Shown here: in pieces, positions 1-64,000 of the stretch
Layout of the letters: every line of letters starts with the position of its first letter
How positions within the stretch are numbered: the first letter of the stretch is position 1
Assembly: GCA_977017575.1 (NCBI GenBank)
Contig: CDRNVI010000048.1
Coordinates: 62,001-126,000 of the forward strand
Origin: Paramoeba atlantica
Taxonomy: Eukaryota > Protista > Discosea
Length of the DNA stretch: 64,000 nucleotides
Direction: 5' to 3'
Program-made: the position numbers and the translations under genes
Notes under the pieces: model-generated
Seen by the model: the letters and a program-made list of their open reading frames with translations, nothing else
What the model was told of the DNA's origin: nothing
Databases searched by the model: none

Positions 1-2512
1 TTCGGCTATTCTGCCCCAAAACGTTCAAAAGAAAAACTTTTAATACTGACTCGTCATCAGGATGCCCACCATGTTCATCATTATGCTCGCTTGAAAGCTC
101 GAGAAAAAGAGAGCGCGGAAGGCCCACCTCCCGAACCTTACTCCTCAAGACGCCACACAAATAATCTATCCAAACAGTATACAAAGAGAAAAGAATTTTA
201 CACATCACTGAAAAGCAAAAAGGTATTTGTAACGCTAACTCGAGGCAGTAATTCTGAATTCGCACGAGCTCACAGGAACTTTGGTCTAGCACGTAGTCAG
301 TACCTCCTAATAGGAAGAGAGGATTGTTGTTGTCTTCTGGTACTTGGAATCGCAAAATTTTGACGTTTCTGATGGAAAAGTCTTCGGCATTGTGATCCAA
401 AGCAATTTTTAGGCGTTGCAGTATGTGTGCATACATGCTGGGAAGTGTCTGCTTCAATATGGTCACACGCGATTGAGATAAGAATGATGAGAAAGTAGTC
501 TCATGAGGTACTATCGGCTCAGACAGTCTAGCGTACTTGGAAATAAGACCATTTAGTTTAGTACTAAACTGAGCAAGTGGTAAATAGATATAAGGCAAAG
601 TCATGTGGCTCGTCACGCATAGCTTGTTTGGTGCATCCAAGAATGCATCTTTTTCACAGCGCGATTGTTTGCTCGTAGAAGTTACAGAATTTTTTTCAAT
701 TCCTGTTTCTTCTAGCATTGAAAGCGTCTTACTAGAGATCAAGAAATTCGGTATCATATCCACGTGAATATTAGCCAACTCTTTTCTTAGCGTGCCAAAT
801 GATGCATCTACGTTATATGTGGTTTCGCTGAGATCAGATGCATCGGTAGCAGTCCTTGTCTCAACACAAGTAACATTTTTCCCTTTTTCTAAATCCTTAC
901 TTCGACATGTTCCGTATATAGGGGCGTCCGCTAGCCCTTGTATCAGTGTAATACATTTTTGTTGGGCTTCTAAAAGTAAACTTCGTAGTTGAAATTGCTT
1001 TGCTCTCACTAAATCATTCGTCGCAACGCTCGTAGCATTCCTTAATATAGCTAAAGGGGCCTCATAAGGCTTTCTTAGAACATTACTTTCATCTATAAAC
1101 TGGGACTCGTGATGCACTTCTTCGCTAGAAAGTCTCTTAATCACAGATTCTAATTGTGCGTAAGGTGCGGCAGAGTGGAAAACGGGATACGCATTCGACA
1201 ACAGATAGGACGAATCGACGTCAATATCAAGAGTCTCGGCCTGATGATATGAATCGTATTCATCTAGAAAGTCAACCAACCTGCGAAGAATGGAAATTAT
1301 GTGAGGATCATGCTTATCATGATTTGATGCATTATCCTCCATCTCTCGTCCAATTTCTTTTTGCAATGCCTTTCTAAGTTCAATGTTCACTATTGAGGGT
1401 TCACTACAGCGCATCTCTGTGGGCTTTAATTGGCTGACATGTGAATTACTCTCTTCTCCATCGAAAGATAAACCAATGGGCTTGTACTGTGGACATGAAC
1501 TATCGTACCGCAAGCCTACATGTCCCTCCCTGGCGTATTTATTCGAACCGATTCTGAAATGTGGCAATGCTATTTCAATAAATATGTCGTGAAACATACA
1601 CACGTTGTTTAGAAAAACAAGTGTTCGACTGAAGCAACGGGTTAACACACTTTGCAGTTTCGTCCACGGAAAGGAAAGAAAATCGCCCGAACAGTCAGAA
1701 GTGCTCAAACATGTTTTGATATCCGGGAGAAAAGAGCTTAGGAGATCCTCTACATGTGATTGAACACACTGCAGAACATTATGATAGCCTAATTCCGATA
1801 TGCCAAGTGAGTTTATACAGTTAATGTAGTGCTTCAAGTGACGCTCAGAGGAAGATACTGGAAGACCTTGGGCCTTCAAAATTGTACGATCTAGTCCTTT
1901 AAGAAGTTGCGCTATACATTTTTTTCGCAGTTTATCAAACTTATTTTGTTGTGAAAGAAACTCTTCAGAAACTTCCTGAGGAATCTGCAAGCGAGTTGCC
2001 TTTTCAACAGTTCTTTGCAAGGAGTTCCACAAATTAAATGTAGATATGGCGTAAAGATGGTTTCGATTTTCTATGCAGGATCGCAAAGAACCTAAATATT
2101 CATTTCGACGCTTTCGGAGCTCTAAAATCTTGGTATTATGCGATGCCAAGTACCAGTCTCGATATGATTTTTCTACCGGGATGCATCTCAGTTCTCTTTG
2201 AATCATTTTTCGTGCCTCAATAGCATAGGATCTTAGGCCACCCATACGGCGAATATCTTGATCTACATCTTTAACAACGGACTCTCGAATTCGTAGTCTT
2301 TCGAATAGCATAGTGGAATTGTTTTCTGCATAGTTTTCAATAAGCGATGTTAGTCGGAGTTCCATGTTTGTCATCTCTGAACAGTGTTTTGCAACATTCC
2401 TTTTTTCGTTGATTACTTCCGCAAAAGCACACGAAAGATTGGGATCAACATTGGTACATTCCGCAGGATACACGTCTTCCAAAGAAGACATGCATCGCCC
2501 GTATAAATCCAT
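1..2512 (-). CDS. Large hypothetical helical/coiled-coil protein, 3'-truncated by the window edge (absent from ORF track)
   Basis: Hand translation: ATG at 2512 (MDLYGRCMSSLEDVYPAEC...) stays open to base 2 with no stop (~837 codons); preceded by TTTTACCTTCTTTTTTAAG. Confidence 0.85.
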   Translation of the reverse strand, partial: MDLYGRCMSSLEDVYPAECTNVDPNLSCAFAEVINEKRNVAKHCSEMTNMELRLTSLIENYAENNSTMLFERLRIRESVVKDVDQDIRRMGGLRSYAIEARKMIQRELRCIPVEKSYRDWYLASHNTKILELRKRRNEYLGSLRSCIENRNHLYAISTFNLWNSLQRTVEKATRLQIPQEVSEEFLSQQNKFDKLRKKCIAQLLKGLDRTILKAQGLPVSSSERHLKHYINCINSLGISELGYHNVLQCVQSHVEDLLSSFLPDIKTCLSTSDCSGDFLSFPWTKLQSVLTRCFSRTLVFLNNVCMFHDIFIEIALPHFRIGSNKYAREGHVGLRYDSSCPQYKPIGLSFDGEESNSHVSQLKPTEMRCSEPSIVNIELRKALQKEIGREMEDNASNHDKHDPHIISILRRLVDFLDEYDSYHQAETLDIDVDSSYLLSNAYPVFHSAAPYAQLESVIKRLSSEEVHHESQFIDESNVLRKPYEAPLAILRNATSVATNDLVRAKQFQLRSLLLEAQQKCITLIQGLADAPIYGTCRSKDLEKGKNVTCVETRTATDASDLSETTYNVDASFGTLRKELANIHVDMIPNFLISSKTLSMLEETGIEKNSVTSTSKQSRCEKDAFLDAPNKLCVTSHMTLPYIYLPLAQFSTKLNGLISKYARLSEPIVPHETTFSSFLSQSRVTILKQTLPSMYAHILQRLKIALDHNAEDFSIRNVKILRFQVPEDNNNPLFLLGGTDYVLDQSSCELVRIQNYCLELALQIPFCFSVMCKILFSLYTVWIDYLCGVLRSKVREVGLPRSLFLELSSEHNDEHGGHPDDESVLKVFLLNVLGQNSR

Positions 2513-2523
2513 TTTACGGGAAT

Positions 2524-2545
2524 CTTAAAAAAGAAGGTAAAATAT
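2524..2545 (-). promoter_or_regulatory. Putative trans-splice acceptor (polypyrimidine tract + AG)
   Basis: Minus strand TTTTACCTTCTTTTTTAAG|ATTCCCGTAAAATG, AG 11 nt before the ATG. Confidence 0.55.
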
Positions 2546-2706
2546 GCAAATCCCTCGTAAAACAGTCATTCTCTCTGTCCCTTATCGTGGAGTACAGTGA
2601 CTTATTGAAAAAAAATTGTATACTAGTAACGTACAGAAGTACATGCTCATTAGAGCAGACAACGATTCAGAAGAACAGAAACCAAAACTCTCAAAATTTA
2701 CCAAAA

Positions 2707-3480
2707 TCATCGCCGGTATCCCGAAAGTGAAGTGCTGGTACTAAAATAAGTACCGCATAATTCGGCTATCCAAGGTCCCACACTTGTGATGATTTCGTTT
2801 ACAGGCAAAGAACCATGATCCGAAGTCTTGTTACCTATCTCGATCCACTTTGTGGTGCGAGACGGATCCTGAAAAAAGTTTGTTACCTCTGAGTTCACAT
2901 GAGCAGAAGTGTCTTTCCTGTCCCTGACAAATAACATGGGGAGATTTTTCACGGCCGGATTTTGCAGTACTGAAACGAACAACGCGTGTTGTGTGTGAAA
3001 TTTCGAGATAATACAAAACGGATAATTAACTGCTATGAACCCATGAATGTGTTTAAGGGGAAAACTATTCAGCACGCTACCGGCAAGAAAAGCACCATAT
3101 TCTATCCCGCCGAGCACGATACCCTGTGGATATAGCTCTACCACTTCTTTAAGAACTTCAATCACATCCAAACGGTCTACATCAGCTGTGTCACGTGAAC
3201 CTCCGCTGGGACTCACACCTCTGTAATTAAAACGAAACGAAATCAAGTTTGCAAAGGAAGCTGTGTCACACAACGTGCTTAGGCCAGCGTGCTCAAAGCT
3301 ATAGTTGTGCTGGGGGTGTGAGCCGCACCACACCACAACAGGCCGCGTGATACCACGACTAATGCCAAAGGGTCTCTGCACCAAACCGTGTATCTCGATA
3401 CCCGACTGTGTACAAAACCGATACGTAGATTTAGAGGCTATGGTTAAACGCTCCAAAAGTCTCACTTGGTGAGAAAGCAT
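2707..3480 (-). CDS. Alpha/beta-hydrolase-fold protein, nucleophile apparently lost
   Basis: FRFNYRGVSPSGG and IVLGGIEYGAFLA (GxSxG position reads GIEYG). Confidence 0.7.
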   Translation of the reverse strand: MLSHQVRLLERLTIASKSTYRFCTQSGIEIHGLVQRPFGISRGITRPVVVWCGSHPQHNYSFEHAGLSTLCDTASFANLISFRFNYRGVSPSGGSRDTADVDRLDVIEVLKEVVELYPQGIVLGGIEYGAFLAGSVLNSFPLKHIHGFIAVNYPFCIISKFHTQHALFVSVLQNPAVKNLPMLFVRDRKDTSAHVNSEVTNFFQDPSRTTKWIEIGNKTSDHGSLPVNEIITSVGPWIAELCGTYFSTSTSLSGYRR

Positions 3481-3848
3481 GAGCGCCCGATACTAAGACT
3501 TCGTGAGGATGCTAGGAGAACGTCATGCGGGTAGACAAACCACATATTTGCAAGAAATCAAATCAGGAATCTGCGAAAAAATATCAGAACATTGGCAGTA
3601 ATTCTTCAGCGAAGTATAATACATATTTGCATAATGAGAAAGTGCAAACAAATGTTGAAAACTAACTATTGATAAGCCACGCTCATCCATAAGTAAGTGA
3701 TACAAAAAGCGGAGAATTACTTTTTTATGCTTCTTACACGAGGTTCAAAATCTCGATGATTGGCTTCTCAAAACTGCATGATTCTTAGAAATCATACACC
3801 GAAAAGAAGCCGTTCAGAATAGGAAGTTTCATCCATTTTCTGGTCAAA

Positions 3849-4277
3849 TCATATAACTGAGTTTCGAACTTCTGTTTTGATGCGACCATAATTCGCATTC
3901 TTTAAACTGATTGATTGAATGCATGTCCCCCTTAAAATGATGAAACCAACTTGTTTAAAATAAACGCCATCTTTCGGAATGTCGTTGTCCGCGCTAATAT
4001 GGTCTTTATCAGTTGACTGAGAATAACTCAATTGCCTGCGCTTTACTATTGCGTGCATTTTATCCTGATAATTCGGGTCTGAAGTGACATCCTCTTCAGT
4101 GTCGAGCAGGGCGACGTTACCATTACGATCGAAAGATACAAGTTTACCTGCGAATTTCCTGTTGTCGTCGGTATTAACGTTAATGCGATAACCAACTAAA
4201 GGCAGCAGCCCACCGCGAAAATCTGGGACGACGTTTTGCTTGCCAAACACATGACGTTTGTCTGAAGGGGCGTGCAT
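3849..4277 (-). CDS. Sm/LSm-fold protein, SmB-like
   Basis: Sm1 LVGYRINVNTDDNRKFAGKLVSFDRNGNVALLDTEE; Sm2 VGFIILRGTCIQSISL. Confidence 0.8.
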   Translation of the reverse strand: MHAPSDKRHVFGKQNVVPDFRGGLLPLVGYRINVNTDDNRKFAGKLVSFDRNGNVALLDTEEDVTSDPNYQDKMHAIVKRRQLSYSQSTDKDHISADNDIPKDGVYFKQVGFIILRGTCIQSISLKNANYGRIKTEVRNSVI

Positions 4278-4432
4278 GTATAATTCGTACTGAAAGTCAA
4301 GATTTCCTCTACATTTAAATCACAAGGCATTGATTCTTCTATGATTATTCTCTTTTTAGCTACGTACCTATTTTTGTTCGGCTGAAAGAAATAATGTACA
4401 AAACAAAAAACAATGCTAACCTATTTTCGGCA

Positions 4433-4478
4433 AAACACTTGTGATTAAAACACACTTGTGATTAAACACTTGTCATTA
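4433..4478. repeat. Short tandem repeat, ~3x ACACTTGTGATTAA
   Basis: aaacacttgtgattaaaacacacttgtgattaaacacttgtcatta. Confidence 0.8.
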
Positions 4479-4690
4479 TTTTTCAATGGTTGCGCTCATT
4501 TTTAACTCCTTTCTGACAAAGCAAACCTGTCCTTGCATAAATCATGTGGTGCATCTTCCTGGCGAGAATGACGCACTTTTTGCTCTTTAGTGAATTTTAG
4601 TAGATGAGAAACTCATCTGCTTCTTTGACTGGTTCTCATTAGGCAGGCAATCATTCCACAACTGTACTGTTTCTTCGCCAGGATACATTA

Positions 4691-4990
4691 CCGTATACCC
4701 CACCAGTAAGAGAATGGGTTTTGGGTCGAAATGGCTAAATCTCCCTTACTGGGGGGGGTATGCTTTTTTGACCAGTTTCCTCTTTTCTCCCAACTTTTTT
4801 GACTATTTTTTTCTATTTTTTCTTCTGAAAACGTGTTAAAACGCTTATTTGGGTTACCCCCGAGGCCCCCAACATGCAGGCACCCACCCCCTACCCCCTA
4901 TACGCCCCCTGTGGGGCGCCCGAGCCAAATCTCTCTTACTGGGGGTCAGCCCCAAAAGAGCCAAATCCCTCTTTTGGGGGGGGTATACGG
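4691..4990. mobile_element. 300-bp MITE, CCGTATACCCC TIRs, TA TSD (pogo/Tc1-mariner-like)
   Basis: TA|CCGTATACCCC ... GGGGTATACGG|TA; internal repeats AAATCTC(C/T)CTTACTGGGGG. Confidence 0.85.
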
Positions 4991-5139
4991 TATGCATCTT
5001 TATCCAAGACCTTGATGTTTCACATCAATCACTGAAAGAACTATCGGACATCGGAGGCGCCCTTCGCCTTGATTTCCTATCAGGTTATCCGTCGCCTTCT
5101 GAGTCGGAGAAAGTGCATTATGCATCTGCGCTTGGTCTA

Positions 5140-5600
5140 TGGGGGTCCAGAGGGGGGGCGCAGGGGGGGTCCAGGGGGCGTACGTCGCAATTTTTTTCGA
5201 ATTTTTTGCCTTTCAACATCGAGCGCAGTGAAGTGGTAGAGTATGCCGCGGCAATAATTTTCCACCCCCCACCTGGGGGTGACCCCCCCCTGTTATGCGT
5301 AGGAGGGGTCCGACAAGTTTGAAAAATCCGAAATTTTTGGAGTGACCCAAAAAATAAATATTGACCAAAAAAGAAGTACTAAGAAGTAAAAATATTATTT
5401 TTCCAAAATCGACTCCTAACACGTATTTTAAGAGACTCAAAATGGAATAATTTCGAAGATAATAATTTCACATTTTGGTATGAATATGACCACAAAAAAT
5501 CAACAAAAAAAAATGAAAGTTTAAGAGTTTTGGACCTCAGCTAGAATTCTACGACGTTTTTTTCGGCAGATTAGCCTCCTGTCCCTACTGGTAAGGCATC
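5140..5600. repeat. Dispersed repeat family A, copy 1 (G/C-run-rich non-autonomous element)
   Basis: Reverse complement aligns by eye to 38383-38726, e.g. AAGAGTTTTGGACCTCAGCTAGAATTCTACGACG and GGTAAGGCATC. Confidence 0.85.
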
Positions 5601-6299
5601 AAAAGGCGGAAGAATTATTGAACGAAATGAGCCGAAATCCCACGTAGGAAGCACAGTGTGAATTACTTCGCACTAAAGGGCCTAGCGTCATAAGATCAAT
5701 CACACATGCTCGTAATGTTCGAGCTGTGACATGCCCCAAACTTGGTTCTACCCGGTGGATTTCTGATAAATTTGAAAGTATAAAGTATAGCTTGACTGGC
5801 CCGGCTCGGGTGTCAGTCACGCACACTTCCTGTACAATGGAAGGTCGGACGTTAACCTCATTCCCTTGCAAGAGAATTAAGAGGGCTGAAACTAGAGATT
5901 TACGATCCCGGCCGATCCCATCGGTCCTGGTTGAATTTACGTGGAAGAAAAGTCTTGGTGAAAACGCGAGTTCTAGAAATTCGGCGAAAGAAATAGCGAC
6001 CATTTTTTTACAGAAACTCATTCAATTGTTAAAAATCAAAAACAATATTCATATGAAGGTAGGAGAAACTAAACAAACATTTACTATTAAATAGAAAGCC
6101 CCTATATATTTTTGTTTCTCCTCTTTCGCTCTTTGGACTTGAGTGCAAATCTCTGCTGCGCGTATCCTTTGTCGTCTGATTCTTTTGCTTTAGCTGAGCG
6201 TTCTTTAAATTAAAGTACGTCCTCTGTGATTTTGACCCCTGCTCAGAACATTTTCCTATCCGACTAACGCCTTTTGAGGGGTTGAAGAAGTTCATCCAA

Positions 6300-6819
6300 T
6301 TGGTAAAACCTCTGACGCACGCGAAGCAGGTTGTCACGAGAACACTGCGAAGCGTTGGATTCAGCGATACGAGGAGACAGGAGACGTGGATAATAACCCG
6401 AGCTATAACCCTCATTGATGAAGGTACGCGAGATTTGCCTTATGGAATTCCGTCATGGTCGAACCTCGTGTCAACCCTTCAGTCCGAAAGGTTTTATTGT
6501 TCCCGGCGCTCTATCACGCGCACTTTAAAGCGTGAAGGCATCATTTTGCACACTGTCCCCCGTCATCCAGCTCTTACGGCTTCCCACAAGCAGAAACGAA
6601 TAGAGCTGTGCCGCGAGCTGTCGGAGTGGACCCCTCATGATTTTGAGCCCTCACCATTTTGATGAAAATAGTGTCACAATGCTAGCTTGGCCCCCTCAGC
6701 CTCCTGATCTCAACCCCATCGGAAATATTTGGGGACAAATTGAATCACACAAAAATACTAAATGTACCAAAAATAGGGGGGAATTGCGTGATGCAATACA
6801 TTCAGGGTTCAATTGCTGA
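6300..6819 (+). pseudogene. Tc1/IS630-family transposase remnant, catalytic core deleted
   Basis: HTH AREAGCHENTAKRWIQRYEETG; linker HPALTASHKQKRIELCRELSEWT; C-terminal WPPQPPDLNPIGNIW; frameshifts. Confidence 0.85.
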
Positions 6820-6956
6820 AAGTACTTTGTTGAAGGACTTTTCCCCCTCTAAAAGCCCGTACTGTTCTGTTTAACAAGTAAAGTACTACTTAACAAGCAA
6901 AGTTGATACGAGCAAAGTTGTAGATACGATCATTGTCGTTTTAGTATCGTTCTCCA

Positions 6957-7066
6957 TTTTTTTAGTCTCTTCGTTAAACGCGGCAGTAGTTTTCAAGGGG
7001 AAGCGCGCAGCAGTGGTGTCATCTAAGTTGAAAACAACCACTACATTTAATGAAGAGCCTAATAAA
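6957..7066. repeat. ~110-bp foldback (two ~40-bp imperfect inverted arms)
   Basis: TTTAGTCTCTTCGTTAAACGCGGCAGTAGTTTTCAA / TTGAAAACAACCACTACATTTAATGAAGAGCCTAA; solo arm at 38242. Confidence 0.75.
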
Positions 7067-7555
7067 GGATAAAAAGTGATAGAAAAAAGGTCAAAGTAGT
7101 AAAAAATACAGTGTCTTAAGAAGCTACGCAAGCGCCGATCCCGACCGATCCCACCCGATAAGTGACAGGGTCCTCCAGGTTTCAGCCCTCTAAGTGTACC
7201 TGTATTTACACACACAAGTCCGACCTGTTAGCCTCGGACCAGCAGGATTATAGGATACCTTACACATATAGGAAGTTTCTTTCCGAGCAATTATCCACTG
7301 TGGTTAAGAGCGAGCTCGAAAGTTTACGAGTACCACAATCCGTTCACGAGCTTACTAACATACTCGAAAATAATTCCATTACAGAACTTATTCAATGTGC
7401 TAAAGAGTTTCTTCAAGAGTGTGCTCTGTTGCGCGTTGCTCAGGAAAAATTTTCTGCTATGCATGATCGATCCATGGCCGCGTTAGTGTATCCTACGTTG
7501 CAACAACTCATAGAGTCCTCCGAGACTGCTCCTCTACACATGATTGATGCTATTA

Positions 7556-8449
7556 GTGGGTTGAAACCTGTGAAAGGCAAAACCTGGCAAAACCATAGTG
7601 GCAGTTAATAATTATTATAATGGAAATTATTAATCATTTCTATTATAAAAAAATCCCAATTATCAATAATTATTAATAATTTTTCAATGGTACCTAAAAT
7701 ACTCAATTTTGCGGCCGTCTTCGGGAAAAAATGAATCTGCGGGAACAAATTTCTCTTTCTTGCGGACTGGCACAATGTTCGGCAGGTGGCCTAAGGAAGG
7801 GGGTGGTGAAAGGCGGGTGTGGTGAAAGACCGGGGCGTGTTCTTAATTAATGTTTCCACGGTAAAATAATTATTATTTTTTAAACATAATTATTATTAAA
7901 GACTAAAATTATTAATACTTCTGCCACTATGGGCAAAACCCGCTTATGCTTCATAGATGTGGCGAAGCAAAGTGCTTTGTCAAAAATAGTGAAGAATATA
8001 CTTGGTCTCCATGCGCTGCAAAATATTTTTTGCGCTACAAAAGGTGAAACTTTTGAAAAAAATATTTTTCGAAATAAACCCCCAGAACGGGTAGCCGAGG
8101 TCTTGGCGCACATTTTCCACCTCCGTACTCGAGGACGACCCCCCCCCCTCGTATCAACAGGACGGGGCCGCCAAGCTCGGTATTTTCTGAAAAGAACATT
8201 GAAAAAAAAGTCAACTTGGCGAAAAACATGGCTTAAAAAATAGTTTTTCAAAATCGTTTCATCTATTGTATTTCGAGAGTTTGGGACCTATACTAGCTTT
8301 CTATGCCGTTGTTTTCACAAGATACCCCTTCTTGAAGCCGTGACACGCCTCCCGAAATGATGTCCCAAAAAATTGGTGTCCTGGCAAAACCAGGCGAAAC
8401 TGGGCAAAACCTGGCAAAACTCGGCAAAACTTAACAGGTTTCAACCCTC
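7556..8449. mobile_element. TWA-TSD element 2 (PIF/Harbinger-like, non-autonomous)
   Basis: TTA|GTGGGTTGAAACCTGT ... ACAGGTTTCAACCCTC|TTA (15/16 TIR); GGCAAAAC subterminal repeats at both ends; excision restores the flanking frame. Confidence 0.85.
8100..8310. repeat. Diverged copy of repeat family A nested in TWA element 2
   Basis: TTTTCCACC..GACCCCCCCC..AGGACGGGGCCGCCAAG and TTTTCAAAATCG..AGAGTTTGGGACCT match family A motifs. Confidence 0.55.
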
Positions 8450-9002
8450 TTAATGTGCACGTGAAGCGAGTTTCTAACAAGAACGAACTGCTGATTTGGG
8501 GTTCACTAATGTGGTTTTCGCCGGAGTGGATTGTGCTTTTCGCATGCCCGCGTAACAAAACATCGATTTCTGTTGAGCGCGCCGTTCACGCAGTCGAACT
8601 GGTTCTCCTATTTTTGAAACTACGGAAACCGATTGGTCTAACTACGTGACGTGCGAGGATTACGACTGGACTTCAGAGCTAAGCGACGTGGACTGGTGGA
8701 AGCAAGTTGGCAAAAAACGTTTTCCTTCCATATAGGGATGGGCACGCAAATGTGGTGGGGTCAAAATTTCTATAGCTTGGCCAATTTGTGTGATGCACCC
8801 GCATATTACCTTTAACAACAACCGTACGTTACTTCTCTAACAATGTCACAGCCTGTGATTCCATTCTTTCTGTATTTGCGAGGAAATATAATTCTCGGCA
8901 AGTGAGCATAGGAATCGATGTTGTGGCGACTCAGATGTTTCTGCGAGGTAACGAAAAATCATTAGCTCATCATGCAAGCAGTGCTAAATTAAAGAATAAA
9001 TA

Positions 9003-9302
9003 CTATCCCCCCTATTTAATAGGGCTACGTGCGACCCCCTTTAATAGGGCCATTTTGTCTGGAAGACCAAAATAGATCAAATTCTTTTTCTCGAATCCGC
9101 TGCGAAGGGGCGATTTTTTTTTCGTGCCTACCCCAACAACAAAAAGTGTGTCAAAAGCGAGCAGCAGGACCTTGTTTAACAACGATAAAAAAAGGCGCCG
9201 CGAAACGGCGCCGATTTTTTTCTTTCACATTATTTTCCATGTACCTCCCTTTAAAAGGGCATTTTTCCCAAAATCGGAGTCCTATTAAATAGGGGGGGAT
9301 AG
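9003..9302. mobile_element. 300-bp MITE with 21/22-bp TIRs and TA TSD
   Basis: TA|CTATCCCCCCTATTTAATAGG ... CCTATTAAATAGGGGGGGATAG|TA. Confidence 0.85.
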
Positions 9303-9402
9303 TAGTAACTAATGAACAATCCCGAACGAAGTATCTCTACTCTGAAAAATAGCGATCATAAAGACAGAGGCTCCTAATGTGAGCTTGCGTTCTCCATTTT
9401 TT

Positions 9403-9465
9403 ATAGATGATATAGATTTTATAGGTGATATAGATTTTATAGATGATATAGATTTTATAGATGAT
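9403..9465. repeat. 18-bp tandem repeat x3.5
   Basis: ATAGATGATATAGATTTT units at 9403, 9421, 9439, partial at 9457. Confidence 0.9.
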
Positions 9466-10335
9466 TGTAGATGATATTCGGTTAATCTACTAGCCGATTA
9501 GTACTAAATTAGTAATTACTCGTTGGTTGCATAGCTCAATGGGCGATCTTATCCGCATTACCCAATCCTAAGCCTGGGGAAGGTCCAAATCAGGACCGGG
9601 GGAGGAGGGTGGAGAAATTCCTTTTAAAACAAAAAGAGATATTTCCTCGAGGTTTTGATGACTGTTTAGAGTGCATACATGTTTTAAGCGTGGGTGGCTA
9701 TTAAGCTAGGATAGAATATATAAACCACTGTCCAGTTTATGACCATTGCCTATGACCAGTTACTGTGTCGGGGGGGGGCACAGTAAGTTGTCCTGGGGGT
9801 ATTTCGTGTGTCCCCCCCTCAGGAGGAGATCATTTTTAGATTTTAGATATTTGTTCTTTGAGCTTTTCAACACCTTTTATAAATTTTTCACGGAATTTTT
9901 AAAAGCGAGTCTGATAGCTACTCCACCGATAGCACAGAAGAACACGATACTGACGATGAGCGCGAAATTTCGGATCAAGAACTGGAGGTAGTTGATTTTT
10001 CGACTCTTTTCGATGAAAAAAGAGAAGACGGCTATACTTCATCCGAAGAAGACGAAAACAATGAGATGCGCAATCTAATCTTCTCGAGCAACACAACGTA
10101 CGTAAACGTCTTTTAAATAGAGGCGACCGCACAGCTGGAATCCCTGTTTCTGGGAAGAAAATTTATGCCTCTATATCTATCAAAGACAAGCGTTTAGCTG
10201 TCCGACTTTTCCGACACTATGAAGGACAAGCAGAGTGGTTCTCAAAGCTACAAAAAAAACTTTTCATGGCTACCAAAGGAAGGGTTTTTCTGAGATCACG
10301 TGATCAGCTACAAAAATGGAGGAAGCTTGTAGTCG

Positions 10336-11492
10336 ATGCCGCACGCGGAATGGGAAACAGAAAAAAGGTTGCGCACTCGTCCTCGTTCAACTGATCCTGT
10401 TGGAACTGAATTGCTTGAATGGTACACGAACTTACGCTCGCAAAATATGAGAGTATCGGTGGCGGCAGCAAAGGCGAGAGCTCGTGTTATAAACGGAACT
10501 CCAGTTTCGAATAAGTGGTTTTACCGTTGGAAACGACAGCATGATATTGTGCTAAGGTCTGTTCAGCGCACTACTACTCGCACCATACAAGAAATTACCG
10601 CATTGCTCAACTCTTTTCATCAATTCCTTTACAATATTCTTTTAGCAAGCATTGTTAGTATAATAATCAACCTGGATGAAATTCCTTTTTCCCTAAGTGG
10701 AAGTATGAATTCTCGGTCCACTTTAAGCGATCGCGGATCAAGAAATGTTATTTGAGAGGACCCCAATTGGGATCGCCGATGCTGCTCTTATTCCTTCTAA
10801 TTATTCCTGCAATAATTGGCATAATAAAAAGAGAATGTGGTTTCTCTCCATTCAAATTGCGTTGCGCGGTACTGCTAAGGCGCAAATGTAAAAAGTCGTG
10901 GGTTCTTTCTAACCCTTTTGGTTGGCTAATTGAAGAAAGTTCATCCGGTGTTATCACAAGTTCAATGATGGTGGGTAGCATAATTCCTTTTATTCGTGGT
11001 CAAGTAACTCCTTTGCTTAGTGGAACCGAAGTATGCTTGACTATCATGGATGGTGCCACTGGGCATACCACTTCTCCTGTGAAGCGTTGATTTTCAGAAT
11101 TTTCGAAACTGGCTATCATTCCAAGTGGCATGACTCAATTTGTACAAGCGATTGATACGGACTACGCAGCGAAGTTTCTGCATAATTACACAATTCAACA
11201 TTACCAGCCTTGGGTTTTGACTGGCGTCCGGAAGATAAAGTCCAAAAGTGCTGCTGAACTCATGGTACGATGGTTGGGAAAGGCGCATGAAAAAACTTTG
11301 AATGAATTTAACATAGTCTCATGCTTCGAAAAACTCGGCTACAGCAATGGTACCAACATTGCAATATCGCGCCTTCCCTATACGTTTACACTGAGCGTGC
11401 CGGACGTAATGATTGTTTTGTTTAAGGTATCAGACAAGGATGTTCTATTTCGTTGGAATCTTAGCAAGCAATGGGTTCCTCCTGATTTCTGA
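10336..11492 (+). pseudogene. pogo-like (CENP-B HTH + DDE_1) transposase pseudogene
   Basis: ELLEWYTNLRSQN..SNKWFYRWKRQH; INLDEIP; IMDGATGH; IPSGMTQFVQAID; internal stops and one frameshift. Confidence 0.9.
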
Positions 11493-12085
11493 GAAAAAAC
11501 AAGAATAAACAGGGCACGCATTCAATGTTACTGGGCAATACGTACTACTGCATTTAATTACCTCTAAATTAAGCAATTCAAAGTTACTACTACTACTACT
11601 ACTACAAATAAGTGGGGGGCCGCAGTAATTGTAATCTAAACAAGCTCATTGTTCTTTGTTTTAGCCCGTCCTGCGCGCACAAAATTCTCTTGATGAGATC
11701 TGCAAAGTGCAACAAAGTGGGGGGTCACTTTTCGTGATACATGTATTTCCAGTAGTATATTTATTGAGTATGTTAGCCTAACTTACTACTTAACCTTAGG
11801 TGTGTTTTGCTGGCAAGTGAAATGTACACCAGAAACAGCACCAGAGACAATATCGCCTTACATAATTCGATTTAGAAAACGCCTTCGGTTTTCTCCCACA
11901 TAACGACTTCTCTTGTTTTGGGGGGGGGGCGACCCCCCCCCCGATCATCAATTATATCAGAGCATTGCATACTGGAGCGTCGGTATAACTCAAGTGCTCC
12001 AATGGACTTGCCTCACAAGTTGTGACCAAAGTGCATCGAGTATGACATCTTGCGAACATGTCTACCCAACTACGGAGTAGTCTGA

Positions 12086-12235
12086 ATCGAAATGCAGTCT
12101 TTCGTCAAAGCATTCGTCGACGACCTCACGATTGTCACAATCACTCCGAGAGGGCTCCAACATGCAACCAACCATTTAGTCAAAGTGCTAACTGTCATGG
12201 GCCTTCGGCTCAATGTAAAGGGTCAAAACTACTGA
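12086..12235 (+). mobile_element. Non-LTR reverse transcriptase fragment
   Basis: Hand translation MQSFVKAFVDDLTIVT...MGLRLNVKG (FxDD and GLxLNxxK motifs); too short for the ORF track. Confidence 0.75.
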
Positions 12236-12294
12236 TACCCTAAAGAGTGAGAATAGCCCTTACTTTATTCTTCATCCTCTTTTCTGGACTGAAG

Positions 12295-13215
12295 TCATGG
12301 CATCGTTCGGTACTTTGCATCATTCCATTGTGGAATGGCGCGGCGAACGTCTTGAGCGCCGCGTAGCACTTTAATAAGAAACTCACAAAGGGGTTCCCAA
12401 AAGTTGCACAAACGCAGAGGTGGCCCAGAATCTTCTTGATGGCAGTTGGTAAAGCTAAGAACATTTTCTGGATGAAATTTCCCCTTTTCAGGAGTATCGT
12501 CCACAAGTACTGTATTATGTGCGTACCACCTACCAAGAAGACAAACATCTCCAAGCCAAATCTTTCGAAGGTCCTTCACGGTTCCATAAGGCTTTTCAGG
12601 TGATGTATCGGGAGTGCAATGTTCGCGTGAAAGGACAGCAATAATTTTCGTTCTGCTTTTGCTGTCTAGTAAAGAATTCAAGCATTTCTCCGCAGTTTTT
12701 TTTAGCGAACTTGTCCAAATCGCCACCACAAAGTAATCCAAAAGAGTACGAATGGCGGATTCCGCTCCAAGAAGGGGCACACAATTTCCTTTTCGTGTTT
12801 TTCTAACCAAGACACCATTCAAGTCCAACATTAACAACACAGGGTACCGCGACAAGATGGATCTTTCAATATATTCATATGACATACAGCAAGTGTAACC
12901 TAATACGGAACGCAACGAAACGTAGCCTTTTCCGTTCCAACTTTTGTGCAAGCGCTTAATTTGCATAAATTCGAACACGCGATTATCGTTGTTTTGAACT
13001 GCAGGAGCGCCATGAACAGCCACAGATGGTATGAGTTCGTCCAATGCATACCTTAGAGCTCCACAGGGAATTTCAGATACCTCCGACCTCACCTTCACAC
13101 GTATCCAACGCTCTGGTTCAAGCAACATATCACCAAGCTTTTGTCGTGCATAGTTAATGTTAGAGTGTTTATTCCATACAGACTGTAGCCGTTTTAAAAA
13201 ATATTCTAACATCAA
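12295..13215 (-). CDS. FCP1/NIF-like HAD phosphatase-domain protein
   Basis: LLMLDLNGVLV, VAIWTSS, TVKDLRKIW, NTVLVDDTPEK..HPEN. Confidence 0.85.
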   Translation of the reverse strand: MMLEYFLKRLQSVWNKHSNINYARQKLGDMLLEPERWIRVKVRSEVSEIPCGALRYALDELIPSVAVHGAPAVQNNDNRVFEFMQIKRLHKSWNGKGYVSLRSVLGYTCCMSYEYIERSILSRYPVLLMLDLNGVLVRKTRKGNCVPLLGAESAIRTLLDYFVVAIWTSSLKKTAEKCLNSLLDSKSRTKIIAVLSREHCTPDTSPEKPYGTVKDLRKIWLGDVCLLGRWYAHNTVLVDDTPEKGKFHPENVLSFTNCHQEDSGPPLRLCNFWEPLCEFLIKVLRGAQDVRRAIPQWNDAKYRTMP

Positions 13216-13463
13216 CCCCCATATTTCAAAAAGGTGAGAAACTATAGACTAGAATGCTTCACAACTACACTGTGGACAAGATGCGTCCTACAAGTTGTGG
13301 GCTACAACTCATGTAGAAAATTATTAAACAATGTAAGCGACAAACATAAGCAAGCTTTTTCTTATTATAAATATTTTCCAGGACCTTGAAAAAAATCTAT
13401 CTTCATCTTATGTAACATCATAATAAATATACTTCATATCAAGAGAATGTCAGCGAATTTTCC

Positions 13464-14546
13464 TCATATGTCTTGCGACATTCTCGGCGGGTCAGTCGGA
13501 GGAATTACTCGAGAAAATAGATCTTCTTCACTTATCCACTGATTATTCACATTTTCTATTTCATGCGAAGCGGGCTTCGAAAAGGAATTTTCTTGCATTT
13601 CCAATAAAATTTCATTTGTCCTCTTGTTTTGCTCCTCTGTGAAATCTTTGGGTAATGGTGTAGTGTAAAGTTCCTCGCTATACGTGCTGGGGCCTTGTAC
13701 CAGCTTCTCGTTCGCGCCAAATTGGTCCCAAGTTCCAAGCGCGTAAGAACCTGAAAGTGCATCTTCGGAGGAGCCCTCGGATGTACTGCTTGATAATTCT
13801 GCCCCATCGATCTCTTTGGCCTGCATCGATTGATAATTGTGTTCCTTTAGAACACATTTATTCCACTGGAGACAGTGAGGTCGAAGATCCTGCGCTTTTG
13901 AGATTCTCAATAAGAATGGAAGAAGATTCTTTTCGCAAGAAGTCGGTATTCGTGGAACCGACAACACATTCTCCGCGAATTCCTCCAGTAAGGGAGCCGT
14001 GTCCTCATTTTCTGAATCCGAAGAGGAAGAAAGAAGTGCAGCGTCAATATTCGATATAAGAAGAGTGTTACCCGATTCCCACCTTCCGAAGTGGGATTCT
14101 TGTTCCCAAACATCCTTAAAAAGATGGGAAAGGTTCGCAGTCATTGGAGTCGTGAACTCGGAATTTTTTCGTTTTTCAGCGATGCTAACTATGGTAGGAA
14201 CAACGACAGCAAAAGAATATCGTACTCGTACTGTCTGCTCTATATGTCCGACGAATCCTAAAGCGTAGTGTTGGCGTAGTGTATCAAGAAACTTCATGGA
14301 ACTGTCAATGAACTGGGAAAGATACGCTGAGTCAAGGAGCAGCAATTTGGGTAATTCGGCTGAGTGCAACGCTAGTGATCTTGTGCTTATCCTCGAAATA
14401 TACCCATATTGTGAGTGAACGCGTGTTATGGTACTTTCTTTCCCAAGAAATTTGCAGGCTTCGCGGGGACTTGAGTGATTAGCATTATTTTTCCAAGGAA
14501 TACTGTCGCAGAAGAACCAGGTTCCAAGATCGTATTTTAAATCCAT
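13464..14546 (-). CDS. LsmAD-domain protein (ataxin-2/PBP1-like)
   Basis: WDQFGANEKL..STYSEELYTTPL ... EEDLFSRV. Confidence 0.8.
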   Translation of the reverse strand: MDLKYDLGTWFFCDSIPWKNNANHSSPREACKFLGKESTITRVHSQYGYISRISTRSLALHSAELPKLLLLDSAYLSQFIDSSMKFLDTLRQHYALGFVGHIEQTVRVRYSFAVVVPTIVSIAEKRKNSEFTTPMTANLSHLFKDVWEQESHFGRWESGNTLLISNIDAALLSSSSDSENEDTAPLLEEFAENVLSVPRIPTSCEKNLLPFLLRISKAQDLRPHCLQWNKCVLKEHNYQSMQAKEIDGAELSSSTSEGSSEDALSGSYALGTWDQFGANEKLVQGPSTYSEELYTTPLPKDFTEEQNKRTNEILLEMQENSFSKPASHEIENVNNQWISEEDLFSRVIPPTDPPRMSQDI

Positions 14547-14747
14547 CGTTGTATAAGAAATTTAAGATAATAGAAATTAAAATGTAGCCCGTTGGCTGTG
14601 ACACTCTCAGTTCATGTATTGCTCAAAATAATACCGAGTACATAGAACAACTCAATATGGAAATTTTATCATTTTAAAAATCTGTAACCTCCAAATAAAA
14701 TTTGAAACCGATGTTATTGTACGCAGTATTCATGCTTCAATAGTCAA

Positions 14748-17700
14748 CTAACGCTTGTCCCTTCCTCCTGTAAAGGGGTCCAACTTCAAACCAGATGGAC
14801 TGTTTAATGTGGATTTTCCAAACAAGGACGAAAATGGCTTTTTACTAGGAGGTTGAATGGGATTCATGGGTAATAATTGATGTGTAGATTTTCCCAATGC
14901 AGCCTTTCCTGGTAATAGATTCGCTTTCGCAACATTTGTTTCATTCGTTGTGCTACTATTTTCATGCCCAGTAGATACATGTATGCTTTCAGCAGGTAGT
15001 TCTTTCTTCTCGCGCAATACATCTCGTTCATGCTGCGATATTGGCTTATTCTCTATCTTTGTTTTTGAGAAGTTTGTAGCTCCATGCTTAAGCTCAGCTG
15101 AGTTCGACTTCTGCGTAAAGGTACCCAAGATAGACGATTCGTAGCCTTTCCTTCCGGAGACAGCCTCACTGTAAGGTTTATCAACGGCTCCATCAGATTT
15201 TCTTACAGCCATCATGCGTTTTCTTGATCGAATGATCTCTCTCCAGTACTTTTCCGAATAATTTTGGTAAGTCGCAAAATCATCTTTCCATAACGCTCTA
15301 CGAGAGGAGTCCGATATTCCGTAGACTTGTCGAAATTGCTCATTTTGTGTCTTGATTTCCGACAAACGAGTCGCATAGATGGTGTTAAAGTTAGACCATA
15401 GTTGATATGATCGGCCAACAAGAGGAAAATGTCTATGAAAAACTTTTCTTATGAACGTCCGAAAGGAACTGTTGTCTGCAAGGTAAGAGGTAAAAGGAGC
15501 GTGATGCTCGGACCCGAGGACATGATTTCGAATTTTGGTCATGAAATTATCCGAGAGCCTATCAACTTGAGTATTTGTAGTCTTTTTCAAGCCTTTTTCT
15601 TCAACGTCTCCAAAACCGAGTGAGCCGCGAAGGGGAGCTTCAGTGTACGTGTCGTAGTCTATTTCTATAGTTCGTGTATCCACAACAGTATTATTTAGCT
15701 CCTGAACCATTTTTGTGTCCAATATTCCCTGCGACCCAAAGAAATCAATTGTTCGGTCACGCTCAAGTCGCACGTTTTCGTATTGAAATGGACGTGCCTT
15801 CGAAGACGCCAAAATAACATCGATTACTGTGCTCTTCTTAGCAGGATGTATAACGAAAATGTGGTCCGGGGAGGTTTCTGACATAATTATTTTCCCAAAC
15901 CGATTAATGTAATGGTACATCATGTGAATGGTCTCCGTAATGCTTGGAACCCAACGACCCTCGCAATAGTCCGAATATAACGCGCGAAGCTGTTCTTCTT
16001 TTCTCTCAGCACCAGAAACAAGATTCTCCGCCAAAGTCTTGAATTCAAGGAAAAGTTCCGCGTTTCCCTTATTCTCCACAGCTCCGTAGTTCCAATCCAT
16101 AGAAAAACCGTCACCAAAAAAGGTAACCATGTTCTGTAACACCTCTCTCATTTTGATCATGTTATCTAAAGGTTGAGACGAAAAGAGTGCTAAACCAAGT
16201 GATGTCCCTTTGAAGGCATTTTTGGATTTTTTATCAGAATCTGAGCTTCCCAGTGCATGTTCCTTTTGTTCAGTTTCAGAAAAGGATGTTCTTGTTCCCT
16301 TCCATTTTAGAAGAGAAGGCACGTGATAATACTTCGTGAAAGTTTTCGTATTCGGTGAAGAAGTAGAGCACGACAGAAATGGTGTCAAACTGTGCTTTCC
16401 CTTTTTTACCTGCTGAGCAGCTTGAATGATATAATCCGCATCCGGTGCTTGGGCCATAAAATATTCTATATCTTCTTTTCGAATGTGGCACTCCATGAGA
16501 AGTAATCGTAAAGATGTATTGGTAATCCAACGATTATGCGCACGAAAGTCCCGTAGAGCAACTTCCTTGGATTTTCGAACTGCTTTTAGAAATGTGTTAG
16601 TAATATCTCTGTTCACATAATGCGCAAGCATACAGCTAAAATTGTCCAAATAAGATTGTCTGCACCATTTTTCAAGTGATGGGTCGTCAACTTGCACAGT
16701 TTTTAAGTCTCCGGCATGCTGCGACATGCCTTTCCGTCCGACCTCGTGTAGATGCCGCTGAACATATTTGTATCGAATTAGCCCTTCCTGAGCTATCAGT
16801 TCCACATCACCTTCAATTTCATAATGTGCTTCTTTTTCATTGGCTTCTACGATCAAGGCAGGGTCCCTCTCGCCCCATACAGTGTCATGACTTCGAGACT
16901 CTGTTAAGGCTCGTGCAGTGTTTGAAATCTTTTCGCATCCAACGGGAATGGTGCTGTTGTATTGCTCAATTTCTACTTTCATATATTGATGCAGCAGCGT
17001 CAAGAGAAGTGGAGAGGGCGCTGCTCCGTAACATGTCCATTCCTTGTAGGAAATCATAAGTTCCTTAGGATGAGAACTCATGGCCCATATTATTTGAGCC
17101 TCGCTTGCGTTTTCTCGTTTGAGCTTTTCACGGAAGAGACGTAAAAGAGCTGAAGAACTATTTAATCTTTCGCTACGCTCTGTTTCGAAGCCAAGAGTAT
17201 CTTTAGGAGCTGCCCAAGCGTCAGGTGAATGTCCTGTAGGACCAATACCAAACCCCTTGCTCACTTGATTCATAACGTACTGAAAACGATCTCCTATTCC
17301 TCCTACGCTTCCCAATAGGGGGATCTTTCCTTCAAAAGGAAGCTTATGCGGTTGAAGTAAGCAACGTTCGCTCACGTGTTTTGAACGTTCCATTAAGTTG
17401 TGGTACGTCCAATACGGGCGCACGTTCCACCAGTTCTCATTCAGCTTAAACTTTTCCAATTCTGAAAATTTTTTGTAGTAATTTCCAGGACGAGTGCCGC
17501 TGATATCCCGGATCGCTTGCTCTACTTCCGCCACCTCTTCGTCAGAAATCATATTGACCTTGTTCCATCCGTGGGTTAGCTCCTTTCGATCCACAGTCGG
17601 AAGACCATGAGTGTATATGGATCCGGTTTTTCCTGAGAGCGCCGGTGCCGCTTCATAGCTCTCCGGCAATACCTGGAACTGATTCGGTTTTGTGTGGAAT

Positions 17701-20105
17701 TGTTTAGACTGCAAACGTTGTGTATACTCGCTAGTTACAAAATCATCGTTCGCTATGTGTTGCGTGTACCCAAAGATCATTCGTTTAGGAGTCATTCGAT
17801 CAGGTATCAAAGGAGCCACCGGCTGCTCATTCCATGGAGCCTCTATTGCTTGTTTCAATTTTCTACGAAATTCATCGTTTCGAAACGGAATTTTCCATGA
17901 ATATGGCTCTCTGACCTGGTCTTTTCCTATGCATTTAACGTCAGACAGATTTTGCACATCCAAACGAATCGCTACCCCACATTCGGGAAACGTCTGCACC
18001 CAAAAAGAGCCCCGCCGAATCCCTACAAGGACGCAGAAAAATTCATCTATTGAATTTTTCTCCTTTTCAATTATTTCTATTGTGTTTTCCTCATTCAACG
18101 CTTTCCATTGATTTCTTTTCACATAGTCTTCAACTTCTGTACAAGTCCTTCCCATCTCAACGACGTCCCCTTCGTCTGTAACGGCTAATAATTGGAATGA
18201 ATCAGCATCAACGCCAGCACACGTTGCGAAGGAACAAGATTCTAGGACTTCAAACTGAGCACCGTATTGATATCCAAATGTTTGACAAGTTTCTGGCGTT
18301 ACATCAACTAATCTAGATTGAAAACCTATCTTGTTGGGATTATCCCATGTTCTGACTTGAACTTGCAACTTGCTTCCGTGAGAAAGTGGAAGAGTGAAAT
18401 TTGTTAACAAATTCTTCTTCATTTCTGTTATCTCTCCATCATCTATTTCATACCACCTATAGCAAGAATTGTCAGGGAAATAGAAGGGTTGTTTTAATCG
18501 GAGACGTATTTTTTCTTCTTCGAAAGTCATGATCTGCAGGTCATTAGTGTTTAATAGTTTTTGCTCAAGCAGTGTGTAGTATTCAAGTTCTCGCAACATT
18601 TTCAGCGAATCTTTGGCATGTGTATCAATGTAGCACTCTTTAGGAAGTCTTCGGGAATGCATGAAAGACTTCTCTAACCCCCTCTTCACTTCTCTCCAGT
18701 TTGTTACTCGACGTCCCATAGAAGTCTGTGTTGCACTAAGCTTGTATTCCACTAGATCCTTCATGCATAGATTCCAACCCTTTGGCGGAACGCGCACAAC
18801 CCCTTCCTCACGTTGTTCACGTCGAAATCGATCGAGTTCCAAATCTATTCGAAGTTGTTTAACACTTTGAGGAACAAGCTGCGTGCCGATTCCCAAATAC
18901 GGATTTCGTAACCCTTCTTTGAGACCTTGACTCCGCATATTGGTCAATAGAATAGGATGATTTGTTTCGTCCAATATTTCATTGTACAGCTTCATTAAAT
19001 TTGCGGATTCTTTCACCACACCTGAGGCGTATTCCGCGGAGGCTCTGATGTTTATAAGAAAACTGTTCGCTCGTCCCCGCTGATGAGTTACCCGATAAAT
19101 CCGCATGAGTGCTTCGACTTGACGCTGGGTATGTTGTGCAGTTCCAAAGACAGTATGTTCTGTAGCCTTAACAAACAGCGCCTCGCCCCTATTGGCAACC
19201 AGATCGTACCACTCTTTTGACCAGGATTTATGAGGATCCCATACTCCTTGAAATGCGTGCAGCGGAGACCATGGTACGCCTTGCGCGCAGTATCGTGTTG
19301 TCGCGTACGGAAGACTACATCGGGGACAGTACTCTGGATGCACACGATTGGCTTCCATTTCTATGAAAACAGAGAATATATCCTCCAAAGATTTGGGCCT
19401 TTCTTTCAGAAACGAATTCAAAAGGTAGGTATCGTGATATTTCGTTCCCATCGCCTCATCAAATTCCATGAAAAACTGTGATACGACCCTAACCTCTCGG
19501 TACTTTTTCCCAGCACCGGGTTCATGAAGACCTTCGGATGTAAAGTACTCCGGGTCTGTGGAATTTGGTATGATTTTAATTTTTCCTACGCCATCATAGT
19601 GTCTCTTGACTAAAAAATCCAGTTTTTTCCACCAGTACTTCGTGTGCTCCAATACATTTGATGACTCATGTGTCACAGTTGGAGAGCTGCGTGACTTAGG
19701 GTACAGTCGGCAAGCCCAATGTCTTTCATCCGCGATGTGAATAGCTGCAGGAGGTAACAAGCCTCTATATAAAAATGGGTTTTCCCTCTCCCACGGATTG
19801 TACTCACTAAATCCACATCGTCGGTAACTGTTTTCCCAGTCTGACTTCGAACTTGGAACGCCAATCAAACGATTGTAATGACTATGTGCAGTTCCTTCCC
19901 GCAGCAGAAAATTCTTAGAAGCGTCTTGATCAGGAGCCACGGCCTCGTGAGCCTTATTTCCTCTGTTTCTTGGATTAATTGCTCTTTTTCGATCCCCCGT
20001 TGGAAAGCTTCTTGACATCCACGCGGGACGTGATGTTTCCAAAAACGGTTTCTGAAGATATTTCTCGTATGGAATCAATCTGCAGTGTTTTCGAGTGCGC
20101 TCCAT
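14748..20105 (-). CDS. 1785-aa hypothetical protein, possibly mitochondrial/mitoribosomal
   Basis: Long uninterrupted ORF; R/K-rich N-terminus; CPRC motif; function not recognised. Confidence 0.8.
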   Translation of the reverse strand: MERTRKHCRLIPYEKYLQKPFLETSRPAWMSRSFPTGDRKRAINPRNRGNKAHEAVAPDQDASKNFLLREGTAHSHYNRLIGVPSSKSDWENSYRRCGFSEYNPWERENPFLYRGLLPPAAIHIADERHWACRLYPKSRSSPTVTHESSNVLEHTKYWWKKLDFLVKRHYDGVGKIKIIPNSTDPEYFTSEGLHEPGAGKKYREVRVVSQFFMEFDEAMGTKYHDTYLLNSFLKERPKSLEDIFSVFIEMEANRVHPEYCPRCSLPYATTRYCAQGVPWSPLHAFQGVWDPHKSWSKEWYDLVANRGEALFVKATEHTVFGTAQHTQRQVEALMRIYRVTHQRGRANSFLINIRASAEYASGVVKESANLMKLYNEILDETNHPILLTNMRSQGLKEGLRNPYLGIGTQLVPQSVKQLRIDLELDRFRREQREEGVVRVPPKGWNLCMKDLVEYKLSATQTSMGRRVTNWREVKRGLEKSFMHSRRLPKECYIDTHAKDSLKMLRELEYYTLLEQKLLNTNDLQIMTFEEEKIRLRLKQPFYFPDNSCYRWYEIDDGEITEMKKNLLTNFTLPLSHGSKLQVQVRTWDNPNKIGFQSRLVDVTPETCQTFGYQYGAQFEVLESCSFATCAGVDADSFQLLAVTDEGDVVEMGRTCTEVEDYVKRNQWKALNEENTIEIIEKEKNSIDEFFCVLVGIRRGSFWVQTFPECGVAIRLDVQNLSDVKCIGKDQVREPYSWKIPFRNDEFRRKLKQAIEAPWNEQPVAPLIPDRMTPKRMIFGYTQHIANDDFVTSEYTQRLQSKQFHTKPNQFQVLPESYEAAPALSGKTGSIYTHGLPTVDRKELTHGWNKVNMISDEEVAEVEQAIRDISGTRPGNYYKKFSELEKFKLNENWWNVRPYWTYHNLMERSKHVSERCLLQPHKLPFEGKIPLLGSVGGIGDRFQYVMNQVSKGFGIGPTGHSPDAWAAPKDTLGFETERSERLNSSSALLRLFREKLKRENASEAQIIWAMSSHPKELMISYKEWTCYGAAPSPLLLTLLHQYMKVEIEQYNSTIPVGCEKISNTARALTESRSHDTVWGERDPALIVEANEKEAHYEIEGDVELIAQEGLIRYKYVQRHLHEVGRKGMSQHAGDLKTVQVDDPSLEKWCRQSYLDNFSCMLAHYVNRDITNTFLKAVRKSKEVALRDFRAHNRWITNTSLRLLLMECHIRKEDIEYFMAQAPDADYIIQAAQQVKKGKHSLTPFLSCSTSSPNTKTFTKYYHVPSLLKWKGTRTSFSETEQKEHALGSSDSDKKSKNAFKGTSLGLALFSSQPLDNMIKMREVLQNMVTFFGDGFSMDWNYGAVENKGNAELFLEFKTLAENLVSGAERKEEQLRALYSDYCEGRWVPSITETIHMMYHYINRFGKIIMSETSPDHIFVIHPAKKSTVIDVILASSKARPFQYENVRLERDRTIDFFGSQGILDTKMVQELNNTVVDTRTIEIDYDTYTEAPLRGSLGFGDVEEKGLKKTTNTQVDRLSDNFMTKIRNHVLGSEHHAPFTSYLADNSSFRTFIRKVFHRHFPLVGRSYQLWSNFNTIYATRLSEIKTQNEQFRQVYGISDSSRRALWKDDFATYQNYSEKYWREIIRSRKRMMAVRKSDGAVDKPYSEAVSGRKGYESSILGTFTQKSNSAELKHGATNFSKTKIENKPISQHERDVLREKKELPAESIHVSTGHENSSTTNETNVAKANLLPGKAALGKSTHQLLPMNPIQPPSKKPFSSLFGKSTLNSPSGLKLDPFTGGRDKR

Positions 20106-20586
20106 GTGTAAGACTTAAGTTTTCGAATTTTGAAAGTAATTCGTGTAATGAAAGGCGCTTAACAAGTATATTTTCGAATGAGACGGGGTTAATAGCTTCG
20201 ACTTTCCAATTTCAATTCATTAATAAAAATTACTACGACAATCATAAAAATTACTTGGGAAGCATAAAACATGCTTAATAAACTCTTTTACTTTTACTAA
20301 AAGTATTACTAAGGTACAGGTGTATGTGTGTAAAGTCCTCAGTTAAAGAAGTCAAAGGACGCTACTTTCCCGAAAGTGCTCTCCCATGCTCTTGAGTTCA
20401 CAAGATTGAGTGAACGAAATCATGGTGTCGTCCCAGCCAAATGAAGTTGCTGCAGACGATTTTATGTCACGCCGATTCACGCTCTAAGAAAACCCATGAC
20501 AGAACCCAGCAACATTCTTACACCACAACCAGGTTCATACCTGTAGCCATACCTGTTCATACATGTAGCCCACATCGTCTTAAAAT

Positions 20587-21123
20587 TCAAAGCTCAATAT
20601 CTTCATCAATACCCCTATCAAGAAAATTCGAATATTGTCCAGGAACCATAACGTGGTATATAGATTCTTTACAGGCTAATCTTGAGTTCTCATTGGGGTC
20701 TTTCGTTGCTTGCATTGCCGTCATCTCATTTCGTGCTTCACGAACCGTACTTTCATTTCCTATGCAAGGCACTTCGTATGCTGCGTGAGATGCAGCGTTG
20801 GATAAACGTATTTCCTTCTCACACTTAGCGCAGCACCGAAGAGTTCCCGTGCATGGCAAGCAAATGTTGTGATAGGCATGGCTGATGGTGCGTTGTTTAC
20901 ACCTTCGGCAGTGCGCATATTCTTTGAGAGGTTTGTATTTTCCGTACTTAATTTTCCATGCGATGCATTCAGAACAGCGCAAACAACATTGCACGGTGGC
21001 TTCTTCAGGACTAAACCGAATTGCATCCGATTTCCGATGACGATTTGGATCGAAAGCGGTTTGGTTTAGAAATCTCTGACGTGGACCCTTATGAGAGCTT
21101 TTCTTGAGCACTTGAACGGACAT
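20587..21123 (-). CDS. C9orf85/DUF2039-like Cys-rich protein
   Basis: CCLRCSECIAWKIKYGKYKPL..CRRCKQRTISHAYHNICLPC..CAKC; probable start MSVQV at 21123 (track start 21162). Confidence 0.85.
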   Translation of the reverse strand: MSVQVLKKSSHKGPRQRFLNQTAFDPNRHRKSDAIRFSPEEATVQCCLRCSECIAWKIKYGKYKPLKEYAHCRRCKQRTISHAYHNICLPCTGTLRCCAKCEKEIRLSNAASHAAYEVPCIGNESTVREARNEMTAMQATKDPNENSRLACKESIYHVMVPGQYSNFLDRGIDEDIEL

Positions 21124-21210
21124 CGATATGAAAATAAAGTAAATGAAATTTGAGTAGTTCATAATATATAAATTTTATAAATTTACATGCATCATTGAAC
21201 AACTTGATCA

Positions 21211-21253
21211 TTTTGACCCAAAACCCACTCTCTTACTGGGGGGGGGTATACGG
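21211..21253 (-). mobile_element. Solo terminus of the 4691 MITE family
   Basis: TTTTGACCCAAAACCCACTCTCTTACTGGGGGGGGGTATACGG|TA is the reverse complement of the 4691 left end. Confidence 0.85.
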
Positions 21254-21367
21254 TAGTAGATTTAGACGCTTATGGATATACCAAGACTGCGCTTCGGCAG
21301 CCCGAAATAAAAACGCAAAGGGGTGGAACAACTTTCTGTTCCGGTAGTCAATGCCAACTATTCATGT

Positions 21368-22990
21368 TTACGTAATAGAAACAGTTTCAAAGCGTTGAAT
21401 TTTTACAGCATGCCTCTTCGAAGTCATTTTGTACTTTCTTTCCATTACCTCAGCGGCCTTAGATCTCAAAGTTTCTTTCGGCTCATCTTCACACGCTGGT
21501 TGACGATTACAGTCAATCTCTGGGGGAGGCCCTAAGAGAACGTATCGCCCCCTGTACCACATGTCTGGATCCTGCAAATCGACTTCTCTCTCATCAATAC
21601 ATCGAGGCACCGGATGATACCGTGATGCGCGTGTCTGCGCCTCATGAGCCGTTGAAAGAACTTTCGAGCCGCCCTGCTGTTCATCCTCAGATGCGGATTC
21701 CAGTTCCCTTTCATCAAACGTAAGTGCTCGAGCCCAGCGATCGCACAAGATCATTGCAATCTTGCGATTCTCAGTGCTCTCCGTTGAAAGCTCGGCGTAG
21801 TATTGGAGTATACTACCCAAATCACCGGATGCTAATAACTGCTCTTTTGTAAGTCCGGCCCATTCGTCTTCGACCACGTCCGAGCGCCGAGAAATTGAAG
21901 TATCTCGTCGAATTCGTTTCTTTTCCCCGACGCAGGGAATATCGGAAAGAAATCTGATAAGTTCAGCGCGAACCTCAAAAGGAGGAAGAGAACCATGAGC
22001 TATGGGACGAAGCCAGTTACCAACCTCTTGAAGAAATCCATGACGCAAAAGACAGGTCAAAGAAGATTGCTGTGACAAAATTGGTCGAAGTTGCGGCAGA
22101 AATTGAACTTTGTAGGATATTATGCTCGGACTGGGGGATGCTCCCCACTGATTGCTTACAGTTTGGAGTTCAGTAGTATTGTCCACCTCTCGAGCTCTCC
22201 TCATGCTGTCCACAAGCTCTATGCATTTGACCTCTCTCTCGGGTTGAGTCATCCTTCTTTTCCCACGCGAAATTTTAGTCACCGCGTCAAACCATTTTGG
22301 TGTTTGAAGGCGCAAATCAGGCTTTCCTGTATTGAAATGAGAATCTACTTCAGGTGTTGCTTTTTTCCTTGTTCGCTCTCCTTCGGCAAATATCGAAGCC
22401 TTGACTCGTACATTTCCATGTACTAATTTAGAATCTAGAGTATCGCTATTCTGTTCTTCATCTAGATTTTTATCAACTTCGTGGTCTCCACCGACTCTCA
22501 TGTTCGTCTGCTGAGATTCACTTTGTAACTTCTTTTTCTTATGTTTTCGTTGTCTCTTTTCGCGCTTTTTTCTTTTCCGCTTGTTCTCCCTTTTGTTTTC
22601 TTCATTTCTGTCACTGCGCTTTCGCCGCTTTTTGTCCTTCCCTTGTTTTCTATCCTTTTTCGACTTGTGACGTCTTTCATTAGGTTTGAACAGCTGTATA
22701 ATGTTTTCCTCCTCATTCGCAAGAGCGAAGCTTTCATTTTGACTTGCTTGTATTTCGGAAACGTTCGCATTTTCGAGGCTTTCAACAGATGTGAAGGCAA
22801 TAGAAGTTGAATGTGACTCAATATTCTCAAGTATGGTCGAGTTTTCAATGGGCAGAAAAGAGGATTTTATTCGTTCTTCCGAGTATTCATGTTCTGTTAC
22901 TTGACTAAAGCCTTCTTCTCCGACATTGGAGGTCGGCGTGCTGTTGAGCACAACTTTGATTCTTCTTATTCCCGTGACATTCTCATTCAT
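21368..22990 (-). CDS. IWS1: IWS1/Spn1-like elongation factor (TFIIS N-terminal domain)
   Basis: FLQEVGNWLRPIAHGSLPPFEVRAELIRFL; LGSILQYY; LCDRWAR; K/R-rich N-terminal half. Confidence 0.8.
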   Translation of the reverse strand: MNENVTGIRRIKVVLNSTPTSNVGEEGFSQVTEHEYSEERIKSSFLPIENSTILENIESHSTSIAFTSVESLENANVSEIQASQNESFALANEEENIIQLFKPNERRHKSKKDRKQGKDKKRRKRSDRNEENKRENKRKRKKREKRQRKHKKKKLQSESQQTNMRVGGDHEVDKNLDEEQNSDTLDSKLVHGNVRVKASIFAEGERTRKKATPEVDSHFNTGKPDLRLQTPKWFDAVTKISRGKRRMTQPEREVKCIELVDSMRRAREVDNTTELQTVSNQWGASPSPSIISYKVQFLPQLRPILSQQSSLTCLLRHGFLQEVGNWLRPIAHGSLPPFEVRAELIRFLSDIPCVGEKKRIRRDTSISRRSDVVEDEWAGLTKEQLLASGDLGSILQYYAELSTESTENRKIAMILCDRWARALTFDERELESASEDEQQGGSKVLSTAHEAQTRASRYHPVPRCIDEREVDLQDPDMWYRGRYVLLGPPPEIDCNRQPACEDEPKETLRSKAAEVMERKYKMTSKRHAVKIQRFETVSIT

Positions 22991-23320
22991 AAAGGAATAT
23001 CAAAGTTACAAATTTCAGTTGGCACAACCAGTGATTTCACTTTCTTGCAAAAATTGTAAAATAATTGATCTTTATCGTTAAAGTTTTGTTTATCGTTAAA
23101 GTTTTTTTTAAAATAATTAAAATTGTAAAATGCAAAAACTAGTGCTTTTATAGAGTTGAATGCAGACGCTTATCTCACTCGATCACATTTTTGGCAACAC
23201 GTTCATTGTAACACGTTTTTACAGAACCCCGTATCCAAGGAAAGACGCTAACAATAAAACATGATGTTGGTCTGAGATGCACGGAACTTCTTGACAGTGA
23301 ATCTTTTGAAGGATAAACAG

Positions 23321-24763
23321 TTAATCGGGATCTACCGGCATGTTTCTTTCGCGGCGAAGTTTCCACGTCGTAGCAACAGTAATCAATCCAACTAATGCAT
23401 AAAAAATGTATACTGTTAATAAATTCCAAGGAAAGGACACAGGACAAGCCCATACGTTTCTTTCCGTCGAAGCTGACCAAGCAAAAAGAGAACATGCGAT
23501 GGTGGGAAAAATGAATACCACAAGGCTTTGTAGCGAAATAGTCAAGGCTGACGCACGCGAGAGAAATGTTTTGTGAACAGAAAAGTTGGACAACACAAGC
23601 GTCGCGTTAAACATTATCTGACCCATTACTTGCCTTGCGATTCCCATGACAAGGGTGAGCACAGCAAGATCCGCATAGCGTGGCAGATAAACAACAAAAG
23701 GAACTATAGCGTAAAACGGAATGGATATTAAGGCTGCCCCGAGGACGCACTCTCGGTATCCAAACCGCTCATTGATAAGCGGTGACACGTACGATGCCAT
23801 AGTGGTGATTACCCCTTGTATCGCACCCATGAGCCCTACCCCGTCCGTGGACATTCCATACCCCCCATCAGAGGCGGGAAGCATCAGTAGAAGGGGAAAA
23901 ACATCTGCGCCGATACACCGCAACCCACTTGAGAGCGCAAACACAATGGTGACACGAGCAAATTGGTTGTCATTTGTTTTGAGGTAATACATAAAGCACG
24001 TCCATGATGAAGTGTCACTGGCGCTGGACGCCGTACTCAATAGGGTGGTATCCATTTCCCCCCTCTCAAGGGGAACTGTTTGCGTAACAATGTTTAATCT
24101 CAATTTGCGATACCGAAGTTCCACTAGAAATATGCCTAGAGCGCATAAATTCAGAAATGAGGTAATAAGATTAGGAAGGAGAAAAGGGAACGATTTGAGT
24201 CCCGGAAGAGCGTGACTAAGTGATGCATACTTTGTTGCGCCGTAGCTTAAAAGCCCCGCAAGGGCAGGAGAAAGCACACTGACTATTCCCCAAATACCAC
24301 CAATATAACTGAGGGGATAAACCGTGCGCTCAGGGGGTAAAATGTGAGCTAGACGAACTTTCGAGAGAAGAGTGGTGCCGTTACAAAAACCGTACAGAGT
24401 GGCAACAACTAACGCCCACCAGTAGTTAGAGCACAACCCAAACAAAAACGGAAACAAGATGCCGGTAGAGCAGGTCACAATCATGAGCGGCATAGTACCA
24501 TAGCCATCTACGGCGTAACCAAAAGGAATCCCGTTGAGAAATCGGCCTAAATAGAATGCCCCGTTCAATGCCCCTGCGTAGTATCCAACTTTCGCGTGGG
24601 ATAGTTCCGGGAAAAATTCTTTTACCATGTATCCCGAGTAGTGCACCAGCCCCGCGACGTACCAGTACCCAGCGAAACACAAGGCATAAACGGAGAGAAC
24701 CCCGAGTTTTTCAATTCGCTTTTCGGATTTGGTCTGCCGCACGTTCATCGAGTCCTGCTGCAA
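23321..24763 (-). CDS. MFS transporter (ZIFL-like)
   Basis: About 12 hydrophobic segments; VGYYAGALNGAFYLGRFL..FGYAVDGYG motif-A-like. Confidence 0.85.
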   Translation of the reverse strand: MQQDSMNVRQTKSEKRIEKLGVLSVYALCFAGYWYVAGLVHYSGYMVKEFFPELSHAKVGYYAGALNGAFYLGRFLNGIPFGYAVDGYGTMPLMIVTCSTGILFPFLFGLCSNYWWALVVATLYGFCNGTTLLSKVRLAHILPPERTVYPLSYIGGIWGIVSVLSPALAGLLSYGATKYASLSHALPGLKSFPFLLPNLITSFLNLCALGIFLVELRYRKLRLNIVTQTVPLERGEMDTTLLSTASSASDTSSWTCFMYYLKTNDNQFARVTIVFALSSGLRCIGADVFPLLLMLPASDGGYGMSTDGVGLMGAIQGVITTMASYVSPLINERFGYRECVLGAALISIPFYAIVPFVVYLPRYADLAVLTLVMGIARQVMGQIMFNATLVLSNFSVHKTFLSRASALTISLQSLVVFIFPTIACSLFAWSASTERNVWACPVSFPWNLLTVYIFYALVGLITVATTWKLRRERNMPVDPD

Positions 24764-25086
24764 AATATGTGAACTCTCATTTGTACACCGCCACTAGTGG
24801 TAGCAGATTTTTAAGAATGAAGAGATCATCTCTGTTCCTTACAAGTATTTTTCGTAAAAAATGAATTCGGATCTCACCACAGCCCTATGATAACACGCAC
24901 GTAGAATAAGGAAATAAAATAACAGTCCTGTTAAAAATGTTTGGTTGTTACCTACAGAATGGAAAATATTCATGTACTTGTCTATGCATTGATATTATTT
25001 TTATAGCTCGTTTGAACCGACTCACAAAGAGCTAACGATAAAACAGTACAGTTTGTTGTATGTAGCTAAGGGGTACAAATGACAAG

Positions 25087-27213
25087 TTACCCTATTTGCC
25101 ATTGTTGTACGGATGACACATTTTGCGAGTAGATTTTCGACACATTGTTTTCGTTGAGTGCCGTTCGGATCTCAATATCGACAAAGGTTGTTTTGGATGC
25201 AGTACGGTTCAACGCTAGGAAGAAAGTTTTGCGATCTTCTTCGGATTTAGTCGGTGGCGCAAAAAGAGACAGTTCAACAGCAAAAGATTTAACGTCGGTT
25301 GAGTAAATAATCATATCTGGAGCATTCTCATGGAAATAAGAGAGAGAAGGTGTTGACTCAGATACATTTAAATTCTCTAATGAAGCTCTTTCGTCGGTAT
25401 TAGTTTCGGATCGCCTGTTTTTCAAGAAACTGTTGGAAATCAAAGAAGTAACATCGAGGGGTACCTCAGAAAGGGAATCAGTGCCTTGATGCCAGACTGG
25501 ATATGGAAGACCACTTTCTAGGATCTCTTGCGCCACCCTATGCAACCTCGGCTGTAAAGTCTTGCCTGCACTACGTATATCAGAATCCGGAACAATTTGC
25601 TGCGCTGCAGAATGGAACAATGCGGTATCCTCCGTATGCGCGACACGTGCCCTGCTCCTACTTTTTTCGTGCGCTTCCGAATTCATAGACGGTTGAAAGG
25701 CATGAATTAAATCTTGTTCCATTACGATGTCCTGTGAAAATGCGCGTACACCGTCGATGTTACAGACTGCAACACGAAATGGGGCTGCGGCTTCTTTGAG
25801 TTTCGTATATTCACTCTCGTTGGCGTCGTTGTCACCAAAATGTAAGAGTGAGGGATTGCGCAACATTTGAATAGGTCTGTGAGGCGTGGGCATGTCCATT
25901 CCAAAATCAGGTACCTCTTCGAAGCATCGCTGAGGGAATACATAATCGGAGTTACTGTCCCCAAGAGAGGGAATTAAAAAGAATGTATGCCGATGAAAGA
26001 ACGGTTTGTTCGGTCTCTCTTCTTTGAAATGAAAGCCACGTGTACTGGCTACTTCACAAAACTTTTGGTCGAGTCGAGTCCATTCTCTGGATAGCTGTTC
26101 TATTCTTTCCAAGAAGTCGGAGAACATCTCGCTGTACGTTTCCTGGGTAGGAATTTCATAGCCATTCTTCTCACATGGAGTAAGCTGTTGGGAGATGTCA
26201 GGAGAACCAAAACGAGGAAGCACAAATGGCCCTAAAAACATGACCATGAATGGATATGAAGAGGAAAAAGTGTTAATTTTTTCATCTCGAAAGGATTGAG
26301 ATAACCTATTTGAGGCTTCTTCATAGTGATTCCGAATGAATTCGCTCAAAGAAGTCAGCATTTCCTTCCCACGATGAGTGAACGGGCCCTGACAAATAAT
26401 GATCCGCTGTGAAAGTGAATCTGACAAAGGAAAACCTACACTTGTGACGGCTCTCGAGTCACATGTTTCCTTTTTAATGTAACTTTCGGTAACGGTTGGA
26501 TGCGACTCTACATTTGATTTTATGTTAGAAAGTATTTCACAGCATAGTAAATTTGTCATCAACCGCTGAACCAGAATGGACGAGGCTCCATAGAAACTTC
26601 CAATCATGGAAATAATTTTTCCTGGCCAAAAGGAAAAGCACAGATCGTCCTTCTTAGATGTGTCAGTGACGTTTTCATAGCCCAGAAGTGACATACACTC
26701 TGAAAGAGCACAGTCTGTTTTCATTTGACTGAAATCTAAAGTAGCTATTGCATTCTTTAGCCGAGGAGAAGCAGATTCCTGCTTTGAATTTGGTACGAGT
26801 TCCACAGCCACGTCAAGTTCATGGAGATACTTTTTTGTAGGGCTCACCTCGCCCGAGGCAATAAAGCTCGACATATCTCGTTTCGACAAGTTTACCTTAC
26901 ACTGAACCACACGGGCAACAATAAAAGTAACTCCTGGTGGCAGCCTCGGCCCGAGCAACTGCCCGTATAAGGTTTCGTGCAGAAGGCTTTGAGCTTGACC
27001 GTAGGAACGGAGGGAGTCCATCTGTTGCTGTGGACCATCCCTTGTGAGTCTAAGGTCCTTTCGACTGCCAGTGAATGCAGGTGTGATATCCGTCCAACAG
27101 GCCTCAGCATGTAACGCCTTGAACGCAAGACTTGGGTCCACAACCCAATCATTCCGTTGAGTAGTATAGATTGCGACAGTCCGACTTGGTATCTGCCGAT
27201 GGATTCGTTCCAT
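25087..27213 (-). CDS. POLA2: DNA polymerase alpha subunit B
   Basis: FWPGKII, ICQGPFT, MFLGPFV, FLIPSLGD..YVFPQ, MLRNPS. Confidence 0.75.
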   Translation of the reverse strand: MERIHRQIPSRTVAIYTTQRNDWVVDPSLAFKALHAEACWTDITPAFTGSRKDLRLTRDGPQQQMDSLRSYGQAQSLLHETLYGQLLGPRLPPGVTFIVARVVQCKVNLSKRDMSSFIASGEVSPTKKYLHELDVAVELVPNSKQESASPRLKNAIATLDFSQMKTDCALSECMSLLGYENVTDTSKKDDLCFSFWPGKIISMIGSFYGASSILVQRLMTNLLCCEILSNIKSNVESHPTVTESYIKKETCDSRAVTSVGFPLSDSLSQRIIICQGPFTHRGKEMLTSLSEFIRNHYEEASNRLSQSFRDEKINTFSSSYPFMVMFLGPFVLPRFGSPDISQQLTPCEKNGYEIPTQETYSEMFSDFLERIEQLSREWTRLDQKFCEVASTRGFHFKEERPNKPFFHRHTFFLIPSLGDSNSDYVFPQRCFEEVPDFGMDMPTPHRPIQMLRNPSLLHFGDNDANESEYTKLKEAAAPFRVAVCNIDGVRAFSQDIVMEQDLIHAFQPSMNSEAHEKSRSRARVAHTEDTALFHSAAQQIVPDSDIRSAGKTLQPRLHRVAQEILESGLPYPVWHQGTDSLSEVPLDVTSLISNSFLKNRRSETNTDERASLENLNVSESTPSLSYFHENAPDMIIYSTDVKSFAVELSLFAPPTKSEEDRKTFFLALNRTASKTTFVDIEIRTALNENNVSKIYSQNVSSVQQWQIG

Positions 27214-27638
27214 AGGTAGGAATCTTTGTGTATCAAATAGAGAAAATGTGAAGATAGAAGTAATTTCAATGGCACCATGAAATATAATATACTAGGGCAT
27301 GTTGCACAAATTTTACTTACATTGTTTATGCGAATATTTTTTTCTTCACATTTTGCTTAAACAAGTCTCACACTCGGACGCAAGTCATCAATTACGTAAT
27401 ATGATAGGATTGAAAAAATGATTTGAAGTTTACTTCAAAAGATGAAATGTTCACATGCTACACAAAAGAAATGCTTGCGTCGTCCACGAAATCTTTTTTT
27501 CATCCATCTCATAAGAACCCAGGAATCAGGAGGAGCGACGGAATAAAATTTCACTCTACATTGTAATTGCTAGATACTTTACTGGTAAATACCAACTGAC
27601 AACCCTGTGCATAATTGAAGTCCTTTTAATTACGAATT

Positions 27639-30600
27639 TTACCAGTTCCCATTTCCTGGAGGGAAATGGTGCTGGCCTGGATAATATTCTGGAGGAAATG
27701 GATAAGGTGGGTACGGAGGATATTGAGCTGTTCTCAGTGCCGTAAGTGCGGGATGAATAAACCGTGACCGATACCCATCAAAAGGAATCATTTCTGGGCC
27801 GACGAATTCCGGGGGTGGGTGAAAGGGTGGCGGCATCTCATGATGAAAATAACTATCCTCGAGATCTTTCCTTTGCACCCGCTTTTGGTTTTGAGAGAGA
27901 GACCCATTTTCGGAGGTAGCTTTCGTTTTTCTGGAATCTCGTGCTGTTCTAGCTGTAGTGCTTGATTTCTCTCCGTGCAAAACTTCCGCAGACGTTCGAT
28001 TAAAACTTTTCCTGCGTAGGTCACGGCGAGCTCCTTTGTCATTCTTTGTACGCGGTGATGGTGATTCTAAAGGTTTAGCCTCCAATGAAGAGTCTCGAAT
28101 CTGTACCTGATCAGATTTTGTCACGTGCGATTCTAGAGTGGGATTAATGGTGGTCTTTTTCGGCATCGCAGCATAATCCTGAGTCAGTATTTCGTTTTCA
28201 GGTGTTTTAGTCTCACTAAGTTTGCTTTCACCATTCTTTTCGGTTGCTTTTTCTACTGGAATAGTACTTGGCAACGATTCTTTTTTCGTTGGGATGGTTC
28301 CTACTACCACTTCTTTTTCAAGTGGAAAGGTTCTTGATACCGCTTCCTTTTCTACTGGAATGTTTGGTATCGCTTCTGTTTCTACCGGGATGCTACACGT
28401 TACCGCTTCTGTTTCTACTGGGATGTTTCTACTGGTACTTGGTGCAGCTTCCTCTTCTATTTTCTTGATTTGACCGTCAACACGTTCTTTTTCGACTTCA
28501 TCAAACATTCTTTCGACTTCTTTCATTGTAAGAACAGCATTCTGGTTCCCCATGACAGAAACTATATTAAAGCGTTCGCCAGAACCAGCAACCTCTGAGT
28601 CTGCTTTCTTTGCGCGTTCTTCGCGCTTTAATAGCTTCCAGGCCTCCTCCAGGGCAAGCGGGCATCGTTGTACAAGTTCAGGGTACATTGCAGCATATAA
28701 GCGATACATTTCTTCACGGCGTTCGCCAAATTCACGAAAGAATTTCCCCTTTCTGTCCTCCGAACTGTGATCTTGTCTCGGTGGTCGGCGAGCCAATTCA
28801 TCTTCACTGCTGCTTAAGTCACTCAGCCTGCCCGAGCGGGACACAGGGGGTGGCAAATGTTCAGCACAATATTGAAGCTGCGCACGGCGAAGTTTTTGAC
28901 GATTATGCAGGTCTGCAATGGCAAGCGAAAGTCTAAGGGATGCTGTGCCAAGTAGACATTTATTGTTTAAGGATGGAGTGCGGATGACCGTGAACTGATG
29001 TTTTGGTAGGCGTATGGTTGAGTTGTCTAAATGTTTCTCAGATTCATCTGATGTGGTCGTCTGTTTATCTAAAGATGCGGCTTTGCTGTCTATTCTCTGA
29101 ACCACCTTTGCGTTTGATGCCGCCTTACCTCCTTTTCGATCTTGCTCTTCAAGTTTTACTAGTTTCACGGACTGGCATTCTCCTTTTTTTGCTTTATTCA
29201 AGGAAGAAACAGGACGCGATTGAGGTACTTCTTTTGTCGTACAATCTTTCACCTTTTGAGGCGTTTCCCGTACAGCCGATGATTCATGCGAGGTGTCTGA
29301 AGCCTTCCAGTATTCTGAACGAATTCGCAGAACCTTTCTCCTAGAAATCAGACATTGCTTGGCAGCTACTCTCCAAGAGAATGCTCTTAATTCCTCTGAT
29401 TCAGCGTGCGTAAAAATTTTGCAAGTATTTTCTTCCTTGTTCGTGCTCTCTTTTAAAGCCTGCTCATGGCCTTCTTCTTTCGTCGTTGTAGACTCTTTCT
29501 TTTTTGTAGACCCTTCCTTTGTTGTTGATTCTTCCTTTGTTGTTGATTCTTCCTTTGTTGTTGATTCTCCCTTTGTTGTTGATTCTCCCTTTGCTGTTGA
29601 TTCTCCCTTTGCTGTTGATTCTTTTATAGCTTGTTCTATCGATTTTGGAGTTAAGCTGCTAAGATCTTTAGTCGCGCTGTCGCGGAGCCGAATAGCTCGA
29701 CGCTTTCTAGCAACGGAATCCACCATGTAGAAGACTCCAGGGGGTCGACGTCCTGTGTGTGAAAGAACAATTTCTCCTATGGTTTCGGTGACACCCCCAT
29801 CGTTAAAACAGGAAGTCGCAATGATCATGAGACCATCTCCCCACCAGGTGTTGCCACCGCCAGCGTGTAAGGCGCGAATCGCGAGCCTACGGAATAAGTC
29901 CCTTGTGGCCGTCATGGGGTCAAGCATTGCGCTGTGTTTCGAAATTTGCTGACTTTCGCTGTCTTGAAACAATTTTTCTGCTCCCACTCCTTTCGGAATT
30001 TGGCTTTCCCGGAGCAGGTCGGCCCAGGAAAATGGTGTGGAGAGGGGGTGTTTGCTGTAAAAGCTCGGATGCTCTATAAAGTATGGGATGTGATCTTGCC
30101 ATGACTTTCTTTTGCGCAAGCACTCTTCCCTCTTTTGATCGATTTTTGAAACATGAGTTCTCGACGTCCGAAAACTCGAAGCTCTGGACTTTCGCATCCT
30201 TTCCCGTGAACGATTTCGGTCCTGGCTGTGACCTGTTTTTCGTGCATTACGGATAGGTGAATATCTTCGGGGACTGCATCGTCTGTCGTACGATCTGGAG
30301 CGTAATCGTCGCTCCCTATCATGTGAACGCCTCCTCGGTCTGTGAGAGCTGACTCTATCGGATCTGCGGTGACATGGACTGATTGATCTGAAGCGCTTTC
30401 GTGTACGCATTTCTTTTCCGTGTCTAGACCTTGAGCGACCGCGACGCTCCGATTTGTGGCGACGGTAAGACCGCTCACGATCTCTTGAGCGCTCTCTTCT
30501 CCGGTGTGGAGTCGGTGACGCCGACCTCTTACGATACTTGTTTCTGCGACTCAGACATTCCTTTTCCGTATTTTGCCGTAAGATGTTATGTGTTACTTTC

Positions 30601-31220
30601 GACGAACTTGACGTCGTTTTAGTGTGAAGACGATTCTCTGATTTATGCACTGAAGTTTTCTTCCCTGGAGAACAGGTCTTTTTTGTCTTCATATCGGACA
30701 TACCGTTCCGGTTTGAGAACGAAGAGGACTGCTTCCGCGTCTCCGAAGGGGTTGATATTGGCTGGATCTCCTTGACAGGCTCTGGTCCGTCTTTTTCTGA
30801 GACCTTTTGAGTACTACCATGTGCGGCGTCTATAGAAATTTCTTTAGCAGCTGACCCTGCAGACACCCCCCCTTTGCTTTGTGCAGAATTCGATGAATCA
30901 GAAGTAGAATCCCGCACAGTGTTTCTCTTCGCCTCGATCCTATCAGTTTCGGGGACTGAGACAGGCTCGGGTGAGAGAATTAAAGATGGAAGATCGCTCG
31001 AAGGTATTTTGCTTGAGGACTCCGCGTAGGAAGCGGAAAATTCAGACAAATGAGAGCGATTTTCAAAAAGTACAGCAATACTGTCCGAAAAATTCATGTC
31101 TAATGAAGTTGCAGCATTTTTTTTCTCGGTGAGTACGGAGAGTGGCATAGCCTTTAATAATGCACTAGCTATACTGTCTATGACACCTGAGGGGGGTGCG
31201 TTTTCCATGGGCGTTAGCAA
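27639..31220 (-). CDS. 1193-aa low-complexity protein with RS-rich domain and internal repeats
   Basis: RSRDRERS/RSRS tract, (K/E)ESTT repeats, IPVE repeats, Pro/Tyr-rich C-terminus. Confidence 0.8.
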   Translation of the reverse strand: MLTPMENAPPSGVIDSIASALLKAMPLSVLTEKKNAATSLDMNFSDSIAVLFENRSHLSEFSASYAESSSKIPSSDLPSLILSPEPVSVPETDRIEAKRNTVRDSTSDSSNSAQSKGGVSAGSAAKEISIDAAHGSTQKVSEKDGPEPVKEIQPISTPSETRKQSSSFSNRNGMSDMKTKKTCSPGKKTSVHKSENRLHTKTTSSSSKVTHNILRQNTEKECLSRRNKYRKRSASPTPHRRRERSRDRERSYRRHKSERRGRSRSRHGKEMRTRKRFRSISPCHRRSDRVSSHRPRRRSHDRERRLRSRSYDRRCSPRRYSPIRNARKTGHSQDRNRSRERMRKSRASSFRTSRTHVSKIDQKREECLRKRKSWQDHIPYFIEHPSFYSKHPLSTPFSWADLLRESQIPKGVGAEKLFQDSESQQISKHSAMLDPMTATRDLFRRLAIRALHAGGGNTWWGDGLMIIATSCFNDGGVTETIGEIVLSHTGRRPPGVFYMVDSVARKRRAIRLRDSATKDLSSLTPKSIEQAIKESTAKGESTAKGESTTKGESTTKEESTTKEESTTKEGSTKKKESTTTKEEGHEQALKESTNKEENTCKIFTHAESEELRAFSWRVAAKQCLISRRKVLRIRSEYWKASDTSHESSAVRETPQKVKDCTTKEVPQSRPVSSLNKAKKGECQSVKLVKLEEQDRKGGKAASNAKVVQRIDSKAASLDKQTTTSDESEKHLDNSTIRLPKHQFTVIRTPSLNNKCLLGTASLRLSLAIADLHNRQKLRRAQLQYCAEHLPPPVSRSGRLSDLSSSEDELARRPPRQDHSSEDRKGKFFREFGERREEMYRLYAAMYPELVQRCPLALEEAWKLLKREERAKKADSEVAGSGERFNIVSVMGNQNAVLTMKEVERMFDEVEKERVDGQIKKIEEEAAPSTSRNIPVETEAVTCSIPVETEAIPNIPVEKEAVSRTFPLEKEVVVGTIPTKKESLPSTIPVEKATEKNGESKLSETKTPENEILTQDYAAMPKKTTINPTLESHVTKSDQVQIRDSSLEAKPLESPSPRTKNDKGARRDLRRKSFNRTSAEVLHGEKSSTTARTARDSRKTKATSENGSLSQNQKRVQRKDLEDSYFHHEMPPPFHPPPEFVGPEMIPFDGYRSRFIHPALTALRTAQYPPYPPYPFPPEYYPGQHHFPPGNGNW
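29513..29621. repeat. Coding 18-bp tandem repeat x6 (ESTTKE/G)
   Basis: CT(T/C)CCTTTG(T/C)TGTTGATT units. Confidence 0.9.
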
Positions 31221-31902
31221 ATATGAAAAATGTACTCAATCCTATTAAAATATATTTCAAAACTAATCGCGTGCGCAAGCAACCCTATTCACCACCCTGT
31301 GCCTAATGTAGTTTTCTTATGGTGTATGGTTCTTCGCGTGTCGATGCTATCAATAAACACTGTACAGTAACTATCGATTTGATGGTTCTCGTAGTCGTAA
31401 CATTGGTGTCATTTCAAAATGAAGATAAATCTGTTCGCCCTGCCAGAAAATTGACATTTCAGCTAAACTTTTGAGCTAAGAAAGACAAGTTAAACGTTTT
31501 ATCTAAATTTCGGCTAAAGTGTTGAGCTAAAAAATAGCTTTGATGGATAAAGGAAGGCAAAAAAGATTCCTGAGGGAGCGTCGATTGCTCCAACCCTTGC
31601 TAGGCCCAAATATCTCTGTAGATCTTGCCCTGTATGAAAAAACAAGGATACAGATAATTAAAACCGTAGTCTATGGTTAGTCATTTGTCTGGCACACGTT
31701 GTCCAGCAGGAAGCTTAAGCAAAACAAGTTGGACACCATGAGCATTCACGCAGGGCATGCGGAAATGGGCGCAGGGCAGTGGACTCATGGAACACAGGAA
31801 AAATCCGTAAATACAGTCCATGTGTAAAATGCGGATGAAATGAATAAGGCCGAAACTGTAAAAATTTGGTACGTTTAGTGTACAAGTGTAATTTGTAGTA
31901 GT

Positions 31903-33600
31903 CTATGGCACAACGGTTCGATTGCGGTGATTGGACGTGATTGAAAGTCCGACGGCAGGCGATAGTTGAATTTCAAGAGAGTTCCACGAAATACTTGAAA
32001 AGGCATAAACAATTAAAAGGGGATTCTGTGTTTCGTAATGCAATTGTACAGCAGGTACTTTATCAAATGTATAATGCAGAATAAATTCTTCCCATTTAGG
32101 TTTCATCGTGCACAAGCTTGAGTTTTCTTGCTCAATGGAGAACACTTTACAAGTAACCTCGACTTTTCGACAACCTTGACCCAGTAAATCATCAAAGGAT
32201 TGCGAAAATACTTTTCGGTAACTCCACTGATTATTGTGCATTTTCAGAAATCGGGTGCAGCCAGTCATCGCAGGAAGAGTATCAATATCTACGTAGAAAG
32301 TGGAATTTCTCGATTCTTCAGCTACTCCAGAATCGAAATTAGTGTCGATACTTTGTGTTCTACTTGCCTTTTGTGTACCTGCGAAGTCATACAGTTGCGA
32401 CATGGCCACTCCTCCCGGATAATTGTATCGACTCAATATGTGTGCGCATACATTCGCACCAATGCTACCGGAGAACAAACATAGCACCAGCAAGCTTTTT
32501 GCTTGGAAAAATATTCTTCCTGAAATTTTCGAACAAAACGCCTGGCTCAAATAGATAGATAGACTACTCCATAGCATTGGCAATACAGGGAACATGAAAC
32601 GAAGCTCCTTGTGTGGGAGTAGGCTGTAGAGAAAAACGAATGCGACCGCACAGCGTATGTGGAAACGTAATGTGGGGGTTGAAAACAGACTAAAAGGAAG
32701 AAGAAGAATGGCCCCTGACATTAACCGGGGAATAACACTAGTAAAATACCAATACCATGGGGATACACCCCACAGACCCGATTGATTAGCGTAGGTGTTA
32801 AATAAGAAAACGTAGAACTCTGCCCACATAGGAAACGGAGTTTTCCACAGGTAAGTGTCGAGAGGTACACAGAGAAGTAGGCATACAGCGCATGATTTCA
32901 CAGCAGTGTTTGCTATATGAGCAATAGAAAGCGATCCCCGAGCAAAATTATAAACCGAGTAGATTACGGCAAGGATCACTACATCACAACGGAAAACACA
33001 TGCGGTGAGACCATAAATGAAGAGGCCTTTGGATATGTTCCCTCGCAACATTTCTGCATACGCCAGAGAAGAACCAGCAAGTGCGAAAGTGTTCGCCAAC
33101 AAGCGTGAAGCATAAAAGACGAAATGAAACGACGCCATTTGCAGCAGAGTAAAGCACAGGGAGGGATATGGAGCAAGTGTAGGATGAGTGTCATCCAGTG
33201 CACGGCCGACGCGAGAAGTGCAGTATACTACCAGAAGTCCTAAGGCAGCTCGCACGACGTATTGCGCATGTAGCTTCACAGGAAGCTCGAAATTGTGCGA
33301 TGATTTGATAGCTTGAGCATAGAAAGGGTACAGGAGTTCGTATAGCCGCACGCAAGGAGCAGCCATTCCAGAGATAAGGGCAGGTCCCATAAAAGATCGA
33401 GGCACTACGCCTGGGTGGCTGTGGTGATCCCAGAGAGACAGGTCCTTAACGTAGAGGAAGTCATGAGTGGCCTGCATGTAGAACGACTCTTCAACCTTAG
33501 TGTAGGGACAGTACAAAACACTCAGTAGAACGCAAAAAGATAAAGTTGGTTGCAACAAAAATATACATTTATTTCCGGAACGTTTATCACAATTCATCAT
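31903..33600 (-). CDS. ALG12: Dol-P-Man alpha-1,6-mannosyltransferase (GT22)
   Basis: CPYTKVEESFYMQATHD, WDHHSHPGVVPRSF, LPHKELRF, NYPGG. Confidence 0.9.
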   Translation of the reverse strand: MMNCDKRSGNKCIFLLQPTLSFCVLLSVLYCPYTKVEESFYMQATHDFLYVKDLSLWDHHSHPGVVPRSFMGPALISGMAAPCVRLYELLYPFYAQAIKSSHNFELPVKLHAQYVVRAALGLLVVYCTSRVGRALDDTHPTLAPYPSLCFTLLQMASFHFVFYASRLLANTFALAGSSLAYAEMLRGNISKGLFIYGLTACVFRCDVVILAVIYSVYNFARGSLSIAHIANTAVKSCAVCLLLCVPLDTYLWKTPFPMWAEFYVFLFNTYANQSGLWGVSPWYWYFTSVIPRLMSGAILLLPFSLFSTPTLRFHIRCAVAFVFLYSLLPHKELRFMFPVLPMLWSSLSIYLSQAFCSKISGRIFFQAKSLLVLCLFSGSIGANVCAHILSRYNYPGGVAMSQLYDFAGTQKASRTQSIDTNFDSGVAEESRNSTFYVDIDTLPAMTGCTRFLKMHNNQWSYRKVFSQSFDDLLGQGCRKVEVTCKVFSIEQENSSLCTMKPKWEEFILHYTFDKVPAVQLHYETQNPLLIVYAFSSISWNSLEIQLSPAVGLSITSNHRNRTVVP

Positions 33601-33949
33601 TACAGCTGTGCGAATCAGTAAAAGTCAAGGAACAGCGCGACGTTGAAGGCATAGTGGGAACTTATCATTCCAAATCGGTAGAATATTTCTAAAAATCTAA
33701 AATGTTCTATCAATAAAATAGAAGTGGACATTCATGCCACTTCGGAGTACGTTGAATTTAGTTTTCAAAACGGTTTGAGTGCTCGTAAAAAACATGCTAT
33801 GCTGTCAGTGCTCCATAAAATTTTTATTGATGTAATAGTGGTAATATTACCAGTTAATTATTGCTAATAAAACAAGAGTGAGCCAAAGCTCTTGGATTAG
33901 CACAAATATCAAATTATGTGTTTTAACCCAAAATTGTCTAACCTTGATA

Positions 33950-35896
33950 TCACCCTCCTTTAACTCCCTTCTTACCATTTTTCTCCCGTTTCCTTTTATT
34001 ATTCGCATTAGAAGCTTGTTTCACATGTGAATAGTTTGCAATTGTGTCGCCATTATTTTGTACTCGGTCTGTACTCATAGAGCTAGCGTATTGCATCAGG
34101 GGTAGATCGACACATTCTTCCTTGAATTTGGCTTCCCAAAGAGCAACTGCCTCTTCGTCACATGGGCCGAAGGAAGCACGCTCACGCCTCTGAATCAAGA
34201 GATCTTCCGTCGTTTGTACCTTTTTTAAGTAGTTTGAAAACATTTGAGATAATATTGGATTGCTTGTCTTCTTACAAATACGTTTCAGAGAAACGTGAAG
34301 TACAGCAAATGATTCAGGAAAACCAATGGAGAACGCATGCAGAGCGGTATGTTGAGTAATGCAATATAAGAGTTCATGTAACAAAGCCTGTTGTATAGAG
34401 CGTGACTTCAACTCCTGTTTGTTTAGCCGGATGGTATACTTGAGCCGCTTCGCACACACCTCATCCGTAGCCACCGCCTCAGAATTTTTAGATGAGCGCG
34501 AGAGTTGTGTATTCAATGCGGCCGATTGGAGCATGCGCAAAAAGTATGGCGCTAGAGGTACGTGAACGTTACATCTCGAAGACAAGCTTTGAAGAAGTTC
34601 AAACAGATGAAAATGTATCGGGAAAGTGCGCGAAGAAGTAAACACATCAAGTGTGCCAAGACAAATTTGTACGAGGGGGTATGCAAGCGGCCACAACTCC
34701 TTTTCCCCCGGATAATCGCTTACGGCGGTACCTATAGTGCGCGTCGATATCACCAACTGCCAGCTGTGCAGTCGGTGCAGAGGTGCCGTATCCCCTGCGT
34801 GAAGCAACGCGGCACGGAGATATAAAGCAAGCTGACGGACGTACACAAAAAGCGTCGCATACGCCATGCCTAGATCGATTCCATACGCAACCGAGAGGCC
34901 TTCAATCATGTCCGCAATGGCAGGAGCCGTGTCCTCGGCATACGAAGGTGCCACCGCCACGACAGCCAAAAACATGCCTTTAAATATACTCTCGCGCAGA
35001 GAAGCTCCAAGCCGACGCGCGCACGAATGTAGAAACAATCGAGCTGATTCCCGTGTAAAGCTGCTGGTCAGGTGGGTTGATAGTTTCAATGCCGCTCTTA
35101 GAAGCTTTTTCATTGGCTTCGGAAAAATGCCCACGTACTCCACACCGGTGTCGCCCAGGCAGTGAACCACTGTCGAGGCAATGTCCGTGTCAAACGCATC
35201 GGAGGAAACGATTGCTGCACAATTCGTTATAAAGGAGCGAATGGCAGGGGCAAGAGATGGGTAGTTGGAGTACGATTTAGGAAGCCCACCTGAGTTCGTT
35301 CTCCCTAAAACTTGATTACATGCTTGACAGAAATTCTCGGCAGTAAATTTGAGTGCCTTCACGAGAGAAACAACATCGGCGGCGTCCGTCACGGATTCAG
35401 AGCTGAGCAAAAGTACAATTTGATGAAACGCTTGCGAGGCCCTTCGGAGTGATGTCTGAGTGGGGGTCTTCACCGTGCCGGTGGGGGTTTCGTCAAGGGA
35501 TACGCCCAAGGAGTTGGATATTATCTCCGCAATACGTGCAGGGCTCCACTTTGTGGTCAGTTCGTCGATATGCTCCTCGTCCTTGTGTAACTCGTTCAGA
35601 TCATCATCTGAGAAAGTCTCTTCTGCACCCAATCCATCATCCCCAAACTCGAGAAGTCCCGGATCTTCCATTTTAAGGAAATCGGCGAACTCTTGATCCT
35701 CCTCCTTCAACTCATCAAGCTGCTGCATGTGTTTCTTTTCTTCGTCTTCCTGCTTAGCTTTGGCGCGCTCGACTTTCTTATCTTGTTTCGTTCGCATTTC
35801 CTTGACAACCGGTCGTATGCGACGTCGTTTGGAAATAACATCAGTCAGCTTCCGCTTAGCAAATTTCTTGAGAGATTTACTTTGCTTGCCAGCCAT
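33950..35896 (-). CDS. NOC2: Nucleolar complex protein 2
   Basis: KKFAKRKL..EEKKHMQQLDELKEEDQEFADFL; YATLFVYVRQLALYLR; LAYPLVQI; probable start MAGKQ at 35896. Confidence 0.9.
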   Translation of the reverse strand: MAGKQSKSLKKFAKRKLTDVISKRRRIRPVVKEMRTKQDKKVERAKAKQEDEEKKHMQQLDELKEEDQEFADFLKMEDPGLLEFGDDGLGAEETFSDDDLNELHKDEEHIDELTTKWSPARIAEIISNSLGVSLDETPTGTVKTPTQTSLRRASQAFHQIVLLLSSESVTDAADVVSLVKALKFTAENFCQACNQVLGRTNSGGLPKSYSNYPSLAPAIRSFITNCAAIVSSDAFDTDIASTVVHCLGDTGVEYVGIFPKPMKKLLRAALKLSTHLTSSFTRESARLFLHSCARRLGASLRESIFKGMFLAVVAVAPSYAEDTAPAIADMIEGLSVAYGIDLGMAYATLFVYVRQLALYLRAALLHAGDTAPLHRLHSWQLVISTRTIGTAVSDYPGEKELWPLAYPLVQICLGTLDVFTSSRTFPIHFHLFELLQSLSSRCNVHVPLAPYFLRMLQSAALNTQLSRSSKNSEAVATDEVCAKRLKYTIRLNKQELKSRSIQQALLHELLYCITQHTALHAFSIGFPESFAVLHVSLKRICKKTSNPILSQMFSNYLKKVQTTEDLLIQRRERASFGPCDEEAVALWEAKFKEECVDLPLMQYASSMSTDRVQNNGDTIANYSHVKQASNANNKRKREKNGKKGVKGG

Positions 35897-36299
35897 GTTT
35901 AGCAAGAGTAGTATACTAGTGTGGATAGAAGCAAAATTTACGTACACGATAAAAAGCTCTACACGGTTGTTTTTCCATAATTTTCAAGCATTGTATCCTT
36001 CCCTAAAATCGCAAATGAACGAGGAACAAAATTTTACATACAGTCGTAGCAAGTTGATGTAAATCTTACCTTTCAAACGCATGCTATCAAGTTCAAAGTT
36101 TCTAGTTTACTTAATTATCGTTACACAAATAGCGTATTTTTCTTGTGTGACTTTTCTTTTAGGGGTACAAGTTTTAATTTCACCTGTAAATAAAAAACGC
36201 AACTACGAGGCCCAGAAACCGATTTCAGAAATAATATAACATTTCGTTCATCAGAAACCTTTGTTAACAGATTTTGCACTGGTAAAAGAACTGCGCGTT

Positions 36300-37517
36300 C
36301 TACGCCAAGTCCAATATCAGGCGATGGGGGTCTTCAATCAGGTTCTTGATCTTTACAAGAAACACGACTGCATCGCGCCCGTCTATTATGCGATGGTCAT
36401 AGGTCAGTGCGATAATCATAATAGGGCGCACCACAAGATTGCCTGTGGAATCGACCCACGGCTTTTTTTTCGTCGCATGCATCCCTAAAATTGCACTCTG
36501 CGGGGGATTAATGATGGGAGTTCCCATCCAACTTCCAAACACCCCTCCATTGGAGATGGTGAACGTCCCACCGGACATCTCCGCCATCGTGAGCTGTTTG
36601 TTCTTCGCCTTCTCCCCGTACTCCACAATTTTTTTCTCAATATCCGCAAAAGACATGTCCTGCACGTCACGCAGCACGGGAACCACTAAACCCGTCGGAG
36701 TAGCTACCGCGACGCTGATATCCACATAGTCATGATACGCAATATGCTGATCCTCCCATGCAGCGTTAATGATCGGCACCTCCTGCAGCGCGTGGGCCGA
36801 GGCCTTAGCGAACGCGGACATAAACCCGAGCTTCACCCCGTGCTTCTTTTGGAACGCCTCCTTGTAGGTCTCCCTCATTTGTATAAGCGCACTCATGTCG
36901 ATTTCATTAAATGTGGTGAGCATCGCGGCAGTATTCTGGCTCGCCTTCAGGCGGTCCGCAATACGCTGGCGCATCGGGGAGGTACGCACCCGACGTACTC
37001 GAGTATCCGTGCTCGAACACACTACTTCTGGGGCTCGAGACTTTGTGTCAGCAGCTTTAGGTGCTGGCTCTTTTTCTTTCGCTGTTGCAGGGGTTGTTGG
37101 GGTACTCTTCGTTGCGGGTTCCGAGGGTTTCGACTTCTCTGTTTGAGATAGAGCACCCGGTGAGGATGGTTTTTTGGAATCATTCGCTATTTCCCCTTTC
37201 TTCATGGTGGCTATCACATCCCCGACTTGAACGGTGACGCCTTCCTTGGCTTTCAGAGCGGTTAGCACACCTGTGGTGGGCGCTTTCACGGAGACTGCGA
37301 GCTTGTCAGATTCAATTTCACACACCTCATTGTCCTCGCGTAAGCTGTCCCCGACGCCCCGATTCCATCCCTTGATGATCCCCTCCGTAATGGACTCCGC
37401 AATGAAAGGGACTTTAATGTCTATGCAGTAAGATCGGCGTGGGCCATGCGAGTAAAGTCCTTTAATAGTCCACTGCGTCAGCGAACGACCAAACGGCAAG
37501 GTAAGACAACACTTCAT
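36300..37517 (-). CDS. DLST: 2-oxoglutarate dehydrogenase E2 (dihydrolipoamide succinyltransferase)
   Basis: Lipoyl motif EIESDKLAV; RQRIADRLKASQNTAAMLTTFNEIDMS; LTYDHRIIDG. Confidence 0.95.
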   Translation of the reverse strand: MKCCLTLPFGRSLTQWTIKGLYSHGPRRSYCIDIKVPFIAESITEGIIKGWNRGVGDSLREDNEVCEIESDKLAVSVKAPTTGVLTALKAKEGVTVQVGDVIATMKKGEIANDSKKPSSPGALSQTEKSKPSEPATKSTPTTPATAKEKEPAPKAADTKSRAPEVVCSSTDTRVRRVRTSPMRQRIADRLKASQNTAAMLTTFNEIDMSALIQMRETYKEAFQKKHGVKLGFMSAFAKASAHALQEVPIINAAWEDQHIAYHDYVDISVAVATPTGLVVPVLRDVQDMSFADIEKKIVEYGEKAKNKQLTMAEMSGGTFTISNGGVFGSWMGTPIINPPQSAILGMHATKKKPWVDSTGNLVVRPIMIIALTYDHRIIDGRDAVVFLVKIKNLIEDPHRLILDLA

Positions 37518-37936
37518 TATTAATCTTTAAATGTAGAAATACACTAAGCTAGGCGCAAGTTTTGAAAAACAGGTTTTACCGTATTTGACCTACCGTCACC
37601 TCCCTGACTTATCTTGCTAGGTGACTTATCCTGTTTATCAAAAAGTAGGGAAGTGAATAGTGTTTAGTTTTTGATTTCAACCAATTTTTCGTCACTGGAT
37701 ACATCACGGTAATTCTAATAATGACTCCAAACCGGCTGCTTTAACCTTCCATTTTTTTTGCTGTTGGTCTTGAGCAAATATTAATCACTGTTGAATAAGA
37801 GTTTCCAAAACTGGACATGCCTCACAAATTTTTGTGCACCCCCCAATAATTTCGTGTACCCCCCTGTATGTACAATATTTAATATTTGTTTTTTATATAA
37901 ACACCTGATATTCAAACACGCAAACCTACATTCACA

Positions 37937-38230
37937 TTACGCCACCGGAATACTATCGCATTGGTCCACTGTATCAATAAGTGTATTGGTGAAATCGTAG
38001 AGTCTTGAACTGTTCAACGGATTACTCGCCATAACGTATGAACCTCTGAGCCTCAAATTTTCTGCAAGGTTAAATACCAGTAATGAATCTGGCAGCGAAT
38101 AAAAAGAAACCGTCCGGAAAATTCATTGTTCTTCAAAGAAATGGATCTTGGCAACGGTAAACTCTTAAAGCACGGAATCCCACTAAATTTGTTGTGCTAC
38201 AAGGAATTAGTGTTGGTGTCACTCATGCTG
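37937..38230 (-). pseudogene. Frameshifted LRR gene fragment, same family as 56058
   Basis: Hand translation HNKFSGIPCFKSLPLPRSISLKNNEFSG, then shifted LPDSLLVFNLAENLRLRGS..*. Confidence 0.65.
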
Positions 38231-38241
38231 TGCACTTCGCG

Positions 38242-38280
38242 TTGAAAACTACCACCGCGTTTAACGAAGAGCCTAAAAAA
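38242..38280 (+). repeat. Solo arm of the 6957 foldback
   Basis: TTGAAAACTACCACCGCGTTTAACGAAGAGCCTAAAAAA. Confidence 0.8.
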
Positions 38281-38382
38281 GAAAAATCTCCAATACATCA
38301 TGAATAATCTACTTTTTTGGGGGAAGAAGCTCGATTTTTCTGCAAAAATTGCGAAATTTCACACCGAATTTGTGCCGTTTTA

Positions 38383-38726
38383 GATGCCTTACCAATAGGG
38401 GCAGGAGTCGAATCTGTCGAAAAAAACGTCGTAGAATGGTAGCTGAGGTGCAAAACTCTTAAAACACGTTTTAGGACACGATTTTGGAAAAATAATATTT
38501 TTACTTTTTTTTGGGTCAAAATTTATTTTTTTTTGGTCGCCCCAAAATTTTCGGAAATTTTGTCGGACCCCTCCTGCGCGTACCAGGGGGGGTACCCACA
38601 GTGGGGGGTGGAAAATATCGCCGCGGCCTACTCTACCACTTCCCTGCGCTCGATTTTGAAAAGCAAAAAATTCGAAAAAACATTCTTGACGTATGCCCCC
38701 CCCATGGACCCCCCCACTAGACCCCC
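38383..38726. repeat. Repeat family A, copy 2 (inverted relative to 5140)
   Basis: Reverse-complement match to 5140-5600. Confidence 0.85.
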
Positions 38727-39307
38727 CTTTTTTTTCAATTTTTCATTTTTGGACCACCGGAGCCCCCTTTTATATTTTTTTCTTCTATTATATTGCTGTG
38801 TTTCTCTTTATATTTTCACTGTTTTTGTTCACTTTTTTTGCAATAATCGAGGGTAGAGCGGTAGTTATACAACCACCGCAATATTGTATGCAGTATGCAT
38901 ATTGTATACATATTGTATACAGGGGTACTTGTTGATGCGATAAATATTGCAAGGTGCTTAAAACGTACAGAAATTTATTTTTCCAGCATAAAACATAAAT
39001 ACGGTCCTCCACCTTACGGAGTCTTAACTAATATGGCGAACCGCTTCGCTTCTTCAATATACTGGATTACCATGTACGAAACGTTTTGTTTTCAAAGAAG
39101 AAACTATCTCGTGATAATGGGCAAATATTTTTAGGAACTCGAACTAGTATTTGAGGCTGATGTCCAAGCATCAGAACAACGAATTATTTACTGAGCTCAA
39201 AATTCGTGATGCATTAAGTGCAATGAATGTGATGTGAAGTTGGCATCACAATAGCACTGCGATGCGTTCAGGTGCATAGTCGCATCAAAAATGGAGATTT
39301 GCTATAC

Positions 39308-40480
39308 TCAAGAGCGCAAGAGCAATTTGTTACATGCTTTAACGCTAAAGTCGTACAACCGGGAAAAAACGCCTAACAAAGGAATGAAAATTTTCCACTT
39401 CAAACTAAAGTAGTTCGGGCAACACCTCCGGATGCTTTCTTCAAATAAAGAGAACTGAGAACTTCCGGGATGATATTCATCAAAACCTAGCACCGTGGCG
39501 CTTAAAATACTTAGAATTTCGCTAGTATTTGCCTCGAACTGGGCAAACTGGGTGTCGGATTGTCCGTTAACAGTCACGCTTGGTGCAACGGGGTCACACG
39601 CTGCAATGTTTTTGGGTTCTACTTTTGAGTCTACTTTTTCCTGTTCTGTTTCGGGCGCAGAGATGGTTCCGTCTTTCGTAGAATCCGCCTCTTCACTTCG
39701 TTTTCCTGGATGCAATGCGCTTTCCACACATTCGTACGATGGAACGACTACTCGTACGATGTCACATTCGTTTTTAGCATTCGATGCATTTTCGTTGTTA
39801 GCATTCCAATGATCGCGAAATGAGCGAAATCGGTCGAAATTGCATTGTTGATAAACTTGAATCAAACGGTGTGAATGCGTGTCGGAGAAATCAGCTTTGG
39901 AAAATTCATTTTCCAAAATCATTAACCGTCCTGGCGTAAGGGATCTCGATTCGCAAATGTTCCATATTCTGCCTAGTTGATCAGTAAACGATTGAAAAGT
40001 GTTGGCAAAATCTTTGTCCATAAAACGTGTCTCTCCTTCCCTAAAAGGAACGACGTAAACAAGAGATAATTCTTTGACTTTCAGATGAGAGAGAATATCC
40101 TGCAATCGTGTGTGAAAGCTTTCCTCACTTCCGGATGTGTTGACGCCATGAAGTATACCTGCCGAAGGTTTTTGGTCGACAAGATCTAGTGAATTCCTGC
40201 GAAGATTACGTAACAGCTCCTCGTCATGATGAATGAGAAGTGTATTATGTCCCGCATTCAATAATTCGTGAATGACATGTTCAGAAAAATACGTGGACGC
40301 GCCGAAAAAGCAGATCACGTGTTTTTTCGAATCCTTTTGGTAACCGAACTGCAGAAGAAGTCTAGATACCCAACGTAGAAAAACAGTTGCAGGAATTAAT
40401 ATACTGCACGTTACAGTGCAAAGCCAAAAGAAACCGACGTGGAGAACACACTCGTAAATCAATAGAAATGCTGCGTTCAT
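39308..40480 (-). CDS. Membrane-anchored degenerate SDR/Rossmann-like protein
   Basis: N-terminal TM, then HVICFFGASTYFSEHVIHELLNAGHNTLLI. Confidence 0.55.
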   Translation of the reverse strand: MNAAFLLIYECVLHVGFFWLCTVTCSILIPATVFLRWVSRLLLQFGYQKDSKKHVICFFGASTYFSEHVIHELLNAGHNTLLIHHDEELLRNLRRNSLDLVDQKPSAGILHGVNTSGSEESFHTRLQDILSHLKVKELSLVYVVPFREGETRFMDKDFANTFQSFTDQLGRIWNICESRSLTPGRLMILENEFSKADFSDTHSHRLIQVYQQCNFDRFRSFRDHWNANNENASNAKNECDIVRVVVPSYECVESALHPGKRSEEADSTKDGTISAPETEQEKVDSKVEPKNIAACDPVAPSVTVNGQSDTQFAQFEANTSEILSILSATVLGFDEYHPGSSQFSLFEESIRRCCPNYFSLKWKIFIPLLGVFSRLYDFSVKACNKLLLRS

Positions 40481-40780
40481 ACTAACTAGTAAGCAAAGAA
40501 AATGTAAGATTGATTCGTATGTTATTCAAATACGAAAACACATGCTTCTCGTCAAACATGCCACATGTTTCTCGACAAATAACAATATACGTATTATCAA
40601 AAATTGAATAACGTATATGGATGTCCAATGCCGGACAATGAAATACATCGATAAGGCAATACGTATCAAGTGCTTTACACTTGAGTGCTCTCAGCAATCG
40701 CCACACCGGAGCGATCTGGGCTATCAAAATATGTGTATAGAGAATGCATATTGAGTCCTTTGCTCTGCTCGGTGAATAGG

Positions 40781-41287
40781 CTACTGCTTCTTTCGCTTCG
40801 TAGGGGATGCATCTCTCTTGACAACTGTTCTAGCTCTCCCTTTTTGCTGCGAATTTTTCTTCGACGGAAGACCAGCCTTATTTACAGTCCCTTTCGTACC
40901 AAACTTAGATGGTTGTTTCACTTCGCGTACGGTGTCGGCACATACGGCTTCGTATTCTTTTTCGAGATGTTGTGTATGTGTTCCATGGGCCACGACGATG
41001 TAGCGGATCTCAGAGCCAGATATCCACACCCCCTCCTTCGGTAACGGGGATATGTCACGTCCTCTGATGCGTTGAGTGGTTACTTCGCGTAGCGTAACGT
41101 CCATAGTGGAGGTGTTTATGAACACAACGTTCCCCGTGTGCCGTATTCCTTTGGTAGTTTCCACATGTAATAACACAGACTCTCCAGAATGTCGTTTTAC
41201 ATAGGAATTCAAAACGTACAAAGGGACCGATAAGGCGGAGGGACGGCGCGAGACATGGTTCGTATCAATCTGTGAACGTCCTTTCAT
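40781..41287 (-). CDS. Sm-fold protein, SmD3-like variant
   Basis: LHVETTKGIRHTGNVVFINTSTMDVTL; VWISGSEIRYIVV; basic C-terminal tail. Confidence 0.7.
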   Translation of the reverse strand: MKGRSQIDTNHVSRRPSALSVPLYVLNSYVKRHSGESVLLHVETTKGIRHTGNVVFINTSTMDVTLREVTTQRIRGRDISPLPKEGVWISGSEIRYIVVAHGTHTQHLEKEYEAVCADTVREVKQPSKFGTKGTVNKAGLPSKKNSQQKGRARTVVKRDASPTKRKKQ

Positions 41288-41379
41288 GTCATTCTTCCGG
41301 AAATCTATAAAGTTAGAGTCTATAAGTTAGAATATGCAACATTACAAGGAAATAATAATAAAATTATGTATACATAATA

Positions 41380-42132
41380 CAGTAGTATTCAGCCTCTTTT
41401 ACCCCCCCCCCCCTACAGGTCTTGCATTTTGTTCGATTTTGGAAATATTTTGTATGGGACTTTTTTCGACCCAATCGTTCCGAATCCGAGGTCCTTTTCA
41501 CTCGTGGGCACCTGTATCATACCTAAACCGGGAAAAAAACCGCAAAAAAGTCGATTTTTTTTTTCACAGAGTACATTTTTTTAAAAATTGGTACATTTGT
41601 TGGTGATTCATGAAGAAGAAGCACCGCCCCCTGTGCTTACCTTCCTGCCTCTTGTGCCCCGAGAAGCGCACGGCACTCGCGATCGATTGAGAGCGACTTG
41701 TCCTATAAGACACTCGAAAAATTTCATAAACTTAGCCCCGGGTCCATCATTGAAACTTTTCGCTTTTTTTCTGAAGATTAACCGGAAACGTTTAAGAATG
41801 CCTTCCGGGACTATAGTAAACGTTTTCTTTTGGTCAAGGAGGCTAAAGTGCATATGACTAAATACTAAAGATTACTTTGCACTCCTTTTACACGTCTTCT
41901 GACCTACTTTACTACTGTTCCTCATCCGAAGCATTCAAAAAAATGAGCCCAAAAAAGTTGTAATTAGCTTTTTTGACCCCTACCTGGCTAGGGGGGTAGG
42001 GGGTCGCTCGAGTGAAAAGGGCCTCGGATGCGGAACGATTGGGTCGAAAAACGGTGGTTTGTACCAAATATTTCCAAAATCGGACAAAATACAAGACCTG
42101 TAGGGGGGGGTAAAAGACGCTGAACACCACTG
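41380..42132. mobile_element. 753-bp Tc1-type non-autonomous element with ~130-bp TIRs, TA TSD
   Basis: TA|CAGTAGTATTCAGCCTCTTTTACCCC...; right end reverse complement CAGTGGTGTTCAGCGTCTTTTACCCC...|TA; arms align ~130 bp. Confidence 0.9.
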
Positions 42133-42303
42133 TATGTAGCTGTCTTTTTTATAGGCTATTAGCGATTAAAAGTTCTTTTAGGATAACTGTCAAAAGTGTT
42201 TGCGAGTACAGTACTGTACCCCACCGCATACAGTATAGTGTCAGGGGTTGTATGTTTCTTGCCAAGAAGCAGCAGTGGCAAACTCCTGCCACCTCCCCAC
42301 CTC

Positions 42304-43632
42304 CTACCCCCGATCTCGCAGCTTATAATACATTCGGTGATTCGCCACGGGTCCTTGTTTCCTCGAAATACTCATATTCCCGTGCCTTAGCTCATTAAGC
42401 GTTTCTCGCATGCTATCCCGGGCCCCCGGCGAGTGCTCGCCTCCCGCAACCCCCCCCTCCTCCACATCCCTCGTCTCCACCTCTGTATCTCTCCACACCG
42501 TCTCCCCCGCGCCACCCTCCCCCTCCCCCTTTTCCCTCCCCGAACTCGCCACCTCGAGCCGGGGCCCAAACGCCCCCCTCGGGACTGTATCCAACGTAAA
42601 CCTCCCCAGCCTCCCCACCCGGAAGTCATTCACCAGCATCTCATGCACCGTCTGCTGCTGCACAATATTCAGCTGCGACATCCCACTCCGCCCGCTGCGC
42701 TCCCCCACCAGCGCCACGCAGTCCGCAAAGTTCAGCGGGACGCGGGGGATACGCAGGCACGCGGCCAAGTGGTGGAGCATCCCGGACCGTTTCAGTAGCG
42801 TGAACACGGTCTGGGCCAGGCCCTCGATCGGGAGCGAGCACGCGTTGTAGGGGATCACCCCGAGCAGCGCGAGCCGGTTCCCCGCGTGGTGGCTGAAGCA
42901 CCCCGGGAGGGTCAGCCCGGGGGTGTCGCACAACGCGATCGGGGGGTCGAGGGAAACGGGGATGGTTTTGACCTGCCGCGTGGTGCAGGGGGCCATGTGG
43001 ACCTGTTGGCCGTCACGGGGACGTTTGGATTCCCCGCGCATGAATTGGTACTCGTGGGAGAGACGGAGGGCGTTGATGAGGGTGGATTTGCCGACGTTGG
43101 GCATGCCGACGAGGAGACCGAGGTGGGGGGCGGTGTGGAAGGGGACCGCGGGGACACAGGAGGCGACGAAACGGATGACGGCGTGGGTGGTGAGACGCCA
43201 GGCTTGTTGCGCACAGGTGAAGAGCACGTGGGAGCCTCGGTTTTCGTAGTATTGCGCAACGAGACGGTTGACGTGCTCGTTGGAGAGGTCGGCTTTGTTG
43301 AATACGATGAGACGGGGTTTGGCTTGGACCAGGGTGTCGATGTCAGGGTTTGCGGTGGTGAAGGGCAGACGCGCGTCGCGCACCTCAAGGACAAAGTCGA
43401 CATGGCGCATACGACGCTCGAGTTCCTGGCGAGCCACGTTCATGTGGCCGAGGTACCACGCCGGGCCGCGGTCGGTGAGGTCCAGGTGGGCTTCGTTGCT
43501 CATGGAGACGCTGTCGCAGCGTTGGCAGGATTCCCGATACTTCCGCTCTGCTTTTTTAACGTTGCGCATAAACGCTGGGTCGTACAGGTTGCGTAGCGGG
43601 AGGGAGGGGCGAACAAGACCAGATATCAGCAT
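42304..43632 (-). CDS. MTG1: Circularly permuted GTPase RbgA/Mtg1 (mitoribosome assembly)
   Basis: WYLGHM, LEVRDARLP, FNKADL, GMPNVGKSTLIN, DTPG; probable start MLISG at 43632. Confidence 0.9.
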   Translation of the reverse strand: MLISGLVRPSLPLRNLYDPAFMRNVKKAERKYRESCQRCDSVSMSNEAHLDLTDRGPAWYLGHMNVARQELERRMRHVDFVLEVRDARLPFTTANPDIDTLVQAKPRLIVFNKADLSNEHVNRLVAQYYENRGSHVLFTCAQQAWRLTTHAVIRFVASCVPAVPFHTAPHLGLLVGMPNVGKSTLINALRLSHEYQFMRGESKRPRDGQQVHMAPCTTRQVKTIPVSLDPPIALCDTPGLTLPGCFSHHAGNRLALLGVIPYNACSLPIEGLAQTVFTLLKRSGMLHHLAACLRIPRVPLNFADCVALVGERSGRSGMSQLNIVQQQTVHEMLVNDFRVGRLGRFTLDTVPRGAFGPRLEVASSGREKGEGEGGAGETVWRDTEVETRDVEEGGVAGGEHSPGARDSMRETLNELRHGNMSISRKQGPVANHRMYYKLRDRG

Positions 43633-43780
43633 AGCATAGAAAGAGAAAAAAGGGGTTGAGAAAACGTTTTTTTGGAGAGCTGATAATTCGGACTTAGAGA
43701 TACGAAGTCTAAACAATTACCTGCCGAATACACTCAAAAAGTGAACACCGGTTTGAAACTCGTGGATTAATCTCTCCCAA

Positions 43781-44938
43781 TTACCCATTCTTCACCTTTC
43801 GCTTCGCCTCCCGCTCTTTCATGATCCTTTCCGCATCCTCCTGCAACAGTGCCTGCCAGTCCAGTTCACTGGCCACGCCATCCCTCTCCTTCTCGAACGT
43901 TGCGGCGTCATACCCGTTCGAGATCCCCGAGTACAGCGCCCACGGCAGCGGCGTCACTCGGGACTTATCCAACGTGCACAGCTCCCCGCACCCGACAATC
44001 TCATAATCTCGTCGCGGGGCGGCACCAAACCCTGAACGGTTACGATGCATCCGTTCGACGACATCAAACCCCGCGAGTACGATCCCAAACACCTGCGGCA
44101 CCGCCTGCCCGGCTGCCGTGTGAATACAAAAATTCGGGCTCTGTTTATTCGGGGAGTAGGCCAGCGCGGTCAGTGCCCCCCTCCACGGCCCCGTCGACTG
44201 CCCATCCTCTCGCGGGAGATGCCGCGGGTTAAAATCCGGCACCCCATGCGTCATCTCCGCCCCCTGCCCGAACACCGCCACATTATGGTTCATCAGGGCC
44301 ATAAGTTTTTGACCGCGAAACGAGCCCCCGTCGGGGGCCGCGATCCCGCAACACAACCTGTGAAAGTACTCCGTGTACAACGGACACTGCTCCGTTAGCA
44401 AACCAAACACCACTCTCGAGGGGGGGTGTCCGTCCTCGGAGATATCAAAATAGGTCACGGCGCCAACACGCATCTGTGCGGGGACATTGGCCGTGCCTCG
44501 GATCTTTCGATCCGCGGCCACCGTGGAGTAATACACTAAAGCGACAAAGAAAATAAAAACAAGCAGCGTGATGAAATGGGTGAGACGACGGAGGTAGCGC
44601 AGGTACTGTGCGCGCTCCTCGGTCCAGGCCGTGAGCAGGAGCTCGAGCTCGGTGAAGAGTTTTCGGGGAAGGAACTCCTCGACCAGGATAAGGGGGAGAC
44701 GCTCGATGCGGATGAGAGCGTCGGTGCCTCGGGGGGTTAGGGCGTTGTGGGGGGCGGTGAGGTCGCGGGGTGGGGGTTTCGTGAGCGCAGGGACGGTGGT
44801 ACAGGCCCGTTTGGGGGTTGTGAGGGGGAGGAACCGGGGTGGGAGACTCCGTTGGGTGGCTGGGGCAATGGACCATATTTCGGATCGTAGGTAAAGAGAG
44901 GTCCCGCGCAAGGTCGTTCTTGAAAAGTTCCGAAACAT
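43781..44938 (-). CDS. Degenerate cyclophilin-like protein with presequence and one TM
   Basis: VTYFDISEDGHPPSRVVFGL..CPLYTEYFHRLC..SFRG; QVFGIVLAGFDVVERM. Confidence 0.7.
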   Translation of the reverse strand: MFRNFSRTTLRGTSLYLRSEIWSIAPATQRSLPPRFLPLTTPKRACTTVPALTKPPPRDLTAPHNALTPRGTDALIRIERLPLILVEEFLPRKLFTELELLLTAWTEERAQYLRYLRRLTHFITLLVFIFFVALVYYSTVAADRKIRGTANVPAQMRVGAVTYFDISEDGHPPSRVVFGLLTEQCPLYTEYFHRLCCGIAAPDGGSFRGQKLMALMNHNVAVFGQGAEMTHGVPDFNPRHLPREDGQSTGPWRGALTALAYSPNKQSPNFCIHTAAGQAVPQVFGIVLAGFDVVERMHRNRSGFGAAPRRDYEIVGCGELCTLDKSRVTPLPWALYSGISNGYDAATFEKERDGVASELDWQALLQEDAERIMKEREAKRKVKNG

Positions 44939-45126
44939 GGGAATGAGAAATGTTGAAAAGGGGTAGTTTTTTCTAAAATTCGTATGGAAATTACTCCGTG
45001 CTCAAGAATGTGAGGTTTCTCAAACTCTCTTTATTTCTATCAAACAAAAACATTTATTAAATTTTTATGACTGATTGGCAAGGCGGTAAGCAAGACTGGA
45101 AAAAAGAATGTCTCACATTTTTCAGC

Positions 45127-46425
45127 TCATATCATTTTTAGTGCTAGGCACCGAGTGACGCCATGTTCGTCCAGCTGTGCCTGGTTGATATACATAGGAG
45201 CGAAGGAGTTGATCTGACTCACTATGGACGCACCGCACCACGCGGAGTGTGAGCCATGCTGACTGGACAGAAAAGTCGGGTGAGCTCTCATGTGACTTGT
45301 TGGCTTCTTGTTTTGTGACAAAAGCAAAGGTTCCAACTCATGTTGCAGCCGATGCGAAAAGTTTTTAATGTAGTGTAGGCCACCGCCACAGGTAAGAACG
45401 GTACTTGCCAAAGCATCTCGCGTGAGTGGGGATACTTGGGAGAGCGTATGCACAACAAGGTCTTGTACACTGCGGGGTACCGACAGAGAGTGTTGATTTT
45501 CCTCCTGAAGGGCATTGGGGTGCCAGTGAGTCAGCTTACCGAAGAACGTACACGAGTCCGGGCTCGAGAGATCGAGTGGTTGAAACAAAGGCTCTGTTAA
45601 ACCAAAACGTTCCAGGCCCAATTGAATTCGACACCCGTCAGGTAGGACGCATTCCGACTTCTTTCGCAAAAAATGTCTTGATAGTGGAAAAAGCGGTGTT
45701 TTGTCAAACACTTCCAAGCACTGATGTTTCACCTTGGTAAGAAGCGCGTCCTTCATTAACAAAGAATATCTAGAAAAGGGATCTATCCCGTCTTCCGGTG
45801 AGATGGGCTGTCTAGGGCACAGAAGACGTTGTAGTGCCAAAGTGATGTCCAGCCCTCCAAGTGGAATATCGGATTCAGTTCTTCTCAATGTATACCCCTC
45901 ATGCACTGCAACACACGAGGTAGTTGTGTTTCCCCCTTCAAGGACCACTCCAGTAGCCCGACCAACAGAGAAGCATTGCGCGGAGGCTGAAGAGACCAAT
46001 GCGACAGTGTAAATGTTGTTGCACGTGAGAAGAGATTGCAAGAGACTTTCGCACTGGTTACGGTCATACTCTCGAGGTGCTACCACCACAAGTGGGGGAG
46101 TAAAATTACAGGACTCTGTGGGGGTGAAGGCTTCCTGTGAAAGATAGCGGTGCTTTTCTGACGTGGTGTGAATAAACTGGGCAAGAGTATCAGGCTCCAT
46201 TTTCCGATGCCATGTGGATTCGTTGCAGGGTGCTTCGATACTGTTTGTAGTCGTCGACGGGTCAAAATTTTCTGTGACATAATTCTCTATGCAAGGATGC
46301 CGTAGCGTGCGTGGACTGTAGTAGGCATTCAGGCCTGCGCGAAAAGTGTGAGACCCGGGGTCTACAATGAGCGATAAGGTAGTATCGCGGGCAAAGGTGT
46401 GGTGAATCACTGTAGGTTCTGTCAT
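45127..46425 (-). CDS. Actin-related protein
   Basis: IVDPGSHTFRAG, VLEGGNTTT..VHEGY, LPDG..LGLERF..EPLFQP, AWCGASI. Confidence 0.9.
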   Translation of the reverse strand: MTEPTVIHHTFARDTTLSLIVDPGSHTFRAGLNAYYSPRTLRHPCIENYVTENFDPSTTTNSIEAPCNESTWHRKMEPDTLAQFIHTTSEKHRYLSQEAFTPTESCNFTPPLVVVAPREYDRNQCESLLQSLLTCNNIYTVALVSSASAQCFSVGRATGVVLEGGNTTTSCVAVHEGYTLRRTESDIPLGGLDITLALQRLLCPRQPISPEDGIDPFSRYSLLMKDALLTKVKHQCLEVFDKTPLFPLSRHFLRKKSECVLPDGCRIQLGLERFGLTEPLFQPLDLSSPDSCTFFGKLTHWHPNALQEENQHSLSVPRSVQDLVVHTLSQVSPLTRDALASTVLTCGGGLHYIKNFSHRLQHELEPLLLSQNKKPTSHMRAHPTFLSSQHGSHSAWCGASIVSQINSFAPMYINQAQLDEHGVTRCLALKMI

Positions 46426-46930
46426 CTATGAACAGAGTGCTTCCGTGGCATTCGTTTAATAGTACGAAAGTGGGCTAGAAATAATGTTGGTAATCTAATG
46501 GTATCGTAAAAGAGTGGCTGGATCAACTACTTAGTGACAAAAATCACATCTGAGCAATTTTTCTTAATCAAATAAAAAATATGGAAAAACGAATAGCAAA
46601 GCTAGAAATTGTTTGATAATGGTGTGTAAAGCAAAAAATAGTTCGCTTTGATAAATGAAGAAACTTAATTCCGCAATCAAGTTGATTGCACTTGCTGCTA
46701 TTGATTCCTTAGCAGTAAGAGATGCACCGCCCGAGCCTCGCGCAAAAGCATATCAAGGAAATTTGAGCCCGTCAAAGCCCGTCAAGTTTAAAGCCCGTCA
46801 AAGCCCAGATTTCACTTCACAGCCCAATTGTTCGCCATTATATCATACTTAACTTAGCACACTACGCACTATATGTATGGAAGATACATGGAAAACCATC
46901 GGTATCCCGTTTTATTCAAGATCTCCCAAT

Positions 46931-48445
46931 CTAACAGATGCTAATCACCCGGGTCTGGTTCGCAAACCCCTTCGTCTTAGAATCCGCATGGACACAGACC
47001 GCAAGGTCCCCAGGGGCCAAAAAGCCTAGCGACTTGGCTCCCTCTGTCACCTTCGCAACTCGCTTCTCCTTGTCCATGTCCCCTCCCATTTGGTCGGCGT
47101 CATAGAACACTGGAAACACAGCGCGCACAATCGCGAGCTGTCGGCACACAGTCTCTGAGGCACTGACACACACAATCGGGCATGGCGGGTGGTATTTGGC
47201 AATCAGTCGCGCGGTCTTGCCTGTGTTCGTGAGCACTAAAATCGCCCGCGCACGCAACTCCAAGGCGCTGTTCACGGCGGAACACGCCACGGACTCCTCG
47301 GTGAGCATGGGAACACTCTGAAGGTGCTTGATGGAGGAAAACATGATACCCTCACAGGTCACCGCCTGGGCCTCCTTGCAAATACGGGACATAACATTTA
47401 CCACGGTGTTGGGGTAGAGCCCTTTGGCAGTCTCCCCACTTAGCATTACGCAGTCTGCACCGTCCAGGACGGCGTTGGCGACGTCGCTGACCTCCGCACG
47501 GGTGGGACGAGGATTCTTCGTCATGGACTCCAGCATTTGCGTGGCACAGATCACCGGCTTTCCTGCAATGTTACATTTCGCAATAATCATTTTCTGCGCG
47601 ACGAATACTTTCTCGGGGTCGATCTCCACCCCGAGGTCACCTCGAGCAACCATAATCCCGTCACTGGCGGCAATAATTTCGTCAATGTTGTGCAGCCCCT
47701 GGTGGTTCTCAATCTTACTAATGACGAGAACATCATCCCGTCCGAGCGCCGCACGTACCTCGCGCACCTGTGAGGCATTACGAATAAACGAAGCAAACAC
47801 CATATCCACTCCGATCTTCGAGGCCCACTGCAAATCCCGTCGGTCCTTGTCCGAGACCGCGGGCAAATCCACATCCTTGTTCGGAAGGTTGCACCCTTTT
47901 TTTGAGGACAGCGTCGAGGGGATGATCACGACAACATCCAGATAGTCCGTCCCGACTGCCGTGACTTCGAGCCCCAGCAGCCCGTCATCGACATAAATCC
48001 GGTCCCCGATGCCCATCACCGTAGTAAGGCTCTCACAGTCAATAAACAACATGTCCCGGTTTCCCTTCTCCCGCCACGCGGGGTCCGTGGTGAGTCGCAT
48101 CTTGTGGTTCTTCTCCAGCGTGATCTCCCCCTCCGGGATCACGCCCGTTCGAATCTCCGGGCCCCGCGTGTCCAGCGCAATCCCCACGTGCACGCCGAGA
48201 TCCTTGGAGGCCTTGCGGGCATTCGCGACCGTGCGCCCGTGGAACTCCTCATCGCCATGGGAGAAGTTCATCCGGACGACATTCATCCCCTCGGAGATGA
48301 GGCCGTGGATGGACTCGTAGGACTGGGTGTTGGGGCCGATGGTGCAGATGATCTTGTTGGCACGGAACGCGGCCTGGGGGTTGCGGTAGACGTCGAGCTC
48401 CGCGTTGTGCTCGGATTGAGATTTCGGGGTCACAGAAAAGGACAT
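46931..48445 (-). CDS. PK: Pyruvate kinase, trypanosomatid-like N-terminus
   Basis: SQSEHN..RANKIICTIGP, RMNFSHG, DTRGPEIRTG, KIENHQG, GIMVARGDLGVE; probable start MSFSV at 48445 (504 aa). Confidence 0.97.
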   Translation of the reverse strand: MSFSVTPKSQSEHNAELDVYRNPQAAFRANKIICTIGPNTQSYESIHGLISEGMNVVRMNFSHGDEEFHGRTVANARKASKDLGVHVGIALDTRGPEIRTGVIPEGEITLEKNHKMRLTTDPAWREKGNRDMLFIDCESLTTVMGIGDRIYVDDGLLGLEVTAVGTDYLDVVVIIPSTLSSKKGCNLPNKDVDLPAVSDKDRRDLQWASKIGVDMVFASFIRNASQVREVRAALGRDDVLVISKIENHQGLHNIDEIIAASDGIMVARGDLGVEIDPEKVFVAQKMIIAKCNIAGKPVICATQMLESMTKNPRPTRAEVSDVANAVLDGADCVMLSGETAKGLYPNTVVNVMSRICKEAQAVTCEGIMFSSIKHLQSVPMLTEESVACSAVNSALELRARAILVLTNTGKTARLIAKYHPPCPIVCVSASETVCRQLAIVRAVFPVFYDADQMGGDMDKEKRVAKVTEGAKSLGFLAPGDLAVCVHADSKTKGFANQTRVISIC

Positions 48446-48717
48446 GGGAGGTGGGGGTAAAGAAGGAAGGAAAAAATGGGAAGGAAGAGCTAGAAACGTT
48501 TCATGGGTAGATTGATTGGAACAAAAAATTACCAATATTCTTTTGGACACGTACGGTAGATACACTAGTTTTGTTTCCGGATTTACTAGACAAGTGCCAC
48601 AATATAAAGTTGCTTAAAATGCTAATACATGTATGTGACAATGCCTAGCAGAACGATGTGCACTGTTGATAGGACTACTGTTTGTGATGTAAACATTCCT
48701 TCACATTCCGGTTACTC

Positions 48718-49281
48718 CTAACCATTCGAAGGGAGTAACACGGAACTTCCGGGGTGAAATGCAATACGAGGTACATGTTTGGCCCCGGGCAACGACACTA
48801 CATTTGTGTTTAACCTCTCCCCAGAAGGGTAGAATGCCTCCGGGGGTTTTTCTAGAGATTGATTTTCAATCTGTTCAGATTTATCTTCCACAGCGGCTCG
48901 TGGGGTGTAGTTCACCCATGATACCATATTGGGGAACGGGTGAACGCGCAGGGGCTGGAATTGTCTGGGTCGTATCAGTCGCTCATAGCACTTTGCGCAC
49001 TGCAGCGTGTTAGCTCGAAAGTCGCAAGCCAGGATATCCGCGGTGACGCCCATGCGCCCACACCGGGAACAATTAAACCGAACATGGGAGTCCAGCTGAT
49101 AGAGCGTGTGCGTGGAGCCGTGCGCGTTCGCATCCGGGGGGAGCGGCTTCTCACGTCGCGGCCACTCAATGAGCTGAGCTGCGGAGAGGGTGGGTAATCC
49201 TTGTAGAGCCTGCAGGCCCACGTTAACACGATCCGTCATACTTGGGGTTTTCGTCTTTTGACGCTCACGTTTGTGAGACAT
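48718..49281 (-). CDS. C4 zinc-ribbon hypothetical protein
   Basis: FNCSRC...CAKC. Confidence 0.65.
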   Translation of the reverse strand: MSHKRERQKTKTPSMTDRVNVGLQALQGLPTLSAAQLIEWPRREKPLPPDANAHGSTHTLYQLDSHVRFNCSRCGRMGVTADILACDFRANTLQCAKCYERLIRPRQFQPLRVHPFPNMVSWVNYTPRAAVEDKSEQIENQSLEKPPEAFYPSGERLNTNVVSLPGAKHVPRIAFHPGSSVLLPSNG

Positions 49282-49465
49282 GGGTGAGCGGAATAATGTA
49301 GTAAATGAATTGCTCTTAATTTTTTCATGAACTCAATATTATAAAAAAGTAGATATACATGATGTAGATATGCAGATGTACTGTTGATGTATGATGTATG
49401 TTTTGGAGAACAATCTTTTCAAATGGGCTTACAGTGTGCCAAGTTGGTAAAGTCCCAATAAATGA

Positions 49466-49855
49466 TTTTCCAAAAATGTTAAAGTTTTCTCGCAACAAAC
49501 TGAATTGAGACCAGACGGGTGGGTGAAGTTGCACAACGGGTCGGAATACATCATTGAGCTGACTTCCCCTTGGGAAGAAAACTTCACAGACGCACACGAG
49601 CGTAAGGTTCGTAAATACTCTCACATCTATAACGAGAGGAAATTAGAAAACCCTTCCACTTTCCTCCTGCTTTTTGAAGTTGGGGCAAGAGGAAAGTTAA
49701 ACGCCACAACCCGCGCGCTGAACTCTCTCTTCGGAGGATGCAAGAGCCTTGCCTCCGAGTGCAGGGAGAGAATGGTCCAGCGGGCACTCCGGGGAAGCTT
49801 TGTTATCTACCAGCACCGCGACAACCCCACGTGGGAGGTGCAAAGCTTCCAATAA
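49466..49855 (+). mobile_element. Restriction-like endonuclease (RLE) domain and 3' end of a non-LTR retrotransposon
   Basis: LRPDG..IIELTSPWEE..AHERKVRKY..FEVGARG; small hairpins in the downstream 3' UTR. Confidence 0.85.
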
Positions 49856-50326
49856 AGTGGTAATCCCCGAGTAAGTAGCACGTTTTGAGCGTGCTTACCT
49901 ACCTAGGGCTAATCTCTGCAGTAATAACTGCATGATTAATATACTATGCGCAACAAACCCAAAATTCAACACTGAATAGGGAGGGTAGCGCTCAATAGTA
50001 AATAGGGGAGATGGTAGTTACTTTTTCCCATTCTTTTTCCCTTTTCGAGGGTTTCGCCTAAACAAATGTCAATAAAAAAATGTCAATCTGTCATTGATTT
50101 CATTTTATCTCCTTTGTTAAATTATGACAACGGACAACCACACACAACTTGCACTGGAAAACGTCGTCCAAGACTTACTTCCAACTAGAAATGCACAGCT
50201 AACAAGGGAACAGAGTTACCCTTAATAGTTACCCAAAATCGGTGATAACGACAAAAAAAAACTATTCCGGTACCCATGATAATTGCACCTTTTAAAAAAG
50301 GGAAGCACGAATTTCCAGGAACGAAA

Positions 50327-50563
50327 CTATGCAACGAATAATTCAAGCACGTAAAGAAACCTGGCGGCAGCTGTAAGGTAGACACATTGCCTTGGGAGGT
50401 CTCTCAGCTTCACGAGAAAAGATGCCACTTTCGGCACCTTAGAATTAAACCACCTCTCCTTTACGGTTGCCGACTCCCCAATGTTGGCCGCAAGGAGTTT
50501 CACCCCATCCGGGAAATGCTCCATTTTGGTGTCTACGAACTCGTTGTATAGCTCGTGAGGGGA
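50327..50563 (-). mobile_element. CRE/SLACS-like RT-thumb fragment
   Basis: GVKLLAANIG..ERWFNSKV..LVKLRDLPRQC..RFLY resembles CRE-clade sequence after the RT core. Confidence 0.5.
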
Positions 50564-50867
50564 TTACGAGTCCCGGGTCTCTTCATCTACACATGGCAAC
50601 TGCATCTCGGGTCTCTGCAGCTACACGTGACAAGCTCTCTGCACGTGGGCCGCCAGCTCTCCGCACACATCCACCTCCGGCGAGGGCAACCCCTCACGCG
50701 ATCCACCCGTCGTGTGTGGGTAAGGATATTGTGCGAATTATCTCTGTACTACAAGTGGATAAAAAAAACTTATCTGCAGCTATAGCCCTCCGAACATATT
50801 GTCTACATACCCATCCATAGCCTACCTACCCACCATTGAACTTCTAGTCTTATCCGAAATTATGGTT

Positions 50868-52547
50868 TTATCCGAAATTACCGGAATCGGTTATTTCAAT
50901 AATTGAATTATCTGCAACTCCGTAGTAGTGGAGGTCTCGGACATCGTCGTTTATCTCTACTCCTGAATGAGAGGAAGCCTGTTCTCGTAATGAGAGCCTT
51001 TGATATTGTGGTGGAATGGCGAATAGTGTGCGAACAAGTCTTTTGAGCTGAAGTATTGACATGTTCAAAGAAAGAGCTTTTTGTATATCACTTTGACTTA
51101 TGGTCACTGGCCGTAATATGACTTTTACCAATCGATCCATACCCCGCTGATTGTGTACTTTGTTTTGGCCTGCATTATTTGCCATGTCCGTGGAATTCAT
51201 CATAGTACGAAGAACTGCATTGTGTGTTTCGTAATGGCAAAACCAAGGAGATGTAGTCTGCGCAAGCACTTTCGCCTGATCCACCAAAAAGTTCGACATT
51301 TTTACCTTTTGCTTCTGGTGTGCATTCTGTACTTCTGGTGTGCATTCTGTCGTCCCTAGACATGAAAGCCCGAGGTCTTGGTTAATGCGTTTCGCTGCGT
51401 CTACGTAAAACTTTGCCATTTCTTTTCTTTCCGTATGTTGAATCGAACTGCCATTCAGCATCTCAAGCTTTGGAATCTGACATGCAATCGCAATGCGTTG
51501 TAAGCGCATCTCGTGATTTCCTAGTACAGATCTACAAAAGGTTGTATACGTCAATCTAAGGCATTTCAATTTTTGAATTACTCCAAGGTGACGAATACTC
51601 CAATAAGAACTGAGATCCGAATTCTCTGGTTCGAATGGACAGTTTTCAATAGAGAGTGATTCAAGGTACGGAAGTGCAGCGCCAAGGTATTCTAGCTCAT
51701 AGAAATTCGTGAAAGCGTTTCCCGTAAGCATTAAATTTTTTGTACATGGAAAGAAGCGAAGTGCCAAAGCTAAATCTCTCCACGAGTGAAGTTCATTATT
51801 GCTCAGATTTAATAAGCATAAGGAACTGCACTTTTCATCATTTTCTGGTTCAGAATTGCTGAGTTCTCTCAAATGATTGCTTTCTAGATGAAGTTCTCGA
51901 AGTGCACTAAAATTTGGAATCTGAGTAACGATGTCATTCCATTCTATTGCACAGTTGTTCAAAATAACTGTATGCAGCTGTTTAAATCCAGATAAGTTTT
52001 CTACAGAAGACGTATATGGCCAAATGCGTTTCTGATCGTCTTCAACCTCCGATGGCCATGTCTTCGAGTGATCCGTTTTCTCTGCAGCCCAACTTTCAGT
52101 GTTTCCACAAACAGAAAATTTCATTCGATGAGCACACCTTGAGATATGAAGCAACCTTAGTTGCGGTAAAGCGGTTATCAGCTTTTGGATATCCTTCCAA
52201 TAATGTACTACGGGCTCTTCCAAGTATAATTCCTTTAGTAATGGAAGCCTATCAGATATCCCATCTATTTGATCCTCCATCTCATGGAGAGTAACCCTTT
52301 GGAGAGTAGCTACCCGAAGCTTATGCAGTGCAGATTGTCGAGTAAACGTTTTATCCATTCCTATTAACGTCCAGTTCGGGTGTGAAATATGAGTTGCTGC
52401 ATCGTTGGGGCCGTTAGATGAGCTGAAAAGAGAGTTATCCAGGTATGGACTCGCATACCTATCCTTGACAGCTTCAAGAAAAGAAAGGGGTGCGCATGAA
52501 GTCATTCGATAAGAATATTTCTGAGGTCCTATATCTGATATCAACAT
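50868..52547 (-). CDS. Tubulin-folding cofactor E-like (LRR + ubiquitin-like), no CAP-Gly
   Basis: SFLEAVKDRY at N-terminus, LRRs, C-terminal UBL (MSILQLKRLV..DLHYYGV); probable start 52505. Confidence 0.8.
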   Translation of the reverse strand: MLISDIGPQKYSYRMTSCAPLSFLEAVKDRYASPYLDNSLFSSSNGPNDAATHISHPNWTLIGMDKTFTRQSALHKLRVATLQRVTLHEMEDQIDGISDRLPLLKELYLEEPVVHYWKDIQKLITALPQLRLLHISRCAHRMKFSVCGNTESWAAEKTDHSKTWPSEVEDDQKRIWPYTSSVENLSGFKQLHTVILNNCAIEWNDIVTQIPNFSALRELHLESNHLRELSNSEPENDEKCSSLCLLNLSNNELHSWRDLALALRFFPCTKNLMLTGNAFTNFYELEYLGAALPYLESLSIENCPFEPENSDLSSYWSIRHLGVIQKLKCLRLTYTTFCRSVLGNHEMRLQRIAIACQIPKLEMLNGSSIQHTERKEMAKFYVDAAKRINQDLGLSCLGTTECTPEVQNAHQKQKVKMSNFLVDQAKVLAQTTSPWFCHYETHNAVLRTMMNSTDMANNAGQNKVHNQRGMDRLVKVILRPVTISQSDIQKALSLNMSILQLKRLVRTLFAIPPQYQRLSLREQASSHSGVEINDDVRDLHYYGVADNSIIEITDSGNFG

Positions 52548-52660
52548 TATATGTTTGTTAATTCTACAATCTAATAGATTCGGGTAATTTGAATATCTTT
52601 ACGAAAGTTATTGTTTGAGTTATTTACCTCTCGGCATATTATCAGGTTATACAGCCCGTG

Positions 52661-53332
52661 TTAAACTGGAGGGGGTTTGTATCCGGACTGGGCGATGGGT
52701 AGAAACTGCTCCTGGCTTAGAGTATATTCCGCATTCATCCCTCCTCCTGGGGGAGGGGCCTGCATGTGCGCGTTCCGCGGATCCTGCGCCCCAACACCTC
52801 CATATTCTGCCATCTCCTGTTTGGTTACCTCACGCACCTCTGACCTTGTAAACATCACACTACCACGCTGTGTCATCAGGTAGCGCCGTGTCATAAAGGA
52901 CAGCTGGCTGTCTTCGGGTAATTTCATAATAGCTGCAATTCCCCATTGCTGGGAAAGAACGTACGGAATCGATGCCGCACAAAAAGCAAGGCACGTGCGG
53001 GAAAACGGAACGAAGGCTTTGGGAGGGTACCATGAATTAAAATGGTGCCAGGGTAGTTTTCCCGCCAGCCAGTAGGTGACGACGCCGGCGAGTGACATCC
53101 CGCCAGCCCCGTAGAAGGCCATTTTTTGTAACAGCCGTTGCTCCTCCATTGTCTTGTTGTCCGGGCAAAGCAGGTACTCCATCATGTCCTGGCGTGTCAT
53201 GCGACGGGTGAGTTCGTTGAAGGGTTGAACGTGCAGAGACCTTCCCGGGGTGCCTAACGTGCTGGTAGCTCCTCCGGAGGGGGTGCCGGGGTTGGAGGAG
53301 GATCCTGGGCGGCTGGTGATCTCGGTAATCAT
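52661..53332 (-). CDS. Hypothetical two-TM protein
   Basis: TM-like AFYGAGGMSLAGVVTYWLAG and CLAFCAASIPYVL; probable start MITEI at 53332. Confidence 0.75.
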   Translation of the reverse strand: MITEITSRPGSSSNPGTPSGGATSTLGTPGRSLHVQPFNELTRRMTRQDMMEYLLCPDNKTMEEQRLLQKMAFYGAGGMSLAGVVTYWLAGKLPWHHFNSWYPPKAFVPFSRTCLAFCAASIPYVLSQQWGIAAIMKLPEDSQLSFMTRRYLMTQRGSVMFTRSEVREVTKQEMAEYGGVGAQDPRNAHMQAPPPGGGMNAEYTLSQEQFLPIAQSGYKPPPV

Positions 53333-53503
53333 GTTGTGGGCAGAATATCCCACGCGTTAAATACGTATGAAAGTTATTTAAAAACAAGAATATCGAGAAA
53401 GATGAAAAATCAATTTTATAAAACGTTAAAATAGCAATTAGAGTGCGATATTTTTTTGCTGTGAGTTTCGAGCTCTATCGCTTGGTTGTAACATCACCAA
53501 ACC

Positions 53504-54328
53504 TCAAGTGTTTTCAACAGGAGACGAACTTTCGCCTCCTGCTACATGGCTCCTTCTTCCCATTAACATACGTTGCATGGGTTCTCTATGTGAGGCATTG
53601 CGCGCGAGACACTGTTGAACGGCGAGATCAAACAAGGAGGTCTGTGAAGTCGTCTTGTTCTCTGTATCCCCCGAAGTCGGTCTCCACCAACCCCCGAGCG
53701 CGTGAAGAAACAGCACCGCCCCTGTCACCGTCGTGGAGGCCAAACACAGATAACCACTCGCCTTCGAAAGCTCCGCCGCCGAAGCCTCCGAGGCCAATAC
53801 CACGGATCCTGTCGTGCTTGCTTCGGCAATGGAGGCATTTGCTTTCTCCTCCTCCTTACCCTCCCTCATTTCTGGAACCACAATCACCGTCGTACAGCTC
53901 GGCAAATCATACATCGCGAGCCCCCCATCCGCACACGCCAGCCCACATGCCATCACGGCGGCCTCCATCCCGGATCGCGGGTCCCACCCCATGTGACACA
54001 TCACCACGATCTCATAGTGCATCCGACCGAGCATCGGGAGGATAAGTGCTTTTCGAAGGGTCTGGGTAAGACTATGGGAAATCGTCCGTGTCAGCTCCGA
54101 GGCTTGCGGGGCTATGGACTCCGTTAGTCCCCCAGCGGCCAGCAGCCCGGTCCCACCCTCCAGGCGTACCGTGACATGAAGGTTAGCCTCCGGACGTACC
54201 TCTCCTGCGTGGAACTGCCGGGGGCCGTAGACCGCGGCGGTGATGTGGGCGTGGGGGAACTCGACATAGGCAGAGCCCAGAGAACTCTCGGCGATGACAC
54301 CGACGAGAGCGTGAAAGGGCGGGGACAT
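53504..54328 (-). CDS. Exosome RNase PH-domain subunit (Rrp41/Mtr3-like)
   Basis: GSAYVEFPHAHITAAVYGPR; ACGLACADGGLAMYD. Confidence 0.8.
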   Translation of the reverse strand: MSPPFHALVGVIAESSLGSAYVEFPHAHITAAVYGPRQFHAGEVRPEANLHVTVRLEGGTGLLAAGGLTESIAPQASELTRTISHSLTQTLRKALILPMLGRMHYEIVVMCHMGWDPRSGMEAAVMACGLACADGGLAMYDLPSCTTVIVVPEMREGKEEEKANASIAEASTTGSVVLASEASAAELSKASGYLCLASTTVTGAVLFLHALGGWWRPTSGDTENKTTSQTSLFDLAVQQCLARNASHREPMQRMLMGRRSHVAGGESSSPVENT

Positions 54329-54508
54329 GGGGAATGGAGGGGTTGGTAATGGAATTTTTGTATAGAAAAGCTTGAAAACCGTTAAGAAATACGTAAAAAA
54401 TGGTGTAGATAGAAAAAAATACTTTTTTTAGCAAACGATTGATAAATGCATATCACGGGTTTCATACTTGACTGACGCACAAACCGGCTTGTCTTCCCCC
54501 CCATAGGC

Positions 54509-55840
54509 TCAATAAAACGGACGCAACCGGGCACACCTCCACGCCAGCCTCTCCCTCCACCCTGGGGCGCTATCCCTTTTACGAAAGCTCACCACATGGC
54601 CGAACCCTGTGGCAATCTCACCATCGTTCCGTTCGTACACCCACCGCGACACCCACGGCAGGTGGGTCATCTCAAACCCCGCCTGCCGGTGGTGCGGCTC
54701 GCGACTCCGGTCATCCTCGGGGCGGTGGGTGAGATTCCCCCAGGTGTACCACATACTCCCGCTGGTGTAGGAGTTGGAGATCCCCAGCAGGAGGTACTCC
54801 CGCACACACCCCTCCTGGCGGAACTCCCGGGTGTAGTCCCTCTCCGGGGGCATGTCCTGGCAGAGCACCACCCCGGGGCGGTACTTCGCCAGCCCCTCCC
54901 GCACGGTCAGGGTCTCGACATCGATTTCGAGATCAAACGCGCGTTGGAGTCCCGCGGGGATGTGGAGTAAGTAGTTCGGTTTCGTGGGCTCCTCGTGGCA
55001 GGGGAGTACGGGAACGGGAATTTGGTTCGTACGATTCAGTAGATGCGCGAGACGACCGTTCATCGCGTTCACGAGGAGAATCGGGCGGGGAGGGGAGATC
55101 GCGGCCACGCGTTGGGAGAGGTAGGCGGCGAGGGCGTGGATGAATTCTTGGGTGTAGAGGAGACTTTGCTGCGTGGCCTCACAGAGGTAGCGCAGGGGGT
55201 GGAAGGAGTGGTGGTAGTTGCGGTAGAGGGCGTACCACTCGGGGAAGGTGAGGGGGGTGGAGGGGGGTTTTGCGGGGTCGCCCCCGTGCATGCGTTCGAG
55301 GGGGAAGCGGGAGATGACCTCGAGTGTGGAGAAGGGCTCGGGGGTGTACCAGTGGCGTCGAGGGAGGGAGAAACAGTGTCGCACCTCTGCGTGGGTGGGG
55401 AGGTAGTTGGGGAAAAACATTTTCTCAATGCCGTGGTAATCCAGGTTCCATTTCGGGTCTTGAAACTGTTGCGAGAGGATCTCCAGTCGTACCATCTGGA
55501 GTGCCGTGCTCAAGCGTTGTCGCTCCTGTTGTGAGGCGTTGTTGAAGGTCCTGCGAGCATTTTCTATCTGAGAGACGCTTTGGGGTTTACCGCCGTGGAA
55601 GAGGGGATCAATAGTGTTATGCGCAACTTCTGAGTGACGCGCAAGAAACGGTGCCACGGCGAAGGCGTGATCTCGTATTCTCGGAATAAATCCATACTCC
55701 GCATTTTCCGGAAAGCCGTGCCATTTTCTTCCATCCTCTTTTCCTCGCGAGAAAGATCTTGGGATAGGGCGGCTGTCTCCAGAGCAGCACGTGCGTCTCG
55801 AATTTGAATAAAGTGAGTGTGTCAGGGGTTTTCGTATCAT
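54509..55840 (-). CDS. Hypothetical protein with SAM-methyltransferase-like C-terminal domain, probably mitochondrial
   Basis: YTQEFIHALAAYL..ILLVNAMNGRLAHLL motif-I-like; R-rich N-terminus. Confidence 0.55.
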   Translation of the reverse strand: MIRKPLTHSLYSNSRRTCCSGDSRPIPRSFSRGKEDGRKWHGFPENAEYGFIPRIRDHAFAVAPFLARHSEVAHNTIDPLFHGGKPQSVSQIENARRTFNNASQQERQRLSTALQMVRLEILSQQFQDPKWNLDYHGIEKMFFPNYLPTHAEVRHCFSLPRRHWYTPEPFSTLEVISRFPLERMHGGDPAKPPSTPLTFPEWYALYRNYHHSFHPLRYLCEATQQSLLYTQEFIHALAAYLSQRVAAISPPRPILLVNAMNGRLAHLLNRTNQIPVPVLPCHEEPTKPNYLLHIPAGLQRAFDLEIDVETLTVREGLAKYRPGVVLCQDMPPERDYTREFRQEGCVREYLLLGISNSYTSGSMWYTWGNLTHRPEDDRSREPHHRQAGFEMTHLPWVSRWVYERNDGEIATGFGHVVSFRKRDSAPGWRERLAWRCARLRPFY

Positions 55841-56057
55841 TGGATTGGATGGTTTCCAGAACGGATCAGGTAGGATCCCATTTAAAACGTATTAATGGAG
55901 GAAGGCTAAGTTCTAAATTTCGGAGAAAGATGTTCCAAAGTTGATAAAATCAGTGCTAAATACTTGATCGGGTGTAGTACAATGTACAATGTACTATCGA
56001 CGCAGTTTTTAAGTTGAGTGCACGATGTCTGTTAATGTATTCCGAGATACATTTACG

Positions 56058-56691
56058 CTATATTAAAGACATGAACGATTCTCCAAGAATTTTTGTTTCC
56101 TGGAGTGCACAGTACGTCATGCCAAGTGGAAGTGACTTCTTTTCTACTTCGCCCGATAACATTCTATTTGCACGCAGACACAGACGTTTCAAGCCCGGTG
56201 GAAGAGACGAAAATATAACCCAGCCGCTTAATTGATTTGCAGATAGATTCAGGACGGTCATTGTTGGAGGCAGTTCGGTCAAAATAATGGTCCCTTCAAA
56301 AGAATTGTACGAAGCATCAAGGGATTCCAAGCGTTGCGGTAAACGTGTGAGATCTATTTCCCCATTTAAATGGTTTATGTGTGCGTTGAATCGGCGCAAA
56401 GCATACGGCAGAGATTCCCATCTTACAGACCCTTTCAGTCTTAGTCGCTCACAATCGAACCCAACGACTCTCCCGTCCGGGGCACATTGCACTCCAAACC
56501 AAGAGCAGGCGGGAACGTTTGTAACCCACGAACCTGAAGGATTTCGAATATTGGCCAACATTCGCGACAATACAAAAAGAAGGCACACCTTTCACTCGGC
56601 CGGGGCGGCAACACGTCACCTTGGTTCCCTCGTCTGCGAATCCACCGATTATAAGAAACATTAGAAGATAGGAATTAGATTTTTCCATCAA
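56058..56691 (-). pseudogene. LRR surface-protein gene, probably frameshifted near its N-terminus
   Basis: ACSWFGVQC cap + LPxxLxxLxLxxNxxxG repeats (56058-56588); signal-peptide-like MEKSNSYLLMFLIIGGFA in another frame. Confidence 0.6.
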
Positions 56692-56913
56692 AGATCACAT
56701 CAAAGATCTGACAATAATTTTAATGCTTCATAGAAAGAAGCAAACAAAGAAATAGTAGAATCACAACGGTTTATACAGAAATACAGTTTATATAGGAATA
56801 GAAATACGTGGACATACAAGCTACATGTACAAGTCTGGACATACATACAAGCTACATGTATCTAGCTAGCTAGAGGTTATCAACCTTATTGTCTTAAGGT
56901 ATGTGCCCTAGAT

Positions 56914-58317
56914 TCAAAGTTTTTTTTCATCAATCAAAGAGGTCTCGAGCGCTTTCATATCACGGTGTAACAGTAATGCATTTTCCATATCGTCGCATTC
57001 AAGTGAAGGACATATTCCTAGGTACTCCAAAAGCTGTGTAGCAGAGTAGACCTCGCCCTTACCTGAACTTATCATTTTACCCAAGACACACTGAAGGGTG
57101 CCGCCAAACGTTTTAATTACATCACTGGTAAGAAATTTAATTAGGGAGGTTGCAAAAATCTGTATATCGCTATGCTTCGTAGAAGACGGACTATTACTTC
57201 TCTGAGGATACTCTTGAGAGCTCTCAAAATTCGAAAGTTTCATGACGATATCCGAAGAGGAATTCACGTTTAATCTCGAACTTACATAAACATTTTGAAT
57301 TATGGGATTTCCATGAAAGAGTCGCGAAGAGTGTAGTGTTGCGAAGGCACGCAATACATGTACTACAGATCGACGCACTATTCCCTCGTTTTTTCCCATT
57401 TTCGTTAGATAGTATTCAAGGTTTCCCTCTGGAAAGTGTTCTAAAAGCAAGAAGCCTAAGGAGAGAGATTCCTCCCACCAAGTAGAATGCAAGACAGAAA
57501 GATAACGACACTGTTCCGCAAGATGAAGGCATCGCATTTCTAGGCGAATACGGTGTTGCATTTCGGTGAGAGATTTAGCCGCAATAAGTTTGATTACGTA
57601 ATATTGGCTATCAAGCGTCCCTTTTACAAGGTTGCTACTACTATGACTATTTTTGTTTAAACAAATGCTACGTGCTTCCGAGTTATTCGAAGGGCTGAAC
57701 GTGACTTGATAGGGCTGCCCAGTGGTATATAAAACCCCACGTACACTCAGAGATTCAAGAACACTTGAGCTTGTATTCGTTTGCTTCGTCCGAGAATACG
57801 ATTTGGTTGTAAGCCCTCCGAATTTTTCGGCCACTTCCCAATCACCCTTCTCTAATGAATCATCGGCTTTTGTCGCAAAATGTACATTAAATACGTCGTC
57901 AGAGTTGTCGGTCTCTGTCGGAGATAACAAATCCGCCGGTAAACTACGTCCTCTACCTTTACCTCTCGTATAGCTACTTATGAGATCTTTCTCTTTAACA
58001 TCACTGTGTGCGAAAAGAGTGGGAGCTGTCACGGGGCATTGATGTCCCTTATTATTTCGCGTACCGTTTCCTCTCGCTATTTCCGGGCCCAGACCACGTT
58101 GCTGTGGGGTAAGAGAAAAAGTTGCGGAGGATCGGACGTACGTTTCTGAGCTTTCCCGAAATCCGATTCCAACCATCGTGTGTCGTCTTCTTCGGCGGTT
58201 CGGGAAGTCACTGAGCGCACCGGTGATCTCAGGTGTCTTTGTGGGAGTGGGCGGAGGCTCGAGACGATTACGGGGAGTCAGCTGGGGAGTACTAGGGGGT
58301 GTACGCCATGGGTTCAT
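56914..58317 (-). CDS. Protein pseudokinase
   Basis: YVIKLI, LLLEHFPEGNL, HGN in place of HRD, NFE in place of DFG. Confidence 0.75.
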   Translation of the reverse strand: MNPWRTPPSTPQLTPRNRLEPPPTPTKTPEITGALSDFPNRRRRRHTMVGIGFRESSETYVRSSATFSLTPQQRGLGPEIARGNGTRNNKGHQCPVTAPTLFAHSDVKEKDLISSYTRGKGRGRSLPADLLSPTETDNSDDVFNVHFATKADDSLEKGDWEVAEKFGGLTTKSYSRTKQTNTSSSVLESLSVRGVLYTTGQPYQVTFSPSNNSEARSICLNKNSHSSSNLVKGTLDSQYYVIKLIAAKSLTEMQHRIRLEMRCLHLAEQCRYLSVLHSTWWEESLSLGFLLLEHFPEGNLEYYLTKMGKNEGIVRRSVVHVLRAFATLHSSRLFHGNPIIQNVYVSSRLNVNSSSDIVMKLSNFESSQEYPQRSNSPSSTKHSDIQIFATSLIKFLTSDVIKTFGGTLQCVLGKMISSGKGEVYSATQLLEYLGICPSLECDDMENALLLHRDMKALETSLIDEKKL

Positions 58318-58603
58318 AACACAAAAAAATAGAATACCTTTTAATGGCCGCGCTTCAAAACTATAAAGAAAAAACTATGAAGAGTGCCTATTCAGCGATT
58401 GTTAAATTATCTGGCATGTTAGAAAGTAAGATTTTTTCGCTACAAGACTATTAGAAGTCCCACAATCACTTGTACTGCATGTTACCAGCTTTACACTAGA
58501 AGCCTCGTACGTCTCGTAAAAAGTAGGAATAAAGAATCAGAAAGTCGTCAGCCCTCGTTGACACCGTCTTTCACAATTCGCTGGTCTACGTACTAAATAC
58601 TAT

Positions 58604-59260
58604 TTACGCGGACAAATCGTACTTCGATTTTGCCCCATTCACCACTTGTGTGAGATAATGGTAAAAGAAATCACAGTACAGTAATGTTTGTATGGTACCC
58701 GCAACCCAGCTCACGTAGGACACGTAGCCCTCCACTAGATAGCGGTAAATCCAGTTCAGGACGTAAAAAAAGCGATACGCTCCAAGACAAAATATATAGT
58801 GCGAAGTTAGCGCCTCATAGCGCTCTGTGTTCTCCAGAAGAAATATTTGTGGTAGGATAGCGACCGACTCTAAATACTCGCTGAACGTCCAGAGAACTTC
58901 TCGGCCTTCATGTAGAGTATGGCGATGAAACGTGAGTGCGAGAATCGCACAGAAGCCGATAAGGTACTGAACACGGAAGCTGTCGTTGACTCTGTCGTAT
59001 GAAGCCTTCCATGGGTTTCGGCAACGCATCAGGTAACAAATGTGATAGGAGGTAAACAGAAATATCATTTTCATCAACGAGTTGTAAGCACTGACGTACC
59101 GGGAGAACAGGTCAACGTAGCGCGTCGTGAATACCATCGCATAGAGAACTTGTGTTTTTAAGGAGATCCCCGCGGAGGTTCGGTGGCGTAACATTTTTGT
59201 GAGAAGAATGAGCACCGCGAGAAGGTGAAGCATATCACCGATCAACCGAAATAAGTTCAT
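58604..59260 (-). CDS. ERD2: ER lumen protein-retaining (KDEL) receptor
   Basis: MNLFRLIGDMLHLLA..SAGISLKTQ..RYVDLF; YLESVAILPQ; LGAYRFFYVLNWIYRY. Confidence 0.97.
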   Translation of the reverse strand: MNLFRLIGDMLHLLAVLILLTKMLRHRTSAGISLKTQVLYAMVFTTRYVDLFSRYVSAYNSLMKMIFLFTSYHICYLMRCRNPWKASYDRVNDSFRVQYLIGFCAILALTFHRHTLHEGREVLWTFSEYLESVAILPQIFLLENTERYEALTSHYIFCLGAYRFFYVLNWIYRYLVEGYVSYVSWVAGTIQTLLYCDFFYHYLTQVVNGAKSKYDLSA

Positions 59261-59536
59261 GGGTGGGCAAAAAATAGTAAGACACTAGCAACTTTAAGAC
59301 TTTTTGAAAAGAAAACAAATAGGTGTGATAAACGCAAGTATTCACGCATCTACAATTTGACAAAATCTATATCGTATATTCACCGCCCAGGAAAATAATG
59401 TCGATATTTGTCCCTTTTTTTAACTAACGTCATCACACATCCTAATCACTGCTACAAACACAATTTATTATTGGGTACCATGGTTCTTGACCACCGCGAC
59501 CTATTGATACCCAGGTCTACACCCCTCCACCTCTTC

Positions 59537-61033
59537 TTACGAATTTTCCCCGTCTGTGCCATACTCATTACCACTAGCCACGGCACTGTACGCGGCCCCA
59601 GATCCTCGCTCCCCTTCCCGTGGCCCCCCAAAGAACTCCTTCACCTTACTCCCCACCCCTCGCAGCGCTCCAGGCAGCGACACGCTCCAGAACACGTGAT
59701 GTGGGAGCAGCCCAGGGCACGTGCGCTCGCCTTGTCGGTACCGCAGCAATGCTCCCCCGATAAAATAAACCAACACAGCGCTAACGAGCAGAAAGAACAC
59801 GATGGCTCCTCTAGAAAGTCCTGAAGTTGACGCAATAAAAGTATTTACCGCGCTTTCCTCTATTTCTTCTGTCGAAGCCGCCAATCTTGGATCCGGAACC
59901 ACTGCCGGGGCTACGGTGAGCTCGACTGGAATCATATTTGTTTCATTCTCCCTTTGCTCTGGCATCTTCGCAGCCAGGTACAAATAAAAAGGCCGCGGAC
60001 TGACTTTATTCGTTACCGGGCAGCACGCCGGGGAGGCCAGCAGCCCGACAGGGTTACTATAGGACTCACTACAAATCGCCGTCGTGAAATTTCGCCGTAG
60101 CATCTCCGGGCTCACCTCCGGACTGTGCGCGAGACACAACTGCAGCCCAGAGTATCCATTCGGCTGGGAGGGCGGCAGAAACGAACTCGCCGCCTTCGCC
60201 AGAAACGCCATACGGAGATGCTCCCCGGTAACCCTTAGCACTTGAAAAGGAATCCCCAACGTCCCCTCCTTCTCCCCTCCCTGGCTACTGTCTTTTACCT
60301 CCTTACCCGGGGCCGGCAACAAATACACCCGACTCAGTCCCTCCATCTCCAACGGGGGGATACACAACCGGCTGTTGGCGACGTAGGAATAGAAGGCGTA
60401 GGCGATTACTTGATGGCTACTGCTACTGCTGCTACTGTGACTACTACTGCTGCTACTCCCCCCCACCGCCTCCACCACAATCTCACACGCGAGTACCCCA
60501 CTTGTGCTCTTCGCCGCGAGTGGGGCTAAGTCCGCGGCGGCTAGATGGAGAAACCCCTCGAGAGGGGTCGCGGAGAGCGTGAAGGACTGATTCGCGTTGG
60601 CAAGAGCTCCAGAGGATGCGTGGAGGATTACGGTCATGCGTGTGTTATGGATTTTGGGGTTTGTAGAGGAAGAGGAAGAGGAAGAAGAACTTGAAGGACT
60701 AGAACTCGGTGAGACGCTCTCTCCCCGGGGATGTTCCTCAATGCCAAAGATTAAATCGGTGGAACCATCCGGGAGGGGGTAGGTGAAGGACATGCGGTAG
60801 TGATGGGGGGAGGGGAGGGGCTCGTGTGGGGTGAACGTAAAATTGCCTTGGGTGGCGTCACAGAGCATGACGTCGGTGTAGTCGGGGAGAAGGGGGGAGG
60901 GGGGAGGGGTGGGGGTGGGATCGGGAGCGAGTAGGGAGGTGGTGAGGAGGAGGGAGAGGAAGGGGAGGCAAAGGGGGGTGAAGAGGAAGAGGAAAGGCGG
61001 CGGTAGGGTAGAGCCGCTTTCCAGAGAGCGCAT
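59537..61033 (-). CDS. Type I membrane protein, ATG27/mannose-6-phosphate-receptor-like tail
   Basis: Hydrophobic N-terminus; TM then YFIGG..G..LLPHHVFW; YxxPhi motif YSAV. Confidence 0.7.
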   Translation of the reverse strand: MRSLESGSTLPPPFLFLFTPLCLPFLSLLLTTSLLAPDPTPTPPPSPLLPDYTDVMLCDATQGNFTFTPHEPLPSPHHYRMSFTYPLPDGSTDLIFGIEEHPRGESVSPSSSPSSSSSSSSSSTNPKIHNTRMTVILHASSGALANANQSFTLSATPLEGFLHLAAADLAPLAAKSTSGVLACEIVVEAVGGSSSSSSHSSSSSSSHQVIAYAFYSYVANSRLCIPPLEMEGLSRVYLLPAPGKEVKDSSQGGEKEGTLGIPFQVLRVTGEHLRMAFLAKAASSFLPPSQPNGYSGLQLCLAHSPEVSPEMLRRNFTTAICSESYSNPVGLLASPACCPVTNKVSPRPFYLYLAAKMPEQRENETNMIPVELTVAPAVVPDPRLAASTEEIEESAVNTFIASTSGLSRGAIVFFLLVSAVLVYFIGGALLRYRQGERTCPGLLPHHVFWSVSLPGALRGVGSKVKEFFGGPREGERGSGAAYSAVASGNEYGTDGENS

Positions 61034-61045
61034 AAAGGTAAGATT

Positions 61046-61095
61046 CTTGTGAAATGAAGAATATAAAAGGCGAAGAAGTAAATGAATGTGAAAAG
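61046..61095 (-). promoter_or_regulatory. Putative trans-splice acceptor
   Basis: Minus strand TTCACATTCATTTACTTCTTCGCCTTTTATATTCTTCATTTCACAAG|AATCTTACCTTTATG. Confidence 0.6.
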
Positions 61096-61303
61096 CAGAT
61101 ATGGTTTGTTTTTCTCTTTTATGGAAATTTTCGAGTATAACAAGAGTTGTTTTGAACTATGAAGCTCACCTATCAAGTAGAAAAAAGAAAACAGATTCAA
61201 AGGCGCGTGCGACATGATCCTGAGTCACAGGTTTAAATTTAGAGGAAGAGCGTCCGCTCAGGCTTGTGTGAGGTTCCTTTAAAGAAGGAACCAGCATAAA
61301 AAA

Positions 61304-61549
61304 CTATTTTTTCCTGTAAAGCTCTTCAAATTTTGCGAATGTTGCGGAGCAGATCATACCAGCCTGTAAGTGACGCTCGAGGCACCGCCTCATACAATCT
61401 TCTTCCCACCAGGTCAGTCGGTGAGTCCAGTAGGAGTGCACACATCGAGGACTACATGCTTCTGCCGCACTCATGTGTAGCCGATCCTCTTGAAGTCCTT
61501 TGAGAAATGAGAACTCTTGCTCCCACTCCGCGCTAAATCGAGAAGGCAT
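61304..61549 (-). CDS. Small Tim chaperone (twin CX3C)
   Basis: CSPRC-x15-CMRRC, 81 aa. Confidence 0.85.
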   Translation of the reverse strand: MPSRFSAEWEQEFSFLKGLQEDRLHMSAAEACSPRCVHSYWTHRLTWWEEDCMRRCLERHLQAGMICSATFAKFEELYRKK

Positions 61550-61957
61550 ATCTATAAATTCGTAAAAACCTTATTGTATTGTTCTATTTTGTTTTATAAG
61601 GAGTAGCGCTGTCAACATAATTTAAAATACAGTTACATTGTACATTTCGCTTGATTACTGAAAATCTGTTTTACCTCTATTATAACTTTTCGACTTTACG
61701 CCACTCGGGTTGAACCTTCATAACGTAGAAGCACCTATAGTGTACATCCTTGTAAACTTTATATCCCTCTCGAAGATTCCACTTTTGCCTGAAAATTTTG
61801 ATGAACCTTCTTCGGATGCGAAAGTCATCGAGCGCTTCGTGTTCTTGGAGCTTGCGAGAGTAATTAGTTTATGGTGGGTAAGATATAAATTTATTTACGT
61901 TATTGACAGAAATCATAAATTATGAACGCGGGCGGGTGCTGACGTTCTCATTCGTTA

Positions 61958-63302
61958 TAGGGTTGAAACCTGTGGTTTCAATGGAGGATAACATCATTGA
62001 GATGTGCGCACAGTGGATAACTACGCGCATTCGCCAACTCTCTGATCTGCTTTGGAATGCAGAATGCTTTCGGTGGAAATTTTGCAAGCGAGAATTGTAC
62101 CGCGGCACGGTGGTTATGTTAGATGCTGAGTAGAAGTTTGTAAACGAGTGGAAATCTAGGCCAGATTGTTTGTGTACATTTTTTAAGGATGATGCTAGAG
62201 ACAAAGAAGCAACAAAAGATTACCGCGACCGTATAAAGTGAGAACTTTACATTTCTGGGATCAGTAATGTAGGAAAGTGCCCAGCACATGCCAAGAAATC
62301 GGATGTAACATATACAAAGCTAACGAAAAGTGAAATTCTGAGGAAAAATGAAAAGTTGAAACTCATACACGATGAAGAACAAACTTCCAAGAGAAAGTTT
62401 CGCAAGTATTCCAATCAGATGGACAAGAAAATGTTTAATCAGAACGAATAATTTGGTGAAAGTGAAGCATTATTGCGCCAAAAAAATATTTTTCTCCAAT
62501 TTTCAAATATTGGTTTGAAACAAGTATGTTTTCTTTTAGAGTGTCAGATTATTAAAAATACAAACTTTTTTCACGGTTTATCACTATGAACTGCGCACAA
62601 TAACACAATTAATTAAGTTGTCTGCTGGAAGCCGAACCGTAACGCGCACTGATGGGTGGCGAGCGAGTCGCTCGCTGGGAAAAGACTTGCGGCATGAGAC
62701 AGTTAATCGTCGACGATCTTTGGTGCACACCAACACTGTTGAACGCATGAGTGAGATACTCAAGAAGGCAGTACGATCCCGTGGGAATGGGACCCTTGGG
62801 TGCTTTGATGAAGAAAGAAAAGATTGACCAAAGTTCAGCGGAGACGTCGTCAATGGTCTGAAGATCGGAAACAGCGAGGGAGATCCTTTAAAACAGCTGT
62901 GCGAAGATCTCTAATTAATGTGAAGACTCATCTTTTTAGAAGCGAAATCAAAAGAAATAAGTAGTAGCGGCCCATAAACGTAAAAAGATATCTGCATTTA
63001 TTTTTTTCAAAAAAGGCGCAATAATGCTTCACTTTGACCAAAAATTTATTCGTTCGTTATTATAATGTTATCAGAATCCGTGATACTATCCTCAGCGGTA
63101 AAAGAGTGGAGGAAGGCGGGTGTCCGCTAATTATTAGATAGGGTGATTTTTACTGAGAAAAAAGAATATCAGAATAATTTCAGTAAGGGCACGACGGAGG
63201 TCAAGTATTCTTCACTATTTCTGACTAAGTACTTTTCTTCACTACGTCAGAGTGGACTTCGCGGGTTTTGCCAGGTTTTGCCTTTCGTAGGTTTCAACCC
63301 TC
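61958..63302. mobile_element. TWA-TSD element 3 (PIF/Harbinger-like)
   Basis: TTA|TAGGGTTGAAACCT ... AGGTTTCAACCCTC|TTA; right end is the reverse complement of element 2's left end; left end lacks subterminal repeats. Confidence 0.6.
62540..62914 (+). pseudogene. Merlin (IS1595/ISXO2-like) transposase remnant
   Basis: GS..TDGWRA..LG..HETVN..HTNTVE..LKK; after one TGA the frame continues to GDPLKQLCEDL*. Confidence 0.75.
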
Positions 63303-63425
63303 TTAGTCAACTGAGGCAAGTCTAAAATAATTCGTAGTGGACACATCGTCCAAAGTTTATAATGATTAGAGGTCAAAGTTCTCATGGCCTCGAACAGGGG
63401 TCCGAATAACTTTATATAGTTTATA

Positions 63426-63924
63426 CAGTGGTTTCAGTTGATCTTGCCCCCCCCTCGGAATTTTGATTTTTTTGATCCGTTTTTGCTCATTGGAGTTTTT
63501 GCAGCATTGGAGAGATCTCATTCCCCTAGCGAAGAGCTTTGCCGCCTTTTTTTCATAGAGACCCCCTGGTGCCCCCTGGGTTCAAAAAGTACTGTTTTTA
63601 CGGAGTTTTTCTGTGTACACAACCATTTTTTGCCACATTTTCCCGATTTTCTGTGTATTTTGCACTTGTAAGTACGAGTGATAGCGTTCTAAATTGATAA
63701 TTTGAACGCTCTATGTCTAGTACCCTCTCTATTGCATAGTTCAATTTAGTCAACACCTCTACATTATGAAGATCAGACCCTCATACCCCAAACAGGGGGA
63801 GTACGTCGAACAAAGTAATGACAAAAGAGAAGACAACCCCACAATGTGTGCGACACAATTGAATTCGATCCCAAATAGACTTCGAAGCGTGTTGCAAAAC
63901 AATGGAAGCCATTCCGGACACTAG
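63426..63924 (+). mobile_element. Internally deleted Tc1-like element (left end + transposase C-terminus)
   Basis: TA|CAGTGGTTTCAG..CCCCCCCC resembles the 41380 TIR; SIPNRLRSVLQNNGSHSGH* at 63865-63924. Confidence 0.65.
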
Positions 63925-64000
63925 TTCTTTGCCTTCAGAGGTAACTTTTGGACATAAAATCCGTTTTTTGCTCTATTTTTCATAGGTAAAAAAATGTCAT

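Follow-up and report, generated by a model that had tools for sequence, protein, structure and literature searches.

The window, a stretch of 64,000 nucleotides, holds several transposable elements stacked in a single gap between genes, and the locus raises the question of whether the broken reading frame found there belonged to one transposon into which other elements later inserted, and which superfamilies took part. An earlier note on this DNA had read the locus as a hAT transposase frame that is rebuilt by two excisions. The locus is a real and ordinary nested transposon fossil that was, for the most part, rightly read. The features discussed below are collected in Table 1.

Table 1. Positions of the host fossil, its insertions and related elements in the window
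Feature	Position	Strand	Target duplication	Remarks
MITE 1, 300 bp	4691..4990		TA, 4689-4690 and 4991-4992	in sequence not demonstrably hAT
Family A dispersed repeat	5143..5603			adjoins 5' edge of demonstrable hAT fragment
hAT-like fossil, first demonstrable piece	5604..5785	+		TRWISDKFESIK motif; one in-frame stop, 5645-5647
177-nt segment, left half	5786..5880	+		in frame, stop-free, single-copy, without TIRs; absent from both paralogues
Element 1, non-autonomous TIR element, 1310 bp	5881..7190		TAA, 5878-5880 and 7191-7193
Deleted Tc1-like transposase remnant within element 1	6282..6816	+		Pfam
177-nt segment, right half	7194..7272	+		absent from both paralogues
hAT-like fossil, helical middle part	7273..7555	+		phmmer, tblastn
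Element 2, non-autonomous TIR element, 894 bp	7556..8449		TTA, 7553-7555 and 8450-8452
hAT-like fossil, end of 263-codon frame	8453..8649	+		WFSPEWIV...SISVER; frame reconstruction, tblastn
Broken C-terminal hAT dimerisation and catalytic region	8574..9005	+		homologous to L001
MITE 2, 294 bp	9006..9299		TA, 9004-9005 and 9300-9301	TIR TCCCCCCTATTTAATAGG
3' untranslated part of hAT-like fossil	9302..9413	+		blastn against L001
Element 3, same TIR group as elements 1 and 2	61958..63302		TTA, 61955-61957 and 63303-63305

Cutting out elements 1 and 2 in silico, with one 3-bp duplication left at each site, joins 5648-5880, 7194-7555 and 8453-8649 (233 + 362 + 197 = 792 nt) into a single open frame of 263 codons followed by a stop, as had been proposed. 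With one TAA kept, the first join is in frame and reads K; with one TTA kept, the second is in frame and reads N, and neither junction introduces a stop. The rebuilt frame is not a product of chance: none of 20,000 shuffled versions of the joined sequence was open, the alternative frames contain 14 and 21 stops, and without excision no open stretch in 4400-12000 exceeds 160 codons. Removal of MITE 2, which interrupts the final codon of the hAT ORF, likewise produces ...KNKY and then TAG, just where the paralogue L001 has its stop (codons read by hand). Because the insertions added just an element and its target duplication, their removal recovers the frame twice and, at the third site, the stop codon. 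The TIRs, the matching duplications (TAA/TAA and TTA/TTA) and the restored frame together fix the element boundaries and the 3-bp size of the duplications, both of which the earlier note had given correctly.

Paralogues of the host supply an independent view of these sites. L001 and L002 come from assembly ERZ24900291, which also contains the window's own ORF, P0001. Both are colinear with the window and uninterrupted across junction 2 and the MITE 2 site, and these older paralogues therefore serve as empty sites for the second insertion; once a single TTA is retained, the window aligns to both across junction 2 without a gap, and the ORFs P0002 and P0003 also run through the site of element 2. 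The search for empty sites that had been suggested thus succeeded at junction 2 but failed at junction 1, because there the paralogues also lack the 177 nt that surround element 1. The window and L001 diverged under purifying selection (pN 0.18-0.30, pS 0.72-0.84), which makes them copies of once-active lineages.

The host can be followed over several pieces, which are single-copy by contig depth whereas the inserts are multi-copy. Its homology begins within a few nucleotides of the end of family A, with a first piece that aligns to L002 with a Smith-Waterman score of 109 (z 21) and is also matched to L001 and L002 by tblastn and blastn. The helical middle part, single-copy in depth, matches L001 by tblastn (E 7e-31), and a phmmer search against 1.8 billion representatives returned only P0001, which belongs to the window itself, P0002 (60% identity, E 1.7e-23) and P0003. 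The dimerisation domain that had been expected after the 263-residue frame is not intact; the region is homologous to L001 (E 1e-16 and 1.6e-18) but wrecked: DVDWWKQVGKKRFPSI lies in the -1 frame and VTACDSILS...FLRGNE in the third frame (Asp codon 8857-8859), so that the dimerisation region has two frame changes, together with about 75 extra nucleotides and an in-frame stop at about 8733-8843. After excision of MITE 2, the window is 62% identical to L001 over 278 nt spanning the MITE site (blastn), and the homology extends 112 nt past that site, to about 9413. No 3' end, TIR or target duplication of the fossil itself was identified, nor does the window contain a TIR of the L001 type.

On the 5' side, the proposal that the hAT transposase spans the region from 4635 was not confirmed. 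Searches of 4635-5600 with the N-terminal pieces of the paralogues gave no match by tblastn or phmmer, and the best local alignment (5014-5136 with residues 162-199 of P0005; score 41, z 2.8) was reached by 16 of 1000 shuffles, the 99th percentile of the empirical null derived from the window being 42. The same pieces, used with tblastn and phmmer, indicate that the RNase H-like part is missing from the window copy. As the room between the LSm gene and family A is at most about 560 nt, this copy is 5'-truncated or internally deleted. Altogether, 5604 to about 9413 very probably belongs to a dead and highly divergent transposon of the hAT superfamily, of which it is the 3' portion, about 45%, and which was later hit by TIR elements, and it is not likely that the fossil or its inserts function now.

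The hAT identity of the host holds, but only just. Neither the pieces of the rebuilt 263-residue frame nor the uninterrupted paralogue ORFs, including the 351-residue P0005 and L002:2-643, match a Pfam hAT or RNase H family or a PDB chain; the 263-residue protein has no hAT or RNase H HMM match of its own, and the call is carried by the C-terminal remnant and by transitivity via the paralogues. With its single frameshift read as X, the C terminus of L001 matches Dimer_Tnp_hAT (PF05699) with 23.0 bits (E 7e-5), above the curated Pfam cut-off of 21.4 bits. The corresponding region of the window, with X at three breaks, has PF05699 as its sole match at 13.5 bits (E 0.063), below the cut-off, and the L002 composite gives no Dimer_Tnp_hAT match. 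The lineage resembles hAT elements (Ac, hobo, Hermes and the Buster/ZBED5 type) in the C-terminal pattern WW...(F)P...L...S(E/D)xxxS...R..(L/I)...FL..N and, by eye, in the blocks FFGLxxDGG, MADGAPVNN, PCFGHLFHN and TRWxS. It departs from them by escaping every hAT RNase H model in Pfam, by its long TIRs (27-55 nt) and by being found in only one assembly among the 1.8 billion representatives. The target duplication of hAT elements is usually 8 bp, whereas that of the L001 copy (3037-7697), the only one with both ends, is the 6-bp ACTATG; subgroups with 5- or 6-bp duplications are known by their Repbase names (hAT5, hAT6). Where the third catalytic residue would be expected, the window reads ACDSILS, L001 ACDSVLS and L002 TSDWVLP. 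Judging by the spacing to R-I, F-L and the terminal N, we infer that all three copies carry Asp where hAT transposases have Glu; aligned with Hermes, the Asp of ACDS/TSDW would presumably fall on the catalytic Glu of the S-E-R-x-F-S motif.

Two doubts about this host deserve to be weighed together. The reading of the ORF as a non-hAT gene or another transposase, with a coincidental WW...FS...N pattern, could appeal to the uninterrupted pieces that match nothing in Pfam or PDB, to a Pfam match that needs X read-through and reaches just 23 bits, to the 6-bp duplication and to the Asp. We regard it as quite improbable, since the L001 match passes the curated cut-off, covers 62 of the 84 profile positions (22-83) and involves no other family, and the only match of the window copy is to the same domain. 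Two language-model searches with paralogous N-terminal ORFs returned almost exclusively hAT-type RNase H families, including DUF4371, FAM200-ZBED5_RNase-like, ZBED1_RNase-like, DUF659 and AC9; at scores of 0.82-0.90 these neighbours serve as leads only, and an AF2 model made to check the RNase H domain was unusable (pLDDT 34). The TIRs and target duplication of L001, together with the fact that every copy is broken and several loci are occupied, argue for a transposon and against a host gene. Nor is the nested arrangement an artefact of mis-joined repeats, for which we see next to no chance. Repeats are indeed abundant in the region, and none of the short-read contigs listed bridges element 1 at its left end. 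However, contigs from runs X1 and X2, which may derive from the sample of the window's own assembly, bridge both ends of element 2 (7166-7800 and 8423-9029) with zero differences, the ENA contig of this locus (L003) carries both insertions at 99.9% identity to 6301-8607, and exact target duplications with a restored frame are not expected from mis-joins.

Elements 1 and 2 are non-autonomous members of one TIR group, which element 3, far from the fossil, joins: all three have GAGGGYTGAAACCTG ends and TWA duplications (TAA/TAA, TTA/TTA and TTA/TTA), and the TIR motif, found 7 times against 1.2 expected, yields these three TWA-flanked elements. The TIRs of element 1 (GAGGGCTGAAAC) are perfect over 12-13 nt; those of element 2 read G(T/A)GGGTTGAAACCTG and are accompanied by the subterminal repeats GGCAAAAC, and the right end of element 3 and the left end of element 2 share 95% identity over 37 nt. 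Element 1, present at roughly 5-10 times single-copy depth, contains the Tc1-like remnant (HTH_Tnp_Tc3_2, E 3.4e-7; DDE_3 tail, E 1.3e-3), and the core of element 2 (about 7990-8350) is a diverged copy of family A. Target duplications of TAA or TTA are a hallmark of PIF/Harbinger, and the group resembles its non-autonomous (PHIS) members, the Tourist-like MITEs, in its 3-bp TWA duplications, G-rich TIR starts, short subterminal repeats and lack of coding capacity. It differs from them in that the elements, at 0.9-1.3 kb, exceed the typical MITE size, hold captured or nested sequence (the Tc1-like remnant and family A) and have no identified autonomous partner in the window or the fetched loci.

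Because no transposase with GAGGGYTGAAAC ends was found in the window or the fetched loci, the PIF/Harbinger label is drawn from the target duplications and the style of the TIRs. On the evidence of the duplications, we lean towards a PIF/Harbinger-type (PHIS) transposase, encoded elsewhere, that would have moved the elements in trans. Another transposase that also makes 3-bp duplications is a possibility to be taken seriously, if not the expected one: a DDE_Tnp_4 or Myb-like ORF is absent from all three elements, one of them bears the Tc1-like remnant, and a stretch of element 3 resembles by eye the tail of IS1595/Merlin (HETVN...HTNTVE...LKK), with no Pfam match. Nevertheless, the duplications are TAA or TTA in three of three cases. 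Tc1 duplicates TA and Merlin 8-9 bp; neither suits the flanks observed here, and a duplication of 2 bp would put the rebuilt sequence out of frame. The 177-nt segment on the two sides of element 1, an in-frame layer or indel that the earlier note overlooked, calls for a similar weighing. In L001 and L002, ESIK is directly joined to FLSEQ, and this precise absence, together with an AAG trinucleotide on each side, would suit a further nested insertion forming the oldest layer. We consider such an insertion unlikely, since the segment lacks TIRs and is single-copy, be it in the window, among the loci or by read contigs; its length is also divisible by 3 and it contains no stop in phase, a combination estimated at about 0.02 for a random insert. 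These properties would fit a coding segment particular to one lineage, or else a deletion from the other; because the three copies are roughly equidistant, the change cannot be polarised.

The C-terminal break itself has a feature common to the family. Each of the three diverged paralogues needs the same -1 shift, always within a shared spacer of 29-32 nt; in two of them it falls on a T5 run. The sequence on either side of it diverged under purifying selection. The lineage might conceivably express its C-terminal part (the dimerisation region and third catalytic residue) normally via a -1 frame change at the T-run, although we think this improbable. Such a change could be ribosomal frameshifting or transcriptional slippage, and could yield two products, one short and OrfA-like, the other long and OrfAB-like, in the manner of bacterial IS1 and IS3. 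The plainer alternative is that a T6 hotspot lost one base in parallel in each of the three copies, and no downstream RNA structure favouring frameshifting was found at the site.

The remaining insertions are of more familiar kinds. MITE 1 (about 50-100 times single-copy depth, with a partial copy at 21209-21255) and MITE 2 resemble the Stowaway-like MITEs mobilised by Tc1/mariner in their TA duplications, TIRs and high copy number; nothing about them is unusual, and their partner transposase was not identified. Tc1-like and pogo-like remnants lie near the MITEs. Family A, whose depth sums to roughly 15-60 times that of a single copy along the repeat, recurs at 38370-38715 (minus strand) and, diverged, inside element 2. 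A 300-bp MITE and family A had been thought to interrupt the 5' part of the transposase; both exist, but hAT identity is undemonstrated there, and family A abuts the fragment without a clean interruption of it. The second MITE, placed at the 3' end, also exists but lies inside the transposon, at the last codon, and not beyond its end. The layered history of at least five elements was upheld.

The fossil lies between two genes of a cluster that is intronless and runs in one direction, in a gap rich in transposons. These observations suggest the following order of events. Once the hAT-like transposon had landed, three cut-and-paste elements inserted into this copy: two non-autonomous elements of the one TIR group with GAGGGYTGAAACCTG ends, each duplicating TWA (TAA and TTA), and a TA-duplicating Stowaway-like MITE at the last codon. 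Later decay gave the C-terminal domain its frameshifts, its stop and about 75 extra nucleotides, and the 5' part was lost or replaced at the contact with family A.

The one-directional, intronless gene organisation recalls kinetoplastid-like euglenozoans, and a kinetoplastid identity is only inferred from it. Merlin was reported in 2021 as the first DNA transposon in kinetoplastids, from Bodo saltans and Perkinsela (PMC8101967), and no DNA transposon other than Merlin was found in the literature for the kinetoplastid-like group (PMC8101967). The present elements resemble that case as DNA transposons of a kinetoplastid-type protist, here so assigned from gene organisation, and differ from it in being hAT-like, TWA-type and TA-type; hAT-like, TWA-type, Tc1-like and pogo-like elements are stacked in this one intergenic gap. 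The three excisions, compared with the empty sites in the paralogues, fix the boundaries and duplication sizes of local families, namely the TWA-type group and two TA-type MITEs. They also yield a relative order of insertion, and are useful to anyone who compiles a repeat library for this genome. Beyond that, the interest is modest and lies in a divergent hAT lineage with a putative Asp at the catalytic position, a 6-bp target duplication and a shared -1 frame change; the locus adds a poorly sampled lineage to the range of known superfamilies and changes no concept.

The nested transposon fossil that an earlier note had described in this stretch is real, and it was largely well read. When elements 1 and 2 are excised in silico from the dead hAT-like transposon copy that hosts them, the three flanking pieces (233 + 362 + 197 = 792 nt) join in a single frame of 263 codons and a stop, with no internal stop and with the same junction residues, K and N, that the note had written. 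The joined sequence was shuffled 20,000 times without one stop-free result; its other two frames contain 14 and 21 stops, and the longest open stretch in the raw sequence at 4400-12000 is 160 codons. A 3-bp duplication fits, since one of 2 or 4 bp would disrupt this frame.

Coordinates of the nested fossil, related repeats and neighbouring features (window positions unless a locus is named)
Feature	Position	Strand	Ends and flanks
LSm-domain ORF	3849-4277	minus	
MITE 1	4691-4990		
Host hAT-like copy	5604 to ~9413		
Element 1	5881-7190		perfect TIRs GAGGGCTGAAAC; TAA at both flanks
Element 2	7556-8449		TIRs GTGGGTTGAAACCTG and GAGGGTTGAAACCTG; TTA at both flanks
MITE 2	9006-9299		TIR TCCCCCCTATTTAATAGG; TA on both sides
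Third TIR-group element	61958-63302		GAGGGTTGAAACCTG ends; TTA/TTA flanks
Family A, copy beside host	5143-5603		
Family A, copy in element 2	~7990-8350		
Family A, distant copy	38370-38715	minus	
-1 frame change	8580-8620		
-1 frame change, L001	6470-6515		
-1 frame change, L002	1360-1400		
pogo/Tc5-like HTH ORF	10336-10755		
Stretch like end of L001-nested TIR element	11625-11737		

The uninterrupted copies or empty sites for which the note had proposed a search were found among paralogues. With the middle piece as query, phmmer found just three relatives among 1.8 billion representatives, namely P0001, which is the window's own ORF, P0002 (60% identity, E 1.7e-23) and P0003 (54% identity), and the contigs of all three lie in one ENA assembly, ERZ24900291. 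Because the P0001 contig matches window 6301-8607 at 99.9% identity, has both insertions and comes from the same assembly, the loci L001 and L002 represent paralogous host copies in the same organism. At junction 2, where the host frame is rejoined after excision of element 2, the window protein HMIDAI-N-VHVKRV corresponds to VVESVNKHVKRV and HFLESIHWHVRRV in the uninterrupted paralogues, and the window DNA with one TTA kept aligns without gaps to L001 and L002; both therefore serve as paralogous empty sites. The paralogues run ESIK straight into FLSEQ at junction 1, without element 1. As they also lack 177 nt flanking this element (5786-5880 and 7194-7272), the support for junction 1 comes from the TIRs, the TSD and the phase continuity of two independently homologous frames.

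The 177-nt segment is single-copy, without TIRs, in phase and stop-free; we favour a coding indel between subfamilies over an older insertion as its origin. The inserts were also considered as introners or introns, a reading that was rejected because their ends, GAGGG...CCCTC, do not resemble splice sites and because they sit in a dead transposon. The window copy, L001 and L002 share a -1 frame switch, located in one and the same spacer of 29-32 nt, from ...SISVER to IF(E/D)xT..., and in the window (8611-8615) and L001 the switch falls at a T5 run. When the spacer DNAs of the three copies are aligned, no indel puts one out of frame with another, and the sequence to either side of the switch diverged under purifying selection. 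Either the copies lost one T in parallel from a T6 hotspot, or the frame change is programmed. A search past the T-run for an RNA structure that could stimulate frameshifting found nothing significant in the three copies, so the programmed reading gains no support from structure.

MITE 2 provides a third clean excision, one that the note had not used. With one TA kept, ...KNKYY becomes ...KNKY followed by TAG (codons read by eye), at the same relative position as the L001 stop. Past the MITE 2 site, DNA homology to L001 runs for 112 nt more, so that this second MITE, correctly recognized as such in the note, lies inside the host element and not at its 3' end. Just past the last L001-homologous stretch, the translation of ~9420-9500 gives a short tandem repeat of IDDIDF-like units. 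In L001, the paralogue at 3037-7697 is complete-ended, with TIRs C(G/A)TAGTCT(G/A)(T/A)CTAGTATTT... of at least 27 nt, more matching arms to ~55 nt and the 6-bp TSD ACTATG; two TIR elements are nested in it, at 3091-3921 and at 4876-5816, and compared with L002 it has an internal deletion. A search of the window for TIRs of the L001 type, meant to locate the ends of the fossil itself, found none.

On the 5' side, homology to the paralogues begins at ~5604, where family A, a dispersed repeat, stops. The N-terminal RNase H region of the paralogues has no significant match in the whole window, and a search upstream of 5600 for the N-terminal half of the hAT gave nothing significant; its sole product was a 41-aa match, weak and colinear, between 5014-5136 and the IYHPKHKSFNGSEMAQSLIEVLRSCLSESRLLKLRF region of P0005, a 351-aa paralogue ORF at locus L004 (score 41, z 2.8, equalled in 16 of 1000 shuffles and just below the window-wide 99th percentile of 42). 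With MITE 1 removed, only ~560 nt separate the LSm gene from family A, which is too short for the missing half; the host copy is therefore 5'-truncated or internally deleted. If the match at 5014-5136 is real, ~500 nt were lost at the family A site. Given this lack of room and of a significant N-terminal match, the proposal that MITE 1 and family A interrupt the hAT 5' part is unproven.

The hAT identity of the host is only just borne out, through the C-terminal remnant, whereas the 263-aa part is without a match, the outcome that the note had named as counting against it. Pfam gave no hAT or RNase H match to any uninterrupted piece of the window, L001, L002 or L004, and taken alone neither the rebuilt-frame pieces nor the uninterrupted paralogue ORFs, including P0005, matched any Pfam model. 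A phmmer search of PDB sequences with the pieces and an L001 composite found nothing relevant, the helical middle part (L001:5959-6573), searched against the Atlas, gave BTB/BACK-like noise only, under the recognition threshold, and a homologous-protein search with the WW-containing ORF of L001 gave zero candidates. AlphaFold2 run without an alignment on L002:2-643, a query whose available relatives are all at least 75% identical, produced an unusable model (pLDDT 34). Frameshifts break up the C-terminal region of every copy; L001 has one, in a C-run. Read with X at this frameshift, the L001 C-terminus has Dimer_Tnp_hAT as its sole match (E 7e-5, 23.0 bits, cut-off 21.4), spanning profile positions 22-83 of 84; the window C-terminus, with X at three breaks, likewise has it as sole match, though below the cut-off (E 0.063), and the L002 C-terminus did not match it. 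Language-model look-alikes of the paralogue N-terminal ORFs (0.82-0.90) are nearly all hAT-type RNase H families, including DUF659, ZBED1_RNase-like, FAM200-ZBED5_RNase-like, DUF4371 and AC9; these are leads, not proof. Together with the TIRs and 6-bp duplication of L001, the C-terminal match and the look-alikes support a divergent hAT-superfamily element as the probable host. In hAT transposases, the third catalytic Glu is expected in S-E-R-x-F-S, whereas all three copies have Asp at the expected position (window 8857-8859, within ACDSILS; L001 ~6676-6678, within ACDSVLS; and L002 ~1520, within TSDWVLP).

The TIR motif GRGGGYTGAAAC, with one mismatch allowed, occurs seven times in the window against 1.2 expected, and six of the seven sites are ends of three elements. 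The TIR group of elements 1, 2 and the third element is marked by GAGGGYTGAAACCTG ends; GAGGGYTGAAAC ends were sought in the fetched loci and none was found. Inside element 1 lie a deleted Tc1-like remnant (HTH_Tnp_Tc3_2, E 3.4e-7, with the tail of a DDE_3) and segment 6905-7071, whose copy number is very high; in element 2 the subterminal repeats are GGCAAAAC, and the core is diverged family A. No recognizable transposase was found in the three elements. TWA duplications are the hallmark of PIF/Harbinger, and by its TWA duplications the group may belong there; an autonomous partner was found neither in the window nor in the fetched loci. An ORF of the third element (62618-62827, HETVN...HTNTVE...LKK) recalls by eye an IS1595/Merlin-type transposase tail and has no Pfam match. 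Segment 6905-7071 (also 38217-38280) is the most repeated of the region (summed depth ~8000 versus ~60-120 for single copy), and its copies elsewhere in the genome are linked to family A and MITE sequence. Family A is a ~460-bp high-copy repeat with G-run-rich ends; according to read joints, its copy beside the host has an extra 86-111 nt (~5435-5520) absent from other genomic copies.

In the reads, the hAT pieces have single-copy depth (~59-120 in run X1, at 90% likeness), the bodies of elements 1 and 2 a depth of a few hundred, and MITE 1, family A, 6905-7071 and the family-A core of element 2 depths in the thousands. Contigs of two runs, which may stem from the same sample as the window assembly, bridge 7166-7800 and 8423-9029 with zero differences. 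The empty-site joints 5880>7194 and 7555>8453 are not among the joints listed; the contigs show presence, not absence.

The window is eukaryotic DNA, and from ~12 kb to 61 kb it contains long ORFs without introns, nearly all of them minus-strand, with NIF phosphatase, LsmAD, DUF2039, MFS, Alg9-like, Noc2, 2-oxoacid dehydrogenase E2, GTPase, cyclophilin, actin-like and pyruvate kinase domains, all ordinary housekeeping. Judging from gene organization, this one-directional, intron-free layout would be as in kinetoplastid-like euglenozoans; 2707-61033 resembles a directional gene cluster of kinetoplastid type, with the transposon pile lying between two of its genes. Scanning the window for Rfam families and tRNAs found nothing. 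Between the LSm and NIF genes is a gap rich in transposons (4.4-12 kb), and the nested fossil is part of it. The same gap holds the pogo/Tc5-like ORF (HTH_Tnp_Tc5, E 6e-7) and, ~1 kb downstream, a stretch with 70-93% identity to the end region of a TIR element that is nested in L001 and carries a Tc1-like DDE tail; both are more transposon debris.

The history of the locus probably began with insertion of the hAT-like element. Divergence of the host lineage from those of L001 and L002 took place under purifying selection (pN 0.18-0.30 versus pS 0.72-0.84). Elements 1 and 2 and MITE 2 then inserted, in one order or another, after which the C-terminus probably decayed and the 5' part was lost beside family A. 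The Tc1-like piece of element 1 and the family-A piece of element 2 may be older than the arrival of these elements here. Biologically, the locus is an ordinary nested transposon fossil, and the gain is a modest one: from a poorly sampled protist lineage it adds a group of TWA-type elements and a hAT lineage that is very divergent.

Follow-up and report, generated by a model that had tools for sequence, protein, structure and literature searches.

The analyzed stretch of 64 kb (here called the window) is mostly occupied by a minus-strand array of about 30 housekeeping genes. The array is polycistron-like, lacks introns, and is interrupted by gaps bearing transposons. Its genes encode, among others, an LSM protein, a NIF phosphatase, ALG9, Noc2, an E2 acyltransferase, an actin-like protein, a pyruvate kinase, a KDEL receptor, and a small Tim protein with a twin CX3C motif (61307 to 61570). 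The initial annotation had spread transposon signatures over positions 4635 to 63924. Transposon remnants do lie inside this range, but about 85% of it is ordinary housekeeping gene array. Transposon-derived DNA sums to about 9 to 10 kb of the 64 kb and clusters at 4.7 to 11.7 kb and 62 to 64 kb. The features are the following (strand given where assigned):

2 to 61570, minus strand: host gene array (ORF lists and Pfam)
4682 to 4998: MITE-like repeat of about 317 bp, with aligned terminal inverted repeats GAT[A/G]CAT..ACCGTATACCCC
5600 to 8970, plus strand: decayed C-terminal half of a gene for a hAT transposase, preserved as five collinear pieces (tblastn and HMM)
5881 to 7191: nested insertion 1, a non-autonomous PIF/Harbinger-type element of 1.3 kb, with terminal repeat GAGGGCTGAAAC and TAA at both flanks
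6198 to 6816, plus strand: Tc1 transposase remnant reduced to the HTH domain and the C-terminal DDE end, most of the catalytic core being deleted
7556 to 8452: nested insertion 2, a non-autonomous PIF/Harbinger-type element of 897 bp, with terminal repeat G[T/A]GGGTTGAAACC and TTA at both flanks
9001 to 9304: MITE of about 300 bp, bounded by TA on each side (a duplication of Tc1/mariner or pogo type) and carrying 29-bp terminal inverted repeats
10333 to 11489, plus strand: pogo-type transposase pseudogene, frames broken by stops (Pfam and genome-built HMM)
38217 to 38881: interspersed repeat block with inverted copies of 5192 to 5604 and 6958 to 7021
41378 to 42134: Tc1/mariner-type MITE of about 755 bp, with terminal inverted repeats of about 120 bp starting with CAGT and TA at both flanks
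62029 to 63305, plus strand: 5'-truncated PIF/Harbinger element with a C-terminal transposase fragment, and right terminal repeat GGTTTCAACCCTC followed by TTA
62455 to 63039, plus strand: non-autonomous Merlin derivative of 585 bp, with 25-bp terminal repeat GGTGAAAGTGAAGCATTATTGCGCC and an 8-bp target duplication
63418 to 64000: start of a MITE of about 760 bp that extends beyond the window to about 64187; its terminal inverted repeats measure about 160 bp

Remnants of five transposon superfamilies

The hAT, Tc1, pogo, Merlin, and PIF/Harbinger signatures named in the initial annotation were all recovered by Pfam, tblastn, genome-built HMMs, and termini. The presence of each superfamily in the window is confirmed above chance, the count of five requiring that pogo be kept separate from Tc1/mariner. 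PIF/Harbinger is represented by three elements, and there are also Tc1/mariner-type MITEs. Some Pfam matches in the window are weak by themselves (DDE_3, E = 0.0018; DDE_1, E = 0.035; IS1595, E = 0.03), and these assignments rest on genome-derived profiles. No intact transposase is encoded in the window, where copies are fragments or non-autonomous, so that the window alone documents past rather than present activity.

The first nest is built around the hAT remnant, whose pieces (5600 to 5788, 7273 to 7554, 8440 to 8538, 8595 to 8747, and 8845 to 8970) correspond to residues 428 to 741 of an intact 773-aa transposase of the same genome (L020:1494-3812; Dimer_Tnp_hAT, 30 bits; tblastn, chain E = 1e-23) and match the genome-built hAT HMM (E = 1e-9). 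The remnant is disrupted by in-frame stops and changes of frame, and two nested insertions split it, its frame breaking off at 7554 and restarting just past the 897-bp element. Both insertions have the Harbinger-type terminal repeat GAGGG[C/T]TGAAAC with TAA or TTA on either side. The repeat and TAA of the 1.3-kb element also bound an intact Harbinger transposase element (L043:720-2274), whose terminal repeat occurs, along with TAA or TTA, in all three Harbinger elements of the window. Genome copies of the 1.3-kb element are 89 to 97% identical, and shorter ones on contigs C69 and C34 lack 6074 to 6688. The inner 520-bp unit of the 897-bp element has at least 20 copies (83 to 88% identity). 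Enclosed in the 1.3-kb element is the Tc1 remnant, whose pieces match HTH_Tnp_Tc3_2 (6198 to 6659, E = 5e-7) and the C-terminal end of DDE_3 (6604 to 6816), with support from genome Tc1 copies (tblastn, E of about 1e-5) and the genome-built Tc1 HMM (8e-9). On the flanks, the repeat at 4682 to 4998 has at least eight genome copies (92 to 94% identity) and a word depth in read contigs about 40 times that of its single-copy flank, and the MITE at 9001 to 9304 has at least 35 (77 to 87% identity). The pogo pseudogene follows; its first piece (10333 to 10752) exceeds the Pfam cut-off for HTH_Tnp_Tc5 (29.7 bits, E = 6.5e-7), its second (11091 to 11489) is the DDE_1 match, and the genome-built pogo HMM recovers both (1.8e-6 and 9e-6, respectively).

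Between the nests, the repeat block at 38217 comprises inverted repeat pairs I1 to I3, I5, and I8 and matches transposon-adjoining repeats in loci L023, L039, and L070, while the MITE at 41378 comprises pairs I6, I7, and I11. There is also a LINE-like fragment at 49493 to 49834.

In the second nest, the Harbinger transposase fragment (62029 to 62442, with stops) matches a 382-aa DDE_Tnp_4 protein (L043:1024-2169, minus strand; tblastn, E = 4e-23). The element is split by the Merlin derivative, and uninterrupted paralogues lie on contigs C9, C29, and C7 (95 to 97% identity). The Merlin derivative (inverted repeat pair I12) is flanked by its target duplication (left copy AATAATTT, right copy AAAAATTT) and contains an IS1595-type DDE fragment (62540 to 62824; tblastn, 1e-5; genome-built HMM, 1.7e-5). 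It has at least 20 copies (86 to 98% identity). Three empty paralogous sites read ...GAACGAATAATTTATTCGTTC..., which shows that elements moved within this genome. The MITE starting at 63418 has at least 15 copies (88 to 97% identity), each with the inverted arm. Throughout the window, target-site duplications match the family: TAA or TTA for Harbinger, 8 bp for Merlin, and TA for the MITEs.

Transposons elsewhere in the genome

Counted as six-frame Pfam matches, the genome holds at least 35 hAT dimerization domains, at least 150 Tc1 DDE_3 domains (150 scored of 676 candidates), 106 pogo DDE_1, at least 150 Merlin IS1595 (150 scored of 197 candidates), 117 Harbinger DDE_Tnp_4, and 25 Helitron matches. 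Many have open frames of 330 to 900 aa, and 10 representative transposases exceed the Pfam cut-offs. A 3.8-kb hAT element (L019) is flanked by the 8-bp duplication GTAATATC. Copies 97 to 99% identical suggest recent movement. Low-GC contigs of the assembly (about C137 to C185 and C238 to C242) carry piggyBac, MULE, Harbinger, and pogo families of their own, so that another source may account for a share of these raw counts, chiefly the Harbinger and pogo ones.

For these superfamilies, cut-and-paste transposition by a DDE transposase acting on terminal inverted repeats is established. Here, transposases from intact copies elsewhere in the genome would bind the terminal inverted repeats, and the element would be excised and reinserted, with a fixed number of target base pairs duplicated; MITEs and short copies with internal deletions would be mobilized in trans. 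Dead or non-autonomous class II copies inserted into each other over time. The hAT copy was struck twice by Harbinger-type elements, one of them bearing the Tc1 remnant, and the truncated Harbinger element was struck by the Merlin-derived miniature element. Present-day activity of any family and the ancestry of the families are inferred rather than observed.

Nature of the genome and alternative explanations

The kinetoplastid character of the genome, proposed in the initial annotation, is upheld by the polycistronic gene order, by KMP-11 (151 bits), and by the pyruvate kinase, whose nearest relatives are trypanosomatid enzymes in the PDB and kinetoplastid and diplonemid sequences in a large sequence database. 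Genes for tubulin, HSP70, RNA polymerase, and KMP-11 share contigs with these transposons. The assembly has 45.7 Mb, and its kinetoplastid part amounts to tens of Mb, is diploid, with contigs in haplotype pairs, and has full RNA polymerase, tubulin, and HSP70 gene sets. The window is very probably a piece of a nuclear chromosome of a non-trypanosomatid kinetoplastid, in which the gene array is broken by two graveyards and a few isolated MITEs, the graveyard copies of five superfamilies being inserted into one another. The analysis shows homology of the domains, terminal repeats, target duplications typical of each family, empty paralogous sites, high copy numbers, and reading frames that are intact elsewhere in the genome.

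The transposon blocks could be foreign to the kinetoplastid chromosome, through misassembly or a co-sequenced host, prey, or contaminant. In favor of this, another class of contigs is indeed present in the assembly (GC of 35 to 38%); only these carry piggyBac and MULE, and all their internal stops are TGA, three of them lying within a full-length HSP70. Short-read contigs end at every repeat, so that the nest is not covered from end to end by any one read contig. However, the independently assembled haplotype contig C90 has the same junctions at 99 to 100% identity (4404 to 5908, 9607 to 13794, and 61216 to 64000), and independent read contigs from two runs pass from host genes into the first repeat (contigs of 5.6 to 6.0 kb, reaching 4682 to 4732) and also connect 9275 with the pogo remnant. 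These shared transposon-gene junctions make misjoins with host contigs, the refutation foreseen in the initial annotation, unlikely. Moreover, unique parts of the nest have the word depth of single-copy or half-copy host DNA, the elements are nested in each other with intact target duplications, and the low-GC and the kinetoplastid contigs carry unrelated Harbinger ORFs, so that a foreign origin of the blocks is very improbable. Domestication of the transposase-like stretches as host genes has still less in its favor and can be set aside almost entirely: the pogo-like stretch is single-copy DNA retained on both haplotypes (its only DNA copy in the genome is the C90 allele), but all the stretches are interrupted by stops and frame changes and run antisense to the host array, none of the window's ORFs of at least 150 aa has a transposase domain in Pfam, and four of the five are members of repeat families that show terminal repeats and target duplications.

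The initial annotation had also envisaged a Perkinsela-like endosymbiont that acquired its transposons from an amoebozoan host. Such an origin, in an endosymbiont or another intimate associate receiving all five superfamilies by repeated horizontal transfer from a eukaryotic host, is unlikely and was not supported. In a single-gene tree, the pyruvate kinase does group with its Perkinsela counterpart (support 99/96), but the two are only 58% identical and the Perkinsela branch is very long (1.65), so that the pairing is likely long-branch attraction. A large diploid genome is also unlike the reduced 9.5-Mb genome of the Perkinsela type (PMC7859406), and the 17-nt spliced-leader motif described as specific to prokinetoplastids (PMC7859406) is absent. 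A second, eukaryote-like contig set was co-assembled, and contig C185 carries both an 89% identical copy of the 1.3-kb element and a Harbinger ORF family otherwise found on low-GC contigs; yet pyruvate kinase and RNA polymerase genes were not found in the low-GC set, which may be a decayed compartment rather than the host. As for the donor, the Tc1 family finds its matches, at about 45% identity, among animal-type Tc1 elements rather than in kinetoplastids, but the 43 to 49% identity of the main family to its closest outside relatives, generic Tc1-like transposases, is far from that of a recent transfer, no amoebozoan protein is among the named Tc1 and Merlin relatives, and no result indicates an amoebozoan source.

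Comparison with known elements

Canonical two-gene PIF/Harbinger elements carry two ORFs. The elements described here share with PIF/Harbinger (and the related prokaryotic IS5 group) DDE_Tnp_4, short terminal repeats, 3-bp TAA/TTA duplications, and non-autonomous Tourist-like derivatives, but the 1.55-kb autonomous element of L043 fits one ORF only, with no second Myb-like gene seen. Like Sleeping Beauty SB100X (PDB 5cr4), the Tc1 transposases have about 340 to 365 aa with HTH_Tnp_Tc3_2 and DDE_3; their catalytic domain aligns with it over 230 residues (E = 1.6e-57) and retains the DE, DNDPKH, and SPDLNPIE motifs. TA duplications and CAGT termini of the MITEs are further traits shared with animal Tc1-like elements, but the host is a kinetoplastid and several Tc1 copies form perfect head-to-head pairs 55 bp apart. 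The hAT elements resemble Ac, hobo, and Hermes in their C-terminal dimerization domain, transposases of 640 to 900 aa, short terminal repeats, and 8-bp duplication (L019); they differ in that Pfam recognizes the dimerization domain alone, there is no sequence match to solved hAT structures, and of the window copy only the C-terminal half survives, in fragments. The pogo copy has the pogo/Tigger/CENP-B order of a CENP-B-type HTH (HTH_Tnp_Tc5, CENP-B_N) followed by DDE_1, but is a divergent single-copy pseudogene, unmatched in tblastn by the ORFs of 26 sampled genome pogo loci.

That DNA transposons are sparsely reported in kinetoplastids, as the initial annotation stated, agrees with the searchable literature, where Merlin relics in Bodo saltans and Perkinsela are the sole cases (PMC8101967, 2021) and no DNA transposon was reported in 57 trypanosomatid genomes (PMC12278014). 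[quoted passage not shown] In contrast to those relics, their many six-frame matches come with stop-free ORFs of 380 to 450 aa, 1.8-kb copies with 99% mutual identity, and the 585-bp derivative, which has terminal repeats, an 8-bp duplication, and copies that are 98% identical. The nine Merlin relatives found include no named Bodo or Perkinsela protein. As in the trypanosomatid mobilome (ingi, CRE/SLACS, VIPER, and TATE; PMC12278014), repeats break polycistronic arrays and a LINE-like fragment occurs. That mobilome consists of retroelements only, whereas in the window class II elements predominate among the repeats, representing at least five or six superfamilies. The genome carries hundreds more DNA transposons, some of them intact, in a group thought to have almost exclusively retroelements.

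Gene array and gaps of the window

The assembly (G000) comprises 45.7 Mb in 248 contigs, and the window corresponds to positions 62001-126000 of one of them, C48. Nearly all the long open reading frames (ORFs) lie on the minus strand between 2 and 61570, where about 30 genes spaced by 60-700 bp cover 61 kb, with no sign of introns in the array. Pfam revealed no transposase among the window ORFs of at least 150 aa, so transposon-like DNA had to sit in the larger gaps. An Rfam scan of the whole window at gathering thresholds gave zero matches.

Gene array and larger gaps of the window
2-61570, minus strand, proteins named by Pfam: NIF phosphatase, LsmAD, DUF2039, MFS transporter, DNA polymerase subunit B-like, ALG9, Noc2, 2-oxoacid dehydrogenase E2, GTPase, cyclophilin, actin-like, pyruvate kinase, ubiquitin-like/LRR, RNase PH, kinase
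2-61570, minus strand, further named proteins: KDEL receptor, ATG27-like, LSM protein, small Tim protein
3481-12294, no strand, larger gap
37518-39307, no strand, larger gap
41288-42303, no strand, larger gap
49282-50867, no strand, larger gap
61571-64000, no strand, larger gap

The minus-strand ORF 27639-31220 (1,193 aa, without a Pfam domain) contains about eight imperfect tandem 18-bp units at 29475-29623. The LRR ORF at 56058-56588 (minus strand, 176 aa) belongs to a multi-copy family, relatives of which adjoin transposons at the genome loci L041, L049, L060, and L062 (31-36% identity, E values down to 4e-21). On the plus strand, 49493-49834 showed 67% identity over 114 aa to an ORF with a zf-RVT domain elsewhere in the assembly (L001:2813-3523, minus strand). 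The stretch is a non-LTR retrotransposon (LINE) fragment, which brings the kinds of mobile element in the window to six.

Detection of five transposon superfamilies

The gaps yielded 141 stop-to-stop pieces of at least 52 aa, which were scanned with Pfam. Each of five domains was matched by one piece.

Pfam matches among the gap pieces
6198-6659, plus strand, HTH_Tnp_Tc3_2 (5e-7)
6604-6816, plus strand, DDE_3 (0.0018)
10333-10752, plus strand, HTH_Tnp_Tc5 (6.5e-7; 29.7 bits, above the cut-off)
11091-11489, plus strand, DDE_1 (0.035)
62540-62824, plus strand, IS1595 (0.03)

Because several of these matches were weak, the genome's own intact transposase genes served as queries: their ORFs were compared with the window by tblastn, and hidden Markov models (HMMs) were built from them. 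Ten representative transposases of the genome exceed the Pfam cut-offs, and many of the six-frame genome matches lie in open frames of 330-900 aa. The genome-derived queries revealed hAT and Harbinger, the two families missed by Pfam. Pfam, the genome-built HMMs, and tblastn together confirmed the initial annotation, which had reported hAT, Tc1, pogo, Merlin, and PIF/Harbinger within 64 kb, and showed that the window copies of the five superfamilies are all fragments or non-autonomous derivatives.

Six-frame matches across the assembly, counts that all carry the caveat of a low-GC contig set of different character, numbered at least 150 for DDE_3 (150 scored of 676 candidates), at least 150 for IS1595 (150 scored of 197 candidates), 117 for DDE_Tnp_4, 106 for DDE_1, and 35 for the hAT dimerization domain. 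Among individual loci, DDE_3 scored 57-62 bits at L024 and L027, where HTH_Tnp_Tc3_2 is also present, DDE_Tnp_IS1595 53 bits at L010 and 42 bits at L025, DDE_Tnp_4 63 bits at L036 and 37 bits at L043, DDE_1 63 bits at L001 and 61 bits at L004 (the latter with CENP-B_N), and the hAT domain PF05699 30.3 bits at L020 and 27.2 bits at L021 (cut-off, 21.4 bits). Helitron_like_N had 25 matches on kinetoplastid-type contigs (e.g., C43:157712-158374 and C41:235197-235859), some of them inside open frames of 2,000-2,975 aa; Helitrons thus make up a sixth class II group of the genome.

The oriented coding remnants of the window (hAT, Tc1, pogo, Harbinger, Merlin, and LINE) all lie on the plus strand (6 of 6), antisense to the gene array, an agreement expected by chance with a probability of about 0.03 (two-sided). 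This bias may be due to selection that disfavors sense-oriented insertions within polycistronic units.

A hAT copy interrupted by Harbinger elements

The hAT copy consists of five collinear pieces, which correspond to residues 428-741 of the intact 773-aa transposase of L020 (tblastn chain, E = 1e-23), a stretch that includes the C-terminal dimerization domain. Pfam did not match these pieces, the hAT transposase had no match among PDB sequences, and the ends of the window copy were looked for and not found. Elsewhere, the terminal repeats of the L019 copy read ATACCCTGG.., and its 8-bp target duplication, GTAATATC, is perfect; the L020 copy has the repeats without a clear duplication.

The hAT frame breaks twice, from 5788 to 7273 and from 7554 to just past 8452. 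An 897-bp element (7556-8452) occupies the second break exactly, with TTA on both sides and terminal repeats G[T/A]GGGTTGAAACC. The first break holds a 1.3-kb element with TAA on both sides (5881-7191) and terminal repeats GAGGGCTGAAAC, set within about 170 bp of additional sequence. Since the same terminal repeat and TAA bound an intact 382-aa DDE_Tnp_4 gene (L043:720-2274, TAA on both sides), both insertions are non-autonomous PIF/Harbinger elements. Autonomous PIF/Harbinger copies are expected to carry a second, Myb-like DNA-binding ORF. None is present in the L043 element, whose 1,555 bp between the terminal repeats hold one 382-aa ORF and leave no room for another.

The Tc1 remnant of the window sits inside the 1.3-kb element, and this composite is common to copies elsewhere (89-97% identity); on C69 and C34, shorter copies are without 6074-6688.

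Tc1, pogo, and Tc1/mariner-type MITEs

Of the window Tc1 copy, detected by the genome-built HMM at 8e-9, only the HTH and the C-terminal end of the DDE domain are left. The Tc1 catalytic domain of the genome matched that of Sleeping Beauty with an E value of 1.6e-57 and has kept the DE, DNDPKH, and SPDLNPIE motifs. In the autonomous 1.3-kb copies L024 and L029, the TA at the ends is not clear. L024:867-3533 (contig C30) contains two complete 1,306-bp Tc1 elements in a head-to-head arrangement, separated by 55 bp and 100% complementary. The genome-wide list has at least six pairs of this kind, with similar ones on C12, C56, C6, and C11, and they represent either a mobile composite/foldback structure or a long-read assembly artifact. 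The pogo remnant is single-copy and interrupted by stops; the genome-built HMM matched its two pieces at 1.8e-6 and 9e-6, the latter being the only means by which its DDE_1 domain was recognized.

Two short non-autonomous elements (MITEs) of the window have TA duplications.

MITEs with TA duplication
9001-9304, no strand, MITE
41378-42134, no strand, Tc1/mariner-type MITE, CAGT...ACTG with TA on both sides

CAGT termini are a trait of Tc1/mariner elements. The element at 41.4-42.1 kb also gave a tblastn match to L036, a Harbinger locus; its TA duplication and CAGT termini instead assign it to the Tc1/mariner type.

A Merlin derivative inside a Harbinger copy

At the right end of the window, a Harbinger copy with a truncated 5' end (62029-63305) finishes in its right terminal repeat followed by TTA. 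Pfam did not match this fragment; pooling 20 mixed Harbinger ORFs in one HMM gave too diffuse a model (E = 0.034), and tblastn with the right lineage matched 62029-62442 to the L043 transposase at 4e-23. The copy is interrupted by a 585-bp Merlin derivative (62455-63039) with 25-bp terminal repeats (one mismatch) and an 8-bp duplication, AATAATTT/AAAAATTT (one mismatch). The repeats and the duplication were both compared with three uninterrupted paralogous sites (C9, C29, and C7), which read straight through and thereby define the duplication. The Merlin fragment, weak in Pfam, was matched by the genome-built HMM at 1.7e-5, and the derivative has at least 20 copies (86-98% identity).

Soundness of the assembly

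That the transposon blocks are host-contig misjoins is made unlikely by C90, the second-haplotype contig. In the regions covered by the comparison (4404-13794 and about 60.9-64 kb), C90 matches C48 with 99-100% identity at 4404-5908, 9607-13794, and 61216-64000, stretches that take in transposon-gene junctions and also the Merlin insertion. Two sequencing runs of one study gave read contigs of 5.6-6.0 kb that extend from host genes into the first repeat, and a 2.2-kb read contig connects 9275 with the pogo remnant. The assembly may itself have been made from these two runs, which makes their agreement a consistency check and not independent proof.

C90 is without 5909-9606, 3.7 kb of the nest, and joins 5908 to 9607 with CGATG at the joint (L072, G000:C90:85035-90725). 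Read-contig depth at the unique stretches 7166-8041 and 8423-9029 was about 58 versus 117, and this half depth fits a heterozygous difference. Transposon excision was rejected as its origin, since the breakpoints lie in repeat and unique DNA and lack terminal repeats; a plain heterozygous deletion or insertion is more likely.

Identity of the host

KMP-11 was found on C2 and C12 (151 bits) and in none of 14 control genomes. Pyruvate kinase has one locus in the assembly (C48/C90). The seven best PDB matches of the window enzyme are trypanosomatid enzymes, and its best database matches are kinetoplastids and diplonemids (56-62% identity, none above 62%). RNA polymerase largest-subunit genes form three pairs, and tubulin and HSP70 loci are paired. 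The contigs with these paired genes, pyruvate kinase, and KMP-11 all carry the five transposon families too. Because of KMP-11, the gene order (a one-strand, intron-less array), and pyruvate kinase, we place the host in Kinetoplastea, in agreement with the kinetoplastid-type genome initially proposed.

The further suggestion of a Perkinsela-like endosymbiont did not hold. A single-gene pyruvate kinase tree does pair the window enzyme with Perkinsela (99/96), on a long Perkinsela branch of 1.65 substitutions per site. The assembly, however, is far above the 9.5 Mb of Perkinsela, and the host is read as a non-trypanosomatid kinetoplastid, not a reduced endosymbiont. In other kinetoplastids, the spliced leader has the form ACAGTTTCTGTACTWWWWTG. 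The 14-nt spliced-leader core ACAGTTTCTGTACT had 12 matches in the assembly versus 0 for the reversed control, dispersed without an array (e.g., C3:645509 and C51:68766), and at none of these 12 sites did the flanks have the prokinetoplastid form or the 3' flank agree with ACAGTTTCTGTACTWWWWTG. The motif TTACAGTTTCTGTACTT, called prokinetoplastid-specific (PMC7859406), had no match in the 45.7-Mb assembly, from which the spliced-leader array may be missing.

A low-GC set of contigs (about C137-C185 and C238-C242; e.g., L013, L033, and L047) has a GC content of 35-38%. Within G000, piggyBac and MULE are confined to this set, and its Harbinger ORFs are unrelated to those of the remaining contigs. 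It has one unpaired tubulin gene and no pyruvate kinase or RNA polymerase genes, and its internal stops are almost always TGA (three in the full-length HSP70 at C181:7025-8842). The set is either a partial second eukaryote reading UGA as sense or a compartment decayed by C-to-T changes. An 89% identical copy of the 1.3-kb Harbinger/Tc1 composite (window 5876-7195) lies at C185:24295-25680, on a contig that also has the 159-aa Harbinger ORF family typical of low-GC contigs. As a weaker possibility, this copy could be a sign of transposon exchange between the two contig sets.

Relatives of the transposases and previous reports

The Merlin query identified a 98% identical protein in ENA assembly ERZ24900291 (contig ctg2587l, L082), whose gene adjoins two reverse-transcriptase genes; that assembly probably comes from this organism or one very close to it. 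Merlin relatives amounted to nine proteins altogether, none of them named, with a few closer ENA matches beyond the near-identical one. The Tc1 query likewise found a 98% identical protein from ENA, beyond which relatives were distant only: thousands of Tc1-like proteins of about 338 aa (43-49% identity), the few named ones being from a fish and from one bacterial bin, probably mislabeled. Neither set of relatives points to an amoebozoan donor, and transfer from an amoebozoan host, put forward initially as a source, found no support.

In the literature searched, whose scope excluded subscription journals, we found no report of hAT, Tc1, pogo, or Harbinger in kinetoplastids. The sole report of kinetoplastid DNA transposons was that of Merlin in Bodo saltans and Perkinsela, with few and divergent copies (PMC8101967), in line with the sparse record anticipated by the initial annotation. 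No DNA transposons were seen in the 57 trypanosomatid genomes surveyed in 2025 (PMC12278014), and for a diplonemid, the Diplonema genome paper mentioned ORFs resembling MULE and Helitron elements (PMC10161547). The elements belong to known kinds and are essentially undescribed in this lineage.

Implications for kinetoplastid genome evolution

The case is slightly better than even that this kinetoplastid lineage has retained a class II mobilome that is both large and diverse and has moved recently, comprising hAT, Tc1, pogo, Merlin, PIF/Harbinger, and Helitron elements, with hundreds of copies, intact DDE transposases, and MITEs 97-99% identical. Kinetoplastid genome biology rests on trypanosomatids, whose repeats are retroelements only, in contrast to the many cut-and-paste families of the kinetoplastid studied here. 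If the reading is right, the retroelement-only state of trypanosomatids would be a derived loss, the disappearance of class II elements would date to the trypanosomatid stem, and the ancestral kinetoplastid mobilome would have to be revised. Nothing about the superfamilies themselves is out of the ordinary, and the interest is therefore taxonomic and evolutionary and not mechanistic. Polycistronic units have few promoters, and their transcripts are processed by trans-splicing, which raises the practical question of how such units tolerate insertions; this organism would offer the first chance to study, in a kinetoplastid, cut-and-paste transposition within polycistronic units.

Follow-up and report, generated by a model that had tools for sequence, protein, structure and literature searches.

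PIF/Harbinger transposons with shared ends and differing interiors in a kinetoplastid-style euglenozoan genome

Transposons of the PIF/Harbinger superfamily, such as Ping/Pong with mPing in rice, Harbinger3_DR in zebrafish, and Harbinger-1M_cIno in Caenorhabditis inopinata, are well recognized together with their Tourist-like MITEs, and their defining features have been set out 〔PMC13668399, PMC9710019〕. The elements described here resemble them in the TWA target with its 3-bp duplication (TSD), the terminal inverted repeats (TIRs) of ~12-16 bp, the two-gene long forms encoding a DDE_Tnp_4 transposase, and the short non-autonomous derivatives that arise by internal deletion and retain the ends alone 〔PMC13668399, PMC9710019, PMC2836001〕. 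In Harbinger3_DR, the Myb-like protein binds a 9-bp subterminal motif 〔PMC9710019〕, and by this precedent the accessory protein would be expected to attach to subterminal sequences here as well. For kinetoplastids, one study reports Merlin alone among DNA transposons and states that, until it described these elements in Bodo saltans and Perkinsela, retrotransposons were the only kind on record 〔PMC8101967〕. Against this background, the present elements differ in several respects: the partner ORF is not recognisably of the Myb/SANT/MADF type, both ends carry subterminal repeats in a 10-bp phase and strictly in one direction, several lineages with differing repeats have one TIR core in common, and the genome is that of a euglenozoan whose gene clusters are of kinetoplastid style.

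The window, that is, the whole stretch of 64,000 nucleotides that was analysed, was compared with sister copies at nine loci taken from the assembly to which it belongs (ENA ERZ24900291). The degenerate 12-mer GWGGGYTGAAAC has six sites in the window, five exact and one with a single mismatch, and these form three inward-facing pairs at the coordinates of the elements; the calculated chance expectation for exact matches is ~0.03, and a shuffle control with up to one mismatch gives a mean of 1.3. Inverted repeats of the form GAGGG[C/T]TGAAAC thereby bound copy 1 (5881-7190), copy 2 (7556-8449), and copy 3 (61958-63302). The flanking triplets are equal within each pair (TAA/TAA, TTA/TTA, and TTA/TTA, respectively), and the flanks match when read as 3 bp but not as 2 or 4 bp, so that the shared ends and matching TAA or TTA duplications of the initial annotation hold. 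Across seven paired elements (those in the window and at loci L002-L005), TWA precedes every true end and the triplet matches in every pair; the flanks at L009 read TTA/TAT, and none of the decoy sites with two mismatches has a TWA flank. Because each end sits at TWA, a matching TWA duplication is worth only ~1 bit. Independent support for the exact boundaries of copies 1 and 2 comes from the host frame that they split: excision of each copy with 3 bp turns three open segments into a single frame of 263 codons, open only when the excision offset is a multiple of 3. None of the three host-frame pieces gave a significant Pfam match. In each of the seven elements, the subterminal repeats share one strand and a 10-bp phase, and the same-direction repeats noted earlier, CGATCCC in copy 1 and GGCAAAAC in copy 2, are indeed on one strand at both ends. 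The features of the first locus are as follows.

5648-8649, plus strand: host frame split by copies 1 and 2 (segments 5648-5880, 7194-7555, and 8453-8649; 263 open codons)
5881-7190, plus strand: copy 1, a 1310-bp non-autonomous element of the CGATCCC lineage (TIRs, TSD, second copy in L002)
5878-5880 and 7191-7193: TSD of copy 1, TAA
5881-5892 and 7179-7190: TIRs of copy 1, GAGGGCTGAAAC
5903-5920, plus strand: left subterminal repeats of copy 1, CGATCCC twice, 10-bp period
6311-6810, plus strand: Tc1/mariner transposase remnant (Pfam, tblastn; also in L002)
6958-7067, no strand assigned: foldback, a segment that recurs next to family G, an abundant repeat
7136-7153, plus strand: right subterminal repeats of copy 1, CGATCCC twice, same strand as at the left end
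7556-8449, minus strand: copy 2, an 894-bp MITE-like deletion derivative of the GTTTTGCC lineage (TIRs, TSD, alignment with L004)
7553-7555 and 8450-8452: TSD of copy 2, TTA
7594-7931, no strand assigned: nested MITE in copy 2 (family A of the initial annotation), TIR CATAGTGGCAG
8051-8340, no strand assigned: family-G-like segment immediately inward of the repeat array at the right end of copy 2 (depth ~80-108x unique)
8380-8431, plus strand: array of GGCAAAAC-type units in copy 2 (five, one every 10 bp), oriented like the two units at 7576-7593

The long form of the GTTTTGCC lineage, which has the same ends, measures 4.66 kb at L004 and 3.5 kb at L003. It holds two genes, an upstream one for a partner protein of ~330 aa (ORF1) and one for a transposase of ~370 aa with a DDE_Tnp_4 domain. 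Across the long forms bounded by these ends, Pfam PF13359 is matched at 1.2e-9 in L004, 4.3e-10 in L005, and 2.4e-10 in L007 (38.5-40.7 bits against a cut-off of 24.8). The nearest Atlas clusters of the transposase are eukaryotic DDE_Tnp_4 proteins. At L009, an uninterrupted transposase ORF of 370 aa (P0018) lies between the same TIRs, with K at the presumed catalytic E position and ORF1 absent. In L004 both genes are broken by a single frameshift each, in L005 the N-terminal half of ORF1 is missing, and at L006 a related DDE_Tnp_4 copy follows the sole recognisable GAGGGGTGAAGC end, with an intact ORF of 334 aa upstream of the transposase; homologs of this ORF occur in L003, L004, and L005. 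Among the nine loci, neither a fully intact master element nor an empty-site allele was seen. The proposed search for autonomous-type copies thus succeeded for DDE_Tnp_4 between the same ends (L004, L005, and L009), but not for a Myb/SANT partner: Pfam at E up to 0.1 returned only coiled-coil noise for the partner ORF, with no Myb/SANT, MADF, or trihelix domain, and neither did Atlas return any of these, the best score there being 0.62. The N-terminal region of the protein is without a match, its C-terminal part is a long coiled coil, and its AlphaFold (AF2) model (pLDDT 55.7) is too poor for a fold search. It is an orphan protein, not recognisably Myb/SANT, which may be remotely related to such domains; a role in DNA binding is assumed by analogy. 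Between lineages, partner proteins are 31-46% identical; for the transposase, the corresponding values are 59-71% in the first part and 51-56% in the tail.

The TWA duplication of 3 bp, DDE_Tnp_4 between the same ends, and a second ORF place the elements in PIF/Harbinger, the transposase being classed by domain match. ISL2EU, a Harbinger relative in the Repbase classification with a 2-bp duplication, is similar in that its DDE transposase has its kin in the IS5/ISL2 group; in contrast, the duplications of the seven paired elements here are all 3-bp TWA. It is very improbable that the shared 12-bp ends arose by convergence or come from a different superfamily, whether ISL2EU or elements moved by Merlin, with the DDE_Tnp_4 gene a passenger only. 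Merlin-type sequences do lie inside four of the seven copies, but these pieces have distinct TIRs of their own (GGnnAAAGTnAAG...) with duplications of 8-9 bp and are missing in sister copies, and the duplications of the copies themselves read as neither 2 nor 4 bp. Moreover, at four loci from two lineages (L004, L005, L009, and, as a truncated remnant, L003), the sole gene found within these TIRs is DDE_Tnp_4.

Copies 2 and 3 align with L003/L004 at both ends, as Tourist-like MITEs do with their long forms, and copy 3 aligns also with the gene remnants. Copy 2 runs in reverse of the transposase direction of L003/L004. Its positions 7553-7594 and 7964-7998 correspond to 7777-7736 and 7712-7678 of L004, and 8168-8416 to 3371-3131 with 83.6% identity. 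It has two GGCAAAAC units at one end and five at the other and, since it retained the ends alone, is MITE-like. Its nested MITE duplicated one host GGCAAAAC(C) unit as a TSD of 8-9 bp, and without this insertion copy 2 aligns with copy 3 and L003/L004. The family-G-like segment is kept at the same position over 288 bp in copy 2, 175 bp in L004, and 40 bp in L003, and is part of the lineage backbone.

Copy 3, of the same lineage, is composed of the following parts.

61958-63302, plus strand (transposase direction): copy 3, a 1345-bp deletion derivative, same lineage as copy 2
61955-61957 and 63303-63305: TSD of copy 3, TTA
61980-62047, plus strand: fragment of the partner gene (ORF1, ~aa 81-104 of P0002), reading on in frame into the block below, with which it makes up the earlier unknown ORF (L004 5537-5604, 100%)
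62047-62454, plus strand: C-terminal tail of the transposase, earlier listed as an unknown ORF, with in-frame stops at 62131 and 62239
62455-63039, no strand assigned: nested Merlin-derived MITE of 585 bp, TIR GGTGAAAGTGAAGCATTATTGCGCC, 8-bp TSD AATAATTT / AAAAATTT
63264-63302, minus strand: right end, TIR with two GGCAAAAC units (minus strand reading)

It aligns with L003 and L004 in three blocks at 95-100%. The transposase tail is 95.6% identical to L004 7115-7519 and aligns also with the tail of the DDE_Tnp_4 protein P0018, and the right end is homologous to the left end of copy 2 (93%). In the left TIR, the G at base 1 has become T, and deletion of the subterminal repeats next to it leaves repeats at the right end only; with one array missing, copy 3 is probably immobile. 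The nested Merlin MITE, absent in L003 and L004, is 89% identical to an independent insertion at L002 2703-3293, and the Merlin remnant recognized earlier is borne out by tblastn (3e-5) against a Pfam-positive Merlin ORF. That copy 3 is instead two independent solo ends ~1.3 kb apart, whose TTA flanks match by TWA preference, is hardly credible. The left end does comprise just ~15 bp of family sequence, mutated at its first base and lacking subterminal repeats, and the matching TWA contributes little for the reason given above. However, the interior is colinear with L003/L004, the ORF1 piece, transposase tail, and 3′ end keeping order and orientation, a layout expected from two internal deletions within one element.

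Copy 1 has only the 12-bp TIR core in common with the autonomous-type elements, and the nine loci sampled yielded no autonomous element that carries CGATCCC repeats. It is presumably a Tourist-like or otherwise non-autonomous Harbinger derivative. Its sister at L002 470-3548 agrees with it in the ends and the TAA TSD, is 96.1% identical across the whole interior, and has three CGATCCC repeats at the right end compared with two in copy 1; the summed contig depth of the interior is 5-17x the unique level. The Tc1 remnant of the initial annotation is supported by Pfam (HTH_Tnp_Tc3_2, 3.4e-7; DDE_3, 1.3e-3) and by tblastn against the 370-aa Tc1 ORF of L008; it corresponds to about aa 46-171 and 280-335 of a complete Tc1 and has lost the DDE core. 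The foldback matches L006 6562-6671 and has a depth of ~100-230x the unique level. Tc1 TIRs or a TA duplication were sought around the remnant and not found, so that nested insertion followed by decay looks the same here as capture. Copy 1 belongs to a separate non-autonomous lineage, which would have acquired the Tc1 remnant and pieces of other repeats ahead of its spread, so that they are now a fixed part of the element.

Thus, the three copies are real and fairly ordinary non-autonomous cut-and-paste transposons of the PIF/Harbinger type, and the alignments indicate that their interiors differ through internal deletions and later transposon insertions, not through cargo capture. Pack-MULEs are TIR elements that capture genes. 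The present copies are likewise TIR-bounded and contain sequence that is not the transposon's own, such as the Tc1 remnant of copy 1, but here the foreign sequence consists of other transposons, either nested with their own TIRs and TSDs or fixed in the family. No host-gene fragments were found in any copy, and the interior of captured, copy-variable fragments of host genes that marks Pack-type elements does not occur in these copies. The initial annotation had seen unrelated interiors and suggested a Pack-type vehicle, a minimal TIR cassette that repeatedly captures unrelated DNA with different cargo in each copy. This is improbable, and for copies 2 and 3 it is largely refuted. In its favor, the Tc1 remnant, devoid of Tc1 ends, and the fragments of two other repeats in copy 1 could stem from capture, and the backbone of the copy 2/3 lineage includes a family-G-like piece. 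Nevertheless, copies 2 and 3 share a backbone that is also that of the two-gene element, matching L003/L004 block by block at 84-100% identity, and what they hold is the element's own genes and ends. The foreign pieces nested within copies 2 and 3 are bounded by separate TIRs and by TSDs of 8-9 bp and are missing from sister copies, which bears out the other option offered at the outset, secondary insertion. Copy 1, for its part, has one fixed composite shared with L002 at 96%, not per-copy cargo. Within each lineage, therefore, the interior is conserved and only nesting is later, copies 2 and 3 being subsets of L003/L004; this is the outcome that the initial annotation had named as refuting its reading. 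As the copies are textbook non-autonomous Harbinger derivatives, the idea of a cargo-swapping vehicle is dropped.

Taken together, the three copies are very likely non-autonomous members of a small PIF/Harbinger radiation in a euglenozoan genome of kinetoplastid style, copies 2 and 3 being deletion derivatives and copy 1 a separate lineage. The genome has one-strand gene clusters, as in kinetoplastids, and its best housekeeping match is euglenozoan; the radiation is young, with copies 96-99% alike. At least four lineages have the TIR core in common, with differing 10-bp repeats and fast-diverging partner proteins. All would have TIRs of 12-16 bp (GAGGG[T/C]TGAAAC..., with ends of the GAGGGYTGAAAC type), insert at TWA with a 3-bp duplication, and carry, per lineage, their own 10-bp-phased subterminal repeat in one direction at both ends. 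Copies 2 and 3 would derive from the two-gene GTTTTGCC long form (L004, L003), copy 3 having retained one end, an ORF1 sliver, and the transposase tail, and each would later have been hit by unrelated nested transposons. The transposase would recognise and cleave the shared TIR, and the lineage-specific partner protein may bind the phased subterminal repeats and set which elements a master mobilises. A bolder and distinctly tentative proposal is modular recognition, with one TIR/transposase chassis split into non-cross-mobilising lineages by an orphan, non-Myb coiled-coil partner that would read the phased, same-direction repeats of its own lineage. Copy 1 could then be a cargo-laden non-autonomous lineage whose partner is unfound or extinct, and the whole might be the first record, for a kinetoplastid-type euglenozoan, of a PIF/Harbinger radiation that was recently active. 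The interest of these elements remains in their context, a young Harbinger radiation in a kinetoplastid-style genome with an orphan partner protein: a shared TIR, lineage-specific phased same-direction repeats, and a faster-evolving partner amount to a natural experiment on how Harbinger elements choose their ends.

Six matches to GWGGGYTGAAAC occur in the 64-kb window, five of them exact against a chance expectation of about 0.03 exact matches by our own arithmetic, and they fall into three inward-facing pairs. Read from the sequence, the left and right flanking triplets of each pair agree in all three copies, and the elements insert at TWA with a 3-bp duplication:

Copy 1, 5881/7190: TAAGAGGGCTGAAAC...GTTTCAGCCCTCTAA
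Copy 2, 7556/8449: TTAGTGGGTTGAAAC...GTTTCAACCCTCTTA
Copy 3, 61958/63302: TTATAGGGTTGAAAC...GTTTCAACCCTCTTA

The coordinates, triplets, and repeats of the initial annotation, which had recognized three TIR pairs with matching TAA or TTA duplications, are thus confirmed. Its same-direction subterminal repeats are likewise read on one strand at both ends of copies 1 and 2, with a period of 10 bp: CGATCCC occurs as two units at either end of copy 1, and GGCAAAAC as two units on the left and five on the right of copy 2. In copy 3, repeats of 10-bp period are confined to the right end, and the first TIR base is mutated. The boundaries of copies 1 and 2 are independently supported, because excising copy 1 with one TAA and copy 2 with one TTA restores a single host frame, three open segments fusing into 263 codons that stay open solely at excision offsets that are multiples of 3. 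A hAT transposase identity for the interrupted frame was considered and rejected, all three pieces having failed to match any Pfam family significantly. Among the fetched loci, neither a paralogue of this frame nor a paralogous empty site for any of the seven insertions was found.

The window lies on contig ctg3974l (ENA assembly ERZ24900291), and its transposon islands are at 1–12 kb, 37.5–42.3 kb, and 61.2–64 kb. Of the 30 ORFs of 150 aa or more wholly contained in 12295–61215, only five are not on the minus strand, and those five overlap longer ORFs that are; the stretch forms a polycistron-like cluster whose genes are ordinary eukaryotic ones, including those for an ER retention receptor, a NIF phosphatase, and an E2 succinyltransferase, the nearest Atlas cluster of which is euglenozoan. 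Other features of the window are as follows:

2–2524, minus strand: 841-aa open frame running off the window start, with no Pfam match
29475–29618: 18-bp tandem repeat of at least 6 units, within a 1193-aa minus-strand ORF (27639–31220)
41406–42110: MITE-like inverted repeat spanning about 700 bp, each arm about 100 bp long (41406–41454/42062–42110, 94%; 41462–41504/42009–42051, 95%)

An autonomous partner was sought inside the window by comparing 56 open frames from its three TE-rich regions with Pfam; none matched DDE_Tnp_4, and the scan yielded nothing beyond remnants of Tc1 and pogo and small genes of the host. Sister copies were reached through spurious or decayed ORFs in the gene calls of ERZ24900291. 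A 50-aa piece of the "unknown ORF" of copy 3 matched the predicted protein P0002 and led to locus L003, the downstream ORF of which led through P0003 to locus L004. The elements at both loci have the same TIR, GAGGGTTGAAACCTG, and the same GTTTTGCC repeats, those at the two ends lying on a single strand. Between these ends, L004 encodes a DDE_Tnp_4 transposase, preceded by a second gene (ORF1, the partner):

L003, 5837–9354: element flanked by TTA/TTA
L004, 3118–7774: element flanked by TAA/TAA
L004, 5271–5744 and 5716–6228: partner ORF, upstream of the transposase, one frameshift
L004, 6394–6975 and 6944–7513: transposase, one frameshift; first part is Pfam DDE_Tnp_4 (1.2e-9)
Copy 3, 61980–62047: block 2, a sliver of ORF1, matching L004 5537–5604
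Copy 3, 62047–62454 and 63037–63303: block 3, transposase C-terminal tail and 3' end, matching L004 7115–7775

Because copy 3 aligns to L003 and L004 in three colinear blocks, the first being the TIR, its "unknown ORF" is an ORF1–transposase fusion created by two internal deletions and now bearing two in-frame stops. Copy 2, when reversed, aligns with both ends of L004, over about 280 bp (84%) at the 5' end and about 115 bp at the 3' end; it retains no coding sequence and is therefore MITE-like. Direct comparison of the two copies aligns 7556–7594 with 63264–63303 (93%) and 7932–8010 with 63196–63272 (75%). These alignments show that copies 2 and 3 were derived from a two-gene Harbinger element by internal deletion. 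A JGI metagenome scan returned 0 matches to the end pattern of their lineage (lineage I).

Secondary insertion, one of two explanations offered earlier for the differing interiors, is borne out by elements nested in copies 2 and 3 with TIRs and duplications of their own:

Copy 2, 7594–7931: "family A", 11-bp TIRs, duplicating one GGCAAAAC(C) unit of the host element
Copy 3, 62455–63039: "Merlin remnant", a 585-bp MITE with 25-bp TIRs and an 8-bp duplication

The MITE of copy 3 is absent from L003 and L004, and a relative 89% identical to it sits independently inside the copy 1-family element at locus L002. In the copy 3 MITE, part of a Merlin transposase is still recognizable (tblastn, 3e-5 against the Merlin ORF of L003, itself DDE_Tnp_IS1595 at 5e-10). 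L003 and L004 each hold a further Merlin-type insertion. That of L003 (6478–7781) is a compact Merlin, about 1.3 kb long, whose 40-bp TIRs are imperfect and whose 281-aa ORF is open; on its insertion the host element lost about 155 bp, and no TSD is visible. That of L004 (3443–5297) is 1.85 kb long, with a 9-bp TSD (ATGTTGGAG), TIRs (GGssAAAGTmAAGGAATATTGCATAAG) that resemble those of the Merlin MITEs of copy 3 and L002, and a decayed IS1595-like ORF (Pfam 0.088 only). The lineage backbone includes a family-G-like segment next to the 5' repeats on their inner side, of differing lengths in copy 2, L004, and L003; the other interior differences between copies 2 and 3 are later nested insertions of other transposons. 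Family G itself is an abundant repeat (window 5140–5604 and 38217–38760, the latter reversed; L006 5991–6700) that begins with G-rich GGGGGTCCAGG-type motifs and reaches a summed contig depth of 80–230x the unique level.

Locus L002 was reached from the Tc1-remnant ORF in copy 1 by way of P0001. The element there (470–3548) has the copy 1 TIRs, is flanked by TAA/TAA, and carries CGATCCC units at either end, all on one strand. Once two extra nested insertions are removed, its identity to copy 1 is 96.1% across the whole 1.3 kb, a span that includes the foldback and the Tc1 remnant with an identical internal deletion (Pfam; tblastn). With copy 1 conserved in this way and copies 2 and 3 mapping to L003/L004, the interiors are not the unrelated ones first described, and the Pack-type vehicle proposed as the other explanation failed its defining test. 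Since the composite interior is conserved in L002, the Tc1 piece was gained before the copy 1 lineage spread and then carried along; no Tc1 TIRs or TA duplication were found around it, so it may have entered either by insertion and decay or by capture. The copy 1 interior has a summed contig depth of 5–17x the unique level, a rough repeat depth from assembled contigs, which suggests several further copies. The end pattern of copy 1 gave 0 matches in the JGI scan. L007 and L008 contain DDE_Tnp_4 fragments with no recognizable ends. Two side observations concern L008 and L002. The former encodes an apparently intact 370-aa Tc1/mariner transposase (7077–8189, minus strand; DDE_3 and HTH_Tnp_Tc3_2 on record), only about 44% identical to the copy 1 remnant, and one of the extra insertions in the latter (855–1954) is an unclassified 1.1-kb element with TIR TGTGACCCCCCCTTTAAT and GTAC on both sides.

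Further loci were reached with the L004 transposase piece, giving nine sampled in total, among which no fully intact master copy was found. L005 (4006–6313, TAA/TAA) and L009 (3860–5413) have the common TIR core but GGGTGCG repeats. In L006 the end is GAGGGGTGAAGC, its repeats are GCCCGTGTTC, and a 334-aa ORF1 is intact. L009 is a 1.55-kb transposase-only copy flanked by TTA and TAT, which lacks ORF1 and has an uninterrupted 370-aa ORF with RVKRFF in place of the conserved RVERFF. Wherever an element is complete, its repeats keep a 10-bp phase and those of the two ends share one strand. Between lineages, the transposase is 59–71% identical in its first part and 51–56% in its tail, whereas the partner protein is only 31–46% identical.

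This family has the defining features of PIF/Harbinger, namely short TIRs, the TWA duplication, two genes, and a transposase of the DDE_Tnp_4 type; the 3-bp duplications do not agree with ISL2EU. Of the autonomous copy anticipated earlier, the DDE_Tnp_4 gene was found between the same ends, but a Myb/SANT domain was not matched by Pfam in the partner. In PIF/Harbinger the second gene is Myb-like; the partner here gave only coiled-coil noise in Pfam, no Atlas neighbour above 0.62, and a poor AlphaFold model (5-row alignment; pLDDT 55.7), confident only in a long C-terminal helix. For kinetoplastids, the consulted literature records only Merlin among DNA transposons (PMC8101967), and for Diplonema a few other superfamilies (PMC10161547).

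By analogy with Harbinger3_DR and Ping/Pong, the transposase would act on the shared TIR, and the partner would bind the subterminal repeats and recruit it (PMC9710019, PMC13668399, PMC2836001). Copy 1 would then need a master with CGATCCC repeats; none was found, a pair of such repeats occurring among the fetched loci only in L002. On this view copy 3 is probably dead, because one repeat array is lost and the first TIR base mutated, and copy 2 would still be a competent substrate. By the same analogy, repeats particular to each lineage, together with a fast-evolving partner, would limit cross-mobilization (PMC9710019, PMC13668399, PMC2836001).
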